In this document: positions 1-64,000 of the stretch, one piece after another
How the letters are laid out: the number at the start of each line of letters is the position of its first letter
Numbering within the stretch: position 1 is the stretch's first letter
Assembly (NCBI RefSeq): GCF_030684315.1
Contig: NC_081383.1
Span: forward strand, 26,705,942 to 26,769,941
DNA: 64,000 nt
Source of the DNA: Stegostoma tigrinum
Lineage: Eukaryota
Direction of reading: 5' to 3'
Made by a program: the position numbers and the translations under genes
The notes under the pieces: model-generated
What the model was told of the DNA's origin: nothing
Database searches by the model: none
The model's input: the letters and a program-made list of their open reading frames with translations, nothing else

Positions 1-58
1 ATCTAGCTCTACACCGTGATATCTCAGATTCTCCAGCATCGGCAGTTCCTACTATCTC
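1..58 (+). mobile_element. 3' tail of a PLE-derived short element (family B), cut by the window edge
   Basis: ATCTCAGATTCTCCAGCATCGGCAGTTCCTACTATCTC matches the tails at 50300-50340 and 61454-61491. Confidence 0.8.
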
Positions 59-76
59 CAAGACAATATTACTTAC

Positions 77-187
77 TTGTCTTCATTTCTGAATACTGCC
101 CACACACAACTAATTGAGACACAAAGCATGCCCAGAAACAACATCCGTACTTGGGGACGCTTGTGACTACATGGTAGGTCTGGAATC
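77..187 (-). CDS. SPPL2B: SPPL2B exon 8 (IPDLPCSHKRPQVRMLFLGMLCVSISCVWAVFRNED); gene continues beyond the window
   Basis: Polypyrimidine-TCAG acceptor, GTAAGT donor, 111 nt; VWAVFRNED motif. Confidence 0.95.
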
Positions 188-317
188 CTGATTAGAAGAG
201 GAGAAAGATACAGCGTAATATCAGTGGAAAGGCAAGGAGAGAATTCCAGATTCAATGTTGCTTTAAACTTGGTTTTTACATCAATTTACAAAAGACATAT
301 TCTAAGTTACACCATAC

Positions 318-414
318 CTGCATTCACAGAAAGAGATTCTCCCGACAAATGGAGACAGGCAGCTGTAAAGCCCAATGGAAGATGCAAGGCAGAAAATTCC
401 TATGATTACATACA
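318..414 (-). CDS. SPPL2B: SPPL2B exon 7 (VYVIIGIFCLASSIGLYSCLSPFVGRISFCECR)
   Basis: CCAG acceptor, GTATGG donor, 97 nt phase 1/2; GIFCLAS..GLYSCL motif. Confidence 0.95.
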
Positions 415-501
415 CTGGTTTTGAAACAAGAAACAATGAGTGAGGACTTAGCTAATTTGACTTTTGAATATGCACAAGTGGAATAGTAGTTTACAAATCT
501 C

Positions 502-2637
502 TTAGAACACAGAACATAGAACGCTACAGCGCAGTACAGGCCCTTCGGCCCTCGATGTTGCACGACCTGTGAAACCAATCTGAAGCCCATTTAACCTACA
601 CTATTCCATTATCATCCATATGTTTATCCAACAACCATTTAAATGCTCTGAAAGTTGACAAGACTACTACTGCTGCAGGCAGGGCATTCCACGCCCTTAC
701 CACTCTCTGTGTAAAGAACATACGTCTGACATGTGTCCTATATCTATCACCCTTCAATTTAAACCTATGTCCCCTTGAGCTAGACATCACCCTATGAGGA
801 AAAAGGCTTTCACTGTCCACCCTATCTAATCCTTTGATTATCTTTTTACGTCTCTATTAAGTCACCTCTTAACCTTCTTCTCTCTAACGAAAACAGCCTC
901 AAGTCCCTCAGCCTTTCCTCATAAGTCCTTCCGTCCATACCAGGCAACATTCTGGTAAATCTCCTCTGCACCCTTTCCAATGCTTCCACATCCTTCCTAT
1001 AATGTGGTGACCAGAACTGTACGCAATACTCCAAGTGCAGCCGCAACAGTTTTGTACAGCTGCAACATGACCTCATCGCTCCAAACCTCAATCCCTCTAC
1101 CGACAAAGCCTAACACATCGTACGCCTTCTTAACAACCCTATCAACCTGGGTGGCAACTTTCAGGGATCTATGCACATGGACACTGAGATCTCTCTGCTC
1201 ATCCACACTACCAAGGATCCTACCATTAGCCCAACACTCTGTATTCCTGTTTTTCCCTCCAAAGTGAATCGCCTCACACTTTTCCGCATTAACCTCCATT
1301 TGCCACCTCTCAAACCAGCTTTGCAGCTTATCTCTGTCCCTCTGTAACTTGCAAAATCCTTCCGCACTCTCAACAACTCCACTGACTTTAGTGTCATCTG
1401 CAAATTTACTAACCCATCCTTCTAAGCCCTCGTCCAGGTCATTCATAAAAATGACAAAACAGCAGTGACCCCAAAACAGATCCTTGCGGTACACCACTAG
1501 TAACTGAACTCTGGAATGAACATTTCCCATCAACCACCACCTTCTGTCTTCTTACAGCTCGCCAATTTCTGATCCAAACTGCTAAATCACCCTCAATCCC
1601 ATTCCTCCGTATTTTCTGCAATAGCCTACCGTGGGGAACCTTATCAAACACTTTACTGAAATCCATATACACCACCTCTTTACCCTCATCTACCTGTTTG
1701 GTCACCTTCTCAAAGAACTCAATAAGGTTTGTGAGGCACGACTTACCCTTCACAAAACTGTGTTGACTATCCCTCATCAAATTATTCCTTTCTAGATGAT
1801 TATAAATCCTATCTCTTACAATCCTTTCCAACACTTTATCCACAACTGAAGTACGGCTCACTGGTCTATAATTACCAGGGTTGTCTCTACTCCCCTTCCT
1901 GAACAAGAGGACAACATTTGCCATCCTCCAGTTTTGTGGCACTGTTCCTGTAGAAAATAATGACATAAAGATCAAAGTCAAAGGCTCTGCAATCTCCTCC
2001 CTAACTTCCCAGAGAATCCTAGGATAAATCCCATCTGGCCCAGGGGACTTATCTATTTTTACACTATTCAGAATTGCTAATACCTCCTCTTTATGAGCTT
2101 CAATCCCGTCTAGTCTAGTAGCCGGAATCCCAGTATTCTCCACGACAACATTGTCTTTTTCTTATGTGAATACTGATGAAAAATATTCATTTAGCGCCTC
2201 TATCTCTTCAGACTCCACGCACAACTTCCCACTACTGTCCTTGACTGGCCCTTATCTTACTCTAGTCATTCTTTTATTCCTGACATACCTATAGAAATCT
2301 TTAGGGTTTTCCTTGATCCTACCTACCAAAGACATCTCATGTCCCCTCCTGGCTCTTCTTAGCTATCTCTTTAGGTGCTTCCTGGCTAACTTGTAACTCT
2401 CAAACACCCCGAGCCTTCACGCCTCATCTTTACATAAGCCTCCTTCTTCCTCTTGACAAGAGATTCAACTACTTTAGTAAACCACGGTTCCCTCGCTCGA
2501 CCACTTCCTCCCTGCCTGACAGATGCATACTTATCAAGGACATGCCGTAGCTGTTCCTTGAACAAACTCCACATTTCAATTGTGCCCAAACCCTGCAGTT
2601 TCCTTCCCCATCCTACGCATCCTAAATCTTGCCTAAA
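502..2637 (-). mobile_element. 5'-truncated CR1 LINE (ORF2 RT, frameshifted) in SPPL2B intron 6
   Basis: KSPGPDGIYPRIL, NYRPVS, GVPQGSVLG, FADDTK motifs; TTCTATG-type tandem 3' tail at ~502-520. Confidence 0.95.
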
Positions 2638-3231
2638 CATCACAATTCAAACAGTGCACCTAATTTTAACTCAAAAATTCCATACTGTTTTGAAAATTTT
2701 TTCCTCTTGAAGATACAGACCTCTAGTTCCAGACAACTAATACTGAACAGCATCTCAGCTGTTCGGCATAGGAGTCTAGACAGCCAGCGTCAGCATATTA
2801 AGTGTTGACAATGTCACAGTGGAGTCTATTCTTACAAGTGCCGGATGCCGTACTTCTTAGTAAGAGTCTATAGTTTAGGAGTCCTGATTCATGGCTACTT
2901 CCTTTTACCCCTCTCTATCCAGAGGTCCTAATTTAGGTGAGAACAGCAGGGGCAGGTAAGATTTTGAAGAATAATTGTATTAACAAATGGACTGAACCTG
3001 GGAACTTCTTGCAAAGTTTGGCTCAATTGCACTCACTAGGCCAAGCAGCATCTCTTTACAAGTCAAATGTATAAGTTCTACTTCAATAAAATATGATACT
3101 ATGTCAAATATTTCAAACGTCCACCCACAGTAAGAAACGTTTTACGTGTAACATGTAAAAAACTGTGGCACAAGACTTGCTGCCATCTAGCTCACGCCCA
3201 GATACTTGGACATTCGATAGCAGTGACGTAC

Positions 3232-3371
3232 CTAGTTGATGGTAGAAGTAGTAAAGGAGCACCAACATTGAGCAGCACATAACCACAAAAATACAGATCA
3301 TAATTGGTGTAACATCGACAGTTTCATCATCCTGTTTGTCTGCCCCATCATGCTTGTTTTTCATGTAGCGC
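3232..3371 (-). CDS. SPPL2B: SPPL2B exon 6 (RYMKNKHDGADKQDDETVDVTPIMICIFVVMCCSMLVLLYYFYHQL)
   Basis: TTAAG acceptor, GTACGT donor, 140 nt, phases match neighbours; FVVMCCSMLVLLYYFY motif. Confidence 0.95.
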
Positions 3372-4167
3372 CTTAAATAGGAGCAAAAATATTAAAATAC
3401 TACACTTCACATGAGAATAAAAATGCTCACATAACTGCCTGATGTTTATTTAATAAAAATGTTTAAATTGTGATAACACTAGCACGTCCTCTCCATCTGT
3501 TACCACCCTGGAGATAATGGAGGTGAGCTGCCTCAGTGAAGCGCTGCAGTCGTCCATTTGGTGTAAGTAGCCTCACAATGCAGTGAGGGAGGGTCTCCCA
3601 GGAATTTGATCCAGCAATTATGAAGGAAAGTCAACATGGAGTGCAACTTGAAAGTGAACTTGCAGATATTCCCATGTGCCTTACATTGTAGTGCAACACC
3701 GGGAGAATCAGACACAAGTGCAAATAGTGACCACTACTCTCTTAATTTAGCTGTGAAAAATTCTCGGTTCCTGTTGGACAGATAATCAGAAAGGAATTCT
3801 GGCCTGCACCCAAAGTTTCTCAAAGAAATTTGAGATATGAATTCAGAGGAGCAGAGTTTGATAGTGAGAATATGGTTTCTGATTCAGTCAACACAGCTTA
3901 GGCAATGGTGCCAACATCCATCCTCAAGATCACACCCTGATCATAAGTGTATTAAAGAATTAGATAGCTGAGAATGAATAGAATTGCAGCCCACATCAAT
4001 AAATGAATAAAAGAAATTTATACACATAATATTCCAAAAAGTGGATTTGTACTGTAAATACTCCTCTGGCTGGTTTGGCCAAGGTGACTGAAGGAGTACT
4101 GACAGCTATCAATCATATAAAACGTTGTGCACATTTTGCTTAGTTCCATGCAGCACGGGCTACCTAC

Positions 4168-4307
4168 TTTTTCACATCTTTGCTTCCTGCCCAGTAGCCA
4201 CCAATTGCCACTGTTCCAACTGCCATGACGAAGATAACCACCATGTTATAGTCCAGGAATGGTTCGTTTGGGGCATACATTGCAACTTTGATTGATTTTC
4301 CAAATGT
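4168..4307 (-). CDS. SPPL2B: SPPL2B exon 5 (TFGKSIKVAMYAPNEPFLDYNMVVIFVMAVGTVAIGGYWAGSKDVK)
   Basis: ACAG acceptor, GTAGGT donor, 140 nt; AVGTVAIGGYWAG first TM motif. Confidence 0.96.
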
Positions 4308-5059
4308 CTGTGTTAAAATAAAGCATTTTTTAAAAACATAAATGTTATTCATTTGGATTTGCCAATTGGAATGTTACACATCAGACACCAACAACTGTGA
4401 CAGGGCTTAGTCACAAAATATGTTAACAGAAGTAGTAAAATTTGAGACATTTTGAACATTAAGCTTCCAATATTGTCCTAAATGCATGGTGTTTAACACC
4501 TGTGAATGATCAGTATTGAGGTGTAACAGTATTGTGTCACTAGGGCCACCTTTTTGGATCAAAGAATACCAGCCTTCCCATGATGAGCTTAATCTTCTGT
4601 TTTCATTCATTTGCATAAAGGTAAGGCCTTGATATCAGTAGATCCTACTTCTGAAATTTAGGATTCATCTGCTAACGCAATATAGCAAAGATAAAATTAC
4701 CACTTAACTAATTGGCTGATAACATTCCAACTGGTCAAAACCAGCAAGGAAAAAGTACAAACTTGAGATAGAACTGAACCATAGGACTGTAACGGTGGGC
4801 AGGCAAAGGCTGCTGCACACCACCTGGACAGCCTTGCCCCACAGTGTACTTAACAGCATGGGAAGAAGCTACATCGCCCAATAAGTTCATGCCAGCTCTC
4901 TGTGGAGCACTCCAAGCTATCGGGACGTGCTATAAAACATTTTAATTACATTTTCAGAGCCTAAATTCAATTGTTTTCTTAGTTTCATGTCGAGTAGATC
5001 TTTTAGGTAGTCAATGCTTCACATAGATTAACCAAACTCCATTTGCTCCATTTGTTCAG

Positions 5060-8000
5060 TGGCGGGTGTGGGGAGAGAGCGTGAGGAGACTGCTGGCAAG
5101 GTGATCTTTTTATTTTAAAAGACTGAGCTTGTGGAATCAGCAGCCTCCATTTTTGCAGCAGCAGCGGGAGTGATGACAGCGAAGACCAGGGGGCTGCCGG
5201 GAAGGTAAGTTCTTCATTTCGACAGTGGAGCTGAGTAGGAGCGACGAATTGTGCTCTGGGAAGGTGAGTGAACTGATATATTTGGGCAGTGGCTAAACCC
5301 GAGACACTACACGTGTAGTGTCTTCCACCCAGCCTCCTCCTCTGACCAAAAAAAAGACCCTGTGGTATGTTGATAAGGTAAGGCTTTTCTTTTTCTCTTG
5401 CTGGTAAGTAGAGTGATTGGTAAAAGTTTTTTCATTTCATTTATCTATCATTTGATATTACAATAGGACTAAGCTAAGCTTAACAGTAAAAATGGCAGGA
5501 GATCCCAGGCCCGTGTTATGCTCCTCTTCCTCAATGTGGAAGCTCAGGGACGCAGCTGATGTCCCTGACTCCTACACGTGCAGGAAGTGTGTCCAGCTGC
5601 AGCTCTAGTTAGACTGCATGATGGCTCTGGAGCTGTGGATGGACTCACTTTGGAGCAGCCACAATGCTGAGGAAGTCGTGGATAGCACGTTTAGTGAATT
5701 GGTCACACCACAGATTAGGATTGCTGAGGGGAAAAGGGAATGGGTGACCAAAAGGCAGAGAAAAAGCAGGAAGGCAGTGCAGGTGTCCCCTGCCGTCATC
5801 TCCCACCAAAACAGGTATACCGTTTTGGATACTGTTGGGGGAGATGGCTCACCAGGGGAAGATAGCAGTAGTGAGGTTCATGGCAACGTGGCTGGCTCTG
5901 CTGTACAGACAGGCAGGAAAAACAGTGGAAGGGCTATAGTCATAGGGGATTGTAAGGGGAGTAGATAGGCAGTTCTGTGGTTGAAAGCGAGACTCCCGAA
6001 TGGTTTGTAGCCTCCCCGGTGCACGGGTCAGGGATGTCTCAGATAAACTGCAGGACATTCTGAAGGGTGAGGGTGAACAGCCAGCTGACATGATGCACAT
6101 GGGCACCAATGACATAGGTAATAAACGGGGTGTGGTTCTACAAGCAGAATTTAGGGAGTTAGGAGCCAAGTTAAAAAGTCGGACCTCAGAGGCAGTAATC
6201 TCAGGATTGCTACCAGTGCCATGTGCTAGTCAGAGTAGAAATGAAAGAGTAGGCAGGATAAATGAGTGGCTTGAGAGATGGTGCAGGAGGAAGGGGTTCA
6301 GAATTTTGGGACATCGGGACCGGTTCTGGGGAAGGTGGGACTATTACAGATCAGACGGTCTACACCTGGGCAGGACTGGAACCAATGTCCTAGAGGGTAC
6401 TTCTGCTAACGCGGTGAGTGAGGGTATAAACTAATGTGGCGGGGGATGGGAACCAAATGAGGACATTAGTGAACAGTAAGGAGTTAGTAACTAAAGCATG
6501 TAAGGAACTAGATAATGAAGTCAGTGTGATGAAGGGGAAGAGTAGGCAGACAGCAGTGATGAACACAAAGAGTTAGGTGGTCTGAGGTGTATTTGTTTTA
6601 ATGCGAGAAGTGTAGTAGATAAGACAGATGAACTTAGGGTTTGGATTAGTACCCAGGAGTATGATGTTATTGCTGTTACTGAAATCTGATTGAGGGAAGG
6701 GCAAGATTGGCAACTAAATATCCCGGGATAAAGATGCTTCATACAGGATAGAGAGGGAGGTAAAAGGGGTGGAGGAGTTGCATTACTGGTCAAAGACGAT
6801 ATCACAGCTGTGCTGAAAGAGGGCACTATGGAGGAATCGTGCAGTGAGGCAATATGGGCAGGGCTCAGAAATAGGAAGGGTACGATAACAATGTTGGGGC
6901 TATACTACAGGCCTCCCAACAGCAAGCGTGAGATAAAGTTACAAATATGTAGACAGATTATGGAAAGATGTAGGAGCAACAGGATGGTGCTGATGGGGGA
7001 TTTTAATTTTCCCAACACTGACCGGGATTCACCTCGTGTTAGGGGTTTAGATAGAGCAGAATTTGTAAGGAGCATCCAGGAGGGTTTTATAGAGTAGTGT
7101 GTAAATAGTCTAACTTGGGGAGGGGCCATACTGGACGTGGTGTGGGAGAATAAGCCCAGGCAGGTAGCTGATGTTTCAGTAGGAAATTACTTTGGGAATA
7201 GTGATCACAATTCCATAAGTTTTAGAATACTCATGGACAAAGATAAGAGTGGTCCTAAAGGAAGAGTGCTGAATTGGGAGAAGACCAACAATAGCAAAAT
7301 TCAGCAGGAGCTGGAGAATGTGGATTGGGAGCAGCTGTTTGAGGGTAAATCCACATTTGATATGTGGGAGGCTTTTAAAGAGAGGTCGATTAGACTGCAG
7401 GACAAACATGTCCCTGTGAAAATGAGGGATAGGGAGGGCAAGATTAAGGAACGATGGATGACAGGTGAAATTGTGAGACTACAAAGAGGAAGAAGGAAGC
7501 GTACATATGGTCTAGGTGACTGAAAACAGATGAAGCTTTGGAAGAATATCGGAAAAGTAGGACCAATCTGAAATGAGGAATTAAGAGGGCTAAAAGGGAC
7601 AATGAAATATCTTTAGCAAACTGGGTTAAGGAAAATTCCAAAGCCTTTTATTCGTACATAAGGAGCAAAAGGGTAACTAGAGAAAGGGTTGGCCCACTCA
7701 AGGGCAAAGGAGAGAAGTTATGTGAGGAGTCAGAGAAAATGAGTGAGATTCTTACTGAGTAGTTTGCGTCGGTATTCACCGAGGAGAGAGACATGAAAGA
7801 CGTTGAGGTTAGGGACAGATGTCTGATTACTCTAAGTCAAGTTGGCACAGCGGGGGAAGAGTGTTGGGTATTCTAAAAGGCATTAGGGTGGACAAGTCCC
7901 CAGGTTCAGATGGGATCTATCCCAGATATATGAATGGGCAGGGAGCAGAGGGATACAGATCCTTGGAAAATAGGCGACAGGTTTAGATAGAGGATCTGGA

Positions 8001-8070
8001 TCGGCGCAGGCTTGGAGGGCCAAAGGGCCTGTTCCTGTGCTATAATTTTCTTTGTTTTTTGTTCTTTGTT
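5060..8070 (+). mobile_element. CR1 LINE with 5'UTR, ORF1 (Zn-finger plus SGNH esterase-like), APE endonuclease; RT internally deleted; 3' tail present
   Basis: ORF1 LPGARVRDV..HMGTND..DGLHL; EN YYRPPN, MGDFNFP, GNSDHN; after KSPGSDGIYP (~7925) it jumps to the 3'UTR and TTCTTTG tail. Confidence 0.92.
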
Positions 8071-10156
8071 CAAACTCTGTTTTAAAGCCCAAAGAATACA
8101 ATGATGTACAGAACCTTTAGGAGAAGAAACAAATTAAATAAATTAGACCAGACTAATCCAGCTGATATCCAGAATTCAATATGATAACGTAATATATCAG
8201 CTGCTAATGTTCCCAACAGGCTTTGACAGGCCTGTTCAATACCAGAATGCCTAGCTGGCAGATTTTATCTACAACAGGAAAGACATGGTGCCGCATCTGA
8301 GCTGGAATTCTTCTACAGAGCTTGGGAAACCTGTAGTACATGATACAGAGTTACTCACAGCTCTCAGTCTATCCTCCATGTCTCCACAAGGACACAAGCT
8401 GGTTCTACTCAAACTAATGCATAATGTAAAATAAAATGATGAGAATGCAGTATGCTATGCTTGTACACTGCATGTGAAATGACACATTCCCACGACTGAC
8501 TGTATTACCAAGACAAGCTTCTGGTACTGGATAGATACTGCTTTCTGCTGGAAAGGAACATTAACTTTAGGGCAAATGACTCTCACACTTCTCTACATTC
8601 AGACTGAGAGTTATGCTTTAATGTTCATTTCACCGTCAAGGCCGTCCCCTTCCACTTTATAATTATCATTTAAGTTTTAAAATCCCTCCATGGTTCCAGC
8701 TCCCTTCATCTCTAATTTTCTTCAGCTCTTAATCCTTAGAAATCCTTGTGCTCATCAATTTTAGCCTGTTCAGTATCTTCTTTTTGATCACTGTACTACT
8801 GCCTTAAAATGTGATGAATTCCTTCCATTAATCAGTCCATGTCTCATTGTTTTGTTGCCCCATTTATGATATTCGTTAACACTTCTTGACCAAGCTTTAA
8901 ATCATATATTCTCTTATCTCCTAGCATAGTTCATGTTAAATTTTGTTTGATCATAAAGAAAGCTGTACTTATATAGCACTTCTCATGATCACTAGACATC
9001 TGAACGGGTTTGAAACATTTTTGAGGTAGAGTTATTGTAGCCATGTAGGAATCACAGTAGCCAAATACATGCACGGCAAAGTCTGTGAAAAGCAATATGA
9101 TAATGATGTATTTGTAATGTTGATTGAGGGATAATCAGTGGCCAAGGTAGCAGGGATAGCTTCAGTGCTTTTCTTCAAAATGGTAATATATTCCTGAAGT
9201 TTCATTCCCGAGTTGTTAGCGCAGAGTCTGGAAAATTTCAAAGGCCACAAACCCTTCTGCAGTTCCTATTATCTCTAGTCAGCAGCAGGAATTGGGGCCC
9301 ATTGTCTTGGTAAACAGCTCAGAGGCATCCACCAGTGCAGAAGAGGGTGTTTAAAAGGGCAGCCTTGGCGCTCTGGATCTTTGCCCCAGCTATTAATCAA
9401 AGTAATAAAATAAAAAAAGTCCCCAGTCCTCTTCTTACATGCCACATTCATATCAATCTACATCAACTCATGTTCATGCCCACTCCTACATGCCATCTCA
9501 TACCCTCCGACCTAAACTCCTCTCTTGATCCCATATCCCTTTATAGCTCCTATGACAACTCATATTACCCTACGCCATCCTTTGCTGATACACTTTCCAT
9601 TCCACCTCAACCAATATGCACTATGGGTAGACCACAGTATATATGTTGAATCTAAATAAAGATCTATGTATCTACTGATAACTTCACTAAGTTTAAGGAA
9701 AAAAAATGATTTTTAACAAATTACTACCTTTAAATTCATTTAATCCCTTATCAAAATAGTCCTGCAAAAAAGCAGTACAGTCATTTGGAACTGCCAATTA
9801 AACTGTGAACTGATTGGTATCCTGCCATGATGACAATTTGTTGTCCCCCCAGGCTTATGTGGAGAGTGAAATAGCAAGCACTCATTTTTGTTCTAAAATT
9901 TCAGGCTATTTTTCAGAAAATGGGTTGGCCAGAAGATTTAAACAGCATAAAATATTTATAATTCTAATGAGTTTCACAGTCCTAATGAGTTTATATACGT
10001 TTTCCACACATTCATATTGATTTTTAACAGTCCCGAAGGATACTAGGACCTCACCGAAAGATGTTCAAGGACATTTCCAAATAACTGGCAGTTTTAGACT
10101 TTCTCCTGAAAAATGTAAAGACCGCAAGTCATGTCTCAGGCATCTCACAATTGAAA

Positions 10157-10375
10157 TAAAATCAGAAATTTGCTGGTAAATCTTAGCAGGTCTGGCAGCA
10201 TCTGTGGAGGGAAATCAGAATTAACGTTTCAGGTCCAGTGAGCATTCTTCTGGATCCGAAATGTTAACTCTGATTTCTCTCCACAGATGCTGCCAGACCT
10301 ATTAAGATTTTCCAGCAATTTCTGTTTTTGGTTCAGATTACCAGCATCTGCAGTTCTTTCAGCTTTTTGTCTAGT
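10157..10375. mobile_element. Fold-back PLE-derived mini element (family C) with 15-bp TSD
   Basis: Inverted arms (GCTGG..AGGTCTGGCAGCATCTGTGGAG / CTCCACAGATGCTGCCAGACCT..CCAGC); TSD ATCTCACAATTGAAA at 10142-10156 and 10376-10390. Confidence 0.85.
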
Positions 10376-11407
10376 ATCTCACAATTGAAAGTGCATTTGT
10401 TTGATGATTGCTACACTTCAAAATGTGCAACTGTCCTCTTGAACCATGGATACGCCAAGTAAAATCCACCTTCACTTTCCCATGACAACAATAATGGGTG
10501 CTAGGTTTCCAGAATTGTAGCTCTGGTACCACTTTGGACAAGTCAGAGTCCTTCTCAGTCAGTATGAAAGTTCATGTCATAGAATCTTTTCCATCAATGT
10601 CCAGGCAGATAGGGCCATGGCTTAATGTTCCAACTGAAAGACACTACCTCCAACAGTACATTTCTCCCTTCATTCTGCACTGGAGTATCTGCCACAATTC
10701 TGTGATCAAGCTCTGCAACAGAATTTCAATGAAACCTGCTTACACAGAAGCAAGAGTGTAAGCCGTAGCTGATAACACTCTTTTAAAAGTGCTGTGGGAC
10801 TCTTTACAACATTAAAGGCACAATGTAAATGCAAGTTGTTGTTGTCACAAATCTTTTGTTTCCTCCAACTTCAGAACAGGCCAGCAATAGCTGCAACTAA
10901 TATGGATAGGTGGAAGTGGACTACAACCTCACCATTTCTTCCTGACCCAAAGGCATTCAACCAAATTTCCCGCTTCCTGTCAATATCCAGCGGTCCTTGC
11001 GAGAAAGTGAGTGACTGAGAGTGGATGTTGTGAGAGGCAAGTTTCAGTCTTGACGGCATGGTTCTACGGAGTTTGAACACACTGGGTCAAAACAGCACAT
11101 GATAGCCAACGGCGTGAAGGTATAGGCATATTAGTGCTATTGGTAGAGAAGACGCAGCAAAGAAAACACTGTCAAAAACTGCTTTAAAAACAGATTAAAT
11201 CAAACAACTTATTCAGTATCAACCAATTAATTTGTCTTTTTGGGGATTGGGGATTTTTGATCCCAGATTTCAACTGTTTCTTTCTTTATCTTCATGCATT
11301 TCTGCTGCTCTCTTAAATGAGAGCTGTTGTGTCTGACCCACCTGGATCTGTAATAAATATTTCTAAAAACACCCCACCCACTAACAAGGACACATGAGAA
11401 CCTTTAC

Positions 11408-11497
11408 CTTTGATATATCAAGCATGTCATCGTAACTGAGGAGAGCAACCGGGATATCAATTTCCTCATACTGACTCCCATTTCCACCTGGAGGCAC
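11408..11497 (-). CDS. SPPL2B: SPPL2B exon 4 (VPPGGNGSQYEEIDIPVALLSYDDMLDISK)
   Basis: CTGCAG acceptor, GTAAAG donor, 90 nt phase 0. Confidence 0.95.
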
Positions 11498-14400
11498 CTG
11501 CAGAGCAGAAAAGAATTAATCAGACAGTAATCAAACACGGCAGTTTACATAGACATGCCTTTAATCCCACTTTCATTGTGCATAGATTGAACAGTTTTGA
11601 AAAATGTAAGAGGAGACAGTAAAAGTCCTGAGGCAGTATCTGAATAAACAGTACATGGTTTTTAATCTAGGGCCATCATGTCATACAAGTCCACAGATAG
11701 GCAATGATAATTAGTGGGATAACAGAGATAGCATTTATTACATTTGCAAGTGGATTTCCTGTGGTACTGCTTATGAGGCTATTAAGAGAATAACTAGTGC
11801 TACCGTTAAAAGTTGCTGAGACTATTAAAAATGGCAATGTGAGCAAGGCTATGAAAAGCAAAGTTGTACAACCGGGGTATAAAAACCCCTACAAGCAGAA
11901 ACTGCCGGCTATTTTCAACAGGGCAGGAAGTAACCTATTGTACTCAAGTAAGGAAGAACATCAAACCACCAGGTGGGTTGAGAGCCCCACCAAAAAAAAG
12001 GAGAATGGCAACCCTACAGATGAGCTACCACTGGATCAGGAACAGGAGAATTAGATCAGACATCATACTACTTGATTAGGAAAATCATTCAGACAAAAGC
12101 CTCCAGATCAGGCTGGAAAACAAAGCAAGAAACAATGTTGAGCAGTCATAAGTCAGAAAATTAAGAAAAAATTCACTACAAGAAGTCGAGGAAAACCTTA
12201 AGACTTGCTAGGTAAACAACTAAAAGTATTTACCAGAGAAAAGAGCCTGAATGAAAAGGGCAAGGCTGAGGCTAGTAAACAAGAATCAGCAAGACCCATC
12301 AAAACAGTGAATAACCTTAAAATGGGTAACCAGGGAACTAAGTGTACAAATGATGAAAACAGGAAATGCAAAAGTGAAATTATATAAATAAAATAAACTG
12401 AAAAAAAATTTATAAAAATAAATATACATCCCATAGAACTGCTCAAAAGGAGGCAGACACAGCTGTACTTCAGAAATTGTAAACTGCTTGACTGAACTAT
12501 CTATTGTCCATAGTCTACAACTGCAGTGGTGCAGAAGCTGTTACATTAGCAATTTCAAGCCTAAGTGATTCTTCGACGTGACAGCAGGAAGTGGTTTACT
12601 TGTACAGAAGTACACCCATCTGCAAGATTTTTAGTGAGCTTTGGGTAGCTTTCAATTAAACCCTTTTATACTTCAACATTTGTCCCGCCAGCCGTATTCT
12701 ATAGAGCTCCTTTAACAGCTCATGCAACTCTACAAATGAGTTACACTCCAAAGGGAAACAATAATTATTGACTGGTGTCTACATGTTTAATGGTTGTGTG
12801 AATTACATGCTTCTTTGAAAACTGTTTTCTGCAAATGCCACGTTTTGCATTCATCAATAAATTTGTTTACTGACGTTCGGGTTTCTTTTCGTGAAAAATA
12901 GAACTTGCAAATGATCAATGCTCAGGTATTATAAATGCTGTAATGAAATATTTAAAATTCTGAGAAAATAACTCAAGGTCCATTAATTTTGGAGTAAACA
13001 ACTGGAGGGTAGGTCAGTGCAATTTATATCAGTGACCTGTATTGCCACTGTTACCATGGAAACACAACAGCTTGAGCGTATTAGGGGCATTGCTCGGACA
13101 GGGGTAAAAAGTGCACCACAGTGTCTGCATGAAAGCAATGAGCGTTAATTTCCTGAGAGAGGCAGAGAACAGCAAGTAACATTTCAATAACATCCCTTGC
13201 ATTCACAGAGATCTATAAATGTTTTAGGAGGTCTAAAAATAATGGATACAAAGCTGGATTCGTGAAACGTCATGGAAGGAGGAGAAATGCCAAAAGCACA
13301 CATAAAAGGGAATGCTGGGAGAACTGCATGCAGGAACCAGCGGGTAACTGAAAGTACACACAGTCTGTTAGAGGAACAGAGGAAGCACAGGTAGTGATCC
13401 AGTATTCAGAAGAGGTCTGGGCATTATGCAGAGAGATTCAGTTGGGGGAGATCAACAAGGAGGGGATACAGCAATAGCCCACAAAGGTTAAGGGCAAGAT
13501 TCATTAATTAAATTTAGTGGGGCTCAAGAAAGCATACAAGCATAGAAAGCACACAAACATCGCAGAGAAAACTACTGCCAACCCATTTGTGGTACCAGAG
13601 AAGTATCTTTAGAGACAGCTAAATTTAGACACTGTCATATTACAAATTTTATTGCAAGAACACAACATTAAGCCTGATGAATTCAATGCATATTCAGCAG
13701 ATCAACTTTTGGAACAGGCAATGCGTCATAAGTCTGCTGTGAGTCTCAGTTTCACACTAAGTCTGTCTGTGAATCCCACTGAATGAAACTGCCGTATAAA
13801 TTACATAGAATATACAGCAGAGAAAAAGTCATTTAGCCTAACGTGTCCCTGTGTCATTCATATTTCCACACTGCATTAACAATAAAACCACATGTTCCCT
13901 TCTTCCACATATGTTTCTATATTTCCCCCTTTTACTGCCTTAATGCTATTTGCATCAATAACACCTTGTGGTGGCATTGTCCACATTCATATTATTCTCT
14001 GGATAAAGAAGGTTCTTCTGAATTCTCCATCTGATTTCCCACCGAGAATCTTATACTGTTGGACTCTAGCTTTTGTCTTCTCCACAACAGAACATGCTAC
14101 CAATATGCTTTCTTCCAGGTCACACAATGAAGAAACACATCTTTACAGATATAGGTATCTTGAAGAGTCTGTAACACTTATTTTAAAACCAAAATGCTTT
14201 TAATTTAATGGACATTCTATTGCAATGTGATGCTTAATATTACAAACTGATTACATTGAAATACGTATATAAAAAGCAACATTCCTTATTAACTAGTGAC
14301 AATTGGAACTTAATTGCTGAATTAGGAATGGAGACGCTGCTGTCAGCCCTGGAATGCTTAACATTTTGCAATGTTAACTAAACAATGACAGAAGCATTGT

Positions 14401-14633
14401 AAATGGCTTCACAACATGCCCCTCCCAAAACCCCTAGGAAGATGGTGAGGCAAAACTGTCAAGGCTTATGCTTCACATTGTTAGAATGAATTATGTTAGT
14501 CACATAACACAACAGCTAACAGGAATGGTAGCTACATGCAGTCTCTATTACAACTTTAGCTAGCAGAGGCGTAACGTCACAAATAAAGCCATGACCAACT
14601 AAACCAGAAAAAATTCTGTCCATTGTTTCTTAC

Positions 14634-14816
14634 CAGACTCTGCCTGCTGACAATGAGCAACCCTTTGGCTCCATTGATCTGAGCAAGTCTTACTTTCTCA
14701 TAGAAAGTACAGTTCCCACGCATCACCATGGCAATTCTATTGCTAAACCCTTGTAAGGGCACATCTGAAGGTGTGCACAGGTCAGAGGCTGTCAGGTCCT
14801 GGAGCTGCAAGACAGA
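14634..14816 (-). CDS. SPPL2B: SPPL2B exon 3 (PA domain; SVLQLQDLTASDLC...VMRGNCTFYEKVRLAQINGAKGLLIVSRQSL)
   Basis: Polypyrimidine-TTAG acceptor, GTAAGA donor, 183 nt; RGNCTFYEKVRLAQ protease-associated domain motif. Confidence 0.96.
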
Positions 14817-15244
14817 CTAAGAGAGAAAGAATATAATTTTAGGTGTAGTTTAAACCGACTAGGTGAGATATTTTCATAATTACGTTAGTAAATCAAGAGC
14901 TTCTGCTGAAAAAATGCATCAAAATAAAGATTTCAGGTAGAACTGGAACGTTTCATTTTTGAAGTGAACATTTAAATTAAATATTACCTATTCAAATCAC
15001 TGTATTAGCATACACAATACGATAAAACTGAAGTATATAGACTAATTTCTACAGCTAATTGCAACTGAACCACAACATGTTACACGCTGCATTAGCAAAA
15101 ATAAAAAAAAAGACAATTTCTGGCAATTGTTTCCTTCACTTTTTAAGACAATGAATCTTTGCCAGGGACCTATTCCCATGGAAACAAGATACTATTGGTA
15201 CTTTGCTGAAATAGTTGTCCTTCACATGTGAGCCTACAAAATTT

Positions 15245-18200
15245 TTTGATTGATTTATTGTTGTCACATGTAGCATGTATAGTGAAAAGTGGTGTTTTGC
15301 ATGCTATAAAGACAGATAATACTAAACAAAATGCACCTGGACAGCAGATCAGAGTGTATAATACTGTGATACACTTGCAATGAAGGTGCAGAGAAAGAGA
15401 GAGATCAGAATTAACATTTGAGAGGTCTGTTCAAAGTCTGATAACCGCAGGGAAAAAGCTGATCTTGAATCTACTTGGACATGCATTCAAGTTTCTACTG
15501 TTCTGCCCAACACAAGAGGGTGGAAGAGAGTATTATTGAGGTGGAAGGGGTCTTTGATTATGTTGGTTGCTTTCCTGAGGCAGCAGAAAGTATAGATTGA
15601 GTCAATGGATGGAAGGCTCGTTTACATGATGGACTGGGCTATTCTCACAACTCTCTGTAGCTTCTTGTGGTCTTAGGAAGAGCATTGGCCATACCAAGCT
15701 GTGATGTATCCATACAGGATGCTTTCTATGCTTCCCATAGAATTGTTGTGGACATGCTGAATTGCCTTAGCCTTCTGAGGTGGTAGGGACATTGTTATAT
15801 TTTTATGACTGTCGGATCAATGTGTGCGGATTGGGAAAAATTGTCACAGTGATCATCACACCCAGCAACTTAATGCCCTTGACCATTTCTAGCTCAGCAC
15901 TTTTGACACAGATGGGGTCGTGCCCTCCACTCGCTTCCTGAATTCAATGACCAGCTCCTTGGTCATTGGTGTGTTGCCTCCCAGGTGCCAGGGTCCGTGA
16001 TGTCTCGGATCATGTCTTTGGGGTCCTGAAGGGAGAGGGTGACCAGCCCCCAGTCGTGGTCCACATAGGTACCAACAACATAGGCAGAAAGAGGGATAGG
16101 GATGTCAGGCAGGATTTCAGGGAGCTAGGGTGGAAGCTGAGAGCTAGAACAAACAGAGTGGTTATCTCTGCTTTGTTACCCATGCCACATGATAGCGAGG
16201 CAAAGAACAGGGAGAGATGTCAGTTGAACACGATGGTGCAGGGATGGTGCAGGAGAGAGGGCTTCAGGTACAGGGACAATTGGGGCTCATTCTGGGGAAG
16301 GTGGGATCTCTACAAACAGGATGGTCTCCACTTTAACCAGAGGGGCACTAATATCCTGGCTGAGGAATTTGCTCGTGCTATTCGGGTAGATTTAAACTAG
16401 CTCAGAAGAGGGATGGGAAACTGAGGTGTAGTTCCAATACACAGGAGGAAGACAGTAGGGAGGGCATGGGCAGGATCTCACTGTCAAAGGAGTGTGCTGG
16501 CAGACAGCAAGCTGATTTGAAGTGTGTCTACTTCAACGTCAGGAGTATCCGGAATAAGTTAGGTGAGCTTGCAGCATGGATAGGTACCTGGGACTTTGAT
16601 GTTGTGGCCATTTTGGAGACATGGATAGAACAGGGTCAGGAATGGATGTTGCAGGTTCCAGGGTTTAGATCTTTCATTAAGATCAGGAAAGGTGGGAAAA
16701 GAGGGGGAGGTGTGGCTTTGTTAGTCAGGGACAGTATAACGGTGGCTGAAAGAACTTTTGACGAGGACTCGGCTACTGAACTGGTATGGGCTGAGGTCAG
16801 AAACAGGAGAGGAGAGGTCACACTGCTGGGAGTTTTTTTACAGGCCTCCGCAAAGTTCCAAGGATGTGGAGGAGAGGATTGGTAAAACGATTCTGGACAG
16901 GAGTGAAAGGAACAGGGTGGTCATTATGGGAGACTTTAACTTCCCTGACATTGACTGGAATTGCTATAACTCTAGTACGTCAGATGGATCAGTTTTTGTC
17001 CAATGTGTGCAGGACAGTTTCCTGACTCAGTATGTCAAAGGGCCGACAAGAGGGGAGGCCACACTGGATCTGGTGCTTGGTAACGAACCAGGCCAGGTGT
17101 TTGATTTAGTGGTGGGTGAGCACTTTGAAGAGAGTGACCATAATTCGGTTATGTTTAGTTTAGAGATGGAAAGGGATAGAAACATGCCAAAGAGCAAGAG
17201 TTATAGATAGGGGAAGGGCAATTATAATGCGATTAGGCAAGATTTAGGAGGCACTGAATAGGGTAGCAAAATGCAGGGGATGGGGTCAATTGAAATGTGC
17301 AGCTGGTTTAAGGAACAGATATTGTGTGTCCTTGATAGCTATGTCCCTGTCAGGCAGGGAGCAAGTGATAAGGTAAGGGAACCGTGGTTTACTAAAGAAA
17401 TTGTATCTCTTGTTAAGCGGAAGAGGGAGGCTTATGTGACGTTAAGACGAAATGGTTGAGATGAAGCGATGGAGAGTTACAGATTAGCTAGGAAGGATTT
17501 AAACAGAGAGTTAAGAACAGCAAGGAGGAGACATGAGTAGACATTATCAGGTAGAATGAAGGAGAACATTAAAGCTTTCTATAGGTATGTGAGGAATAAG
17601 AAAATGACTAGGGTAGGAATAGGGCCAGTCAAAGACAGAAGTGGGAAGTTGTGTGTGGACCCTGTGGAGATCGGAGAGGTTCTAAACGAATATTTCTAAT
17701 CTGTTTTCACTCAGGAAAAGGAGAATATTGTAGAGGAGAAGACTGAGTTATGGGCTTCTAGAATTGAAAGGATTAAGGTTAGTAAGGAGGAGGTGTTATC
17801 AATTCTAGAAGGTGTGAATGTAGATAAATCCCCTGGGCCGGATGGGTTTTTTCCGAGGATTCTCTGGGAAGCTAGGGAGGAGGTGGCAGAGCCTTTGGCC
17901 TTGGTCTTTGAGTCCTCATTGTCTACAGGTTTAGTACCAGAGGACTGGAGGATTGCAAATGTTGTGCCCTTGTTCAAGAGGGCAGTAGAGATGCCCAGGT
18001 AATTATAGACCTGTCAGCCTTACGTCTGTTGTAGGAAAAGTTTTGGAAAAGATTATAAGAGATAAGATTTATACTCATCTAGCAAACCACAATTTGATTG
18101 GAGATAGTCAGCATGGATTTGTCAAGGGCAGGTCGTGTCTCACAAACCTTACTGAGTCTTTTCAGAAGGTGACCAAGCATATGGATGAGAGAGGGCAGCT

Positions 18201-19548
18201 GACGTGGTGTACATGGACTTCAGTAAAGCCTTTGATAAGGTTCCACATGGTAGGCTATTGAAGAAAATACGAAGGCATGGGATTGAGGGAGATTTAGCAG
18301 TTTGGATTAGAAACTGGCTTTTTGTAACGAGTGGTGATTGATGGAAAATATTCAGCCTGGAGTCAAGTCACTAGTGGTGTGCCTCAAGGATCTGTTTTGG
18401 GACCACTGCTGTTTGTCATTTTTATAAATGGCTTGGATGCAGACATAAGTGGATGGGTTAGTAAGTTTGCAGATGACACTAAAGTCTGTGGAGTGGTGGA
18501 CAGTGTGGAAAAATGTTGCAGGTTGCAGGAAGACTTGGATAAACTGCAGAATTGGTCTGAAAGGTGGCAAGTGGAGTTCAATGCAGATAAATGTGAGGTG
18601 ATTCACTTTGGGAAGAATAATAGGAAGGCTGAATACTGGGTCAATGGAAAGATTCTTGGTAGTGTGGACGTGCAGAGGGATCTTGGTGTCCATGTACATA
18701 GGTCCCTGAAAGTTGCCACCCAGGTTGATAGTGCTGTTAAGAAGGCTTATGGTGTGTTAGGTTTTATTGGTAGAGGGATTAAGTTCCGGAGCCGTGATGA
18801 CATGCTGCAACTGTACAAAATGCTAGTGCGGCCTCACTCGGAATATTGCATGCGGTTCTGGTTGTCCCATTACAGGAAGGATGTGGAAGCATTGGAAAAG
18901 GTGCAGAGGAGATTTACCAGGATGTTGCCTGGTCTGGAGCGCAGGATCTATGAAGAAAGTGTGAGGGACTTGGGACTTTTCTCATTGGAGAGAAGAAGGC
19001 TAAGAGGGGATTTAATAGAGACATACAAGATGATCAGAGGATTAGATAGGGTGGACAGTGAGAGTCTTTTTCCAATGATGACGACGTCAGCTTGTACGAG
19101 GGGGCATAGCTACAAATTGAGGGGTGATAGATTTAAGACAGATGTCAGAGGCAGGTTCTTTACTCAGAGAGCGGTAAGGGCGTGGAATGCCCTGCCAGCC
19201 AATGTAGTTAACTCAGCCACATTAGGGGCATTTAAACAGTCCGTGGATAAGCATACGGATAATGATGGGATAGTGCAGGGGGATGGGCTTAGATTAGTTC
19301 ACAGGTCGGCGCAACATCGCTGGCCAAAGGGCCTATTCTGCGCTGTCATGTTCTATGGTCTATGTTCCTTCATTTTGCTGACAGTGATGGCAAGATTGTT
19401 GTCTTTACACCAATGCCACTAAGCAATCAATCTCTTTCCTGCATTCTGTCTCGTTATTTGAGATCGGTATATATATGATGGTCATGTCGTCATCAAACTT
19501 TTAAATGGAGTTGAAGTGGAATTTAGCCACACGGTTGAGAGTGTATAA
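15245..19548 (-). mobile_element. Older Rex1/Babar-like LINE 3' fragment split by the CR1 (15245-15960 and 19366-19548)
   Basis: The two flanks join on the minus strand to a WCKDNNL..VSK.KELVIEFRK-like RT C-terminal motif; 3' end resembles 56865-57220. Confidence 0.65.
15961..19365 (+). mobile_element. Long CR1 LINE (ORF1 3' half, EN plus RT with stops/frameshifts) in SPPL2B intron 2
   Basis: HIGTNN/DGLH ORF1, GDFNFPDIDW EN, GVPQGSVLGPLLF and FADDTK RT, TTCTATG-like tail. Confidence 0.95.
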
Positions 19549-22500
19549 GAAAGTAATAAGTTTCCACGAACAACTTAATTTTGGATATCACTGCCACCAA
19601 GTTTGATCCTGACTCTACACAAGATCCGGCCTACTGCACTTCTGCTCAGAGGTTCACTTAATAACAATAGAGGATAACAATGGCTCATCTTCACCAAATG
19701 CTATGGTGAATTTAACACCTCAACTGCTGCTCCCACGGTGATCAGGTGATTCCACAATTTGAAATCTGATACTTTTCTGTCTGATTTATCAGACTTTGTG
19801 TCTGCGATCTCTTATTGCAATGAAACTAAATGTCACTAAACGTCAGGAACACTGAAGCCACAGTCTTTGATCCCCACTACAAACACCATGCTAAATCATT
19901 ATTTCATTCCCTTTTCCTTGTTCCGCCAAAGTCAAGCCAGGTTTGGGTATTGTATTAGGCTCCAGAATGAACTTCCAACCACATATTCACTCTATCGCCA
20001 AGACTATCTATTGCTACCTCAGCTACTTCACCTGAATTTAATGCAGATTTAGTCATCTCCTGCTGGAGTTCTCAACTATGTCTTTGTTACTGCTAGACTT
20101 CACACCTGACCTCCCATCTGCCACTGGTCATAAATTTATGCTCATCCAGAACTCTGTCACTGTATCTAAACTTACACCAAGTTCCATTCACCTACTGCCA
20201 TGCTGCTTGTTTCCCTGTGTGTCAACAGTAGGAAAAATTCCTGTCCTTATTTTCAAATCCCTCTATCCTCATGCCTCTACCTATCCCTGTAATCTCTACT
20301 GGTCCCTACAAGGAATAAAGTGAATGAACTGTAAGTATATGTCACTTCTGGTGGTATGGCATGGTTGTCATCACTGAATCATGGCTGCAAGATAGTCTGG
20401 GCTAGGAATTATAGCCTGGGCATGTAATATCTACAGAAGTGATTGGCAAGATGCTAGAGGACAAGAAGTGTCTTAAAAAATAAAATAAAATATATATAAA
20501 ATAGTGCAAACACTCAAAAAAATATAATGAGAGATAAGCAAGCAGTGGAGACTTTATGACTGACAAATAGAAAAGAGTTCATGACTGAAGTATAAGTTGT
20601 GTCTTGGCCTTCTGGTAGCATCTGCAATACAGTAGGCTGTACAAAGGCTCAGACATAAAAATAGAGTGAAGGCATAGTAGCTTTCATTTTCACCTAGACT
20701 GGAATAAGTAGATTAGCATGTCAGAATTGTAGTGAATCTCATAACTGCATCTACAGAAATACATCTTTGAGAAAACACTGCGCAATATTAGATTCAATAA
20801 AACCAGACTTTAGTTAACAATCTAACAGCATACAAACATTTATCTAATGGCAATCAGAACGTGATTGAGTTCAACACAGTGTTCAAAGTGGAGAAATGAG
20901 AAATTGCTATTCAGATTCTAGATTTATACGACAGTCTTCAAAGGGATGAGTTTTAGTTATAAGTCAACCATAATAAACAAAACAAATCAAATCTGCTTTT
21001 TGTCAAATGTTTTAAGAGGTGGCAAGTCAGAAAACCAAGCAGCTGAATTTTCTGATGAAAGATAGTCAGCATTGTGGATGGAAGGTTAATTGTTGAGACC
21101 TTCCTCTATTTAATATTATACTTTGAAAATGTGAGGTGAGAGCTGAAGGTCGGCTTTGGGCTGTGAGCAGCAGCCTTCTTTGTAAAGCAAAACAATAATT
21201 GACTGATGCTTGTATACAAGGCCTGGCCTAAAAGTTAATTGCAGGTTGATTCTTGTTAAAAAGTGCTCTACAGATGCTTGCACTCCAGAGAAGCATTACG
21301 CTCAAACGAATGCCACATGTTTGCCTAGTAACAGAAGCCTCACAGACAACGAGAAACCAAAGTTCAAACTGGTTTTGAACTGTATTTAAGTCGGAAGGAT
21401 TTTGGCTACCACAGCTACAGGATGATTAGATTGCTGCTTGAATGTTGTCTCATACTGAAAGTTCAGGCAATAGAGTTTCAGTTATCAGAACAAAAATAAA
21501 TATTCCTCAAAGCTTACTGAAGGCTATGCGCATACATCAGCATCTTCAGAAATCAAGCAAGATACAATCTCATGAGCCCGTAATGTTCTAATTGTGGAGG
21601 CTGCTTAAATGAACTGGCCAGTTACAACTCTTTTTTTTTTCTTTTTTGATTTATCTCTTAACTGTGTCTTTTTATCTTTGAGTGAGGGGCTGGAATCAAA
21701 GAAAATTAGTCTTAAAACACAGATATTAATTGGATTACATTGTGGCTTAAATTTGCTCTGATAAAGCTACTGTATTATTTAAAAATTGTGGCATGTTTTG
21801 TTTAAGCTTTAAACATGGTGTCTCAGTGTTGTGATTATTCAAAACATCTGGTTAGAAACCATTGGGGTCTACTGAGGTTCAGTGACTATTTTAATTTTCT
21901 GTGTTGTGGATACAGGGATAGGGATGATTTGGCTGGGTGTCTCTGTGTCATAACATAATATTACATAGAAATCAACAGATGAAGTGAATGGGTTAAACTG
22001 TGTCAAACGCATTTCAACTTGGCAAGCAAATATGAAACCATCCACCATGGGCCAAAACAAAAAGAGGTCAAGGAACAGTACTTACTGAAATACTAAAAAG
22101 CTAGAGATAGTACAGATCAAAATAGCTTTGGGAAATTCAGGTCCATAAATTATTGAAGTTTCACGAACAGGTACAGAACATAATCATAAAGTTGAATGGA
22201 ATGCTGGCTTCTGTATGCAGAGGATTAAAATGCAAATTGGCAGATGGAACACTTTTGCAACGAAAAGGACAAATCCTTCTCCTATCTAGCTTCATACTGA
22301 AAACTACTGGGCACAAGTAGCTCGGATGCTTATCTTCCCCACAGAAACATGCTAAATGGAAGATCAGGCTAAATTAGATACGTCACCAGCCAGGTGACAG
22401 AGGAGACACACCGAAAGAACAAGCCTGCTTCCTGGTGGGATCCAACCAGTACATTTGAAACATTACAATATGAGAAGACAGAACGACAAGTTAACTAACA

Positions 22501-22872
22501 TGTACGTACATTTTATATTTAATTTTGATTTTTTTTAAAAACCAAAGAACTCGAAATATTTTAAATTTTCACTAACATGATTTTGTTCCTTACAATTCAC
22601 CTATGCCCAATCTGATGTTGCAGACTTATCTTCAACTGCACTTGCTCTAGGTCAAGAAATTAAGTAGTGCAATTAGAGGCTTTACCTGCAGCTTTGGGGG
22701 TTGAGAAGTTACATTCCCTGTCCAGGGTCCCTCCTTGGGAGGATTTCAAAGGCATATGAACCCTCCTGGAATGAGAAGCCAGGCTGAGTTCCAGATATGC
22801 ACGATGACTATTCATTCTCTAAATGAGCATTCCGCAATGGATTTGCCAAAACGTCCTGTGATATACACTTAC

Positions 22873-22992
22873 CGCCTTACTGAGATCATGAGGTAAATAG
22901 GCCCAGTAGGGATTGAACTGGATGCAGTAATCTTTTGTATTTCCATGTTCCTTATCAGATAGGACGTGGACCATTCCATACTCAGTCACCAC
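22873..22992 (-). CDS. SPPL2B: SPPL2B exon 2 (VVTEYGMVHVLSDKEHGNTKDYCIQFNPYWAYLPHDLSKA)
   Basis: TGCAG acceptor, GTAAGT donor, 120 nt phase 0; DYCIxFNPxWAxLPHDLSKA resembles the SPPL2B luminal domain. Confidence 0.95.
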
Positions 22993-23339
22993 CTGCATAT
23001 TTCAGGGTAAAGTGCATCAGCAAAGCAACTCCAGAATGTATAAACAATGCCAGCCCACGTATGTCTCAAACCCACAAATAACTCAGTTCCTGAATTAACG
23101 CACTACATTTTGCGCAAGATGACTAACTGCACAATTACGCTCTTCATTTCCATTTTGATCATTGTTAATGATTTAATTCACTGTCAACAATACTGAGATA
23201 AAAGTTTCCTTGATCCAAGAGAAGAGAATATTCTACCACAAATGACGCATTTGAACCATGCATTGGAATTAACAGCCGGTTCAAGGGACTGTTTTTTGAA
23301 GGCCAGTGATTGCAATGACACATACTCTGCCCCACTCAG

Positions 23340-23930
23340 TGATGCAGGGAGAGGAGTAAGGGGTTAGGACATGAAGAAAAGTGCCCCAAGGGGGGGAAAC
23401 ATGGGGACTGTTGGAGGGGAGAGAAAGGGTTTGCGAGGATTAGGATGACAGGGAGAATTCGGATAGTAGTTGGAGCCAATAGAGGATGGTCTATAGTTAA
23501 AGGGGAATGGGGGAATAGCAGAGAAGTGTGGGGGTGTTTGTGGGAGGATTGGGGAGATTGCGGGGGATTTGGGGAGATTGAGCAGTGAGAACAATTGAGG
23601 GGCAAGGGATGGGGGATAGCGGGGGATGCAGGGATTGCAGAGGAGAATGGGGGAATAGCAGGGTGTGTGGGGTTTTGCAGAGAGGATGGGGAGACTGCGG
23701 TGGGGTGTGGGGGAGTGGGGAGACTGCAGGGTTGGAGTATGGTGATGTTGTGGGGGACAGGATGGGGTGATTGGATGGTGAGGATTGTGAAGGAAGGTGT
23801 ATGGGGAATAGTGGGGGGGGAGCAGATTGGGTAGAAAGGAAAGAGGGAGATGCAGAGCTGGCCTGGGGCTGAGGGTGACAGGTGTCTAGTCGGGTCCTGG
23901 GACTTGGGGGACGGGGAGAAGGAATGGGGT
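23340..23930 (+). repeat. G-rich low-complexity tract in SPPL2B intron 1
   Basis: Dozens of GGG-GGGGG runs in degenerate GGGGAGATTG-type repeats. Confidence 0.85.
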
Positions 23931-23955
23931 GCCGGCCCGGCCCCCGGGCTGATAC

Positions 23956-24003
23956 CTGACTGAGCTGAAGGACGAACAGCAGCAGCCTCACTCCCAGCGC
24001 CAT
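23956..24003 (-). CDS. SPPL2B: SPPL2B exon 1 coding part (signal peptide MALGVRLLLFVLQLSQ)
   Basis: ATG at 24003 in AAGATGGCG context, 16 codons of hydrophobic signal peptide, donor CAG|GTATC; in phase with exon 2. Confidence 0.88.
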
Positions 24004-24288
24004 CTTTCGGATGAGGTTCGGACCCCTCCAGAGACCACAATGGTAGCGTCCACTCAGGGTCCGAACAATCCAAACACACAAAAATAGGGGGAGCCTATTT
24101 TGAGGAAAGCCGGCGGCGAACGGCCGATTAACTTCGGTTTTGACTGGAGACCCAGAAGCGGCCGGTGCCGAGGGGAGGGACCCCTGACGGTGAGGGGCGG
24201 GGCAATGGGGCGGAGACAGCCGGAACTCGGGTCGGCTGCCGAGGTTAAAGGTCATGGGGTTGTGGGGTTAGAGGTCGTGGCCGTGATG
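24004..24288. promoter_or_regulatory. Bidirectional CpG/GC-rich promoter shared by SPPL2B and LSM7
   Basis: Divergent ATGs ~285 bp apart, locally high CpG, GC box GGGGCGGGG near 24194, ETS-like CCGGAA near 24220, YY1-type CGCCATCTT overlapping the SPPL2B ATG. Confidence 0.85.
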
Positions 24289-24294
24289 ATGGCG
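24289..24294 (+). CDS. LSM7: LSM7 exon 1 coding part (ATG GCG)
   Basis: ATGGCG|GTGAGT strong donor; gives MA-DKEKKKKESILDL in frame with exon 2 (an adjacent in-frame ATG at 24286 is also possible). Confidence 0.88.
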
Positions 24295-24645
24295 GTGAGT
24301 GTGTGTGTGCGGTCTTTGCTGGTGGCTGAGTTTTAAAATCTCGGGGGTTGTGTTTGGGGAAAAGAAGGCCTGTTAATGGCCCACTGGAGCCTCCGGTTAC
24401 ATTTATTATCTAATTCTTTCCTTGGGCCTATGAAAGTGGAACACCGGTTTTGTTATAACCCCCCCCCCCCCCCCCCCAATTTGGCGGTTTGTTCGTGGCC
24501 GTGTCAGAATCTCTGAGTGGGACCAGGTCGATTTAGCTGTCACGGAAACCTTGCGGGCTATCGGAGGCTCGGGTACCGATCACGAGAAGCTCGGATTGCA
24601 AGAATCGGGTTCTAACTTTCTTTGTTTTTGTTTCTTTGAATTCAG

Positions 24646-24736
24646 GATAAGGAGAAGAAAAAGAAGGAGAGTATTCTCGACCTCTCCAAGTACATAGACA
24701 AAACAATCCGTGTGAAATTTCAAGGTGGACGAGAAG
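24646..24736 (+). CDS. LSM7: LSM7 exon 2 (DKEKKKKESILDLSKYIDKTIRVKFQGGRE)
   Basis: Long pyrimidine tract-TTCAG acceptor, 91 nt, Sm1 motif; donor G|GTGCAG. Confidence 0.97.
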
Positions 24737-25469
24737 GTGCAGTTTTTTAAAATTTCGTCTATATATGTTACGTAAGGTTGACTTTTACCAGACTACAACA
24801 GCTGTAGTCTTTCCCCAACCAAAATAGGCAGGCTGTTTGGACAAACGTGGTTGAGTTTGGGAAAGGCTTAGGGGCTAGGAGCAGGTAGGTGGGACTGGTT
24901 TTAGTTTGGAATTGTAGTCCACATGGACTGCCTGGACCGAATGGTCTCTTTCTGTGATTGGGAAAGATAAAAGAACTGTGATACAAATTGTATCAAACCA
25001 ATAAAAAGTCAGTATAAACCACATCTTATTCCTTTAGGAGTAGTGCTGTAAGTATTGTTTTACTACTTAGTTTAAGCTGGTCAGAGGCTCCTGTAAATTC
25101 TTCAATTTGGTTAAAAAGCTGCTGAGGTCAACTTCAAAATGACTAGAATCTCTAACAATAATCTTTCACCTTCAAGACAATGAATTGGGAAATGATGTAG
25201 ATACTACACTTACTGAAGAATTGTTTTAGTTCTTTGCTGTTAAATTCATAAGGTAAAATGACTTCAACTGAGAATTTGAAGCTTTACTGTTTCAGAACAG
25301 TTTCATTGGTTGTTACTGAAGTCTGCTTTGGGAAAGTTTGGGTGTTGAAGGGGAAAACAGTAAAAGATCTTGTGTATTTTGAGGTAATGTATGTTTTGAC
25401 TCTTGTATAGTGTCTGATGTTGTAGTTCACTTGAAATTTGGTGAAATGTGTTTGGTTTTTTTTTGACAG

Positions 25470-25541
25470 CTAGTGGGATTCTGAAAGGATTTGACCCACT
25501 CCTCAATCTTGTATTGGATGGAACAATAGAGTATGTGAGAG
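25470..25541 (+). CDS. LSM7: LSM7 exon 3 (ASGILKGFDPLLNLVLDGTIEYVR)
   Basis: TTTTGACAG acceptor, GTAAGC donor, 72 nt; GILKGFDPLLNLVLD Sm1 motif. Confidence 0.97.
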
Positions 25542-25624
25542 GTAAGCCCCAAAGATGTTCCTAGTTTTTATAACTTGATGGACAATCTATGAAACAAAAA
25601 TTGTGAAGTGTATTCTAGACTACA

Positions 25625-25711
25625 AAAGTGTAGAGTTGGATGGACACAGCAGGATCCGAGGAGCAGGAAGGCTGACATTTTGGGCCCAGCATCTGCAGTT
25701 CCTACTATCTC
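25625..25711. mobile_element. Degraded fold-back PLE mini element (family B) in LSM7 intron 3
   Basis: Inverted GTGTAGAG..GGATG..AAGGCTGAC part fused to the tail CCAGCATCTGCAGTTCCTACTATCTC. Confidence 0.7.
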
Positions 25712-28427
25712 TGTCTGTAAAGTGACTTCCAGTTTTTCTGATTTGAAAAACATTGTATGACTTTTGATTTTAGTTTTTTTTTGCATAGCTCCTCTTCTCT
25801 TTATCATCTTCCCTTCTAAACACTTTTGTATGCAGCTTAATTTTCAGCTGTATTTTCTACCTGCTAGTTACCATAAACACTTTTTTTTTCTGTTTTTTTT
25901 ATCCAAAGAGCTCTGGATTTTTCTTTTGCTGTATTTTTGTGAGGAAATATACATTGTGCCAGAACCCTTTTTTTTTTGTTTTAATCTATCTTTTGGAAGG
26001 CATCTTATTGCACATGTAATCTTTCACTCTGCCCTTTTGATCCAGACTAACAAGAACAAGTCTGTTCTTGCCCCATTAAAGTCTGCTCTGTCTAATTATC
26101 CTTAGTTTGCTTTGTCTCTTGTTGCCACGGTCCTCCCAAATTTCATGATACAATGATCACTGTACCTTTTTTTAAAGGTTACCCTACTGATACTACTTCC
26201 TAAGAAGTAAGTCCAGCAGTGCTTTCTTTTTTAACTTGTTGCATTGATGTACTGCTGTTGGAAATTCTTTTAAATGCATTCCAAGAATGTATGTTTGTTT
26301 GCTTTTCTCTTTTTCCTAACTACCACTATTCCAACTTCAATTGGAGTAATTGAAATCTCCCACATACTCTTTGCTTGCATTATTCTGTAATTTCCTTACT
26401 GATTTGTTCCTCTACATCCCTATTACTAACTGGTGGCCTGTAAACTACACCCAGCAATATAATGGACTCCCCTTGTACCTTTTGCTCCAGCCAAGTTGAT
26501 TCTGTCCTTGAAGCCTTTTTTTTCCTCCCAAGCAGCTGTCCTTCACCAAGATTACCACTGCGTTGCTTTCTTGCTTTACCCTCTCCCTGTAACTAGGAAT
26601 GTTTAGTACTTAGTTCAGCCTTTCCTTTGCCCAGCCTGTTATTGCCACAGTATTATAACTCAATGTGGCGATCTGTACTTGTAACTTGTCAATCCTGTTT
26701 ACTTCCATTCATATGCACAGTTGTAATTTCTCCCTTTAATCCAGTTATTAATTTGTTCTACACTCTAATCTTTTAATGAGCTTTCTAAATTCTTACTACA
26801 GGACTACATCACCACTCATTTCTACATAAATACCAATGTAGACCATGATCTGCAGTTGAACGCATCCCTCGGGAAGAATGTCCTGTAATTACTTTGTGAC
26901 ATTCTTGATTCTAACACCTGTGAAAGAAAATGCATTGCTGGCATCACATCTTTGACTGCAGAAATGTCTCTAGTCTCCTAACAAATCAGTTCCTTTTTAA
27001 CTGCTGCTTTCCCCCTTTTCCTTCCTTCCCTCCCAAATAGCTGGCTCACTCATGTTGCCATAGGCTTAGCATCTCCTCTGAAAACCTTTACCATTATCAG
27101 AATGAAAACTGATTCTTGAGTTAAACCCCTGCATTGTCTTCCTGGTTCTCTTGGACTGTCTGATAGTCACATGTTCCTGATCTGCCTGCATGCCTCTAAC
27201 CTACACTTATACTGGCTCTGTGAACATGCTGTCTGTAACTTGCAGCCTCGTGGATGCAATGCAGTTGGTCTGCTTTCTGTAACTAGTGGTACTTGTATAT
27301 ATTCTTCCAGGTCATTTTCAGGATTCTAGATGAATAAACTCGCAGTTCTCCCACAGGTATTGCTTTTCTTAAACTTGGTGCTTTCATACAGCTTCTCAGC
27401 TCCTTGTCCCCAAGTCTTTGTAAGTGATCAGAAGTGTCAGACATTAAGTAAAGTGTCAAAAATTGAAGGGATCTCCTGTAATCCAATTAATTGAGGTAGA
27501 GGTGTAATTAGAATTTTTTAAAAATTCTGTTTGGAGACAAACCAAGCAGCTGGAATAACATGGGTATAAAAGTCACACACCAAGGGTCTAACCAAAGTAA
27601 CAAGTAATCCAAAACTCTACAAATTAAGGTAGAGGGAGATCCTCAGAAGTTATAAAGGTGATCGTGTCCAAAAGGGCAAGTAAGGAAGATTTTTTTTTAC
27701 AGTTGCAGAGCAGTTATGGGTTTGCATGTAGTGTGACATGAAGCCAAGATCACAGTTGAGGGTGCCTTCATGGGCATGGAACTTGGCCATCAGTTTCTGC
27801 TTTGCCATTCAGTGTAAATCCAGAATTGATTATTCCAGCATACATGTCACCTGCCTTCCATGTTATGACATCCATAAACTTGCCATCCAAAATTCTACTG
27901 CCTGTTGTCACTGACACCTAGTCCAATCTGGGCAGTAGCATGGTGTTATTTGAAAATTTGGCTGCCACTTCAATTTCTCTATTCTCCCTATCATGATGAT
28001 CTCTCGGTCCTTACAACCCTTTCATCAGTATTATAATTCTGGCCTCTTTGAGCTATGTTTGTTTTTGTTGTTGCAACACTAAGGGGCTATACCTACAGGG
28101 GCAAAGCCTTCAGGTCTAGAAATCACTCCCTAAATCTACATTTGTCTTGTTTCTCTTTCCTCACTACTCTTTTATTTTAAAACCTGCTTTGGTCAGCTGC
28201 CACATGTTTCCTTTATGTGATTTAGTGTCAGGTTTTCCTGTATACCATGTTGGAGCATGATTGAATTCAATGTTTAATTCAATACTTTTTAAAGTCCTTC
28301 AAATGAAGTGTTATGTAATTTCTAATTAAAACACGTTTACATCTCATCACATTTAGCATGTTCCACATAGTTTTACACTTTATGTAACTGGAGTCTAGCT
28401 TTTTAAACTTAACATTACTAATTTCAG

Positions 28428-28570
28428 ATCCAGATGACCAATACAAATTGACTGAAGACACACGACAGCTTGGCTTGGTTGTATGCAGAGGAACATCAGT
28501 TGTTCTGATTTGCCCACAGGATGGGATGGAGGCAATTCCAAACCCTTTCATACAACAACAGGATGGTTAA
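28428..28570 (+). CDS. LSM7: LSM7 exon 4 coding part (DPDDQYKLTEDTRQLGLVVCRGTSVVLICPQDGMEAIPNPFIQQQDG*)
   Basis: TTTCAG acceptor, Sm2 motif LGLVVCRG, TAA at 28568-28570; total CDS 312 nt = 103 aa plus stop. Confidence 0.97.
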
Positions 28571-29256
28571 TTTGAAATGTATCATCGCCATATCTCAGGA
28601 TTTCAACTTAGTTGGTTTTATCCAAATGGGGACTTATAATATCACCAGCAGCACTGGAGGATATTTGCATCTTGTTAGATGGCAAGCATGTACTTGCACT
28701 CTTTTTTTAATCTTTGTGCAGATCAGTCATGAACTTTATTGCCATCTATGCAACTATTCTGTAGTGCAGTACTACCTGTACTGCACAAGTGTATTGCCAG
28801 CCGCACATGCACTTAATTGCAAACAGTATGTAACACAGTAGAATAAGATCCTAGGAATTGAGCGGTACCAGTAAACTGACTGCTTGAATCATTCTATTGG
28901 AAGCAGTAATTTCACTCAAACTCCAGCTGAATTTCCCCAGCAGTGCGCTCTAGTGATGGGTTTTTTAAACCAGCTGACTTGGAAACCTGCATTTTTATAC
29001 TCAAATTTGTTTATTTAAAATTTTGTTAAATTGAGCATGTTTCTGGAGTATTATTTTCTGTAGTAACTTTTTTTTCCCTGTTTTAAATGAAATTCAGTGA
29101 ACAGTTATTCATTTTGATTTGTGATTAACATTGCATAGGTTAGGTTGGAGTCTTGCATAGAAATTGGTTTAATAGAAGTCCCTTCAGAAACTGGTTTAGT
29201 TTCCTTATTTACTCTTTGAAGCTGGATGTGGATGACAAACATTGTCTTTCTTGTAC

Positions 29257-29262
29257 AATAAA
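29257..29262 (+). terminator. Probable LSM7 polyadenylation signal AATAAA
   Basis: AATAAA preceded by TGTA and followed by T-rich sequence, ~690 nt after the stop. Confidence 0.65.
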
Positions 29263-30151
29263 CTTTTTTCCAGTACTTTATGCTGGGTCTGCTTTTATCT
29301 GGCTTTAATGAATTAATATAACAATGCTGTATAAGGCATAACTTAAGCTTGCAAAGTTACCTCTTCCACTGCTTTGAAAATAATCTTTTCATCCCTCCAG
29401 TACACTTTTTGACACTACGTGGGATGCAACAGTTATCTGTTGTGACACTTTAGATGTGAACTAGATTTGGAGGCTGTACTAGACAAACATCTGATCTGTC
29501 CTCTGAGCTGCAACAGTTAAGGTTATGTTTTAGGTGTACACCCACAACTGTACCCTTAACTCTGAATTCAGAGCATCTTTGCAATGCATTCTCTTGCAAA
29601 TATTGTGTTTGTCATGTCACTTATGACCAACTTTAGTATTAATCAATGCATTAATAACCTAGGCATGCAGACTACAAATAGATATGAATTAAATGTTTTC
29701 ACAGATTTGTGCGCATCACTTAGTTTTTTCTGAACTTTAGAACTGCTGTCTCAAAGTTTTTAAAAAGAACTGCAAGGGATACAACACTTACCTAACCACT
29801 TGATTACATGTATGGTGTTTAAATATTGACCTAACTTAAAGTTGAAACATTGATAGGTGAATTTTTTTATATTTAGTAAAAAAAACTTGAAAATTTAAAA
29901 TTTAATTACATAATGCTACATGACAGTGATTCATTTTCTCACTTGTTCTGCCCCACCCGAGACTCTGCCTCTGAAGAGATGCTCAGCAGACAGCAGTCAC
30001 CTATCCATGGGGATGGTGGTGTTTGGAACATGCATAGTGGAAGGAGTAATCAATTACTATATCACTTATCATTAAGTGCTGTTAGCTAGGGTGTTTCAGG
30101 ATTTTCATCCAGTGAATTAAAGAAATGGTTTCTCTTTCAAGGAGGCCAGGT

Positions 30152-30306
30152 GACATCAGAGGCGCAGGAAAGCTGACATTCTGGGTCAGGACCCTTCTTC
30201 AGAAATGCCATTTCTGAAACATGAACTTTCCTCTTGATCTGCTGTTCTCCTCCAGCTCCACAACGTTTTATCTCTGACTCCAGCATTGACAGTTCCTACT
30301 ATCTCT
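30152..30306. mobile_element. Degraded fold-back PLE mini element (family B-like)
   Basis: Minus-strand CTGAAGAAGGGTCCTGACCC hammerhead remnant, turn-round at TTCAGAAATG-CCATTTCTGAA, tail CAGTTCCTACTATCTC. Confidence 0.65.
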
Positions 30307-32467
30307 CTCTAATAGTTTTAAGATGGGATAATGTGTGATTTTGGAGGTGAACTGCCTGGGGTGTGTTTTTTCTCTCCTCCTGTCTTTGTACTTCCATTTG
30401 ATATTTATGGGTTTGGAAGGTGGTCAAAGGAACAATGGTAAATTGCTGCAGTGTATTCAGTATATGGTACACCATGCTGTTGTGTTGGTGGTGGAGGGGC
30501 TACAGCTCAAGCAGCTTGCTTTGTCCTGGATGATATTGACATTTTTTTGAATATAGCTGAAGCTGTAAACTACCAGTAATGGGAAGAATATTTCATCATT
30601 CTCTCTAATCTTGTAGGTAGTGGAAGGTTTTGGAGGGTGGAGACATAACTAACTTCAATTCCAACATCTGACATCTTGTCACAGTATTTATATGGCTGGC
30701 TTCTGACCATTAGTAGCAGCAGCCCCCAAGGACCAAGGCTGTGACGAGGTCAAGAGGCAAGCAACCCTGAGGGATCTCAAGCTGGGTTGCAGTGAGTGAG
30801 TTATTGGTGAAGTATTTGACAGGGATGCTGTGTGGTGGCAATTGACTTGATTGGATTTGTTTAGTGAAGACTTGAGCAATCTTTCATGTCAGGTAATTGG
30901 ATGCCAATTTTCAAGCTGTATTGGAACAGCTTGGCTGGGGCATAGTTAGTTCAGGAGCACCAGTCTTCAATATGATTTCAAATGTCTTGGCCATTTGCCT
31001 CCATTATCCAAGGCCTTCAGCTGCTTCTTTATCATATGGAATGTACTGAGTTGGCTGAAGTCTGTATCCGTGATGCTAGGACATCAGAAGGAGACTGAAA
31101 TTAATCGGCCACTTGGCATTTCCAAAAACAATTGCAAATGCTTAAGCTTTCAGTCCTCTGCGTGCACTCGCCTGCATTAGCTGATTCCTTTCCAATTGCT
31201 TTTATTAAACAGATTTTATGAAGCTAGTGATTTATTTACTATTTCATAAAATGTCAAATATGATTATGCACACTTTACCCTGCCTGTAAAGCAAAGCGTA
31301 GCAAACTTTATGGGAATTAATTGAACTAACGATGCCCACACCCAAGCTGTTCTTGAAGGTGTTCAAAATTGTCATTGACTTGCTTTTAGTGGATTTACTT
31401 TTTACTGGATGACTTTTGACCCTTGGATAATTGAACTGGACAATTACAGGAGCCCTTGTGTCTTGTCACAACACCATATTGCCAAATAATTGATCTAGCC
31501 ATACAAGGCTTTTTTAATAACATGAACTTTTCTCTAACTTTTTAGAGGAAAAAAATTTTAATTTTGCATCATTTTATTTCAGCGCTCAGTTGACTCGGCA
31601 GCTAAGAGCCAAATTAATGGCAACAGCATTGGGCTCAGCCTCTCTTTCAGCTGAGGAATTCTTAGACCTGTCTTCTTGAGGTACCCATAAGAGTTGCCTG
31701 GCTATGGTTTAGTGAAGATTTGCTAGAACCTACATGTACAAAACTTTTTTAAAAGCTCATTTTTCTGTAATGAAAAGTCGGTTTCTTAATTTGTTTGGTT
31801 ATTATCTATTAAGCACTTAGGGGGAGGGGTCAGATGAATAGATTGGCTGAAAGGCTAGTTTGCAATGCAGAAGGATGCCAATAGTGGGGGCTCAATTTCC
31901 CATACTGCCTAGGATTGATTCTGAGCCTCTTTCCCCTTGCTTGAGGTGTAGTGACCCTTTTCGTATTCACCACCGCCATTCTTCTCGTAAATGAGGGAGC
32001 AACCATGTGGTCCAGTAGGACTATAGTGAACTTTATCTTTTGACATTTTTTTTTTGTTACTGCTGTTCACTTATTACACATGCTAACTTATCAAAGTGTC
32101 TATTCTTTCAGTACGAAGTCTCTGCCCCTGAAATTCCTTCTTTCCAGCGCTACGAGCATTGAGTCATGGTAATGTCACTACATTGCAGGAGGGGGCTACT
32201 TGACCCACCGAGGCCATGTTAACTCAGAACATTTTCATCAAACACATCCCTTTGCTTGATTCCCACAACCTTGCGTATTTATTTCCCTTAAGTGCCTATC
32301 CATAAGATAATGGAGCAGACTTAGGCCATTCAGCCCATCGTGTCAGTTTCACCATTTTGATAATGGTTGATTATGCTTCTCAACACCATTCTCCTGCTTC
32401 TCTCTAACCCTCTTAATACCTTACTAATCAAGAACCTACCTATCTCTGACATAAGCACATTCAGTGA

Positions 32468-32581
32468 CGCTCGCGCTCTCGCGCTCTCGCGCTCTCGCTC
32501 TCGCTCTCGCTCTCGCGCTCTCGCGCTCTCGCTCTCGCGCTCTCGCTCTCGCGCGCTCTCGCTCTCGCGCGCTCTCGCGCT
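32468..32581. repeat. CpG-rich microsatellite (CTCGCG/CTCTCG units)
   Basis: ~114 bp of GCTCTC/GCGCTCTC tandem units. Confidence 0.95.
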
Positions 32582-33489
32582 TACTTCTAAAGGATCAGCC
32601 TTCATTCTGAGGCTGTGCCCTCTGGTCCTAATTTCTCCTCCACATCTGGGCCTCTTGGTGTTATGTAAATTTCAATCAGATTTTCCCCTTTTCCCCGATC
32701 CTTTTTTTAAACGAAGTACAGATCCAGAGTCCTCAATCACTCCTCATATGACAAGCCCTTTATCCCTGGGATATTCTTGGAAACCTTCTCTGGAGCCCCT
32801 CCAACATCATCAGTTCTTCCTTTTTTATATACAGGGTCCAAAACTGTTCACAATATTCCAAATACAATCTGATCAGAACCTTGTATGTCCTCGGCAGTAT
32901 GTCTGTCTGTTTTTGTATTCTAGCCTTCCAAACTATAAGCTAAACGTGCATGTTAACATGAAGAAGATCCTGATCTGGGGGACACAAGTCCCTTTGTGTG
33001 CTTCAGATTTCCAAGGCCTTTCCCCACTTTTTAAAAAATGGTCTGTTGCATAACCTCACTCTTTTTTTCTTCTCCTCCTCCTCCTCCACCACACCATTTG
33101 TGTACCATCTGCGTTTCTGCTAACCAAGTCCTTCTGCAACCTCCCTATGCCCTCAACACCACCTGCTCCTTTACTTTTCTTTTGTGTCATCTCCAAATTT
33201 TGCAACAGTGCCCTCACTTCCTTTGTCCAGGTCACTTATACGTAGTGTGAATATCCACTCTCCTTTTTTTTTTTTTTTGAAGCCATCTAACATCTTTCAC
33301 CAACCTGATAAGCAGTAACTGAGTTATTGCCACTCTAGCAGTCTTGTTTTTGTCACAAATTGTCAAACTCAATAGTTTTTCTTCCACAATAGAGTCGAAG
33401 AAACAAAGGGGCCGAGACAGGGTTACTGGGGATGACTAGTGAAAATGACTCAAGACTATATAGTGCCTGAGAAGAATCATACAAGTATC

Positions 33490-33781
33490 GTAGAATCCCT
33501 ACCGTGGAAACAGACCATTCGGCCCAATAAGTCCACACCGCCCTTCTGAAGAAGATCACACCCAGACCCATTCCCTTACCCTTGCGTTTCCCCTATCTAA
33601 CCCACCTAAACTAAACATCCCTGGTCACAACGGGTAACTTAGCATAGCTAATCCACCTACCCTGCATGTCTTTGGATTGTGGGAGGAAACCCACGCAGAC
33701 GGTCACCCGAGGCTGGGGCCAAGCATGGGTTGCTGGTGCTGTGAGCCAGCAGTGCTACCGACTGATCTGCCATGCCACCAT
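33490..33781 (-). mobile_element. HE1-like (V-SINE type) tRNA-derived SINE
   Basis: Minus strand has a GGTAGCACTGCTG..TCACAGCACCAG head, GGTTTCCTCCCACAATCCAAAGAC core and a CR1-like 3' end (GGGCCGAATGGTCTGTTTCC). Confidence 0.75.
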
Positions 33782-34189
33782 GTAATTTTCCAACTTCCCA
33801 CTCATCCAGTAGCTGTGATGCAGTTGACCATGGCTATCAGTGTCTTTCTGCTCTGATTTGAGTTCAATGAAGTTCTGAGGTCACTTGTAATACTTTCTGA
33901 AAGTGAAAGTCTTAACTGCTTAGATAGCCCCGGTACTTTACAGTAAAAATACACTGATTATCTATGATCAGTTCCACCTCAAGTTAAATAGGCAGGTTTA
34001 AGGAACTGGCTTCATATCACTACTAGTGTTTGGTGAACAGATCCTGTTTAGGGTGAGGCATTATTGGTGGCATCCACTTTGAACAGCTCTAATATTTACT
34101 TGAAGGCAGCCACAATTTGCTTTGTAAAGCACTTTGTCCTACCTGGACACCAGAGAGGATGTCATTACACACCTAATGGTACAGATTAG

Positions 34190-34950
34190 GGAGTGTTCCT
34201 GAACAAAGAAGCCTTGCAATAAAAGTTCATATCTCCTTGACAGTGGAGTCCCCCAGGTAGATAGGATGGTGAAGAAAGTGTTTGGCATGCTTGCCTCTGT
34301 TGATCAGTGTATTGTGTACAGGGGTTTAAGAGGTCATGTTGCAGCTACACAGGATTTTGGTTAGGCCACAGTTGGAATACTGCATGCAATTCTGGTTTCT
34401 TCTGCTACAGGATGTTGTGAAACTTGAAAGGGTTCAAAAAAAACTTACAAAGATGGTGCCAGGGTTTTAAGGTTTGAGCTAAAGGGAGAGGGTGAATAGG
34501 CTGGGACTATTTTCCTTGGTATGTTGGCGGCTGAGGGAGGACCTCTTTACAGAAGTTTATAAAGTCATGAGGGGTCCGGATAGGGTAAACGGACAAGGGC
34601 ATCTCTTTTCTCCTCCTTCTTCTCCTCCTCCTTACCCCCCCCCCCCCCCCCCGGATTGGGGGAGTCCAAATGTAGAGGGCACAGGTTTAAGGTGAGAGGG
34701 GAAGGATTGAAGAGACCTAAAGGGCAACATTTTCATGCAGTGGGTGGTACATGTATGGAATGAGCTGCAAGAGGAAGTGTTGGAGGCTACTACAGTTACA
34801 ATGTTTAAAAAGGCATCTGGATCCCTACATGAATAGGGATGGTTTAGAAAGATATGGGCCACATGATGGCAAATAGGATTAGATTAATTCAGGGACATCT
34901 GGTCAGCACAGATGAGTTGGACTGATGGGTCTGTTTCCATGCTGAATGAC
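34190..34950 (+). mobile_element. CR1 LINE 3' fragment
   Basis: RLGLFSL..RLREDL.EVYK motif and CR1 3'UTR. Confidence 0.85.
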
Positions 34951-35094
34951 TCTTCCCCAGTGCAAGTATGGATTTTCACATAAGAGTATTTGAATCAGAT
35001 TATGTATGTTCTGGCTTTAATTTAAAACATTTATTTTCATAAGTTGGGGGGAAATGGGGACAAGATATCATGTAAAATTAATAACTTTTAAAAT

Positions 35095-35720
35095 TCACTT
35101 ATAGGACATGGGCATTGCTGGTTGGTCCAGCATTATTGCCTGTCCCTAGTTGCCCTTTAGAAGATGGTGCTGAACTGCTGCCTTCAACTGCTATGGGTTG
35201 ACCCACAATGCCACTAGGGAGGGAATTCCAGCATTTTGACCCAGCAAGAGGTGAGGTAGCAGCAATTATATTTCCCATCAGGATGATGAGTGGCTTGGAG
35301 GAAACATCGAAGGTGGTGATGTTCCTATATACCTGCTGCCCTTGTCCTTTTTAGAAGTAGTTCTGTGTTTAGAAAGTGCTGTGTGAGCATCTTTGAATTT
35401 TTGCGGTGCATCTTGTGATAGTACACACTGCTGCTGAGCATTGGTGGTGGAGGGCGTGGATGCTTGTAGATGTGGTGCTGATCAAGCAGGCTGCTTCGTC
35501 CTGGATGATATCAAGCTTCTTTTAAGTGTTTGTTGGGGCTACACTCATCCAGACAGTGGGGACTATTACATCACACTCGACTTGTGCTTCGTAGATGGTG
35601 GACAGGCTTTGAGGAGTCAGGAGTGAATTACTTGCCACGATATTCCTAGCTTCTGACATGCTCTTGTCGGCTCTATTTATGTGGTGAATCTAGATGAATT
35701 TCTGGTCAATGGTAACCCCC
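35095..35720 (-). mobile_element. LINE 3' fragment, family unassigned
   Basis: Interspersed repeat also seen at ~3500-3690 and ~30060-31150. Confidence 0.5.
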
Positions 35721-35872
35721 AGGTGCAGTGATTATCTAAATTTAATTAAAACTATTACAAAGCAAAACTTTGAAATATTCTTACCCATAGGTGCTAGCGA
35801 GTTTTGAGAAGATTTGTAGCTCGGGTTGGGGTTCTGGATGTGAGTTTGCTCGCTGAGCTGGAAGGTTAGTTT

Positions 35873-35912
35873 TCAGACGTTTCGTCACCATTCTAGGTAA
35901 CATCATCAGTGA
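35873..35912 (-). ncRNA. Minimal type I hammerhead ribozyme motif (mirror copy)
   Basis: Exact reverse complement of 36763-36802. Confidence 0.85.
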
Positions 35913-36762
35913 GCCTCCAAAGCGCTGGTGTTATGTCCCACTTTCTATTTATCTGGTTAGGTTTCCTTGGGTTGGTGATGTCATTTCCTGTTCTTTTTCT
36001 CAGGGGGATGGTAGATGGGCTCCAAATCAGTGTGTTTGTTGATGGAGTTCCGGTTGGAATGCCATGCTTCTAGGAATTCTCGTTCATGTCTCTGTTTGGC
36101 TTGTCCTAGGATGGATGTGTTGTCCCAATCAAAGTGGTGTCCTTCCTTATCTGTGTGTAAGGATACAAGTGATAGTGGGTCATGTTGTTTTGTGGCTAGT
36201 TGATGTTCATGTATCCTGGTGGCTAGCTTTCTGCCAGTTTGTCCAAATGTAGTGTTTGTCACAGTTCTTGCAAGGTATTTTGTAGATGACGTTTGTTTTA
36301 TTTGTTGTCTGTATAGGGCCTTAAGTTCATTAAAACAGCAGCTAATGAACTTAAGGCCCTATACAGACAACAAATAAAACAAACGTCATCTACAAAATAC
36401 CTTGCAAGAACTGTGACAAACACTACATTTGGACAAACTGGCAGAAAGCTAGCCACCAGGATACATGAACATCAACTAGCCACAAAACAACATGACCCAC
36501 TATCACTTGTATCCTTACACACAGATAAGGAAGGACACCACTTTGATTGGGACAACACATCCATCCTAGGACAAGCCAAACAGAGACATGCACGAGAATT
36601 CCTAGAAGCATGGCATTCCAACCGGAACTCCATCAACAAACACACTGATTTGGAGCCCATCTACCATCCCCCTGAGAAAAAGAACAGGAAATGACATCAC
36701 CAACCCAAGGAAACCTAACCAGATAAATAGAAAGTGGGACATAACACCAGCGCTTTGGAGGC

Positions 36763-36802
36763 TCACTGATGATGTTACCTAGAATGGTGACGAAACGTCT
36801 GA
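36763..36802 (+). ncRNA. Minimal type I hammerhead ribozyme motif (family A)
   Basis: TCA-CTGATGA-T-GTTACC-tagaat-GGTGAC-GAAA-C-GTC-TGA: complete core, 6-bp stem II, 3-bp stem I, palindromic ACGT in place of stem III. Confidence 0.85.
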
Positions 36803-39125
36803 AAACTAACCTTTACAGCTCAGCGAGCAAACTCACATCCATATTCTTACCCATAGTTACCAGACAAATTTTTCACATATGTACCCAATACAGAAACATC
36901 ACCTTAAAAAACAGGCATCCATTCAGTTTATTGTAAGGCACCATTTTATTAAGGTTTCAATGAGTTTACATCCATTTGCCAAAAAAACTTCGGAACTGGA
37001 ACCATAATCCTAGTGTCTAACCTCCCTCTTACTATCTATCTCAACTGCACATTATCTTCATTCCTCATCTATCTGGTTATTTTCTTCATCCATGCCCAAC
37101 ACCACGCCCATACATTTGAATGTGATACTGTTCAGTACATTTGACACTGTCTGTCTATTTGGAGAGTTGTGCACAGATTCTCCCAAGATTCTAACTCCAT
37201 AGAATCAGAGATTTAATGTGGTTTATGTACTCTCATTCACAGCCAGCAAGCTGTTTGTCATGCAAGACACACTGGACTGAGGCTAAAAGAAGTCTTATTA
37301 GGCTTATGCAATGTAAACTTGCAAGCAGATTAGTTCAGAAACGATAAGACTTGTATGCTGTTTTAAAGTAGAACTTGATAGTTATAGGAATGCACTGTAT
37401 GTAATTTTTTAAAAAAAAAAAAATTCTAATGCTCTAAACTCAACCATGCAATTGATCCTACTGTTAGGTTAACTTTGTCCAAACAAAAGCTCTAGTAGAA
37501 GACAACTTCACAAGTTTTTACTCCCTGTGAGACTTGTCATAATTGCTGGGCTCGTATGTTTTTCACTCACTTTCAGCAATTTTATTTTTTCCATGAGTAT
37601 TAGTGTCAGTGCAGGTTCTGTGATTACACTTCATGCTCCACATTCTGCTGCAATTCAACCATTCTCATTAATGACTGACTTTTGGTGATCGCAATAAATT
37701 AATAAACTTAGAAAGCATTTCTATCCCATTCAGTGCAGACATTGAGAACAGGATCAGGATTGCCAAAATTGCTTCTTGCACTCACAGCAGTACTAAACTT
37801 TTTTTCAGCTAAGACCAAACAAAAGGAATCAATCAGTTGTACCACAATTAATTTCTGTGCTGCTAAGATAGGTAGGGAAATCATTCTGTACATGTGCTAT
37901 TACCAATGTCTGGCATTTTCTCCTGCAAAGTATGCATGCAGATGTGAGACAAGAACAGAAGTGACCTTGGCCAGAAGGTTCTCTGTAATTCAATGGCCCA
38001 AATTATCACTATGTCACAAGAAACTAGATACCAAAGTGAGCTCCTGGTGGGTAACTGGCCCCCACAGGAAATTCTAACCCAACCTCAGTGAAAGGCAACA
38101 TTCTCATGAGTGGAAAGGTGTTAATTAAAAAGAAAATACCATTGAAATGTTTGTACCTTCTCATTAAGTCACCTGAACTTCTGCATCCCGCACAAGTTGC
38201 AAATCCACACTGAAATCCAAAATCTGATAGTTTTGTTATATAGATGGACTTTTCTTTTGAAGATATGAGATGCAACAATTAAACATCACTCTAAACACAG
38301 TCATTTCAGGGTTTATTGAGAGTCAAAAAATAAACCACACAAGGCCAAAAACACCTTCAATTTTATTGATTCAGGCAATCTTACAAAAAAAGACATACAG
38401 CTCAGTTCAAGAAATACAAGGGGCTGTTTCTTTGTAGATATAAGCTGGTATCAGGAGCAACAGGTTCCCTTCAAAGGAATGTGATCACTTTTAACACGAT
38501 GCAGAGTTCTTTAACACTCAAAGCACAAACTTCATCTTGGCTTAGTTGACAGGGAAAGGCAATGATTCAGATGAATACTTTAAAGGAAGACAGAGGAATC
38601 TAGTGGGGGAAAAAAGAGAATCAATATCTAAATCATTTTAAGACGAAGGTCAAACATAGCAGTTTAGATGCCAGTCAGATCCCAGCTGTAAAAGATATAT
38701 CTGGGTCAGATAAGGAAGTTATGTAAATGTTTAAAACTACATCAGAAAAAGAAAATTTCAATTAGACTGAAAACTCTAGGGGGGAAAAAAAAAGGTATTT
38801 TATAAGCCTACCCTTGCCTAATGTCATCACACAAGCATCTTCCCACAGGAAGTTACTTATTACAACAATAATTTGCATTTATAAAGCACATTTAACATAG
38901 TAAAATCTCCCAAAGGACACATGATCGAAAGCAGACAAAAAAACCAGACAAACACAAAGCCAAAGGAGGACTGAAGACCTAAAGTCTGGTCAATGGTAAG
39001 AAAATTAATTAACACAGAACATTGCAACACAGGAACAGGCCATTTGGCCCACTATGTCTGTGCTGACCATCAAGCCATGCTAAGCTACTACCATCAGCCT
39101 GCGTATGGTCCATATCCCCCTACTC

Positions 39126-39214
39126 TCTGATGAAGGGTCTAGGCCCGAAACGTCAGCTTTTGTGCTCCTGAGACGCTGCTTGGCCTGCTGTGTTCATCCA
39201 ACTTCACACTTTAT
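39126..39214 (+). mobile_element. 89-bp PLE-derived element (family B) beginning at a hammerhead core
   Basis: CTGATGA-A-GGGT-ctag-GCCC-GAAA-C-GTC at 39127-39154; 13-bp TSD with one mismatch, TATCCC(C/T)CTACTC, at 39113-39125 and 39215-39227. Confidence 0.82.
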
Positions 39215-39369
39215 TATCCCTCTACTCCCTTTCTGTTCATGTGTCTGTCTAAATGCTGCCTAAACTTTGCTAATACATCTGCTTTTACATCGTCCCATGG
39301 CAGTGTGTTCCAGGGACCTACCATCCTCTGTGTAAAAAATACTTGCCTTGCACATCTTAAAATTTTCCT

Positions 39370-40290
39370 CTAAAGGAAGAGAGAGACATTTGGTGAGAAA
39401 GCGATAAGTCCAGAGACTGGATGGTTGAAGACACAACCCTCAATGGTGGACTGCATGAATTTGAAGATGCACGCTAAAGGTCGGAATTGAAGGAAAGCAA
39501 ATTGCTCAGAGGTTTGTAGGTTTAGAGGAAGTTACATAGAAAAGCTGAGGCAATGAAGAAATTTGAACATGAGGATGAGAATTTTCAAATCATGGACTTG
39601 CACTGCCATTTAGAGAGCACTTGGTGCAAGTTAGGTTATGAGCATCAGGGTTTTGGATAAGCTCACATTTATGAGGGACTTGAGGATTGGAATAATCGAT
39701 TTTGGAGTTACCAAAATTTAACAAAATTATTGATGGGTCCAACAGCAGATAGGCAGAGTGGGATCATCTTACAGAGTGGAAGAAGGTGATATTAGTAATG
39801 CAGAGGTTATGAGATTGGAAACTTATCTCAGTGTTAGTTAGGATATAAAAGCTACAAGTAGCTTCAAACATTGTCAGGGAAGGAGAAGGAAGAGGAAATG
39901 GTTTGTGACAGGAGCCAAAGACCAATTGCTCTGATGTTGCCAATGCTTATCTACAGGAAATGTTGACTCTAGATAACAGTCAAGTAACCCCAGTACACAG
40001 AGATAATGGACAGATGAAGCAAGATAGTGGTGAGATGACCTGGGCGTAGACAGTGTAGATGTGGGGGCTGACATCGTGCTTTGGATGCAATCATTAAGTG
40101 GTAGTCTAGAGAGGAGAAAGGGGAGCCAAGGATCCATCCTTTGGTGTCTTCAGAGAGAATGGTGAAGGGGCACAAAGGGATATATTGATGGAGACTGTCT
40201 GGCTAAGATTAGATAGATAAGGGTGCTACCAGAAAGGCATTGCCCCTCAGCTGGGGAATGGAGGTGAAGCGTTGGAGAAAGATGGTCACA
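39370..40290 (-). mobile_element. Degraded L2-like LINE fragment
   Basis: QGWILGSPF (QGSILGP-like) RT remnant and L2-type 3' sequence; related pieces at ~8600-8950, 19860-20300 and 44690-45340. Confidence 0.5.
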
Positions 40291-40499
40291 GTCAACCATT
40301 TTACAGAATCTTCGTAGGAATCAAGGAATCTGGCTGATTTCTTTCCTTTTCCTATTGTGACTATGCTGGGGCGAATTCTAATGGTCAGCTATGATAAGTT
40401 GCTTGCAGAGTTTAGGAGTGGAACCATATATTCCTTGTTTGTAGCCATCAATGAGCAAATACTCTGAGCCATCAGGGAATACAGAGATCACAAAGAAAC

Positions 40500-41258
40500 A
40501 AAGAGTTTCACTGTTGAGTTTGTGACAAGACAAATAAATATTTTTCTTTTACGTTACGTCGTCAGCTATGGCGCTGCAAAATATTAACCGTAATCACAAC
40601 AAACAGGAAGCAGGCAATGGATTTTGGAATTTGTCAGATAATTACAAGATGACTGCTGTACTGGTCCAAACAAAATAATTTTAAAATTATACTTTAATTT
40701 TTGGCTATAAGTCAAACCAGATAAATAAGTTCTACCTTATGAAATTGCTTAATACATGTAACTCATGCAAATCAAAATAAGGCATGTTACAAAACTAATT
40801 TTCTTTTAATTGCTGATAAATCTCTGCATCGTAAGTATAAAAGTCACAATTGACTCAGTAATAAGGAATACTGCTACAATGTACCATTGTATACAGACAC
40901 ATTAACTTATTTGATACTATACATATTTGAAATAGTACCAAAGCATCTAAATACTAACTTACGCTAGTAAATCGCATGTGCCATTAGCTGTAATCAATTA
41001 ATGAAATTTTCTTTCCAAATAAATAAATTACCAATAGAATTTTGAGATTCCAGCAATTCTTTATACAGTGCTACTTAGTGGTCATGACCTTCAACCTCAT
41101 TGTGATAGTTGACACAGTAAAATTGAATAGGAGAAGTTACTACAGAAATTTGGACTGATAAATGTTCTCACCAAAGCATGACCATAAATTAATGATGAAA
41201 CTAAGCTCTGTGGAAACAAAATGCATGTCCTAATTTAGATTACTATATAATGGTGGCA
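40500..41258 (-). other. Candidate terminal 3'UTR exon of the CDC42SE2-like gene (3' end uncertain)
   Basis: Acceptor CTGATGTTACTTCTGTTTCTAG at 41259 followed by unique AT-rich sequence; minus-strand AATAAA candidates lie further on at 38362-38367, 38312-38317 and 36945-36950. Confidence 0.4.
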
Positions 41259-41689
41259 CTAGAAACAGAAGTAACATCAGTGGGTCTGAAAATGTCACAG
41301 CAAAGAAATTTTAAAAATACTGTTTTGGAGCGCAAAATAAAATTAATAATGAACCAAACAAACTTACTATAAAAACAATTTTCAGGCCTATCTAAGTCCA
41401 TACTATTTGTGGAATTTGTTTCCATCCTCAAAAGCTCTTCCAATGCATTGGGTGATCGTGGTAATGAGCTAAATAGACCAGAAGAGGTTAGGTTTGTATT
41501 AAGTCTTTTTCAGTTGGGACTGCTTCCAGCAATCAGGGGAGGTGGAGTTCTTCAGGTTTTAAATTATATCTGCCATTGGGCTTTATTATGGATACACCTC
41601 CTGCGGCGTGAGAGTTAAACCTGAACTTCTGGTCTAGAGATTGGAATGCTACCTTATGTGACCCATGATCACCTAAATGTACATGAAAA

Positions 41690-42365
41690 GCGTAGCAAAG
41701 ATCTGGGAGCAGATGTACATAAATCATTGAAGGTTGTGGAACAAATTGGAAGAGTGGTTAAAGAATGCAGCATCCTAGGCTTTGTTAAGGGGAACAGAGT
41801 AGAAGAACAAGGAATTTACGTTATGCTTACATAAAACATTAGTTCAGCTTCAATCTGGTTCTGGGCACCATGCTTTAAGAAAGTTCTAAAGGTATTAGAG
41901 AGAGTGCAGAAAAAATTCTTAATAAATCAGAGATGAATTATTACAGCTACCTAGATGGGCTGGAGAAGTTGGGACTGTTTTCTTCAAAGAGATGATTGAG
42001 AGAAGATTTGATAGATATATTCAAAATCATGAGAAGATTGACCAGGGTAGTTGGGAAAAATCATTCCTGCCGGTGGTAGGATTCAGTTCAAGAGGAAACA
42101 GGGCTAAGGAAATTGGCAAAATAAGCAATGGAAAAATGAGGAGAAGCTTTTTTGTCTCGCATGTAAATAGCATTTGGAATGCATCGCCTAAGAATGTGAT
42201 GGAGGCAGGTTCAATCAAGGAAATTAAGGGAAGATTGGAATATTATCTGAAAAGGATGAATATGCAGGGCTATGGGGAGAAAAATCAAGAATGCCACTAG
42301 ATGCAGTGCTCATTCGGAAAGCAGGCACAGACATGATAGGCCAAATGGCCTCCTTCTATATTCAA
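41690..42365 (+). mobile_element. Degraded CR1 3' fragment
   Basis: KDLGADVHKSLKV, IWNASP..VMEAGS remnants. Confidence 0.75.
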
Positions 42366-42709
42366 TGAAGCTGTGGTTCAAAGATAAAACCAGACATAAT
42401 GGCCATGCCCTCCCCATGGTTTCATATTTTGCCATGACTCAAAGTGGAATGATGAAGATTGGACATGCAGGTGAGTAGCCTGATGAATTGTACCTTAACA
42501 AGAATCAGCACTTCCTGCAGTGAAGCAGAGAAAACAGAACAATTGCTCAAGTAGATGGTGATATTTCTCAAATGTGTTTACCCAAGTTCAGTAATTCAGC
42601 ACCAAATAATAATGATATTTATTACATGGTTTTATTTGAGTCTCTAATTAAGAATACAGATACTTACAAATGGATTTACCTGAGTTATGCAACAGTTAGA
42701 CGAATAACA

Positions 42710-42811
42710 CTATGATGCTGCTGTATCAATAAGTTGCATTGTTTGAATACTAATTGGCACTGTGTCACTGTAGCCACCCTTAGACTGCATTTGGCCATGT
42801 ACATCAATCAT
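42710..42811 (-). CDS. CDC42SE2: CDC42SE2-like third coding exon (MIDVHGQMQSKGGYSDTVPISIQTMQLIDTAAS*)
   Basis: T-tract-CTGACACAG acceptor, QMQSKGGY motif, TAG at 42710-42712, downstream donors at 42679 and 42667; protein 86 aa. Confidence 0.92.
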   Translation of the reverse strand: MIDVHGQMQSKGGYSDTVPISIQTMQLIDTAAS

Positions 42812-45795
42812 CTGTGTCAGAAAAAAAAACAGTAAGAGTATAGGAACTCTGGTTAATGTAACATTGCACTGTCAAAACTCACCATCTGTAGCTTTTATTC
42901 TAAATTGTTTTCTGAATACTGCACTCTTTCACTTTATCTTGTTCACAATTCAAGCTTTTTTTAAATACAAAGGATCAGGTCTAACTTCTGACTCGTTCAT
43001 TAAGTCAATTTGTTGACAGCTCATTTACCACTTTCCGCAGTAAAGGTTAGGCAGAAATGGAGATACCAGGTTTACTCTACATCCTATATCATATTTGAGG
43101 TACATTAATTGATCTTAGTACCTTCTGCTTGAGCATAACAAAATCTAAGATCATCCTCCAGTGACCCTTGCTGAACTATTTGATATCAGTTTAAGTGTGG
43201 GACGTTCTCTGAACTGGACAGACATACTAATTTTCTGAACTCACACATGAAGCCACTTAGATAGAACTGGAAGCATACCCCAACATGAGTCACTACCTTA
43301 AGGAGAGGAAGGGAAGAAGTCAAGGAGGAAGTCTTGTTTTAATTATAAATCTGGTGGTTTGCACTATCACAGCTAGGTGGAGCCATTACACTATTTCAGG
43401 ATCAGAAAGGAAGGTATTCAAGAATTCTCCCATGCATTGGTTGCATATTCCATGCCTGAAAATCTAGAGGTACAGTGTTAATTACAGAACCTTTCACTTG
43501 CTTTGGCATCTTTGACACATGAATTGTAAGTGCGAACAAAGCCTCAAAGTGGAGGGATTCTGTGTTTGTTGCTCTGCCTTCACAAACTCTCAGCTGTTCT
43601 TAATATTGCATGTCATGCTCTCCCTCTGGCCCCAACACTAAAAGCCATGCCTTCAACTGCCTTGGACCCACATTCTCAAATTACGAAGCCCCTGACACTT
43701 ACACTCTCCCTTTTGAAATATCCTTAAAGTACATCTCCTTGGTCAATCTTTAGATGACTTTTTTCCTAATAACTTCTTCTTTCAGTTTAGCTTTTAACTT
43801 TTCTTCACTCCCCTGTGAAGCCACTTGGGATGTTCTGCTACATGCAAATAGTGGTGCTTGGACCATTTGTATTCTAACAAGTGCTTACTATAGAGGGCAT
43901 AAATTGGTTTGTTGATAGGACTTTAAACTATCAAACAAGGAAGGTAAGGGTTCAACCAAATGTATTACTAAACTAAAGATAAGAAAAATTGAGACACGAG
44001 CAGAAGAACAGGATATAAAAAGAGATAAAAATCAGAGAATGGAAAAGGTCATGTGAAGTAATAAGTACATGATAAACATAAAACTGGTAATGAAAAATAA
44101 CCTCATTATATTTACTGCATAGCAGCATAACAGTGACAAGGGCAACTGCAGTCAATAATTAAAAGTGAATAAGTACTGTTGGTATAATAAGGATACTGGA
44201 AACAAAGCTGTAGACAGAACCAGCTTGCAAGTTAAATATTACAGACTTTCATGCATTTTGAAAGAGAATAAAGGAGTGGTTTGCTATACTAATCAAATAC
44301 AATGGCAGAAGCAAGACATGGCATAACTAAGAAAGAATCCAAATAGATTAAGACAAAAAGGAAGGAATCAGCCAAACTATTCAGGATACAATACAGAGCA
44401 CAGAATGGCACGAATTAACAGGAAAGTAAAATAGATAGGTATAAATGAAATGAACAGAACGAATTGAATCATAGGAGACTTCAACTGTCCACAAGTAAAC
44501 TGGCAAGGAGATGACAATCTGAAGGAAATCAGATTTTTACATTTTGTACAAGTTTCTGATGCACTTATAAAATTGGGACAAGTGAAGAAGCAAATGTGAA
44601 AGAACACATGGGGGGAAAAATCAAAACTGAACTCTTTGGGTAATGATCGAGAACAACGTAGACAGTGCTAAAAGTGAACTAATAGAAGAATATCTTATAT
44701 TTATGTAGCACTTTTAACATAATGATCCATCCCAAAGTGCTTCTCAACAGCATTATAATAAAAAGTTTGACATCAAGTCACATAACGAGATATTAGAGGC
44801 CGAGCGGTATAATTACAGGTGGCGAGGTATAGAAAGGAACTTCCAAGCAACAGAGTCCAGGCAAGTGAATGTGTAGCTACAAACAGTGATGTGATTACAA
44901 CTGGAAATTCTCAATAAACCATAACTAGATGAGTGCAGATATCTCAGATGGTTTTGGAACTGTGGATGTGCTAATTGAGATGATGCAAATGATTTGAAAA
45001 CAGATATGAGAATTTTAAAGCCAAAAAAATTGCTTGACTGGGAATCAATTGCAGTCACAGGATTGACTGGTGAATGACACTTGGAAGAAGTTAAGACACT
45101 GGCAGAGTTTTGGATGTATTCAAGTTTGTGGACAGTAGAATGTGGGAGAGCAGCCAAATGCGAACAGACTGATTTCATCTCAGGGGAGAGTAATGAAGTC
45201 ACCATTTTAATCAGAAATGAACTTCCAATTGCATATTCATGCCAGCAGTAAGCTCATATTTCCACCTCCAACAACATTGCTTGATTTGATGCTTTTCTCT
45301 GCTCATGTGTTATTGAAATCCTCATTCATGTCTTTACCTTCTAGGTGACTATTTCAATGCAGTCTCCCTCTATCTATCTGTGCAACCGAATCCAGCTCAA
45401 AGTACTCCAGAACACCTATAGGTGGATTTGGAACAGGAGTCAGAAACAATGCCTTTATTCTCCTCCATATTTAAATCAGAGGAAATTTCTGCTTATAATT
45501 TTAAAGTGAAAGGCAAGAGGTTTGGAGGGGATTTGAGGAAAAACATTTTCACCCAGAGGGTGGCAGGGATCTGGAATATACTTGAGAGAGTATTTGGCCC
45601 TGGAAACTTCAACCTTTAAAAAATTACTTGGATGAGCACTTGAAGTGTCATAACATTTAAGGCTATGGACCCAGTCTTACAGACAAGAAGGAATAGTCTG
45701 GGAAAATGTCAGACGTGTAAATATCAAAAAGGACAATTAAGACAAGGATATAACGACTAACGGCTGAGCAAGAATACCATATTAGAAACACTTAC

Positions 45796-45900
45796 AGAGC
45801 TCATTCGATCCCCGAACATATCTCCGGCCCCCATGTGTGATGTGTGAACAAAATTTGTCGGCTCTCCTATCATACTCCTGTCTATCCGCCTCCGTCTTTT
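45796..45900 (-). CDS. CDC42SE2: CDC42SE2-like second coding exon ([35 protein letters not shown]), CRIB motif
   Basis: TTTTGACAG acceptor, GTAAGT donor, 105 nt phase 0; basic patch plus [18 protein letters not shown] motif. Confidence 0.95.
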
Positions 45901-46139
45901 CTGTCAAAACAGATGTCAAGATCCGGAGTGAGGTCCAGCACTATTTTAATATATAGATGTGACACTGGTAAAACAATGAAGTTCCATAAATTACCATGAA
46001 TATTTAGGCCAATTAATGCAATCAAGCACAAAAAATGCTCTCATGATTTAAGATCTATCCTACCTAAATATGATTACTATAAAATCAGTCCAGTCTGTGT
46101 AGAAAATATTTTAAACATAATGAACTACTGGCTTTAGAA

Positions 46140-47560
46140 ATAGTAGAAGTGTTAGTAATCATTTTCCAAAATTCTGTATATTCTGGAATAGTTCCTACAG
46201 TTGGAAGGTAATAATGCAACCCCACTAGTTAAGTTAGAAGGGAGAGAGAAAATAGATCACTGCTGACCTGTTAGCCTGACATCAGTCATAGGGGAAATGT
46301 AGAATCTATGATAAAAGATGTGACAAACTTGACACTTGAAAAATAAAGGTATAACCATGCAGTATCAACATGGATATAAAGAAAGGAAAATCAGGCTCTA
46401 AAAACCTGTTCGTATTTTTGAGGACATAACTAGCAGAATAGAGAAGGGTAAACAATGGATGAAATATATTTGGATTTTCATTATGGTTCCACAAAGGTTA
46501 GTAAGCAAAATCATTCCACATGAAATTAGCAGGAATATGCTGGCATGGATTTGAGAACTGGTTAACGGACTTAGAACAGACATTAGGAACAAACAGTTCT
46601 TAACCACAGATCAGCAGATAGCAATGGTATGGTCCTACAGCAGTGTTCAGTGCTTGAGTCCAGCTATTCACAATCTATTTCAATAATTTAGATGTGGGAA
46701 CCAAGTTTGCTGATCACACAAAACCAGAAAGGAATGAGAGTTGTAAGGAGGATGCATAGAAGTTTCTGGGGATTTAGATTGGCTAAGCAAGTGGGCACGA
46801 AAACTGTGAACAAAATACAATGTCAAAAATGTGAAGTTATCCACTTTGGCAAGAGAAACAGAATATACAGTATTTCTCATATGAGTGTGTTTGGGAAGTG
46901 TCGATGTCCAAAAGAGACCTGGGTGCTCTTGTTCCTAAATACCTGAAAGCTAACACACAAACTGAAATGGTACGCTGGCCTTTATTGAAAGAAGATTTGA
47001 GTAAAGGAGTAAAGAAGTCATACTGTAATTGTATACAGCCTTGATGAGTCAGAATCTGAAATACTGTGCACAGTTTTGGTCATCTCGCCCAAGGAACAAT
47101 ACACCATATAAGGAGTGCAACAAAGGCTCACCGGATGTATCTCTGGGATGGCAATATTGTCTTTTAACGAGAGTATAAGGGGACTGAGCTCATATCCTCC
47201 AGAGTTTAGAATATGGAAAGTGATCTCATTGAAGCATACAAAATTCTTACAGGGCTCAACAGGGAATTTGCAGGATGGCTGTCTCCCCTGGCTGGAGAGG
47301 TCTAAAACCAGAGGCTTGAGTCTCAGAATAAGAGGTAGATGAAGAGGAATTTCTTTACTTAGAGGGTAGCGAATATTTGAAATTCTCTATGAAGGATGGC
47401 TGTGGAGGCTCAGTCTTAGAGTATATTTTTAGATATTAACAATATCACAGGCTATAGGAATAAGAAAATGGCATTGAGATAGAAGATCAATCATGACCTA
47501 GTCGGAATGTGAAGCAGGTTTAAAGGGCTAAATGAGTGACTTCTGCTCATATTTCTTATA
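46140..47560 (+). mobile_element. Degraded CR1 RT to 3' end
   Basis: KCEVIHFGKRN, LKYCAQFWS and other RT remnants with many stops. Confidence 0.75.
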
Positions 47561-47829
47561 TTCCCAAATAAGCATAACAGACATTATATGCATCATAGAT
47601 AGTTAGCGTTTTAATATCCCTCACCATATCCCTAAAAAAGACATAACTGTGAATACCAAAGAACATCCTAGATTACAAAGCCAAGAGTGTAAGTTCCATT
47701 CTAATTTCTGCCCCTTCTCTTTTGTGAGTATAGAATATCCTACTGAAATCAATTAACATGGCTCTATGCTATGATAAATTCAGTAAACAGTTCGTATATA
47801 GGATTCATTTATTTAAGAAATACACTTAC

Positions 47830-47883
47830 TGGCTGAGGTTGTTCTGCAATACAGCAGTTAAAACATAACCAGAATTCACTCAT
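47830..47883 (-). CDS. CDC42SE2: CDC42 small effector (CDC42SE2-like) first coding exon, MSEFWLCFNCCIAEQPQP (whole exon 47830-48095)
   Basis: ATG at 47883; N-terminus matches the CDC42SE2/SPEC2 N-terminus as I recall it, including the CC pair; acceptor TTTCTGCAG at 48096, donor GTAAGT. Confidence 0.93.
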
Positions 47884-50202
47884 TGTCACAAACTATTTTG
47901 CTGCGTTTGATAAATCCAAACCTATGTTAATAGGTCCTAAAGAAATCTAGGCAGGGGATGTGGATGTTGCAGAATGCCCAAGTACTTGTGCCGTCAATTT
48001 CACGTTCGGTAATTTCTTGGTTATCAATATTCCAACAGCAATTGTTTCTCCTACCGATATTATTGGTGTGTATTGCCAATATTGCTGTAATCAAGCTGCA
48101 GAAACAAAATAAATGCTTGCATTAGGGATATTTTATATAGTTTTAGTTTTGTATTTTAGTCTTATATAATCAAGCAACCAAAACCACACAGTTTCTATGT
48201 TAACTTTAAAAACCAGAAATGTCAAGTAGTGACATTTATACAAAGATATCATGTAATACAGCAAAGTTCTACTTTCAATCTTAATTGTGCTCAGCTAGCT
48301 AATGTGAGACACCAAAGCATATGGGGAGTTATAGTTGGTTTTGCTGTCTGTGAAACTGCAAAGATGAAAATATAGTTTGACTCCTGCTTAGTAATGAATG
48401 ATCCTGTTAGGATGCAGCTGTGTGACAGTGGTTCAGTTCTGAAGTTCCGATTCCACAGAATCAGTGGCTGGGAACATTATTTAAAATGAATACAAGCACT
48501 GCTACGGAACTTAAACATCGGGGAAAGTAAATTTTAAAGAACTTGCATTTTTGTGAGAACACACAAGGAGCCAAACATCAGTGAAAACTGGCGCAGAAGA
48601 ATTAGTCTGAAATGGGGAACTTATACCTTAATCAAAGTAAACATCCAATGAACACACACTCCAGTGAGAGCAAACACAGAGAACCTGAACCCCATTGAGA
48701 ACCAACAGAGAGAAACCCAACACTTGGGACAGTCAGTATCGAGGTTCCCCATCTCCAGTGAGAGTCATTTTCCGGGAAACAAAATTTTCAGTAACAGTCA
48801 GCACATGTGGAACTAAATAGGAGTGAAAACATAGGCAACAAATCCACAGTTCTTGGGAAGCAAATCCCTGACAGGGTCACTCCTCTAGGAGAGAAGAAAG
48901 TAATAGTAAAAGAAAATCTAAATAATAAAATCAGTGAATAATTAGTAAATAGTAGTCTTACTTATGAATTCTATCAAATTTCTGTGAACAGCATCACTGT
49001 CAGAAAAATAAACCACGTAAGCTTCCACCCATGCATTTCACTTGCAGACTCTCTACAGCAATATCCTAACTTAACTAGGCAGCACAGCTTACAGTTCCAA
49101 ATGGATGTTGTCCCTCTGACTGTCGGACAGGACTCTGGAGAGTTTCTTAGTGAATGGATTTTTATCTGATTGCAGAATCCATGGGAAGCTGTATTTTCCA
49201 CAGGGAAATGTTTTCGTAACATGCCCCATGACTCAGATATTCACAGTATGTGTCAGTGTCTCTACAAAGTACTCTTTATCCAGTCAGTCAGACATTTGTG
49301 GTAAATGCTGGAATATTGAAAACCATATCTTCCATAAAAGAACTTTTAATTGTTAGACCATACAGTTCACAATATTAAATAATGTTGAACTCCAGAACAC
49401 ATTGATTGCAGATATTTCTTTCGTAATTTATTTGTAACACTAAACAAAGCTAGTTCTTTTGCTGAATCACACCCATCAAGTCAGCTGGTGCCGCAAATTA
49501 GAGTAAGATCTTAATAAAATTTGAGACTCCCTCATTCTGAAGTTATGAGCAAACATTTCTCGTCTGTTAGATCATAACCAGATTATTGGGTCATTTCACA
49601 CTGACAAGACTGCATTCTGGAAAACCATATGAAAACTAAAGTTGGGAATTTTCACTTTTAAAAAATCTATTTGCTTTGTATAAAAATAGACATCAAAAGC
49701 ACAGAAAATAGGAATGACAATAGGTCATTCAGCCCTTCGAGCCTGCTCCACCATTTCATATGATCATCCTACTTGGTTCCCTGTTCCCACTTTCACCCAA
49801 TAGCCTTTGACCCCTTTAGGCATAAGAACTATAACTAACTCCTTCTTGAAAACACTATATAACAACATATGCAATTTTTAGAAATATGTTTTCATCTATT
49901 TTCTCAAATTAAAGCAATAGATCCTGTTGGGTTACTGTCGCAAAGGGACAGTCACACCTCTTCTACTGGGATAACTCTTTCCATGGATATTCTTTACCAA
50001 GATTTGGAACCTTTTTATGGTGATGCTGTCCCTGAAGAACAGTCACTCTTCCTCAAAGCAACAAGAACAACTGGTCAGTGATAGTGATCAGGTGACGAAA
50101 CCTTGCTTCTATTTTCCTTTCGTAACTGATGAAAGATGTATTCAGTATAATGTCCCTATTGCTGTTATTAGCGATCAGCTAATCCAACAGACTGTGAAAG
50201 GA

Positions 50203-50345
50203 GATAACAAGTGTAGAGATGGATGAACACAGCAGACCAAGCAGCATCAGAGGAGCAGGAAAGCTGATGTTTCGGGCCTAGACCCTTCTTCAGAAAATAT
50301 TATCTCAAATTCTCCAGCATCTGCAGTTCCTACTATCTCTGAAAC
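50203..50345. mobile_element. Fold-back PLE mini element (family B) with hammerhead motif and 13-bp TSD
   Basis: Minus-strand CTGAAGA-AGGGTCTAGGCCC-GAAAC-ATC followed by a plus-strand tail; TSD GACTGTGAAAGGA at 50190-50202 and 50346-50358. Confidence 0.85.
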
Positions 50346-50652
50346 GACTGTGAAAGGAACTTAGCACATTTTTGCATGACTTGGGACTCATTAGATAAAC
50401 TCACTGAGTCATAGGGAAAGTTCTGGAAATTTCTAGTGTTGCACATACATATGTTGGAACATCTCTGCATTTATAAATAGGTGAAAGAGTAGAATCCCAA
50501 ATACTGGGATTGCAGTATTTGCACTGTAGGCCAAATTGAAATTAATACCCTGTTTTTAATGTGAGCTCATCGATAACAGTTATTCTGTTTCTGTAAGATT
50601 TTCCTCCAGAAATGCCATCCGAGGAATTGAAACAAAAGTTGACTGTCCATAC

Positions 50653-50786
50653 CTGAATTAAAAATGGGTCATTTTGAATGAAACCCTCATTGCAATTCAA
50701 TTTTCTACTTATGTAAAGTTCTGTTACCATGGAGATGAGTATTGTGCACAAAAGGAACTGTAATTCTGAGATAAGTTATTTTAAAA
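50653..50786 (-). other. Candidate non-coding 5'UTR exon of the CDC42SE2-like gene
   Basis: Unique sequence between acceptor TTTCCTGTAG and donor CAG|GTATGG; 134 nt; no transcript evidence. Confidence 0.5.
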
Positions 50787-51109
50787 CTACAGGAAATTTA
50801 AAATTAAAACAGAAAACACTGGAAACAGAAGATAGCTCCACCGGCAACTTGTCTCCTTGCTTTTCAGATGTGTTCTGGTTTGTACTTTATATTTGTTCCA
50901 AATTCAGACTACTTTATATCATTAAGTTGAGAAACATTTTGCTGATTCCAATTTAGGTAAAGCATCCTCAATACCTTCTCTGATCCTGACACAGGTTGGA
51001 TATCTTCAGTAACACCAAGTCACTCAAAAACATAACCCGATCCCATTATAGCCATAGATGTGAATCCCCTCCAGACAGAAGAAATCTCAAGCTCATTATT
51101 GCAGAGCTG

Positions 51110-54075
51110 AACATAGAACAGAGAACAGAGAACAGGCCCTTCAGCCCACGATGTTGTGCCGACCATTGATCCTCATGTATGCACCCTCAAATTTCTGTGA
51201 CCATATGCATGTCCAGCAGTCTCTTAAATGTGCCTAATGACCTTGCTTCCACAACTGCTGCTGGCAACGCATTCCATGCTCTCACAACTCTGTGTACAGA
51301 ACCCGCCTCTGACATCCCCTCTATACTTTCCTCCAACCAGCTTAATACTATGACCCCTCGCGTTAGCCATTTCTGCCCTGGGAAACAGTCTCTGGCTATC
51401 AACTCTATCTATGCCTCTCATTATCTTGTATACCTCAATTAGGTCCCCTCTCCACCTCCTTTTCTCCAATGAAAAGAGTCCGAGCTCAGTCAACCTCTCT
51501 TCATAAAATAAGCCCTCCAGTCCAGGCAGCATCCTGGTAAACCTCCTCTGAACCCTCTCCAAAGCATCCACATCTTTCCTATAATAGGGCGACCAGAACT
51601 GGATGCAGTATTCCAAGCGCAGGCTAACCAAAGTTTTATAGAGCTGCAACAAGATCTCATGACTCAAACTCAATCCCCCTAGCGAGTTTTGAGAAGATTT
51701 GTAGCTCAGGTTGAGGTTCTGGATGTGAGTTTGCTCGCTGAGCTGGAAGGTTAGTTTTCAGTCACCATTCTAGGTAACATCATCAGTGAGCCTCCGACGA
51801 AGCGCTGGTGTTATGTCCCGCTTTCTATTTATCTGGTTACGTTTCCTTGGGTTGGTGATGTCATTTCCTGTTCTTTTTCTCAGGGGATGGTAGATGGGCT
51901 CCAAATCAGTGTGTTTGTTGATGGAGTTCCGGTTGGAATGCCATGCTTCTAGGAATTCTCGTGCATGTCTCTGTTTGGCTTGTCCTCGGATGGATGTGTT
52001 GTCCCAATCAAAGTGGTGTCCTTCCTTATCTGTATGTAAGGATACGAGTGATAGTGGGTCATGTTGTTTTGTGGCTAGCTGCTGTTCATGTATCCTGGTG
52101 GCTAGCTTCCTGCCAGTTTGTCCAATGTAGTGTTTGTTACAGTTTGCCAACACTACATTGGACAAACCGGCAGGAAGCTAGCCACCAGGATACATGAACA
52201 TCAACTAGCCACAAAACAACATGACCCACTATCACTTGTATTCTTACATACAGATAAGGAAGGATACCACTTTGATTGGGACAACACATCCATCCTAGGA
52301 CAAGCCAAACAGAGGCATGCACGAGAATTCCTAGAAGCATGGCATTCCAACCGGAATTCCATCAACAAACACATTGACTTGGAGCCAATCTACCGTCCCC
52401 TGAGAAAAAGAACAGGAAATGACATCACCAACCCAAGGAAACCTAACCAGATAAATAGAAAGCGGGACATAACACCAGCGCTTCGTCTGAGGCTCACTGA
52501 TGATGTTACCTAGAATGGTGACGAACGCCTGAAAACTAACCTTCCAGCTCAGCGAGCAAACTCACATCCAGAACACAATCCCCTGCTAATGAAAGCCAAA
52601 ACACCATATGCTTTCTTAGCGACCCTGTCCACTTGGGTGGCGATTTTAAGGGATCTATGTATCTACACACCAAGATCCCTCTGTTCCTCCACACTGCCAA
52701 GATTCCTATCCTTAATCCTGTACTCAGCTTTCAAATTCGACCTTTCAAAATGCATCACCTCGCACTTATCCAGATTGAACTCCATCTGCCACCTCTTAGC
52801 CCATCTCTGCATCCTGTCAATGTCCCGCTGCAGCCTACAACAGCCCTCTATACTGTCAACGACACCTCCAACCTTCGTGTCTTCTGCAAACTTGCTGATC
52901 CATCCTTCAATCCCCTCATCCAAGTCATTAATAAAAATTACAAACAGTAGAGGCCCAAGGACAGAGCCCTGTGGAACACCACTCACCACTGACTTCCAGG
53001 CAGAATATTTTCCTTCTACTACCACTCGCTGTCTTCTGTTAGCCAGCCAACTCTGCATCCAGACAGCTAAGTTCCCCTGTATCCCATTCCTCCTGACCTT
53101 CTGAATGAGCCTACCATGGGGAACCTTATCAAATGCCTTGCTGAAGTCCATATACACCACATCCACAGCTCGACCCTCATCAACTTTTCTAGTCACATCC
53201 TCAAAGAACTCGATAAGGTTTGAGAGGCATGACCTGCCCCTCACAAAGCCGTGTTGACTGCATTTAATCAAGCCGTGCTCTTCCAGATGGTCATAAATCC
53301 TATCCCTCAGAATCCTTTCTAACAGCTTGCAAACAACAGACGTGAGACTTACTGGTCTGTAATTGCCGGGGATTTCCCTATTTCCTTTCTTGAAGAGAGG
53401 AATTACATTTGCCTCTCTCCAGTCCTCAGGTACGACTCCAGTAGAGAGCGAGGATGCAAAGATCTTCGCAAGTGGCTAAGCAATTGCGTTTCTCATTTCC
53501 CAAAGCAGCCGATGACAAATCTGGTCCAGGCCTGGCGACTTGTCAATCTTAATGTTTGACAAAATTTTCAGCACATCAGTGTCCTCTATCTCTATCCATT
53601 CCAGCATGCACACCTGCTCTTCAAAGGTTTCATTCACTACAAAGTTTGTTTCTTTCGTAAAGACAGAAGCAAAAAACTCATTTAGGGCTTCCCCTACCTC
53701 CTCAGACTCCACACACAAGTTCCCTATGCTATCCCTGATCAGCCCTACTCTTTCTTTGACCATTCTCTTATTCCTCACATAAGTGTAAAATGCCTTTGTG
53801 TTCTCCCTAATCCGTTCTGCCAAGCCTTTCTCATGCCCCCTCCTGGCTCTCCTCCGACCATTTTTGAGCTCTTTCCTCGCCTGCCTGTAATCCTCTAGAG
53901 CTGAGCTTGACCCTAGCTTCCTCCACCTTATGCAAGCTACCTTCTTCCTTTTGACGAGAAGCTCCACTGCTCTCGTCATCCAAGGTTCCTTTATCTTACC
54001 CCTTCTTGCCTGTCTCAGAGGGACATATTTATTCATCACTCGCAACAACTGTTCCTTAAACAGTCTCCACATGTC
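51110..54075 (-). mobile_element. 5'-truncated CR1 LINE (RT) interrupted by a palindromic PLE
   Basis: SQHGFVRGRSCLSNLIEFF, YMDFSKAFDKVPH, GVPQGSVLGPLLF motifs; tandem tail at ~51110-51132. Confidence 0.93.
51679..52575. mobile_element. Second palindromic family-A PLE (arms 51716-52134 and 52149-52574), nested in CR1
   Basis: Mirrored HYIGQTGRKLATRIHE GIY-YIG ORFs; same unpaired tail as the 35791 copy; TSD CAATCCCC at 51671-51678 and 52576-52583. Confidence 0.92.
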
Positions 54076-54579
54076 TCCATTATGATGGACCATAATATCG
54101 TTCAGTCTCAAGAAACTTGTAAATTTCCATTATACAATACCACACTGATCCAATACAGCAATAATGTTAATTAATTAACCCAAGATCTCTGCAAGTAACC
54201 AATCTATTTTTAAAAGTTTTAAATCTTGTTGGCCACTTCAATGGCTCAGCCAATCTAGACAATGAGGAATTAAACCTTAAAAACCCGGAGTCAGTTTACA
54301 TCATCTGAAGAAATTACAGAGTCTTTACAATTTGTCTCTGCAAAATCGGAAAGATAGGGAAAAGTAGCCATGGTTCAATCACACTCAGAATCACTGGATT
54401 ATGACAGGCTGAATTACCACCAACTGCACTATGAAGTTCACATCACTTCTCCAAATGAGCATTTCATTTAGTGCCATTTTCTTGCCCATAATCCTGAACA
54501 TTGTTCTTTTGCATTTAACAGTCTTTTCAAAGTCTCCAATAAACCTACCTCTAGCACACTCACAGGCAGTACATTTCAG

Positions 54580-56864
54580 GAGCAAAAACAGAAATCGCTG
54601 GAGAAACTCAACAGGTCTGGCAGCATCTGTGGTGAGAAAACAGTGTTAATGTTTCAAGTCCGATGATCCTTCTTCAGAACTGATTGTAGCCAGGAAAATG
54701 TTGGTATATATGCTGAAGATGAAGTGGGGAATAGGCAAGGAGTAAACAATAGGTGGAGATGGAGCTCAGAGAAAGAAAGAAAACAGTTGTTGGGCAGTTA
54801 GGTAATGCTCAGCCTGGGAGAATCAATAGCTGCCGCTGAGGTCCATAAGTAGCTGACAATGGGTGGCTGTGGTAACCCATGTGATGGCAAGGCCCGGTGT
54901 GTGGGACTTGGGAGAAGGACATGGAAGAATGTGCTCAAGCCCCAAGCAGAAAATGAGATGCTGTTCTTCCTGAGCCTTGCTAATGCCCTGCTGCAAGCCT
55001 GAGTCAGGGATGTTGGCCAGGGATTGAAGCAGCAAGCAACAGGAAGTTCAGGGTCATTTCTGTGGAAAGAACACAGATATTCTGAAAAGTGGTCACTCAG
55101 ACTGTCCCCAAGGCAGAGCACATAGTATGTGAGGTGAATACAGTAGACTAAATTGAGTGAAGAGCAGGTAATTCACTGCTTCATCTGGAAAGTGTGCCTG
55201 GGACCTTGGATACTGAGGTGGGAAGAAGTAAACAGGCAGGTGTTAAACTTTCTGCAATTTCATCAGAAGGTTCTATGGGGGTGTGAGGAGTCATTGACAG
55301 TGGAGCAGGAGTGAACGAAGGTGTCCTGACGGAACAATCCCTGCAGACGGCTGACAAGGGAGGAGAGGGAAGGGAACATGTGTCTAATGGTGGCATACTG
55401 TTGGAGGTGGAGGAAATGGAGGCTAATGGTCCTTAGGTTGTGGATGCTGGTGGGGTGATAAGTGAGGATCAGGGGACTCTATCGGTGTAGTGGGAGAGAA
55501 AACCAAGGGTGAGGGCAGAAGTGTGACAGATGAGTCAGACACAGCTGATGGCCTTGTCAAGCACTGTGAAGAATCCTCAGTTGATGAAGAAGGCGGACAT
55601 TTTGGAGGCTCCCTTGTAGAAGGTGGCATTGTCAGAACAGATGTGATGGAGATAGAAGAACTGGGAGAATGGACTAGAGTCTTTACAGGAAGCAGGGTAT
55701 CAGGGTATATAGTCCAGGTAACTGTGTGAGTCAGTGAGTTTATAGTGGATATTCATAGCCAACCTTTCCCCAGAAATGAAAACAGTGATGTCGAGGAAGG
55801 GAGGAAGGAGTCAGAGATAGACTAGGTGAAGGTGAGAGCAGGATGGAAATTGGAAGTGAAATAGATAAACTTTTCCAATTCTGGACAAGAGACAGCACAG
55901 GATCACTTGTGTCATTGATGTACCTGAGAAAGATTTGCAGGAGTTAAAATGAGATATTGTTCAAAGTGAGTACAAACTTGACCAGTTGGAGGAAGATGGT
56001 GGTAGATGGGGACAGTTCAAGTCTTTTTTCCAGGAAGAAGCGGACAACCCGAGACCATCCTGATAGGGGATGGACATATAAAAGGATTGCATGTTCACGG
56101 TGAAGAGGAGGCAGCTGGAGCCTGCAACTAGAAATTCTGAAATTGGCGTTAAGCATTAGAAGAATCAAGGATACGAGGGAAGGGGAGAAAAAAATTGAGT
56201 CAAAGTTGAAGAGAGAATTCCTGAGGCCAGGAGCAAACAGAAACAATGGGTCTGCCCTGGCAATCCTATTTGTGGCTTTTGGGAAGGAGGCATGGCTACG
56301 TACAAACTATGAGCTTCAAGGCAATGGGGACGAGACCACCAGATTAAAACAAGATTAGTGACCACTGTGATCACAATAGCCTTCAATGGTCCACGAGGAT
56401 AAGAAGAGATGTCCAAGAGCTGATATTCAGCATCTCGTTTTCTGCTTGGGGATCCTGCCGTCTTCAGGGCTTGATGTTAAGTTCATTAATTTTTGGGGCC
56501 TGAGCACCTTCTTCTACGTCCTCCCAACCCTCACATTCCAGGCCTTATCATCATCACGTGGGCTGTTACACAACCAACCCATTGTCAGTTACTCATGGTA
56601 CCCATTTACAGTTGTTTATTCTCCCCAGGCTGACAATTAACCATTTTTTTCTCTGCCCATCTGCTGTTGCCTCACTCTGAGCTCCATCTCATCTTCAGCA
56701 TATAGACCAAGCTTTTCCTAGGCACAATCACTCCTGAAGAAAGGTGACTGGACCTAAAAGGTTAACTCTGCTTTCTCTCTCCAGATGCTGTCAGACCTGC
56801 TGAGCTTCTCCAGCAATTTCTGTATTTGTTTCAGCTTTACAGCATCCACAGTTTTTTTGGTTTT
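54580..56864. mobile_element. Old, degraded PLE (family C) with RT/GIY-YIG remnants on the minus strand and inverted terminal parts
   Basis: Minus-strand STTIFLQLVKFVLTLNNISF (PLE RT-like) and LSDHFSEYLCS..LPVA (GIY-YIG-like) remnants; ends are inverted family-C repeats; 12-bp repeat AGTACATTTCAG at 54568-54579 and 57233-57244. Confidence 0.75.
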
Positions 56865-57220
56865 CTTGATTGATTTGCTTTATTATTATTCACATGTACC
56901 GAGATACAGTGAAAAGTATTATCTTGCATGCTAACTAAGCAGATCATACCTTACGCAAGTACACCAGGGTGATAGAACTGAATACAGAATATAATGTTAC
57001 ACTACAGAGAAGAAGCAGCGAAAGATCAACACTCACGAATGAGGGGTTTGTTCATAAGTCTGATAATAGCAGAGAAGAAGCTGTTCTTAAATCTGTTGTT
57101 ATGTTTTCAAATTTTGTACCTTCTGCCGGATGAAAGGGAGGAAGACATTATAACAGGAGTGGGAGGAGTCTTTGGTTATGTTGGCTGCTTTCCAGAGACA
57201 GCAGGAAGTGTAAACCGAAC
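56865..57220 (-). mobile_element. Rex1/Babar-like LINE 3' end
   Basis: Similar to 15245-15600 (GATTGATTT..CACATGTA..AGTGAAAAGT..). Confidence 0.55.
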
Positions 57221-57244
57221 TTGTACCTGTTTAGTACATTTCAG

Positions 57245-59340
57245 ATCCTAACCGCTCACTGCAATGAAAAAGCTTTTTCTCATTTGTTTTTGCACCTTTT
57301 GTAAATTACTTTACATCTGTGCCTTCCACTGTCTATCCTTTTCCAAATGGAAACAGTTTCTCCCTAGCCACACTGTACAAACTCCACAATTTTCAACACC
57401 TCTTTTAGAGCTACTTTCAGCCTTGTCTTCTCCAAGAAAACAGACCAATTTCTACAATTCTTCATGACATAAGTTTTCCATGCCTGGGAATTCTTGTAAA
57501 GTTCTTCTGCATTCTCTCCAATGGGTTCAGATCCTTCCTAAAGTGTGGTACCCAGAACCGTACAAAATATTTCAACTTAGATCCAACTAATGTCTTACAC
57601 AGGGTTCAGCATAACTACCTTGCATCCTCTACTACTACTAATAAAGCCCAGAATAGATTTTGCTCTATAAATCGCTCTCCCCGCCTGTAATAACTTGTGC
57701 ACATTTACATGCAGATTCCTCAGCTATTGTACATATTTTCTAGTTGTAGTACCCTTTAGTTTACAGTGTTATCACTTCACACTTCTCCACATTGAACCTA
57801 ACTGCCACCTAACTGCCCCATCCACCAACTTGCTAACATTCATAACTCCATAAAATGTGGTGCAGAGGTAAACCATTTGTCCTATCAACTCAATGAGATG
57901 ATGGTTGATCTGACAATCCTCAATTTCACTTTCTTGCTCTTTCCTATACTCCCAGATTCCCTTATTGATAAATAAAGTCCATCAGTCTGTCTCAGCCTTG
58001 AATATTCTTTATGATATAGCCTCAACAGCTCTCTACAGTAAAGAATCCCATGGAATCACTGTTCTCCGACAGAGAAAATTCCTCTCATTTGTCTTAAATG
58101 GGAAACTCCTTACTCACAATCATGAAAAAGGCAGTCCAGGAGGGCGCATCCAGGATATGAATCTAGGATCTATTGTCTACTAATTTATTGAGTCAAAGTC
58201 ATAGAGTTTTACAGCACAGAAAGAGGCTCTTTGGCCCACTGGATCCATATCAGTTAGTCATCAAACATCCATCTACTCTAACTCCATTTCTACCACGTGG
58301 TCTGTAACCCCATGTGCTATGGCATTTCAAATGTACCTTTAAACAGTTCTTAATGTCTTGAGGATTTTCATCTCTACCACCCTTTCAACAGTGAGTTCCA
58401 GACACCCACAATCCTTATTTTCCTCTAATCCCCTCTAATCCTTCTGGTCCTTACCTTCAGATTGTACCCCCTGGTTATTGACTCCCTAGGGGAAAACATT
58501 TCTCCTTATCTACACTGTCTAAGCCACTCAGAAATTTGTACACCTCAGTCCTCCTCCAGCCTTTTCTGTTTTAAGGAAAGTAACTTATGGTCTTACAACC
58601 GTAACCTATACAGGCTCTCTTCATTGCTGAGCCATACCAGCAAAAGCAACATCCTGGTGAATCTCTCTGCATGTTCCCTAATGCAATCATATATTGTGGT
58701 AATCAGAACTGCACCTAGTTGCCCAGCTGTGGCCTAACATTATATACAGTTCCAACATACTCTTTGCTTTTGTACTTAACACTGTAATTGATAAAACAAG
58801 TATCCCATATGCCTTATTAACCACCTTATGTACCTGTCCTGCCACCTTTAAAGATCCAATGGTCATGCACACCTTGGTTCCACTGATCCTTTGTACTTGC
58901 TAGGGTTCTACCATTTAACATGTATTCCCTCCCTAGTTAGTCATCCCAGAATACATCACACTTACCACATCACTAATTTACATGTCAATAGCTAAATTAC
59001 TGATCATACCTCTTGCATTAAAGAATGTACACAAAAAAAAGCTAGGGAGACAGCACCAAATTGTGAGATACACCATTGGATCAAGTCTTCCAGTCACAAA
59101 AACACCTTTTGACTATCACACTCTGATTTCTGCCACCAAGCCAATTTTGAATCCAATTCACCACACTGCCTTGGATCCCATGGGCTCTTAATTTATTAAC
59201 AGTTTGCTTTGTTAGACCTGCCAAAAGCCTTACTGAAGTCCACGTAGACTAGATCAACTGCACTACCCTCATCGACACTACCTCATCACCTCCTCAAACA
59301 ATTAAATCAAATTTGTTAGAGTTGATTTCCCCCACTAAAA
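57245..59340 (-). mobile_element. Cluster of degraded CR1 fragments
   Basis: SLKVAGQVHKVVNKAYG remnant and several CR1 3' pieces. Confidence 0.65.
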
Positions 59341-59390
59341 ACCACTTACACCTCCTCCCTCTCAATGTTTTTGTTCTTGAACAAATTGAT

Positions 59391-59508
59391 AAAGTTGCTG
59401 GAAAAGCCCAGCAGGCCTGGCAGCATCTGTGAAGGGAAAAAACAGTTAACGTTTCGGGTCCGGTGGCCCTTCCTCAGAACTGTGTTTACAGCATCCACAG
59501 TTTTTTCA
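59391..59508. mobile_element. PLE mini element (family C) with hammerhead-like motif
   Basis: Minus-strand CTGAGGA-AGGGCCACCGGACCC-GAAA-C-GTT, followed by the plus-strand tail TTTACAGCATCCACAGTT. Confidence 0.7.
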
Positions 59509-60013
59509 GTTGTTAATTTATTCAGGTTTATCACAGGTCCCCTCCTCGACTTCTGAACTTAAATTGTTCTTTTCTGTAGTGAATACAGATGCAATGTACT
59601 CATTAAAAAGCTCAGCTATGTCTTCTGGCTCCACAGATTGCCACTTTGGTCACTACTGGGTTCAACTCTTTTCTCTACAGTACACAATTCACTACACATC
59701 CCTAAGCAATGACTGTAGATATTTAACTAACATGTTTGGGTAAGTAACACATCTCTGGAGCAGGCAGAACTTGAACCTGGACCTTCTGGCCAGCATTCTA
59801 AGTTGCATGGCTGTGCTACAGGTCTCGTACACGCTGACTGGCATGCCTTTGCATTGACATTTGCATGCAAACGTTGCTACCAAATACAGACCTTGGAGAT
59901 CTGGGCAACTGGAAAAAGAATTATTGGGGAAACATAGCATCGGGTCTAGATGTAGGGACACTACCACTGCACCACAAGAGTCCTCAAACAAATCAGGCGT
60001 CTTGACAAGCAAG

Positions 60014-61086
60014 ATAACAAGGTGTAGAGATGGATGAACACAGCAGACCAAACAGCATCAGAGGAGTAGGAAGGCTGACGTTTCGGGCCTAGACCCTTCT
60101 TCAGAAATGGGGGAGGTGAAGGGGATTCCGAAATAAATAGGGAGAGGGGGGAGGCAGACAGAAGATGGATAGAGGAGAAGATAGGTGGAGAAAGACAGAC
60201 AGGTCAAAGATGCAGGGATGGAGCCAGTAAAGGTGAATGCAGGTGGGGAGGTAGGGAGGAGATAGGTCAGTCCAGGGTGTACGGACTGGTCTAGGGGGCG
60301 GGATGACGTTAGTAGGTAGGAGATGGGGGTGGGGCTTGAGGTGGGACGAGGGGATGGGGGGGGAGGAAGGACAAGTTAGGGAGGCAGGGACAAGCTGGGC
60401 TGGTATTGGGATGCAGTAGGGGGAAGAGGAGATTTTGAAGCTCGTGAAGTCTACATTGATACCATTCGGCTGAGGGTTCCGAAGCGGAATGAGTTGCTGT
60501 TCCTGCAACCTTTGGGTGGCATCGTTGTGGCACTGCAGGAGGCCCAGGATGGACATGTTGTCTGACGAATTGGAGGGGGAGGTGAAATCGTTTGCGACTG
60601 GGAGGTGCAGTTGTTTAGTGAGAACTGAGCATAGGTGTTCTGCAAAGCGGTCCCCAAGCCTCCGCTTGGTTTCCCCGATATACAGGAGGCCACAACGGGA
60701 ACGGCAGATGCAGTATACCACATCAGTAGATGTGCAGGTGAACACCTGCTTGATGTGGAAAGTCTTCTTGGGACCTTGGATGGAAGTGAGGGGCGAGGTG
60801 TTGGGGCAGGTGTAGCACTTCCTAAGGTTGCAAGGAAAAGTGCTGGGTGAAGTAGGGCTGGAGGGGAGTGTGGAGCAGACAAGGCAGTCATGGAAAGTGG
60901 TCCCTCCGAAAAGCAGATAAGGGTGGGGAGGGAAAAATGTCTTTGGTGGTGGGGTCAGAATGTAGATGGCGGAAGTGTCGGTGGGTGATGTGTTGGATCT
61001 GGAGGTTGGTGGGGTGGTACATGAGGATGAAGGCGATTCTGTTTTGGTTGTTATTGCAGGGAGGGGGTGTGAGGGATGAGCTGTGC
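60014..61086 (-). mobile_element. 5'-truncated PLE (Neptune-like GIY-YIG endonuclease), coding relative of family B; hammerhead motif at 60075-60106
   Basis: ORF FTCTSTDVVYCIC..CGLLYIGETKRRLGDRFAEH..PNGINVDF; 3' region has CTGAAGA-AGGGTCTAGGCCC-GAAAC-GTC; 11-bp repeat TGACAAGC(A/G)AG at 60003-60013 and 61087-61097. Confidence 0.9.
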
Positions 61087-61114
61087 TGACAAGCGAGTCA
61101 GTTACAAAATGGAG

Positions 61115-61230
61115 AAACCAAAAGAACTGCGGACGCTGTAAATCAGGAACAAAGACAAGTTGCTGGAAAAGCTCAGAGGTCTGGCAGCATCTGTTAAGGA
61201 AGAGTTAATGTTTCAGGTCCAATAACCCAG
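61115..61230 (-). mobile_element. Family-C PLE 3' end with tail
   Basis: AAAAGAACTGCGGACGCTGTAAATC..TTGCTGGAAAAGCTCAG..GGTCTGGCAGCATCTG matches the other family-C copies. Confidence 0.7.
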
Positions 61231-61290
61231 AGAACTTTGGCACTAATTCCTACTACCTCTCATATGCTAAGCGAATATTCTACCATTTGA

Positions 61291-61491
61291 GATAACAAGG
61301 TGTAACAGCTGGATGAACACAGCTGGCCAAGCAGCAGAGGAGCACAAAGGCTGACGTTTCAGGCCTGAAGAAGGGTCTGGGCCCGAAACGTCAGCCTTCC
61401 TGCTCCTCTGATGCTACTTGGCCTGCTGTGTTCATCCAGCTCTACACCTTATTATCTCAGATTCTCCAGCATCTACAGTTCCTACTATCTC
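61291..61491. mobile_element. Fold-back PLE mini element (family B) with hammerhead motif and 14-bp TSD
   Basis: Inverted part 61291-61364; direct part starts at CTGAAGA (61365) and runs through GAAACGTC to the tail; TSD ATTCTACCATTTGA at 61277-61290 and 61492-61505. Confidence 0.88.
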
Positions 61492-62009
61492 ATTCTACCA
61501 TTTGAACTGTCATTCTAATGTTCCGCACTACCCTCCTCACAGTTTCCAATGCTTTCAAATGCTGAAATCCCGTTCTTGACCCCTATCCGGATTGAATACA
61601 ACTCGTCTGTGTTGCCCCCTTTTTGTAAACACAATCACACAATTCATCGAGATAATATTATGCTACCAAGTACCCGAGAAACACAGTCGTGCAAGAAAAA
61701 TAACCTACAAAAGAGGAAGTGAGAACATACCAAACAGAGATGAAAATTCTATTGCGCATTTTATCATCTAACTGAATAATCTTTTAATTACACGTAGAAA
61801 AGACTCGAAAAGATGTCAGATTACAAGCAAACTTCACTGGATCACAATTTAGCCAAGGCCTTAGTTCATACTGGATATTTCTGATCTACGACCATAAAGT
61901 AGGAAGTACAGTTGCTCTTTATCTGACCTCAGCAGTAAAATTATCCCGAATCCCCATTTCAGAGGGACAGGGACGCAGTAATTAAATACATTCACATACA
62001 TACACGCAC

Positions 62010-62540
62010 CTCAATGACAATCTTCTGACAGTGCGACAGACCCCGGCTAACGGACGGACAGGACAGGCCCCGGCTCCGGCTCCGGCTCCAGGGGGTGGGG
62101 GAGGGACAAGACGGAAGAAGGGAAACGATAGGCCCCGGCTCCGGAGGTGGAGCAAGGGACAGGATAGGGCAGGCCTCGGCTCCAAAGGGTGGGGGAAGAG
62201 ACAAACCAGGACAGGTCCCCGCTACTAGGGGTCGGAGGAACGAACCAGACCAGGTCCTGGCTCCTATTCGTGGGGGTGGGGAGAGGGAAGAGACAGGACT
62301 GGCCTCGGCTAACGGCCGCTGCTGGCCCCGCCCCCTGCCGTTGCGGTATGCCTCCCTCTGACTGGTTAGTCCCTCCGTCAATCACAGTTTCTCCGCCCCA
62401 GTTGCTGCGGAAACCCACCCCGCCCCCTTCACTGCGGACTTTACCCGAGGGCAGGGGCTCGGCCTTGGGCGTGCGATCAGCTTTCTTGCAGGCCGGATGC
62501 TGCCGGCGTTGGTCTCTCCAATGGCGAGAGACTGCCCCCT
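62010..62540 (-). promoter_or_regulatory. CpG island: promoter and non-coding exon 1, probably of the CDC42SE2-like gene
   Basis: CpG-rich island with GC boxes (CCGCCC near 62393 and 62420) and CCAAT near 62518; minus-strand donor GAG|GTGCGT at 62009 faces the CDC42SE exons. Confidence 0.7.
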
Positions 62541-62564
62541 AAGCACCACCACACTGAAATGGGG

Positions 62565-62675
62565 CTTTTGTGGACAGTGGTAATGACCATACCTCTGCGC
62601 TAGGAGTCCCAGGTTCAAATCCCTCCTAGCTCAGAGGTGTGTAATGACATTTCTGCACGGGTTGATTAGAAAATA
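62565..62675 (+). mobile_element. tRNA-derived SINE head
   Basis: A-box-like CAGTGGTAATG and B-box GGTTCAAATCC; related minus-strand pieces at ~59740-59980. Confidence 0.5.
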
Positions 62676-63264
62676 CGTCAATTTGAGCTCGTATGCGTTC
62701 GTAGTGTCTGTGAAGAACATCCGGTGGTACTTTGCAGAGTCTGATGCAAGCCAAATAAGGAGATATTAGGTGAGAACACCAAACACTGGTTATGTGGTAG
62801 GTTTTAAAGAGTGGCTTAATGAGGTCAAGAGATGTAGAAAGAGTATTCATAGCTTGGGGCCCAAGGCAGTTGAAGGCACAGTGACTAATAATGAAACAGT
62901 TTACATTGGGAATGACCAAGGTACTAGAGTTCAGGAAGACATAATGGAAAATCATCAAAAGAAAGTTATAGCATGTAAAGAGGCCATTGTGGATAGCACT
63001 TTTCAAGTGCATGTCTTCGTTTGTCACGGTTTCTGCCTCAACTACCCTCTCGTACTGTGTATTACAGGTCTCCCACCATCCTTCAGATAAAAATATTTCC
63101 CTCAAAACTTCATTAAATTACCTACCTGTTATTTTCGATGTCAGCTCCCTAGTAATGGATCCCTTAGCCAACGAGGTTAGAACCCACACTGGTCCACTGT
63201 ATCTTGGCACGAAGTCTCTTTGCAGCTTCTCTGTTCCAGGCAAAATAACATGAACCTATTCAAT

Positions 63265-63413
63265 GATAATGGGAACTGCAGATGCTGGAGAATCCAAGAC
63301 AATAAAATGTGAGGCTGGATGAACACAGCAGGCCCAGCAGCATCTCAGGAGCACAAAAGCTAACGTTTCGGGCCTAGACCCTTCATTGTTCATTCAGCCT
63401 CACATTTTATTGT
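63265..63413. mobile_element. Fold-back PLE mini element (family B variant) with 16-bp TSD
   Basis: Minus-strand tail and body up to a truncated hammerhead core, then a 27-nt inverted copy; TSD CATGAACCTAT(T/A)CAAT at 63249-63264 and 63414-63429. Confidence 0.85.
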
Positions 63414-63429
63414 CATGAACCTATACAAT

Positions 63430-64000
63430 CTTTCCTCATTAGTAAAATTCTTAAGTCCAGGCAACATGCTGCTAAATCTGCTCTGTACCCACTCCAGCAC
63501 TATTTTATCCACAGTGTGATGACCAGATTTGTACACATTACTATCTGTGGTCTAACTAGTGTTTGTGCAGTTTCAGCAAAATCCTCTTCCTCTTATTTTC
63601 TATTGTCTCAACTAACAAAGGTGTGTCCTGTATGTCACATGACCACGTAATCTACTTATACTGCCATCTTAAGTGATCTGTGGAAATACATTCCAAAGGC
63701 CCCTCTGTACCTCAAAATCTCTCAACAAGTTATCATTTATTGTGTGTGCTCTTGGCTTTTTAAGCCTTATACTACTCCAGATTGAGCACCATTTACCATT
63801 GTTCTCCCCACCTGATTAGACTTCGATAAATTCTTGCAGTCTACTGCTTTTTTTCATTGTCTGCCATTGGAAAATGTTTGTATCATCTGCAAATTTGTTA
63901 ATCTTTCAAGTCTAAACCAACGATAATTACTATATAAAAAACTAAGGACCTGGTACTAAGTCCAATGGACCTTTGCTAAAAACAGCCTTACAGTCACAAA
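63430..64000 (-). mobile_element. Degraded CR1 RT fragment
   Basis: KFADDT remnant (GTATCATCTGCAAATTT on +) and CVQIWSSH remnant. Confidence 0.65.

What the first reader, a model, noticed from the sequence alone, without database searches (positions are those of the whole stretch)
10142..63429. Three families of hammerhead-bearing PLE derivatives share one asymmetric fold-back architecture with long TSDs
Seen: about a dozen copies in 64 kb, in three sequence families with stem II GTTACC/GGTGAC, GGGTCTAGGCCC, or GGG(T/C)CAC(T/C)GGACCC. In most copies one end carries the family-specific tail, and the other end is an inverted copy starting near the tail boundary. The internal junction varies, giving elements of 0.09-2.3 kb. 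Nine TSDs are readable (left-copy start, length): 10142 (15 bp), 35775 (16), 39113 (13, 1 mismatch), 50190 (13), 51671 (8), 54568 (12), 60003 (11, 1 mismatch), 61277 (14), 63249 (16, 1 mismatch). Inference: a twin-priming-like GIY-YIG/RT mechanism, in which the two target nicks prime at two fixed template positions, produces MITE-looking, retrozyme-like non-coding elements. This is the best candidate for an under-described system in the window.
Basis: partly seen in the sequence, partly recalled or inferred. Interest (0 to 1): 0.82.

Follow-up and report, generated by a model that had tools for sequence, protein, structure and literature searches.

The report
Truncated Penelope-like retrotransposon insertions
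These are real but mostly ordinary leftovers of Penelope-like jumping genes, whose lopsided fold-back shape is already described; a few regularities in how their two arms are paired could help test how these elements insert.

Summary
All 9 of 9 TSDs are at the stated places and beyond chance; 4 of 9 are confirmed as single-copy in paralogous LINE sites. The window holds 14 loci: 10 two-armed, 3 single-armed, 1 cut by the window edge. They are 5'-truncated copies of endonuclease-bearing Penelope-like elements (PLEs): one Poseidon-type family and Neptune-type families, with decayed RT/GIY-YIG coding remnants in 4 of 13, closest to carpet-shark proteins. The architecture (inverted copy, tail at one end, 8-10 bp TSD, minimal hammerhead) is published as typical for PLEs (PMC3846280, PMC8557442, PMC4209133), and two fixed RT start sites with both strands nicked and extended were shown in vitro (PMC11167929). 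They are not retrozymes or MITEs: no tandem arrays, no repeated junction, no end at the ribozyme cut site. Residual interest: 9 of 9 readable two-armed copies pair one tailed with one tailless end; 9 of 11 Neptune-type copies stop within 20 nt at the hammerhead's 5' half; the tail sits on either side of near-symmetric junctions. This favours two-site priming over the published self-priming idea, but rests on one window.

The parts
10142..10390 (.). Family C (Neptune-type) two-armed insertion: TSD 10142-10156; tailless arm on minus 10157-10250 (carries the 11-nt spacer); tailed arm on plus 10250-10375; TSD 10376-10390
25614..25713 (.). Family B two-armed insertion: tailless arm on minus about 25614-25689; tail-only arm on plus 25686-25713; no TSD above chance
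30125..30307 (.). Older B-like two-armed insertion: minus arm to 30207 (outer end decayed), 1-nt spacer, tailed plus arm 30209-30307 with internal deletions; no TSD above chance
35775..36856 (.). Family A (Poseidon-type) two-armed insertion: TSD 35775-35790; tailed arm on minus 35791-36332; 10-nt spacer 36333-36342 that is sense on the tailless arm; tailless arm on plus to 36840; TSD 36841-36856. Both arms hold a frameshifted GIY-YIG remnant and a hammerhead core (36766-36795 plus, 35880-35909 minus)
39113..39227 (+). Family B (second subfamily) single-armed tailless insertion 39126-39214 starting just before the hammerhead core; TSD 39113-39125 and 39215-39227 (1 mismatch); inserted in a LINE
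50190..50358 (.). Family B two-armed insertion: TSD 50190-50202; tailless arm on minus 50203-50296; nearly tail-only arm on plus 50298-50339 plus 6 extra nt; TSD 50346-50358
51671..52583 (.). Family A two-armed insertion: TSD 51671-51678 (8 exact, 12 with one mismatch); tailed arm on minus from 51679; 14-nt spacer 52135-52148; tailless arm on plus to 52575; TSD 52576-52583; inserted in a LINE; GIY-YIG remnant in both arms
54568..57244 (.). Family C long two-armed insertion: TSD 54568-54579; tailless arm on minus 54580 to about 56300 with decayed RT, Cys-rich linker and GIY-YIG; tailed arm on plus from about 56310 to 56870; nested unrelated repeat 56870-57232; TSD 57233-57244; inserted in a LINE
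59378..59514 (.). Family C two-armed insertion: tailless arm on minus 59378-59482 with complete hammerhead (59452-59477); tail-only arm on plus 59486-59514; no TSD above chance
60003..61097 (-). Family B single-armed, 5'-truncated tailless insertion 60014-61086 with RT-thumb end, Cys-rich linker, GIY-YIG, C/T-rich 3' UTR and hammerhead (60081-60104); TSD 60003-60013 and 61087-61097 (1 mismatch)
61111..61228 (-). Family C single-armed tailed copy; no TSD above chance
61277..61505 (.). Family B two-armed insertion: TSD 61277-61290; tailless arm on minus 61291-61366; tailed arm on plus 61365-61491 (carries the 12-nt spacer); TSD 61492-61505
63249..63429 (.). Family B (second subfamily) two-armed insertion: TSD 63249-63264; tailed arm on minus 63265-63386; 28-nt tailless arm on plus 63387-63413; TSD 63414-63429 (1 mismatch); inserted in a LINE
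1..58 (+). Tailed end of a further family B copy, cut by the start of the window

Best explanation
Each locus is an independent, 5'-truncated insertion product of an autonomous endonuclease-bearing PLE (family A Poseidon-type; families B and C Neptune-type). Identity as PLE by-products: about 0.95. Mechanism, most likely: the GIY-YIG domains make a staggered cut 8-16 bp apart; one nick primes reverse transcription at the outer start site (tail end), the other at the inner start site 30-45 nt upstream (tailless end); the two cDNAs, both antisense, are joined head to head through 0-4 nt of microhomology and filled in, giving an asymmetric inverted repeat between TSDs. If only one nick primes, the result is a single arm with a TSD. 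If the tail-primed cDNA stops at the inner site, the result is L1-style twin-priming geometry; if both run on, an inverted duplication. The hammerhead is a passenger of the terminal repeat, not the source of the ends. Shown here: ends, TSDs, junctions, coding remnants. Shown elsewhere in vitro for an anole Poseidon: two start sites, both strands cut and extended. Inferred: both primings in one event, the joining step, and whether one or two RNAs are used.
For: RT/GIY-YIG remnants continuous with the hammerhead ends; a Stegostoma protein model runs from RT and GIY-YIG into the translated hammerhead of the second B subfamily. Fixed outer ends: A tailless +41/+45 and tailed +82/+85 from the cut site; B tailless about +63 to +67, tailed +97 to +99; C tailless about +65 to +70, tailed about +100 to +110 (C numbers are one too low). 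A's tail ends 110-116 nt from the ATGs inside the hammerhead, where PMC11167929 maps initiation at 111-118 nt into the anole ORF. 9 of 9 two-armed copies with both outer ends readable are tail plus tailless (p 0.002 for independent 50:50 choice, 0.010 by shuffling). In 4 near-symmetric junctions with 10-14 nt spacers the spacer is on the tailless arm in 2 (35775, 10142) and on the tailed arm in 2 (61277 clear, 51671 degenerate), which one folded-back cDNA cannot give. 3 of 10 two-armed copies have an arm that is little more than the tail (50190, 25614, 59378). Family A arms group by element: 4 of 4 two-versus-two substitution columns, plus three shared indels. Tailless ends overlap the TSD by at least 1 nt in 7 of 9 (p 0.0015-0.018 by reference choice).
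Against: One 64-kb window, 14 loci, many old. [quoted passage not shown] Two single-armed copies use the inner site alone, so it is not only a second-primer site. Arms of the same element are no more alike than arms of different elements in 54568 (79% versus 76-84%) and 61277 (91% versus up to 92%), and only marginally so in 10142 (87% versus 79-87%), so a shared template is shown for no B or C copy except possibly 63249 (29 of 31). Shared variants in A arms could come from later gene conversion. The microhomology signal depends on the reference copy; a first attempt was mis-registered and one row still is. 4 of 13 loci lack a TSD. No full-length or partial-tandem element is in the window.
Confidence: 0.65

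Rival explanations
1. Self-priming hairpin: an RNA (proposed to be antisense) or a single cDNA folds back and primes on itself, and the endonuclease resolves the hairpin with a staggered cut that leaves the tail on one arm. This is the published proposal for head-to-head PLE junctions.
For: PMC3846280 discussion interprets palindromic inverted junctions as self-priming and notes a 15-bp overlap of inverted and direct repeats; PMC8557442 ascribes the tail to endonuclease resolution. Here 5 of 10 junctions are near-symmetric with spacers of 1-14 nt, A arms share private variants, and a staggered resolution would also force tail+tailless pairing.
Against: One hairpin with a cut of fixed polarity predicts the tail always on the same side of the spacer; seen 2 versus 2. 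5 of 10 two-armed copies have arms of very unequal length (25614, 50190, 54568, 59378, 63249). The later in vitro work places the tail between two RT start sites on sense RNA.
Confidence: 0.2
2. The short B and C copies are self-propagating non-autonomous mini-elements (retrozyme- or SINE-like), transcribed on their own from just upstream of the hammerhead and mobilised in trans.
For: 9 of 11 B/C elements have the 5' end of their longer arm within one 20-nt window, -16 to -35 from the cut site (at most 178 of 100000 simulations under four truncation models). Non-autonomous PLE derivatives are known (PMC8557442; bioRxiv 2026.07.22.740005).
Against: 10 of 10 junctions are unique; 5' ends scatter over 20 nt; no tandem units; no arm begins at the cut site; long ORF-bearing copies share the same ends and sequence (60003 versus 50190, 91 of 95). 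RT stalling at the hammerhead or at the C-rich tract just upstream in B, or run-off from the 5' terminal repeat of a full-length transcript, explains the pile-up without a separate element.
Confidence: 0.12
3. MITEs of a DNA transposon, or fold-back assembly artefacts.
For: Long near-perfect inverted arms, 496 of 498 identical at 35775.
Against: Ends are asymmetric, TSD length varies from 8 to 16, sizes are all different, RT/GIY-YIG remnants are inside, and empty sites align through paralogous LINEs. Arms differ by up to 21% in older copies.
Confidence: 0.02

Closest known systems
Penelope/Poseidon-clade PLEs (anole PAc, PMC11167929; Adineta Pen2a, PMC3846280; D. virilis Penelope, PMC2377424)
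   Same: Family A: C-terminal GIY-YIG with no Cys-rich linker in its homologues, hammerhead overlapping an ATG, two fixed ends about 40 nt apart with the outer one 110-116 nt from the ATG, inverted 5'-truncated copy, tail on one end, TSD of 8-16 bp.
   Different: Only truncated by-products here; no partial tandem or full ORF; TSDs run longer than the 8-10 bp quoted for Adineta; host is probably a carpet shark.
Neptune-clade PLEs
   Same: Families B and C: RT thumb, Cys-rich linker, GIY-YIG, then 3' UTR and minimal hammerhead; tail of 30-40 nt.
   Different: No microsatellite insertion bias seen (TSDs 62% AT versus 59% for the window; 4 of 9 in LINEs); most copies are 90-220 bp and stop at the hammerhead's 5' half, a pattern I did not find described.
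PLE minimal hammerheads (PMC4209133)
   Same: Unpaired base before stem II, G-C closing pair, palindromic minimal stem III, short helix I, mostly dispersed motifs from truncated PLEs, pairs 100-700 bp apart on opposite strands.
   Different: None of substance; cleavage activity not tested here.
Metazoan non-LTR retrozymes (PMC7229834; bioRxiv 2026.07.22.740005)
   Same: Type I hammerhead, kinship with PLE terminal repeats, short dispersed copies.
   Different: Retrozymes are head-to-tail tandem units giving circular RNA; these are head-to-head or single, end at RT start sites, and some carry ORF remnants.
L1 twin priming
   Same: Second nick primes internally, giving an inverted segment between TSDs; fits 3 of 10 two-armed copies directly.
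   Different: The internal site is fixed, not random, and most two-armed copies duplicate the same segment in both arms.

Membership tests
EN+ Penelope-like elements | RT followed by C-terminal GIY-YIG endonuclease in one ORF | tested here: met
   Decayed RT-thumb to GIY-YIG in 60014-61086 and RT to GIY-YIG in 54580-56300; GIY-YIG in both A elements; homologues carry RVT_1 and GIY-YIG
EN+ Penelope-like elements | Minimal type I hammerhead in the terminal repeat | tested here: met
   Core, stem II and GUC/GUU site in all three families; features match PMC4209133. Rfam has no hit
EN+ Penelope-like elements | 30-40 bp tail at only one end of the insertion | tested here: met
   9 of 9 readable two-armed copies; tail about 33-44 nt
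EN+ Penelope-like elements | Inverted 5'-truncated copy adjoining the 5' end, variable TSD | tested here: met
   10 of 13 loci two-armed; TSDs 8-16 bp in 9 of 13
EN+ Penelope-like elements | Partial-tandem arrangement forming direct pseudo-LTRs around a full ORF | tested here: inconclusive
   No full-length copy in the window; genome not available
EN+ Penelope-like elements | RT phylogeny within the PLE clade | not tested
   No RT tree built; no named Repbase references available
Neptune clade (families B, C) | [quoted passage not shown] | tested here: met
   C-x4-C-x2-C motif in 60003 and its homologues; degenerate in 54568
Penelope/Poseidon clade (family A) | No Cys-rich linker between RT and EN | tested here: met
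   Absent in the closest longer homologues P0009, P0011, P0017, P0033; the window arms start too late to show it themselves
Penelope/Poseidon clade (family A) | Hammerhead and tail form the start of the ORF | tested here: inconclusive
   38-codon open frame from the hammerhead ATG to the tail end; the one database hit is a host gene model that ends its match at the same place
Non-LTR retrozymes | Head-to-tail tandem repeats of hammerhead-bearing units | tested here: not met
   0 of 5 tandem-repeat rows overlap an element; all pairs are head to head
Non-LTR retrozymes | Non-coding | tested here: not met
   ORF remnants in 4 of 13 loci; the other 9 are too short to reach the ORF
Non-LTR retrozymes | Self-cleavage and circular RNA | not testable with these tools
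   No RNA data; no arm starts at the cut site
MITE | Symmetric terminal inverted repeats, uniform length, fixed TSD length | tested here: not met
   Asymmetric ends, 89-2653 bp between TSDs, TSD 8-16 bp

The most novel reading that the evidence does not exclude
PLE insertion is obligate two-site priming on one RNA: the two protomers prime from the two target nicks at the inner and outer start sites of the same terminal repeat, so the ends can never be alike; lacking RNase H, both copy the same template and stop together, at an RT stall or at the RNA's 5' end when priming happens in the upstream terminal repeat. This would explain in one step the tail-on-one-end rule, the symmetric 10-14 nt junctions, the pile-up of Neptune 5' ends just ahead of the hammerhead and the mass of solo hammerheads in animal genomes. 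I found no such model in searches, but key older reviews were not in the library.
Probability: 0.3. Interest if true: 0.6.

Novelty: new member of a known kind. Interest (0 to 1): 0.3.

Why it matters
The system is not new, but how PLEs make their inverted ends is still called undefined (PMC8557442) and the in vitro paper leaves later steps unvalidated. A genome with about one copy per 5 kb and readable TSDs is a large natural data set: the pairing rule, spacer side and 5'-end distribution can be counted and would separate two-site priming from self-priming. Practically, these copies would be mis-annotated as MITEs, miRNA hairpins or host exons.

Tried and rejected
Rfam scan: no hammerhead family, only below-threshold miRNA hits on the palindromes. 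Single-strand folding of 7 hammerhead regions: not better than shuffles, uninformative for motifs that need dimers. Wider TSD search (25 nt slack) for the 4 loci without TSD: nothing above chance. First TSD null timed out. First microhomology count had four reference copies out of register and was replaced, where one row (50190) is still misaligned by an indel and counted as 0. Search for the ORF start behind family A's tail: one hit, a host gene model, inconclusive. Within- versus between-element arm identity: informative only for family A and 63249. A-T preference of targets: none evident. The 35775 'spanning' hit is a self-match and was not counted. 30125 was left out of the pairing count because its left end is decayed, and the copy at 1-58 out of all counts. 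Values fed to one search were read by hand; the 54568 value there (-1800) was later revised to about -1650, which does not change the count. The two PDF supplements of PMC11167929 gave almost no text, so the exact position of the second start site was not seen; bioRxiv supplements were not available. Dfam, Repbase, the host genome, RNA data, and viral and metagenome contig collections stayed unchecked; the bacterial genome collection was not used as it does not bear on the question.
Full report
Observation. The window looks like repeat-rich animal DNA (41% GC, LINE fragments with RT and AP-endonuclease domains). A core pattern found hammerhead-like motifs with three stem-II types. Self-comparison, family alignments and a profile search gave 14 loci: 13 within the finding's span and one cut at positions 1-58; four extra fragments scored E 0.07-0.9 and the reversed-window control gave none. 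Ten loci are two-armed and head to head, three are single-armed. All 9 of 9 claimed TSDs were found and each beats 3000 random boundary pairs at p<=0.002 with one mismatch allowed. Four loci have no TSD above chance. The right copy for 54568 lies 360 bp beyond the tail, after an unrelated repeat; a null for that freedom gave 44 of 5000. Rebuilt empty sites of 39113, 51671, 54568 and 63249 align straight through paralogous LINE copies, with the TSD sequence present once; the other five had no spanning paralogue.

What the elements are. The 60014-61086 copy encodes an RT-thumb end, a C-x4-C-x2-C linker and a GIY-YIG domain. Its best named hits among 7 are 73-75% identical proteins of Rhincodon and Stegostoma, and one of them reads on into the translated hammerhead of the second B subfamily. 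The long arm of 54568 carries a more decayed RT-to-GIY-YIG stretch of the same type. By the definition in PMC3846280 these are Neptune-type. Family A arms encode a GIY-YIG C-terminus with 39 hits, led by carpet-shark proteins and followed by flatworm ones; four longer homologues lack the Cys-rich linker, so A is Penelope/Poseidon-type. The host is probably a carpet shark (inference from these hits). The motifs have the marks of PLE minimal hammerheads listed in PMC4209133; Rfam does not detect them and their folding is not above shuffles. Activity is untested.

Anatomy. Counting from the hammerhead cut site, outer ends fall at two places per family, 30-45 nt apart. In family A the outer one is 110-116 nt from the ATGs in the hammerhead. 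Nine of nine two-armed copies with both ends readable have one of each (p 0.002, or 0.010 with fixed totals). All 10 junctions differ. Five are near-symmetric, with spacers of 1, 10, 11, 12 and 14 nt and about 0-2 nt of microhomology. The spacer is sense on the tailless arm at 35775, where it matches the KQQLM coding stretch of P0033, and at 10142; it is on the tailed arm at 61277 and probably 51671. Three copies have a second arm that is almost only the tail, one has a 28-nt tailless arm, one has arms of about 1.7 and 0.56 kb. In 9 of 11 B/C elements the longer arm's 5' end lies between -16 and -35; four truncation models gave 0, 3, 3 and 178 of 100000. No arm starts at +1. Family A arms group by element in 4 of 4 two-versus-two columns and share three indels, one a frameshift; B and C arms mostly do not resolve. 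Tailless ends overlap the TSD by at least 1 nt in 7 of 9 (p 0.0015-0.018), a modest and reference-dependent signal.

Mechanism. The most economical reading is a staggered double nick, priming from both nicks at the two fixed start sites, and head-to-head joining of the two cDNAs. Single arms arise when one nick primes. Self-priming of one molecule cannot place the tail beyond the start of the strand being copied, and a fixed-polarity resolution would tie the tail to one side of the spacer; the 2-versus-2 split and the five lopsided copies argue against it, on small numbers. The obligate pairing is easiest to understand if both primers engage one RNA. The pile-up of 5' ends may be an RT stall at the hammerhead or at the C-rich tract upstream in B, run-off from the upstream terminal repeat of a full transcript, or a short separate RNA; the window cannot decide. 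I put 0.65 on the two-site model, 0.2 on self-priming, 0.12 on self-propagating minis.

What is known. PMC3846280 (parts 1-4 of 5 read) describes an inverted terminal copy, a 31-bp tail on one side and 8-10 bp TSDs as the typical Penelope structure, notes a 15-bp overlap at the junction and proposes self-priming. PMC8557442 (passages and section 15) draws the same structure and calls its origin undefined. PMC2377424 (passages) describes inverted repeats of variable size and the 34-bp repeat in D. virilis. PMC11167929 (parts 1-2 of 4, passages, two near-empty supplements) shows two RT start sites bounding the tail, cleavage and extension of both strands, a predicted dimer, and no need for ribozyme cleavage; it also reports no strand difference in start site and no homology to the target, which my reading has to accommodate. 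PMC4209133 (parts 1-2 of 4) reports thousands of dispersed minimal hammerheads from truncated PLEs, including opposite-strand pairs 100-700 bp apart. Retrozymes are tandem units (PMC7229834, passages; bioRxiv 2026.07.22.740005, parts 1-3 of 5 and passages). PMC8969392 and PMC4350176 were seen as passages. L1 twin priming is recalled, not read. Searches found no paper on these shark families, and 11, 29, 46, 47, 58 and 59 none applying twin priming to PLEs or describing the 5'-end pile-up; the library lacks many subscription papers, and Dfam and Repbase could not be checked.

Verdict. A correct and careful observation of a known kind of element. What remains is a set of countable regularities bearing on an open mechanistic question. 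Interest 0.3.

Noticed in passing
35775, 10142, 61277, 51671 junctions: Spacer length plus TSD length is 26 in all four (10+16, 11+15, 12+14, and 14+12 if the 51671 TSD is read with one mismatch). Post hoc, n=4, boundary choices ambiguous.
   Followed up: no
52148-52399: The family A GIY-YIG fragment is 45-62% identical to proteins named from trematodes and a cestode, next to 66-90% for carpet sharks. Could be conservation or an old horizontal transfer; no tree was built.
   Followed up: no
family A (35791-36840, 51679-52575): Several shark host gene models (MAP3K7, CUEDC2, EYA3-like, WBP2-like, RP9 isoforms) contain family A peptide, so copies are exonised or mis-annotated.
   Followed up: partly
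56870-57232 and 15246-15594: An unrelated repeat, 70% identical between the two places, sits between the family C tail and its TSD; probably a later insertion into the T-rich tail end. Its family was not identified.
   Followed up: partly
59360-59377: Short plus-strand stretch resembling family C just outside the 59378 element; the element may have inserted into an earlier copy of its own family.
   Followed up: no
54940-54963 and 56428-56500: The long arm of 54568 has an internal deletion at the ORF end between two short direct repeats; the other arm keeps that stretch.
   Followed up: partly
60003-61505: Three insertions (60003, 61111, 61277) lie within 200 bp of one another, a local cluster.
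   Followed up: no
10142, 54568, 61277: TSD pairs are perfect (0 mismatches in 41 nt) although the arms differ by 9-21%; may be ascertainment, or the arms came from different templates.
   Followed up: partly
505-2672, 17198-19367, 51109-54075, 6001-7964, 15967-17895: Several long LINE fragments with RT and AP-endonuclease domains; the pair 505-2672 and 17198-19367 is inverted and 78% identical.
   Followed up: no
32468-32581: CG/CT-rich microsatellite array, unrelated to the PLE copies.
   Followed up: no
5583-5652: Below-threshold Rfam mir-219 match on both strands, E 0.0016, 33 bits against a cut-off of 54.5; a hairpin outside the PLE copies, not examined.
   Followed up: no

Follow-up and report, generated by a model that had tools for sequence, protein, structure and literature searches.

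Among the inverted arrangements described for Penelope-like elements (PLEs), head-to-head insertions are the most frequent; they carry a tail on one side and a target site duplication (TSD) of 8 to 10 bp (PMC3846280). The head-to-head arrangement has also been reported for Naiads (PMC8557442) and for D. virilis (PMC2377424). Metazoan PLEs contain dual minimal hammerhead ribozymes (min-HHRs) on opposite strands, approximately 100 to 700 bp apart, and minimal hammerheads of this kind did not cleave as monomers and cleaved only weakly as dimers (PMC4209133). Cleavage by a PLE hammerhead was found to depend on the PLE protein (PMC11167929). siRNAs map precisely onto the inverted regions of Penelope (PMC3681739, PMC3136932), and massive A-to-I editing has been described for lizard Penelope (PMC5625713). 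Non-LTR retrozymes, finally, are defined as non-coding units with hammerheads in direct tandem. With the exception of PMC11167929, the published work is cited here from excerpts.

We analyzed a palindromic insertion (P1) located in a 64-kb stretch of DNA, which in its full length is referred to as the window. P1 is probably a non-autonomous, 5′-truncated copy of a Penelope-like retrotransposon from a carpet shark, inserted in one event as two 3′ ends placed head to head. The same degree of confidence covers our best explanation as a whole, i.e., a twin-primed single insertion from a damaged template that is most likely inert now. The layout of P1 is the commonest outcome in the window and is already in print, and the locus is ordinary.

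Anatomy and identity of the palindrome

An earlier note on this DNA had described near-identical arms of about 497 bp around a 10-nt spacer, an exact 16-bp TSD, a 45-nt unpaired tail on one side, complete minimal hammerhead cores in both arms and the lack of a reverse transcriptase (RT). Each of these features was recovered (Table 1). Alignment of the reversed left arm with the right arm (498/499 nt) revealed two differences, namely, a substitution (36084/36591) and a substitution combined with a 1-nt indel at 36813 to 36815, and the arms match perfectly over runs of 248 and 222 bp. The length of the tail (44 or 45 nt) hinges on the placement of one A that is common to tail and TSD. The TSD copies are identical at 16/16 positions, and the 16-mer is unique in the window on both strands; when the same search was applied to 400 random position pairs, it gave direct repeats of up to 9 nt, with 0/400 pairs reaching 10 nt. 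The flanks of P1 are 68 to 78% AT. The spacer is not foreign but part of the coding sequence of the element, and it runs on into the right arm: it reads KQQL, as do the Stegostoma PLE proteins P0001 and P0024, within an in-frame LKQQLMN that starts at 36330. A candidate TATA-like 9-mer is present at 36722.

Table 1. Features of the insertion P1 and position of its sister palindrome P2 in the window
Feature	Position	Strand	Remarks
Whole insertion P1	35775..36856		Head-to-head Penelope-like palindrome flanked by 16-bp TSD
TSD, left copy	35775..35790	+	16 bp; AT-rich site
PLE tail, AC-rich	35791..35834/35835	-	44-45 nt; left arm only; unpaired
Left arm	35835..36332	-	5′-truncated 3′ end of the element; sense reads leftward
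Left minimal type I hammerhead	35873..35912	-	Predicted cut after 35876
Putative junction microhomology, head-to-head	36328..36332		At least 2 nt (36331-36332), at most 5 nt by source codons
10-nt loop/spacer	36333..36342	+	Native element sequence of the untailed right arm
Right arm, untailed	36343..36841	+	Terminates at the proximal 3′ boundary of the family
Broken endonuclease-coding remnant	36330..36782	+	Lesions mirrored in left arm
Right minimal type I hammerhead	36763..36802	+	Predicted cut after 36799
TSD, right copy	36841..36856	+	16 bp
Sister palindrome P2	51671..52583		Same family; inside CR1 LINE; internal control

A protein search with the endonuclease of the sister copy P2, which is in frame, returned 38 homologous proteins. 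The best of these were 83 to 92% identical, with Stegostoma, Hemiscyllium and Chiloscyllium as the top sources, and an RT motif together with an RVT_1 domain lies upstream of the endonuclease in the homologues P0001, P0004 and P0024. A Pfam search of the P1 and P2 frames gave no significant match, and the identity of the element therefore rests on these homologues. They bear out the Penelope origin that had been proposed for P1, and published precedents exist for its inverted layout, as had been stated, and for its opposite-strand hammerheads. The mirrored GIY-YIG open reading frames (ORFs) of the earlier note held up in part. A remnant is present in both arms, but the ORFs are broken by three frameshifts each, and the GIY-YIG motif is split across different frames. 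The left arm mirrors all right-arm frameshifts (near 36352, 36429 and 36668), and it also shares the 3-nt deletion near 36755 and the missense change at a CpG (36735). With no RT sequence found in P1 and with three frameshifts, the insertion does not have the single intact RT and endonuclease (EN) ORF of an autonomous PLE. It corresponds to a truncated EN+ PLE, with a C-terminal GIY-YIG region, here a frameshifted remnant, that is homologous to RT-bearing PLE proteins. P1 differs from non-LTR retrozymes in that its hammerheads are inverted rather than tandem and a coding remnant is present.

The left arm comprises, in this order, the frameshifted GIY-YIG C-terminus, a stop, the hammerhead and the ORF start. 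As expected of a pseudo-LTR, the 3′ end thus overlaps the ORF start and carries a hammerhead; the optional tail at one end, the two discrete 3′ boundaries and the TSD around the whole unit complete the picture. In the right arm, the stop codon (36780 to 36782) falls in loop II of the hammerhead, and the ORF start codons (36769/36772) lie at the beginning of helix II, with the cut site 28 nt after the start codon. In translation, the tail extends the N-terminal part of the ORF, which begins at helix II. This tail peptide is 37 to 47% identical to the Opisthorchis protein P0245, and a region further downstream in P0245 in turn matches the N-terminus of an RT+EN PLE protein (E value of 3e-20). 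The ORF frame also runs past the tail into the TSD, where the residues resemble the Opisthorchis homologue. Domain order, a DKG motif in the homologue P0009 and the PAc-like anatomy are only suggestive of the Penelope/Poseidon clade. A tRNA scan found none, and a scan for bacterial promoters and terminators, which is not meaningful for a vertebrate, likewise gave zero hits.

Formation and age

Using 3′-end yardsticks of three PLE families, we found 14 Penelope-type insertions in the 64-kb window, comprising 10 head-to-head insertions, 3 single-armed ones and 1 that is cut by the window edge. A tailed arm is clearly paired with an untailed arm in 9 of the 10 head-to-head insertions, and the assignment is ambiguous in 1; within each family, the arms terminate at two discrete 3′ boundaries. 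TSDs were present in six of the ten (16, 15, 14, 13, 11 and 8 bp), while for the remaining four (54583, 59380, 25625 and 30140) repeats were either not recognizable or of chance-level length. The arm that reaches further in the 5′ direction is untailed in 7/10 and tailed in 3/10 cases, as tallied by hand, and in two insertions (25625 and 59380) the second arm consists of the tail alone and does not overlap the first. P2 has arms of about 430 nt that are approximately 96% alike, a tail on the left arm and an 8-bp TSD, which is confirmed by two CR1 paralogues of the window that contain the target sequence once. P2 and P1 share both 3′ boundaries within 5 nt, and the tail ends agree within 4 nt. 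P1 is not special, because 10 of the 14 insertions in the window are head-to-head and one of them belongs to the same family.

In L1 twin priming, a nick in the second strand serves as the primer for another cDNA, and microhomology joins both cDNAs inside one TSD. P1 could have been formed by a similar series of steps. The GIY-YIG endonuclease of the element would have nicked both strands of the AT-rich site 16 nt apart, a spacing deduced from the TSD; PAc, a Poseidon element of Anolis carolinensis, cleaves and extends both strands in vitro (PMC11167929). Each nicked 3′ end would then have primed reverse transcription in the element RNA, one at a distal site, which adds the tail, and the other at a proximal site about 45 nt further inside. 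Two RT start sites have been shown for PAc, and the tail is the stretch between them (PMC11167929); the pairing of the start sites with the two strands is our own suggestion, and it is counted against by Frangieh et al., who observed no difference between the strands in their start sites (PMC11167929). At the tailed end, the continuation of the ORF frame into the TSD hints at about 6 nt of primer-template homology. Both cDNAs would have ended after approximately 0.5 kb and been joined by 2 to 5 nt of microhomology, 10 extra template bases forming the loop. The junction itself is observed, and its mechanism is deduced. Finally, the RNA template would already have been damaged and mobilized in trans, which would explain why the same lesions are observed in both arms. 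Two further observations speak against twin priming: the sample amounts to 10 insertions from one window, and 4/10 are without a recognizable TSD.

In the alternative explanation, which we regard as unlikely, a cDNA or antisense template folds back and primes itself, and the endonuclease resolves the resulting hairpin asymmetrically, trimming the tail from one end. Self-priming has been proposed in print for head-to-head junctions (PMC3846280, in excerpt) and for the tail (PMC8557442, in excerpt), and it would explain both the identical lesions in the two arms and the short self-complementary overlap at the junction. Simple snap-back cannot, however, yield P1, because the loop belongs to the untailed arm and the copy would carry no tail; the tail would thus require the extra trimming step. 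Moreover, in the two insertions with a tail-only second arm, this arm shares no sequence with the first, and the work on PAc ties the tail to two RT start sites with both strands extended (PMC11167929). The polarity of the loop therefore favors twin priming over simple snap-back, as far as sequence features can tell.

Twin priming might even be obligately asymmetric, an idea that we put forward tentatively and rate at somewhat less than an even chance. A PLE dimer would nick both strands, and the two ends would always be primed from different start sites, probably on one RNA. The rear cDNA would either stop at the front one, giving a tail-only inversion, or displace it, giving anything from a short overlap to a full 1-kb palindrome. 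We did not find this idea stated in the literature searched, which consisted mostly of open-access papers. What may be new here is that asymmetric twin priming is argued from loop polarity and one-tail pairing, a suggestion that is equally tentative.

The earlier note had called P1 a young insertion that arose in a single event. The single event stands, and the arms of P1 have diverged by approximately 0.4%, compared to approximately 4% for P2. P1 is, however, only relatively young, i.e., young in relation to P2. At the rate of 7e-10 per generation reported for the epaulette shark (PMC10587355, in excerpt), and if this rate applies, the two differences would have taken about 3 million generations to accumulate (95% range, 0.35 to 10 million). 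P1 could be older than the identity of its arms implies if arm-to-arm gene conversion had spread lesions acquired after insertion. Seven events, derived from 10 alignment columns of which one is P2's own damage, are common to both P1 arms against both P2 arms; at least four are derived in comparison to P0001, and the shared changes include two CpG transitions. One more frameshift, upstream of the part covered by P2, is common to the P1 arms, and just two events are private to one arm. Against conversion, the TSD is intact at 16/16 positions, the tail retains both of its CpGs (at the two positions where it differs from P2, the C-to-T change occurred in P2) and the P2 arms, at about 96% identity, have not been homogenized. 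The test by tail and TSD is weak, with too few unpaired bases and an estimated one change expected where none was seen. Taken together, we consider conversion of this kind rather improbable, and a template that was damaged before insertion remains our preferred source of the shared lesions.

Hammerheads and read-through RNA

The two hammerheads of P1 are exact reverse complements of each other, and every core position is present. The right hammerhead consists of a helix I of 3 bp, a core (36766 to 36772), a bulged U and a helix II of 6 bp that starts with a G-C pair; helix III of both is a palindromic 4-nt stub. They thus display the conserved core, the bulged base at 9/10.1, the G10.1-C11.1 pair and the palindromic 15.2-16.2 positions of min-HHRs. 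Helix I, with 3 bp, is shorter than the min-HHR norm of 4 to 5 bp, and a 2-bp helix I is found in D. virilis (PMC4209133). A minimal hammerhead descriptor matched five positions in the window, all inside Penelope-type repeats, and none in each of 100 shuffles. The Rfam search that had been proposed as a check did not detect them: the covariance models gave no match at the gathering threshold, and the 23 matches obtained at an E value of ≤10 did not include hammerhead families. The miRNA matches among the Rfam results were of the generic long-hairpin type and stayed beneath their own cut-offs.

An active dimer requires a second, compatible sense copy in the same transcript, which P1 does not provide. 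The hammerheads of P1 cannot dimerize in cis, because their cores are located on opposite strands, and both hammerhead cores of P2 are damaged. A heterodimer with the nearest hammerhead on the same strand (39127) was ruled out, since the helices I are incompatible, and no intact partner of the same family and strand was found in the window. The predicted cores of P1 are most likely passengers of the pseudo-LTR.

As the earlier note had anticipated, read-through RNA folded in silico into a hairpin of about 500 bp (minimum free energy of about -1027 kcal/mol). The antisense copy of the ribozyme is transcribed first from either side and the sense ribozyme last, and all RNA prefixes tested in silico that end within the ribozyme were already zipped. 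The probability of helix II was 1e-18 to 1e-22 in the read-through RNA, and forcing the ribozyme fold carried a penalty of 72 kcal/mol; as a monomer, the ribozyme folded with -7 kcal/mol versus -73.5 kcal/mol for the duplex. For transcripts starting inside one arm, helix II reached probabilities of 0.90 to 0.97 and helix I at most 0.03.

P1 is located between convergent 3′ ends, 7.2 kb from the stop of an LSM7-like gene and 5.9 kb from that of a CDC42SE-like gene. The former, which we take to be LSM7, is on the plus strand with its stop at 28570; its exons were recognized from their translations and from short known motifs. On the minus strand are the CDC42SE-like gene, which extends from 47883 to its stop near 42710, and SPPL2B, with its start at 24003. 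The Stegostoma SPPL2B protein is 94 to 100% identical to the host exons in seven of eight blocks; the eighth (74%) spans an intron. The DNA of the window therefore comes from a carpet shark or a near relative. An exon hunt with Pfam covered 331 stop-free frames of at least 48 amino acids outside masked repeats. The three matches with E values of ≤0.001 concerned SPPL2B (twice) and CDC42SE (once), and none of these matches overlaps or brackets P1. A splice donor follows the CDC42SE-like stop, and 12 poly(A) hexamers are spread across the 5.9 kb. A candidate pair of hexamers with a GU-rich stretch is present on the minus strand 71 to 89 nt to the right of P1; it is weak evidence because of the 12 hexamers in 5.9 kb and because the terminal non-coding exon is unmapped. 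Judging from these signals, run-on transcription of the CDC42SE-like gene across P1 is possible.

The earlier note had gone further and proposed a switch, in which the read-through RNA divides in a regulated manner between self-cleavage and a double-stranded hairpin that feeds siRNA production or ADAR editing. In line with this idea, both cores are intact, the hairpin is real in silico, the locus may fall in the run-on zone of the CDC42SE-like gene, and siRNAs from Penelope inverted repeats (PMC3681739, in excerpt) and hyper-editing of lizard Penelope (PMC5625713, in excerpt) are known. Intact cores are, however, expected from recency alone, given only two events in 1 kb. The 72-kcal/mol penalty, the zipped prefixes and the -7 versus -73.5 kcal/mol of monomer and duplex all disfavor the ribozyme fold, helix I does not exceed 0.03 even without the antisense arm, and an intact partner of the same family and strand is absent from the window. 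There is no balance to switch, because the ribozyme is buried, its possible partners are on the opposite strand, damaged or incompatible, and monomers of minimal PLE hammerheads are inactive, with cleavage weak in dimers or dependent on the PLE protein. We therefore consider a switch very improbable. Read-through RNA, if made, would be an ordinary substrate of ADAR and Dicer in which the sense ribozyme is buried, and P1 is most likely inert today. It is hardly credible that P1 is an assembly or read fold-back artefact: the palindrome is near perfect, two shared indels lengthen homopolymers and polishing can equalize arms, but the flanks are unique and unmirrored, the TSD copies are in direct orientation, the loop stems from the element itself, the ends coincide with the two boundaries of the family, the empty site of P2 is preserved in paralogues of the CR1 that P2 interrupts, and nearby host exons are in frame and 94 to 100% identical to the shark protein.

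Comparison with known systems

As a locus, P1 is of little import; dead Penelope fragments like it are numerous, and its components have each been described already. Its near-perfect hairpin of about 500 bp, possibly reached by run-on transcription of a housekeeping gene, offers an easy site to look for ADAR editing and siRNAs in a shark, outcomes that are already known for Penelope elsewhere. If asymmetric twin priming were true, loop polarity and one-tail pairing would constitute a sequence-readable test of the PLE integration step, shark genomes, at the density of about 10 inserts per 64 kb seen here, would provide cases by the thousand, and these inserts would form a natural panel for the stability and conversion of palindromes.

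P1 resembles the 5′ inversions attributed to L1 twin priming in that two cDNAs are joined by microhomology within one TSD. In contrast to L1 inversions, which contain no duplicated sequence, the cDNAs of P1 start within 45 nt of each other, and they therefore overlap and form a palindrome.

The ends, the junction and the TSD of P1 are all intact, which makes it a clean specimen for a step of PLE integration that was left unresolved in papers from 2021 (PMC8557442, in excerpt) and 2024 (PMC11167929). With the endonuclease-bearing PLEs that have inverted pseudo-LTRs (pLTRs) in the excerpted literature, i.e., Adineta Pen2a/Pen2, D. virilis Penelope and Naiad/Chlamys, P1 shares a 5′-truncated inverted copy, a head-to-head junction, an optional tail at one end, a TSD around the whole unit and an ORF start inside pLTR and tail. 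It differs in that both halves are truncated to about 0.5 kb, so that the entire insert is one palindrome. The tail measures 44 to 45 nt compared to 30 to 40 nt in these elements, and the TSD comprises 16 bp versus 8 to 10 bp in the rotifer cases (PMC3846280). The hammerheads match the metazoan PLE min-HHRs, as excerpted, in the core, the bulged base before helix II, the G10.1-C11.1 pair, the palindromic helix III stub and the pairing on opposite strands, whereas their spacing of about 850 nt exceeds that of the published pairs and helix I has 3 bp versus 4 to 5 bp in Schistosoma.

PAc, unlike P1, is an intact and active element, and inverted insertions are not discussed in the main text or the three supplement files of the respective paper (PMC11167929). 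The two nevertheless have much of their anatomy in common. In both, the ORF starts at helix II (stem II), an AC-rich tail lies between the two 3′ boundaries, the target is AT-rich, and the distance from the start codon to the cut site is nearly the same, with 28 nt in P1 and 26 nt in PAc (PMC11167929).

Penelope-like insertions and ribozymes

Other Penelope-like element (PLE) insertions accompany the palindromic PLE insertion P1 in the window (see the table). The four small head-to-head ones were derived from two PLE families other than that of P1. In two further insertions, the second arm consisted of the inverted tail alone, without overlap with the main arm. The single-armed longer remnant retained an 8-bp target site duplication (TSD) and a 367-aa open frame.

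Both hammerheads of the sister palindrome P2 were damaged independently in the same core stretch, one arm by an 8-nt deletion and the other by a 1-nt deletion plus a substitution. The further intact-looking minimal hammerhead cores, which belong to a second family, displayed a helix I of 2 bp and a helix II of 4 bp.

Features of the window around P1
Feature	Position	Strand	Details
SPPL2B	76-24003	-	
LSM7-like gene	about 24286-28570	+	
CDC42SE-like gene	42708-47883	-	
CR1-type LINE copy	505-2636		endonuclease or RT frames
CR1-type LINE copy	5850-8000		endonuclease or RT frames
CR1-type LINE copy	15950-19420		endonuclease or RT frames
CR1-type LINE copy	51109-54075		endonuclease or RT frames
Small head-to-head PLE	10142-10390		15-bp TSD, single tailed arm
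Small head-to-head PLE	50190-50358		13-bp TSD, single tailed arm
Small head-to-head PLE	61277-61505		14-bp TSD, single tailed arm
Small head-to-head PLE	63249-63424		11-bp TSD, single tailed arm
PLE, inverted-tail second arm	25620-25711		
PLE, inverted-tail second arm	59380-59506		
P2, older palindrome of P1's family	51671-52583		within CR1
Longer PLE remnant, non-P1 family	54583-56860		head-to-head; GIY-YIG coding on minus strand
Longer PLE remnant, non-P1 family	60003-61094		single-armed; GIY-YIG coding on minus strand
Minimal hammerhead core, second family	39127	+	intact-looking
Minimal hammerhead core, second family	60104	-	intact-looking

Host genes and their signals

Near 24 kb, SPPL2B and the LSM7-like gene sit head-to-head at a CpG island. 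The protein matches for SPPL2B and CDC42SE both came from one catshark contig, with near-adjacent gene numbers. In the CDC42SE-like gene, the stop is followed closely by a splice donor. P2 is located upstream of its start codon, possibly in an intron, and a GC- and CpG-rich stretch at ~62000-62540 may represent its promoter or non-coding first exon. Its 3′ end could lie at 36927-36950 on the minus strand, 71-89 nt right of P1, where two poly(A) hexamers precede a GU-rich stretch.

Tailed end of P1

A decayed fragment, presumably LINE-like, was observed at ~35200-35730, ending ~50 nt left of the P1 insertion site. At the tailed end, the ORF frame of P1 itself runs on into the TSD at 35784-35790, where its residues resemble those of a distant homologue; this continuation hints that primer and template were homologous there over ~6 nt.
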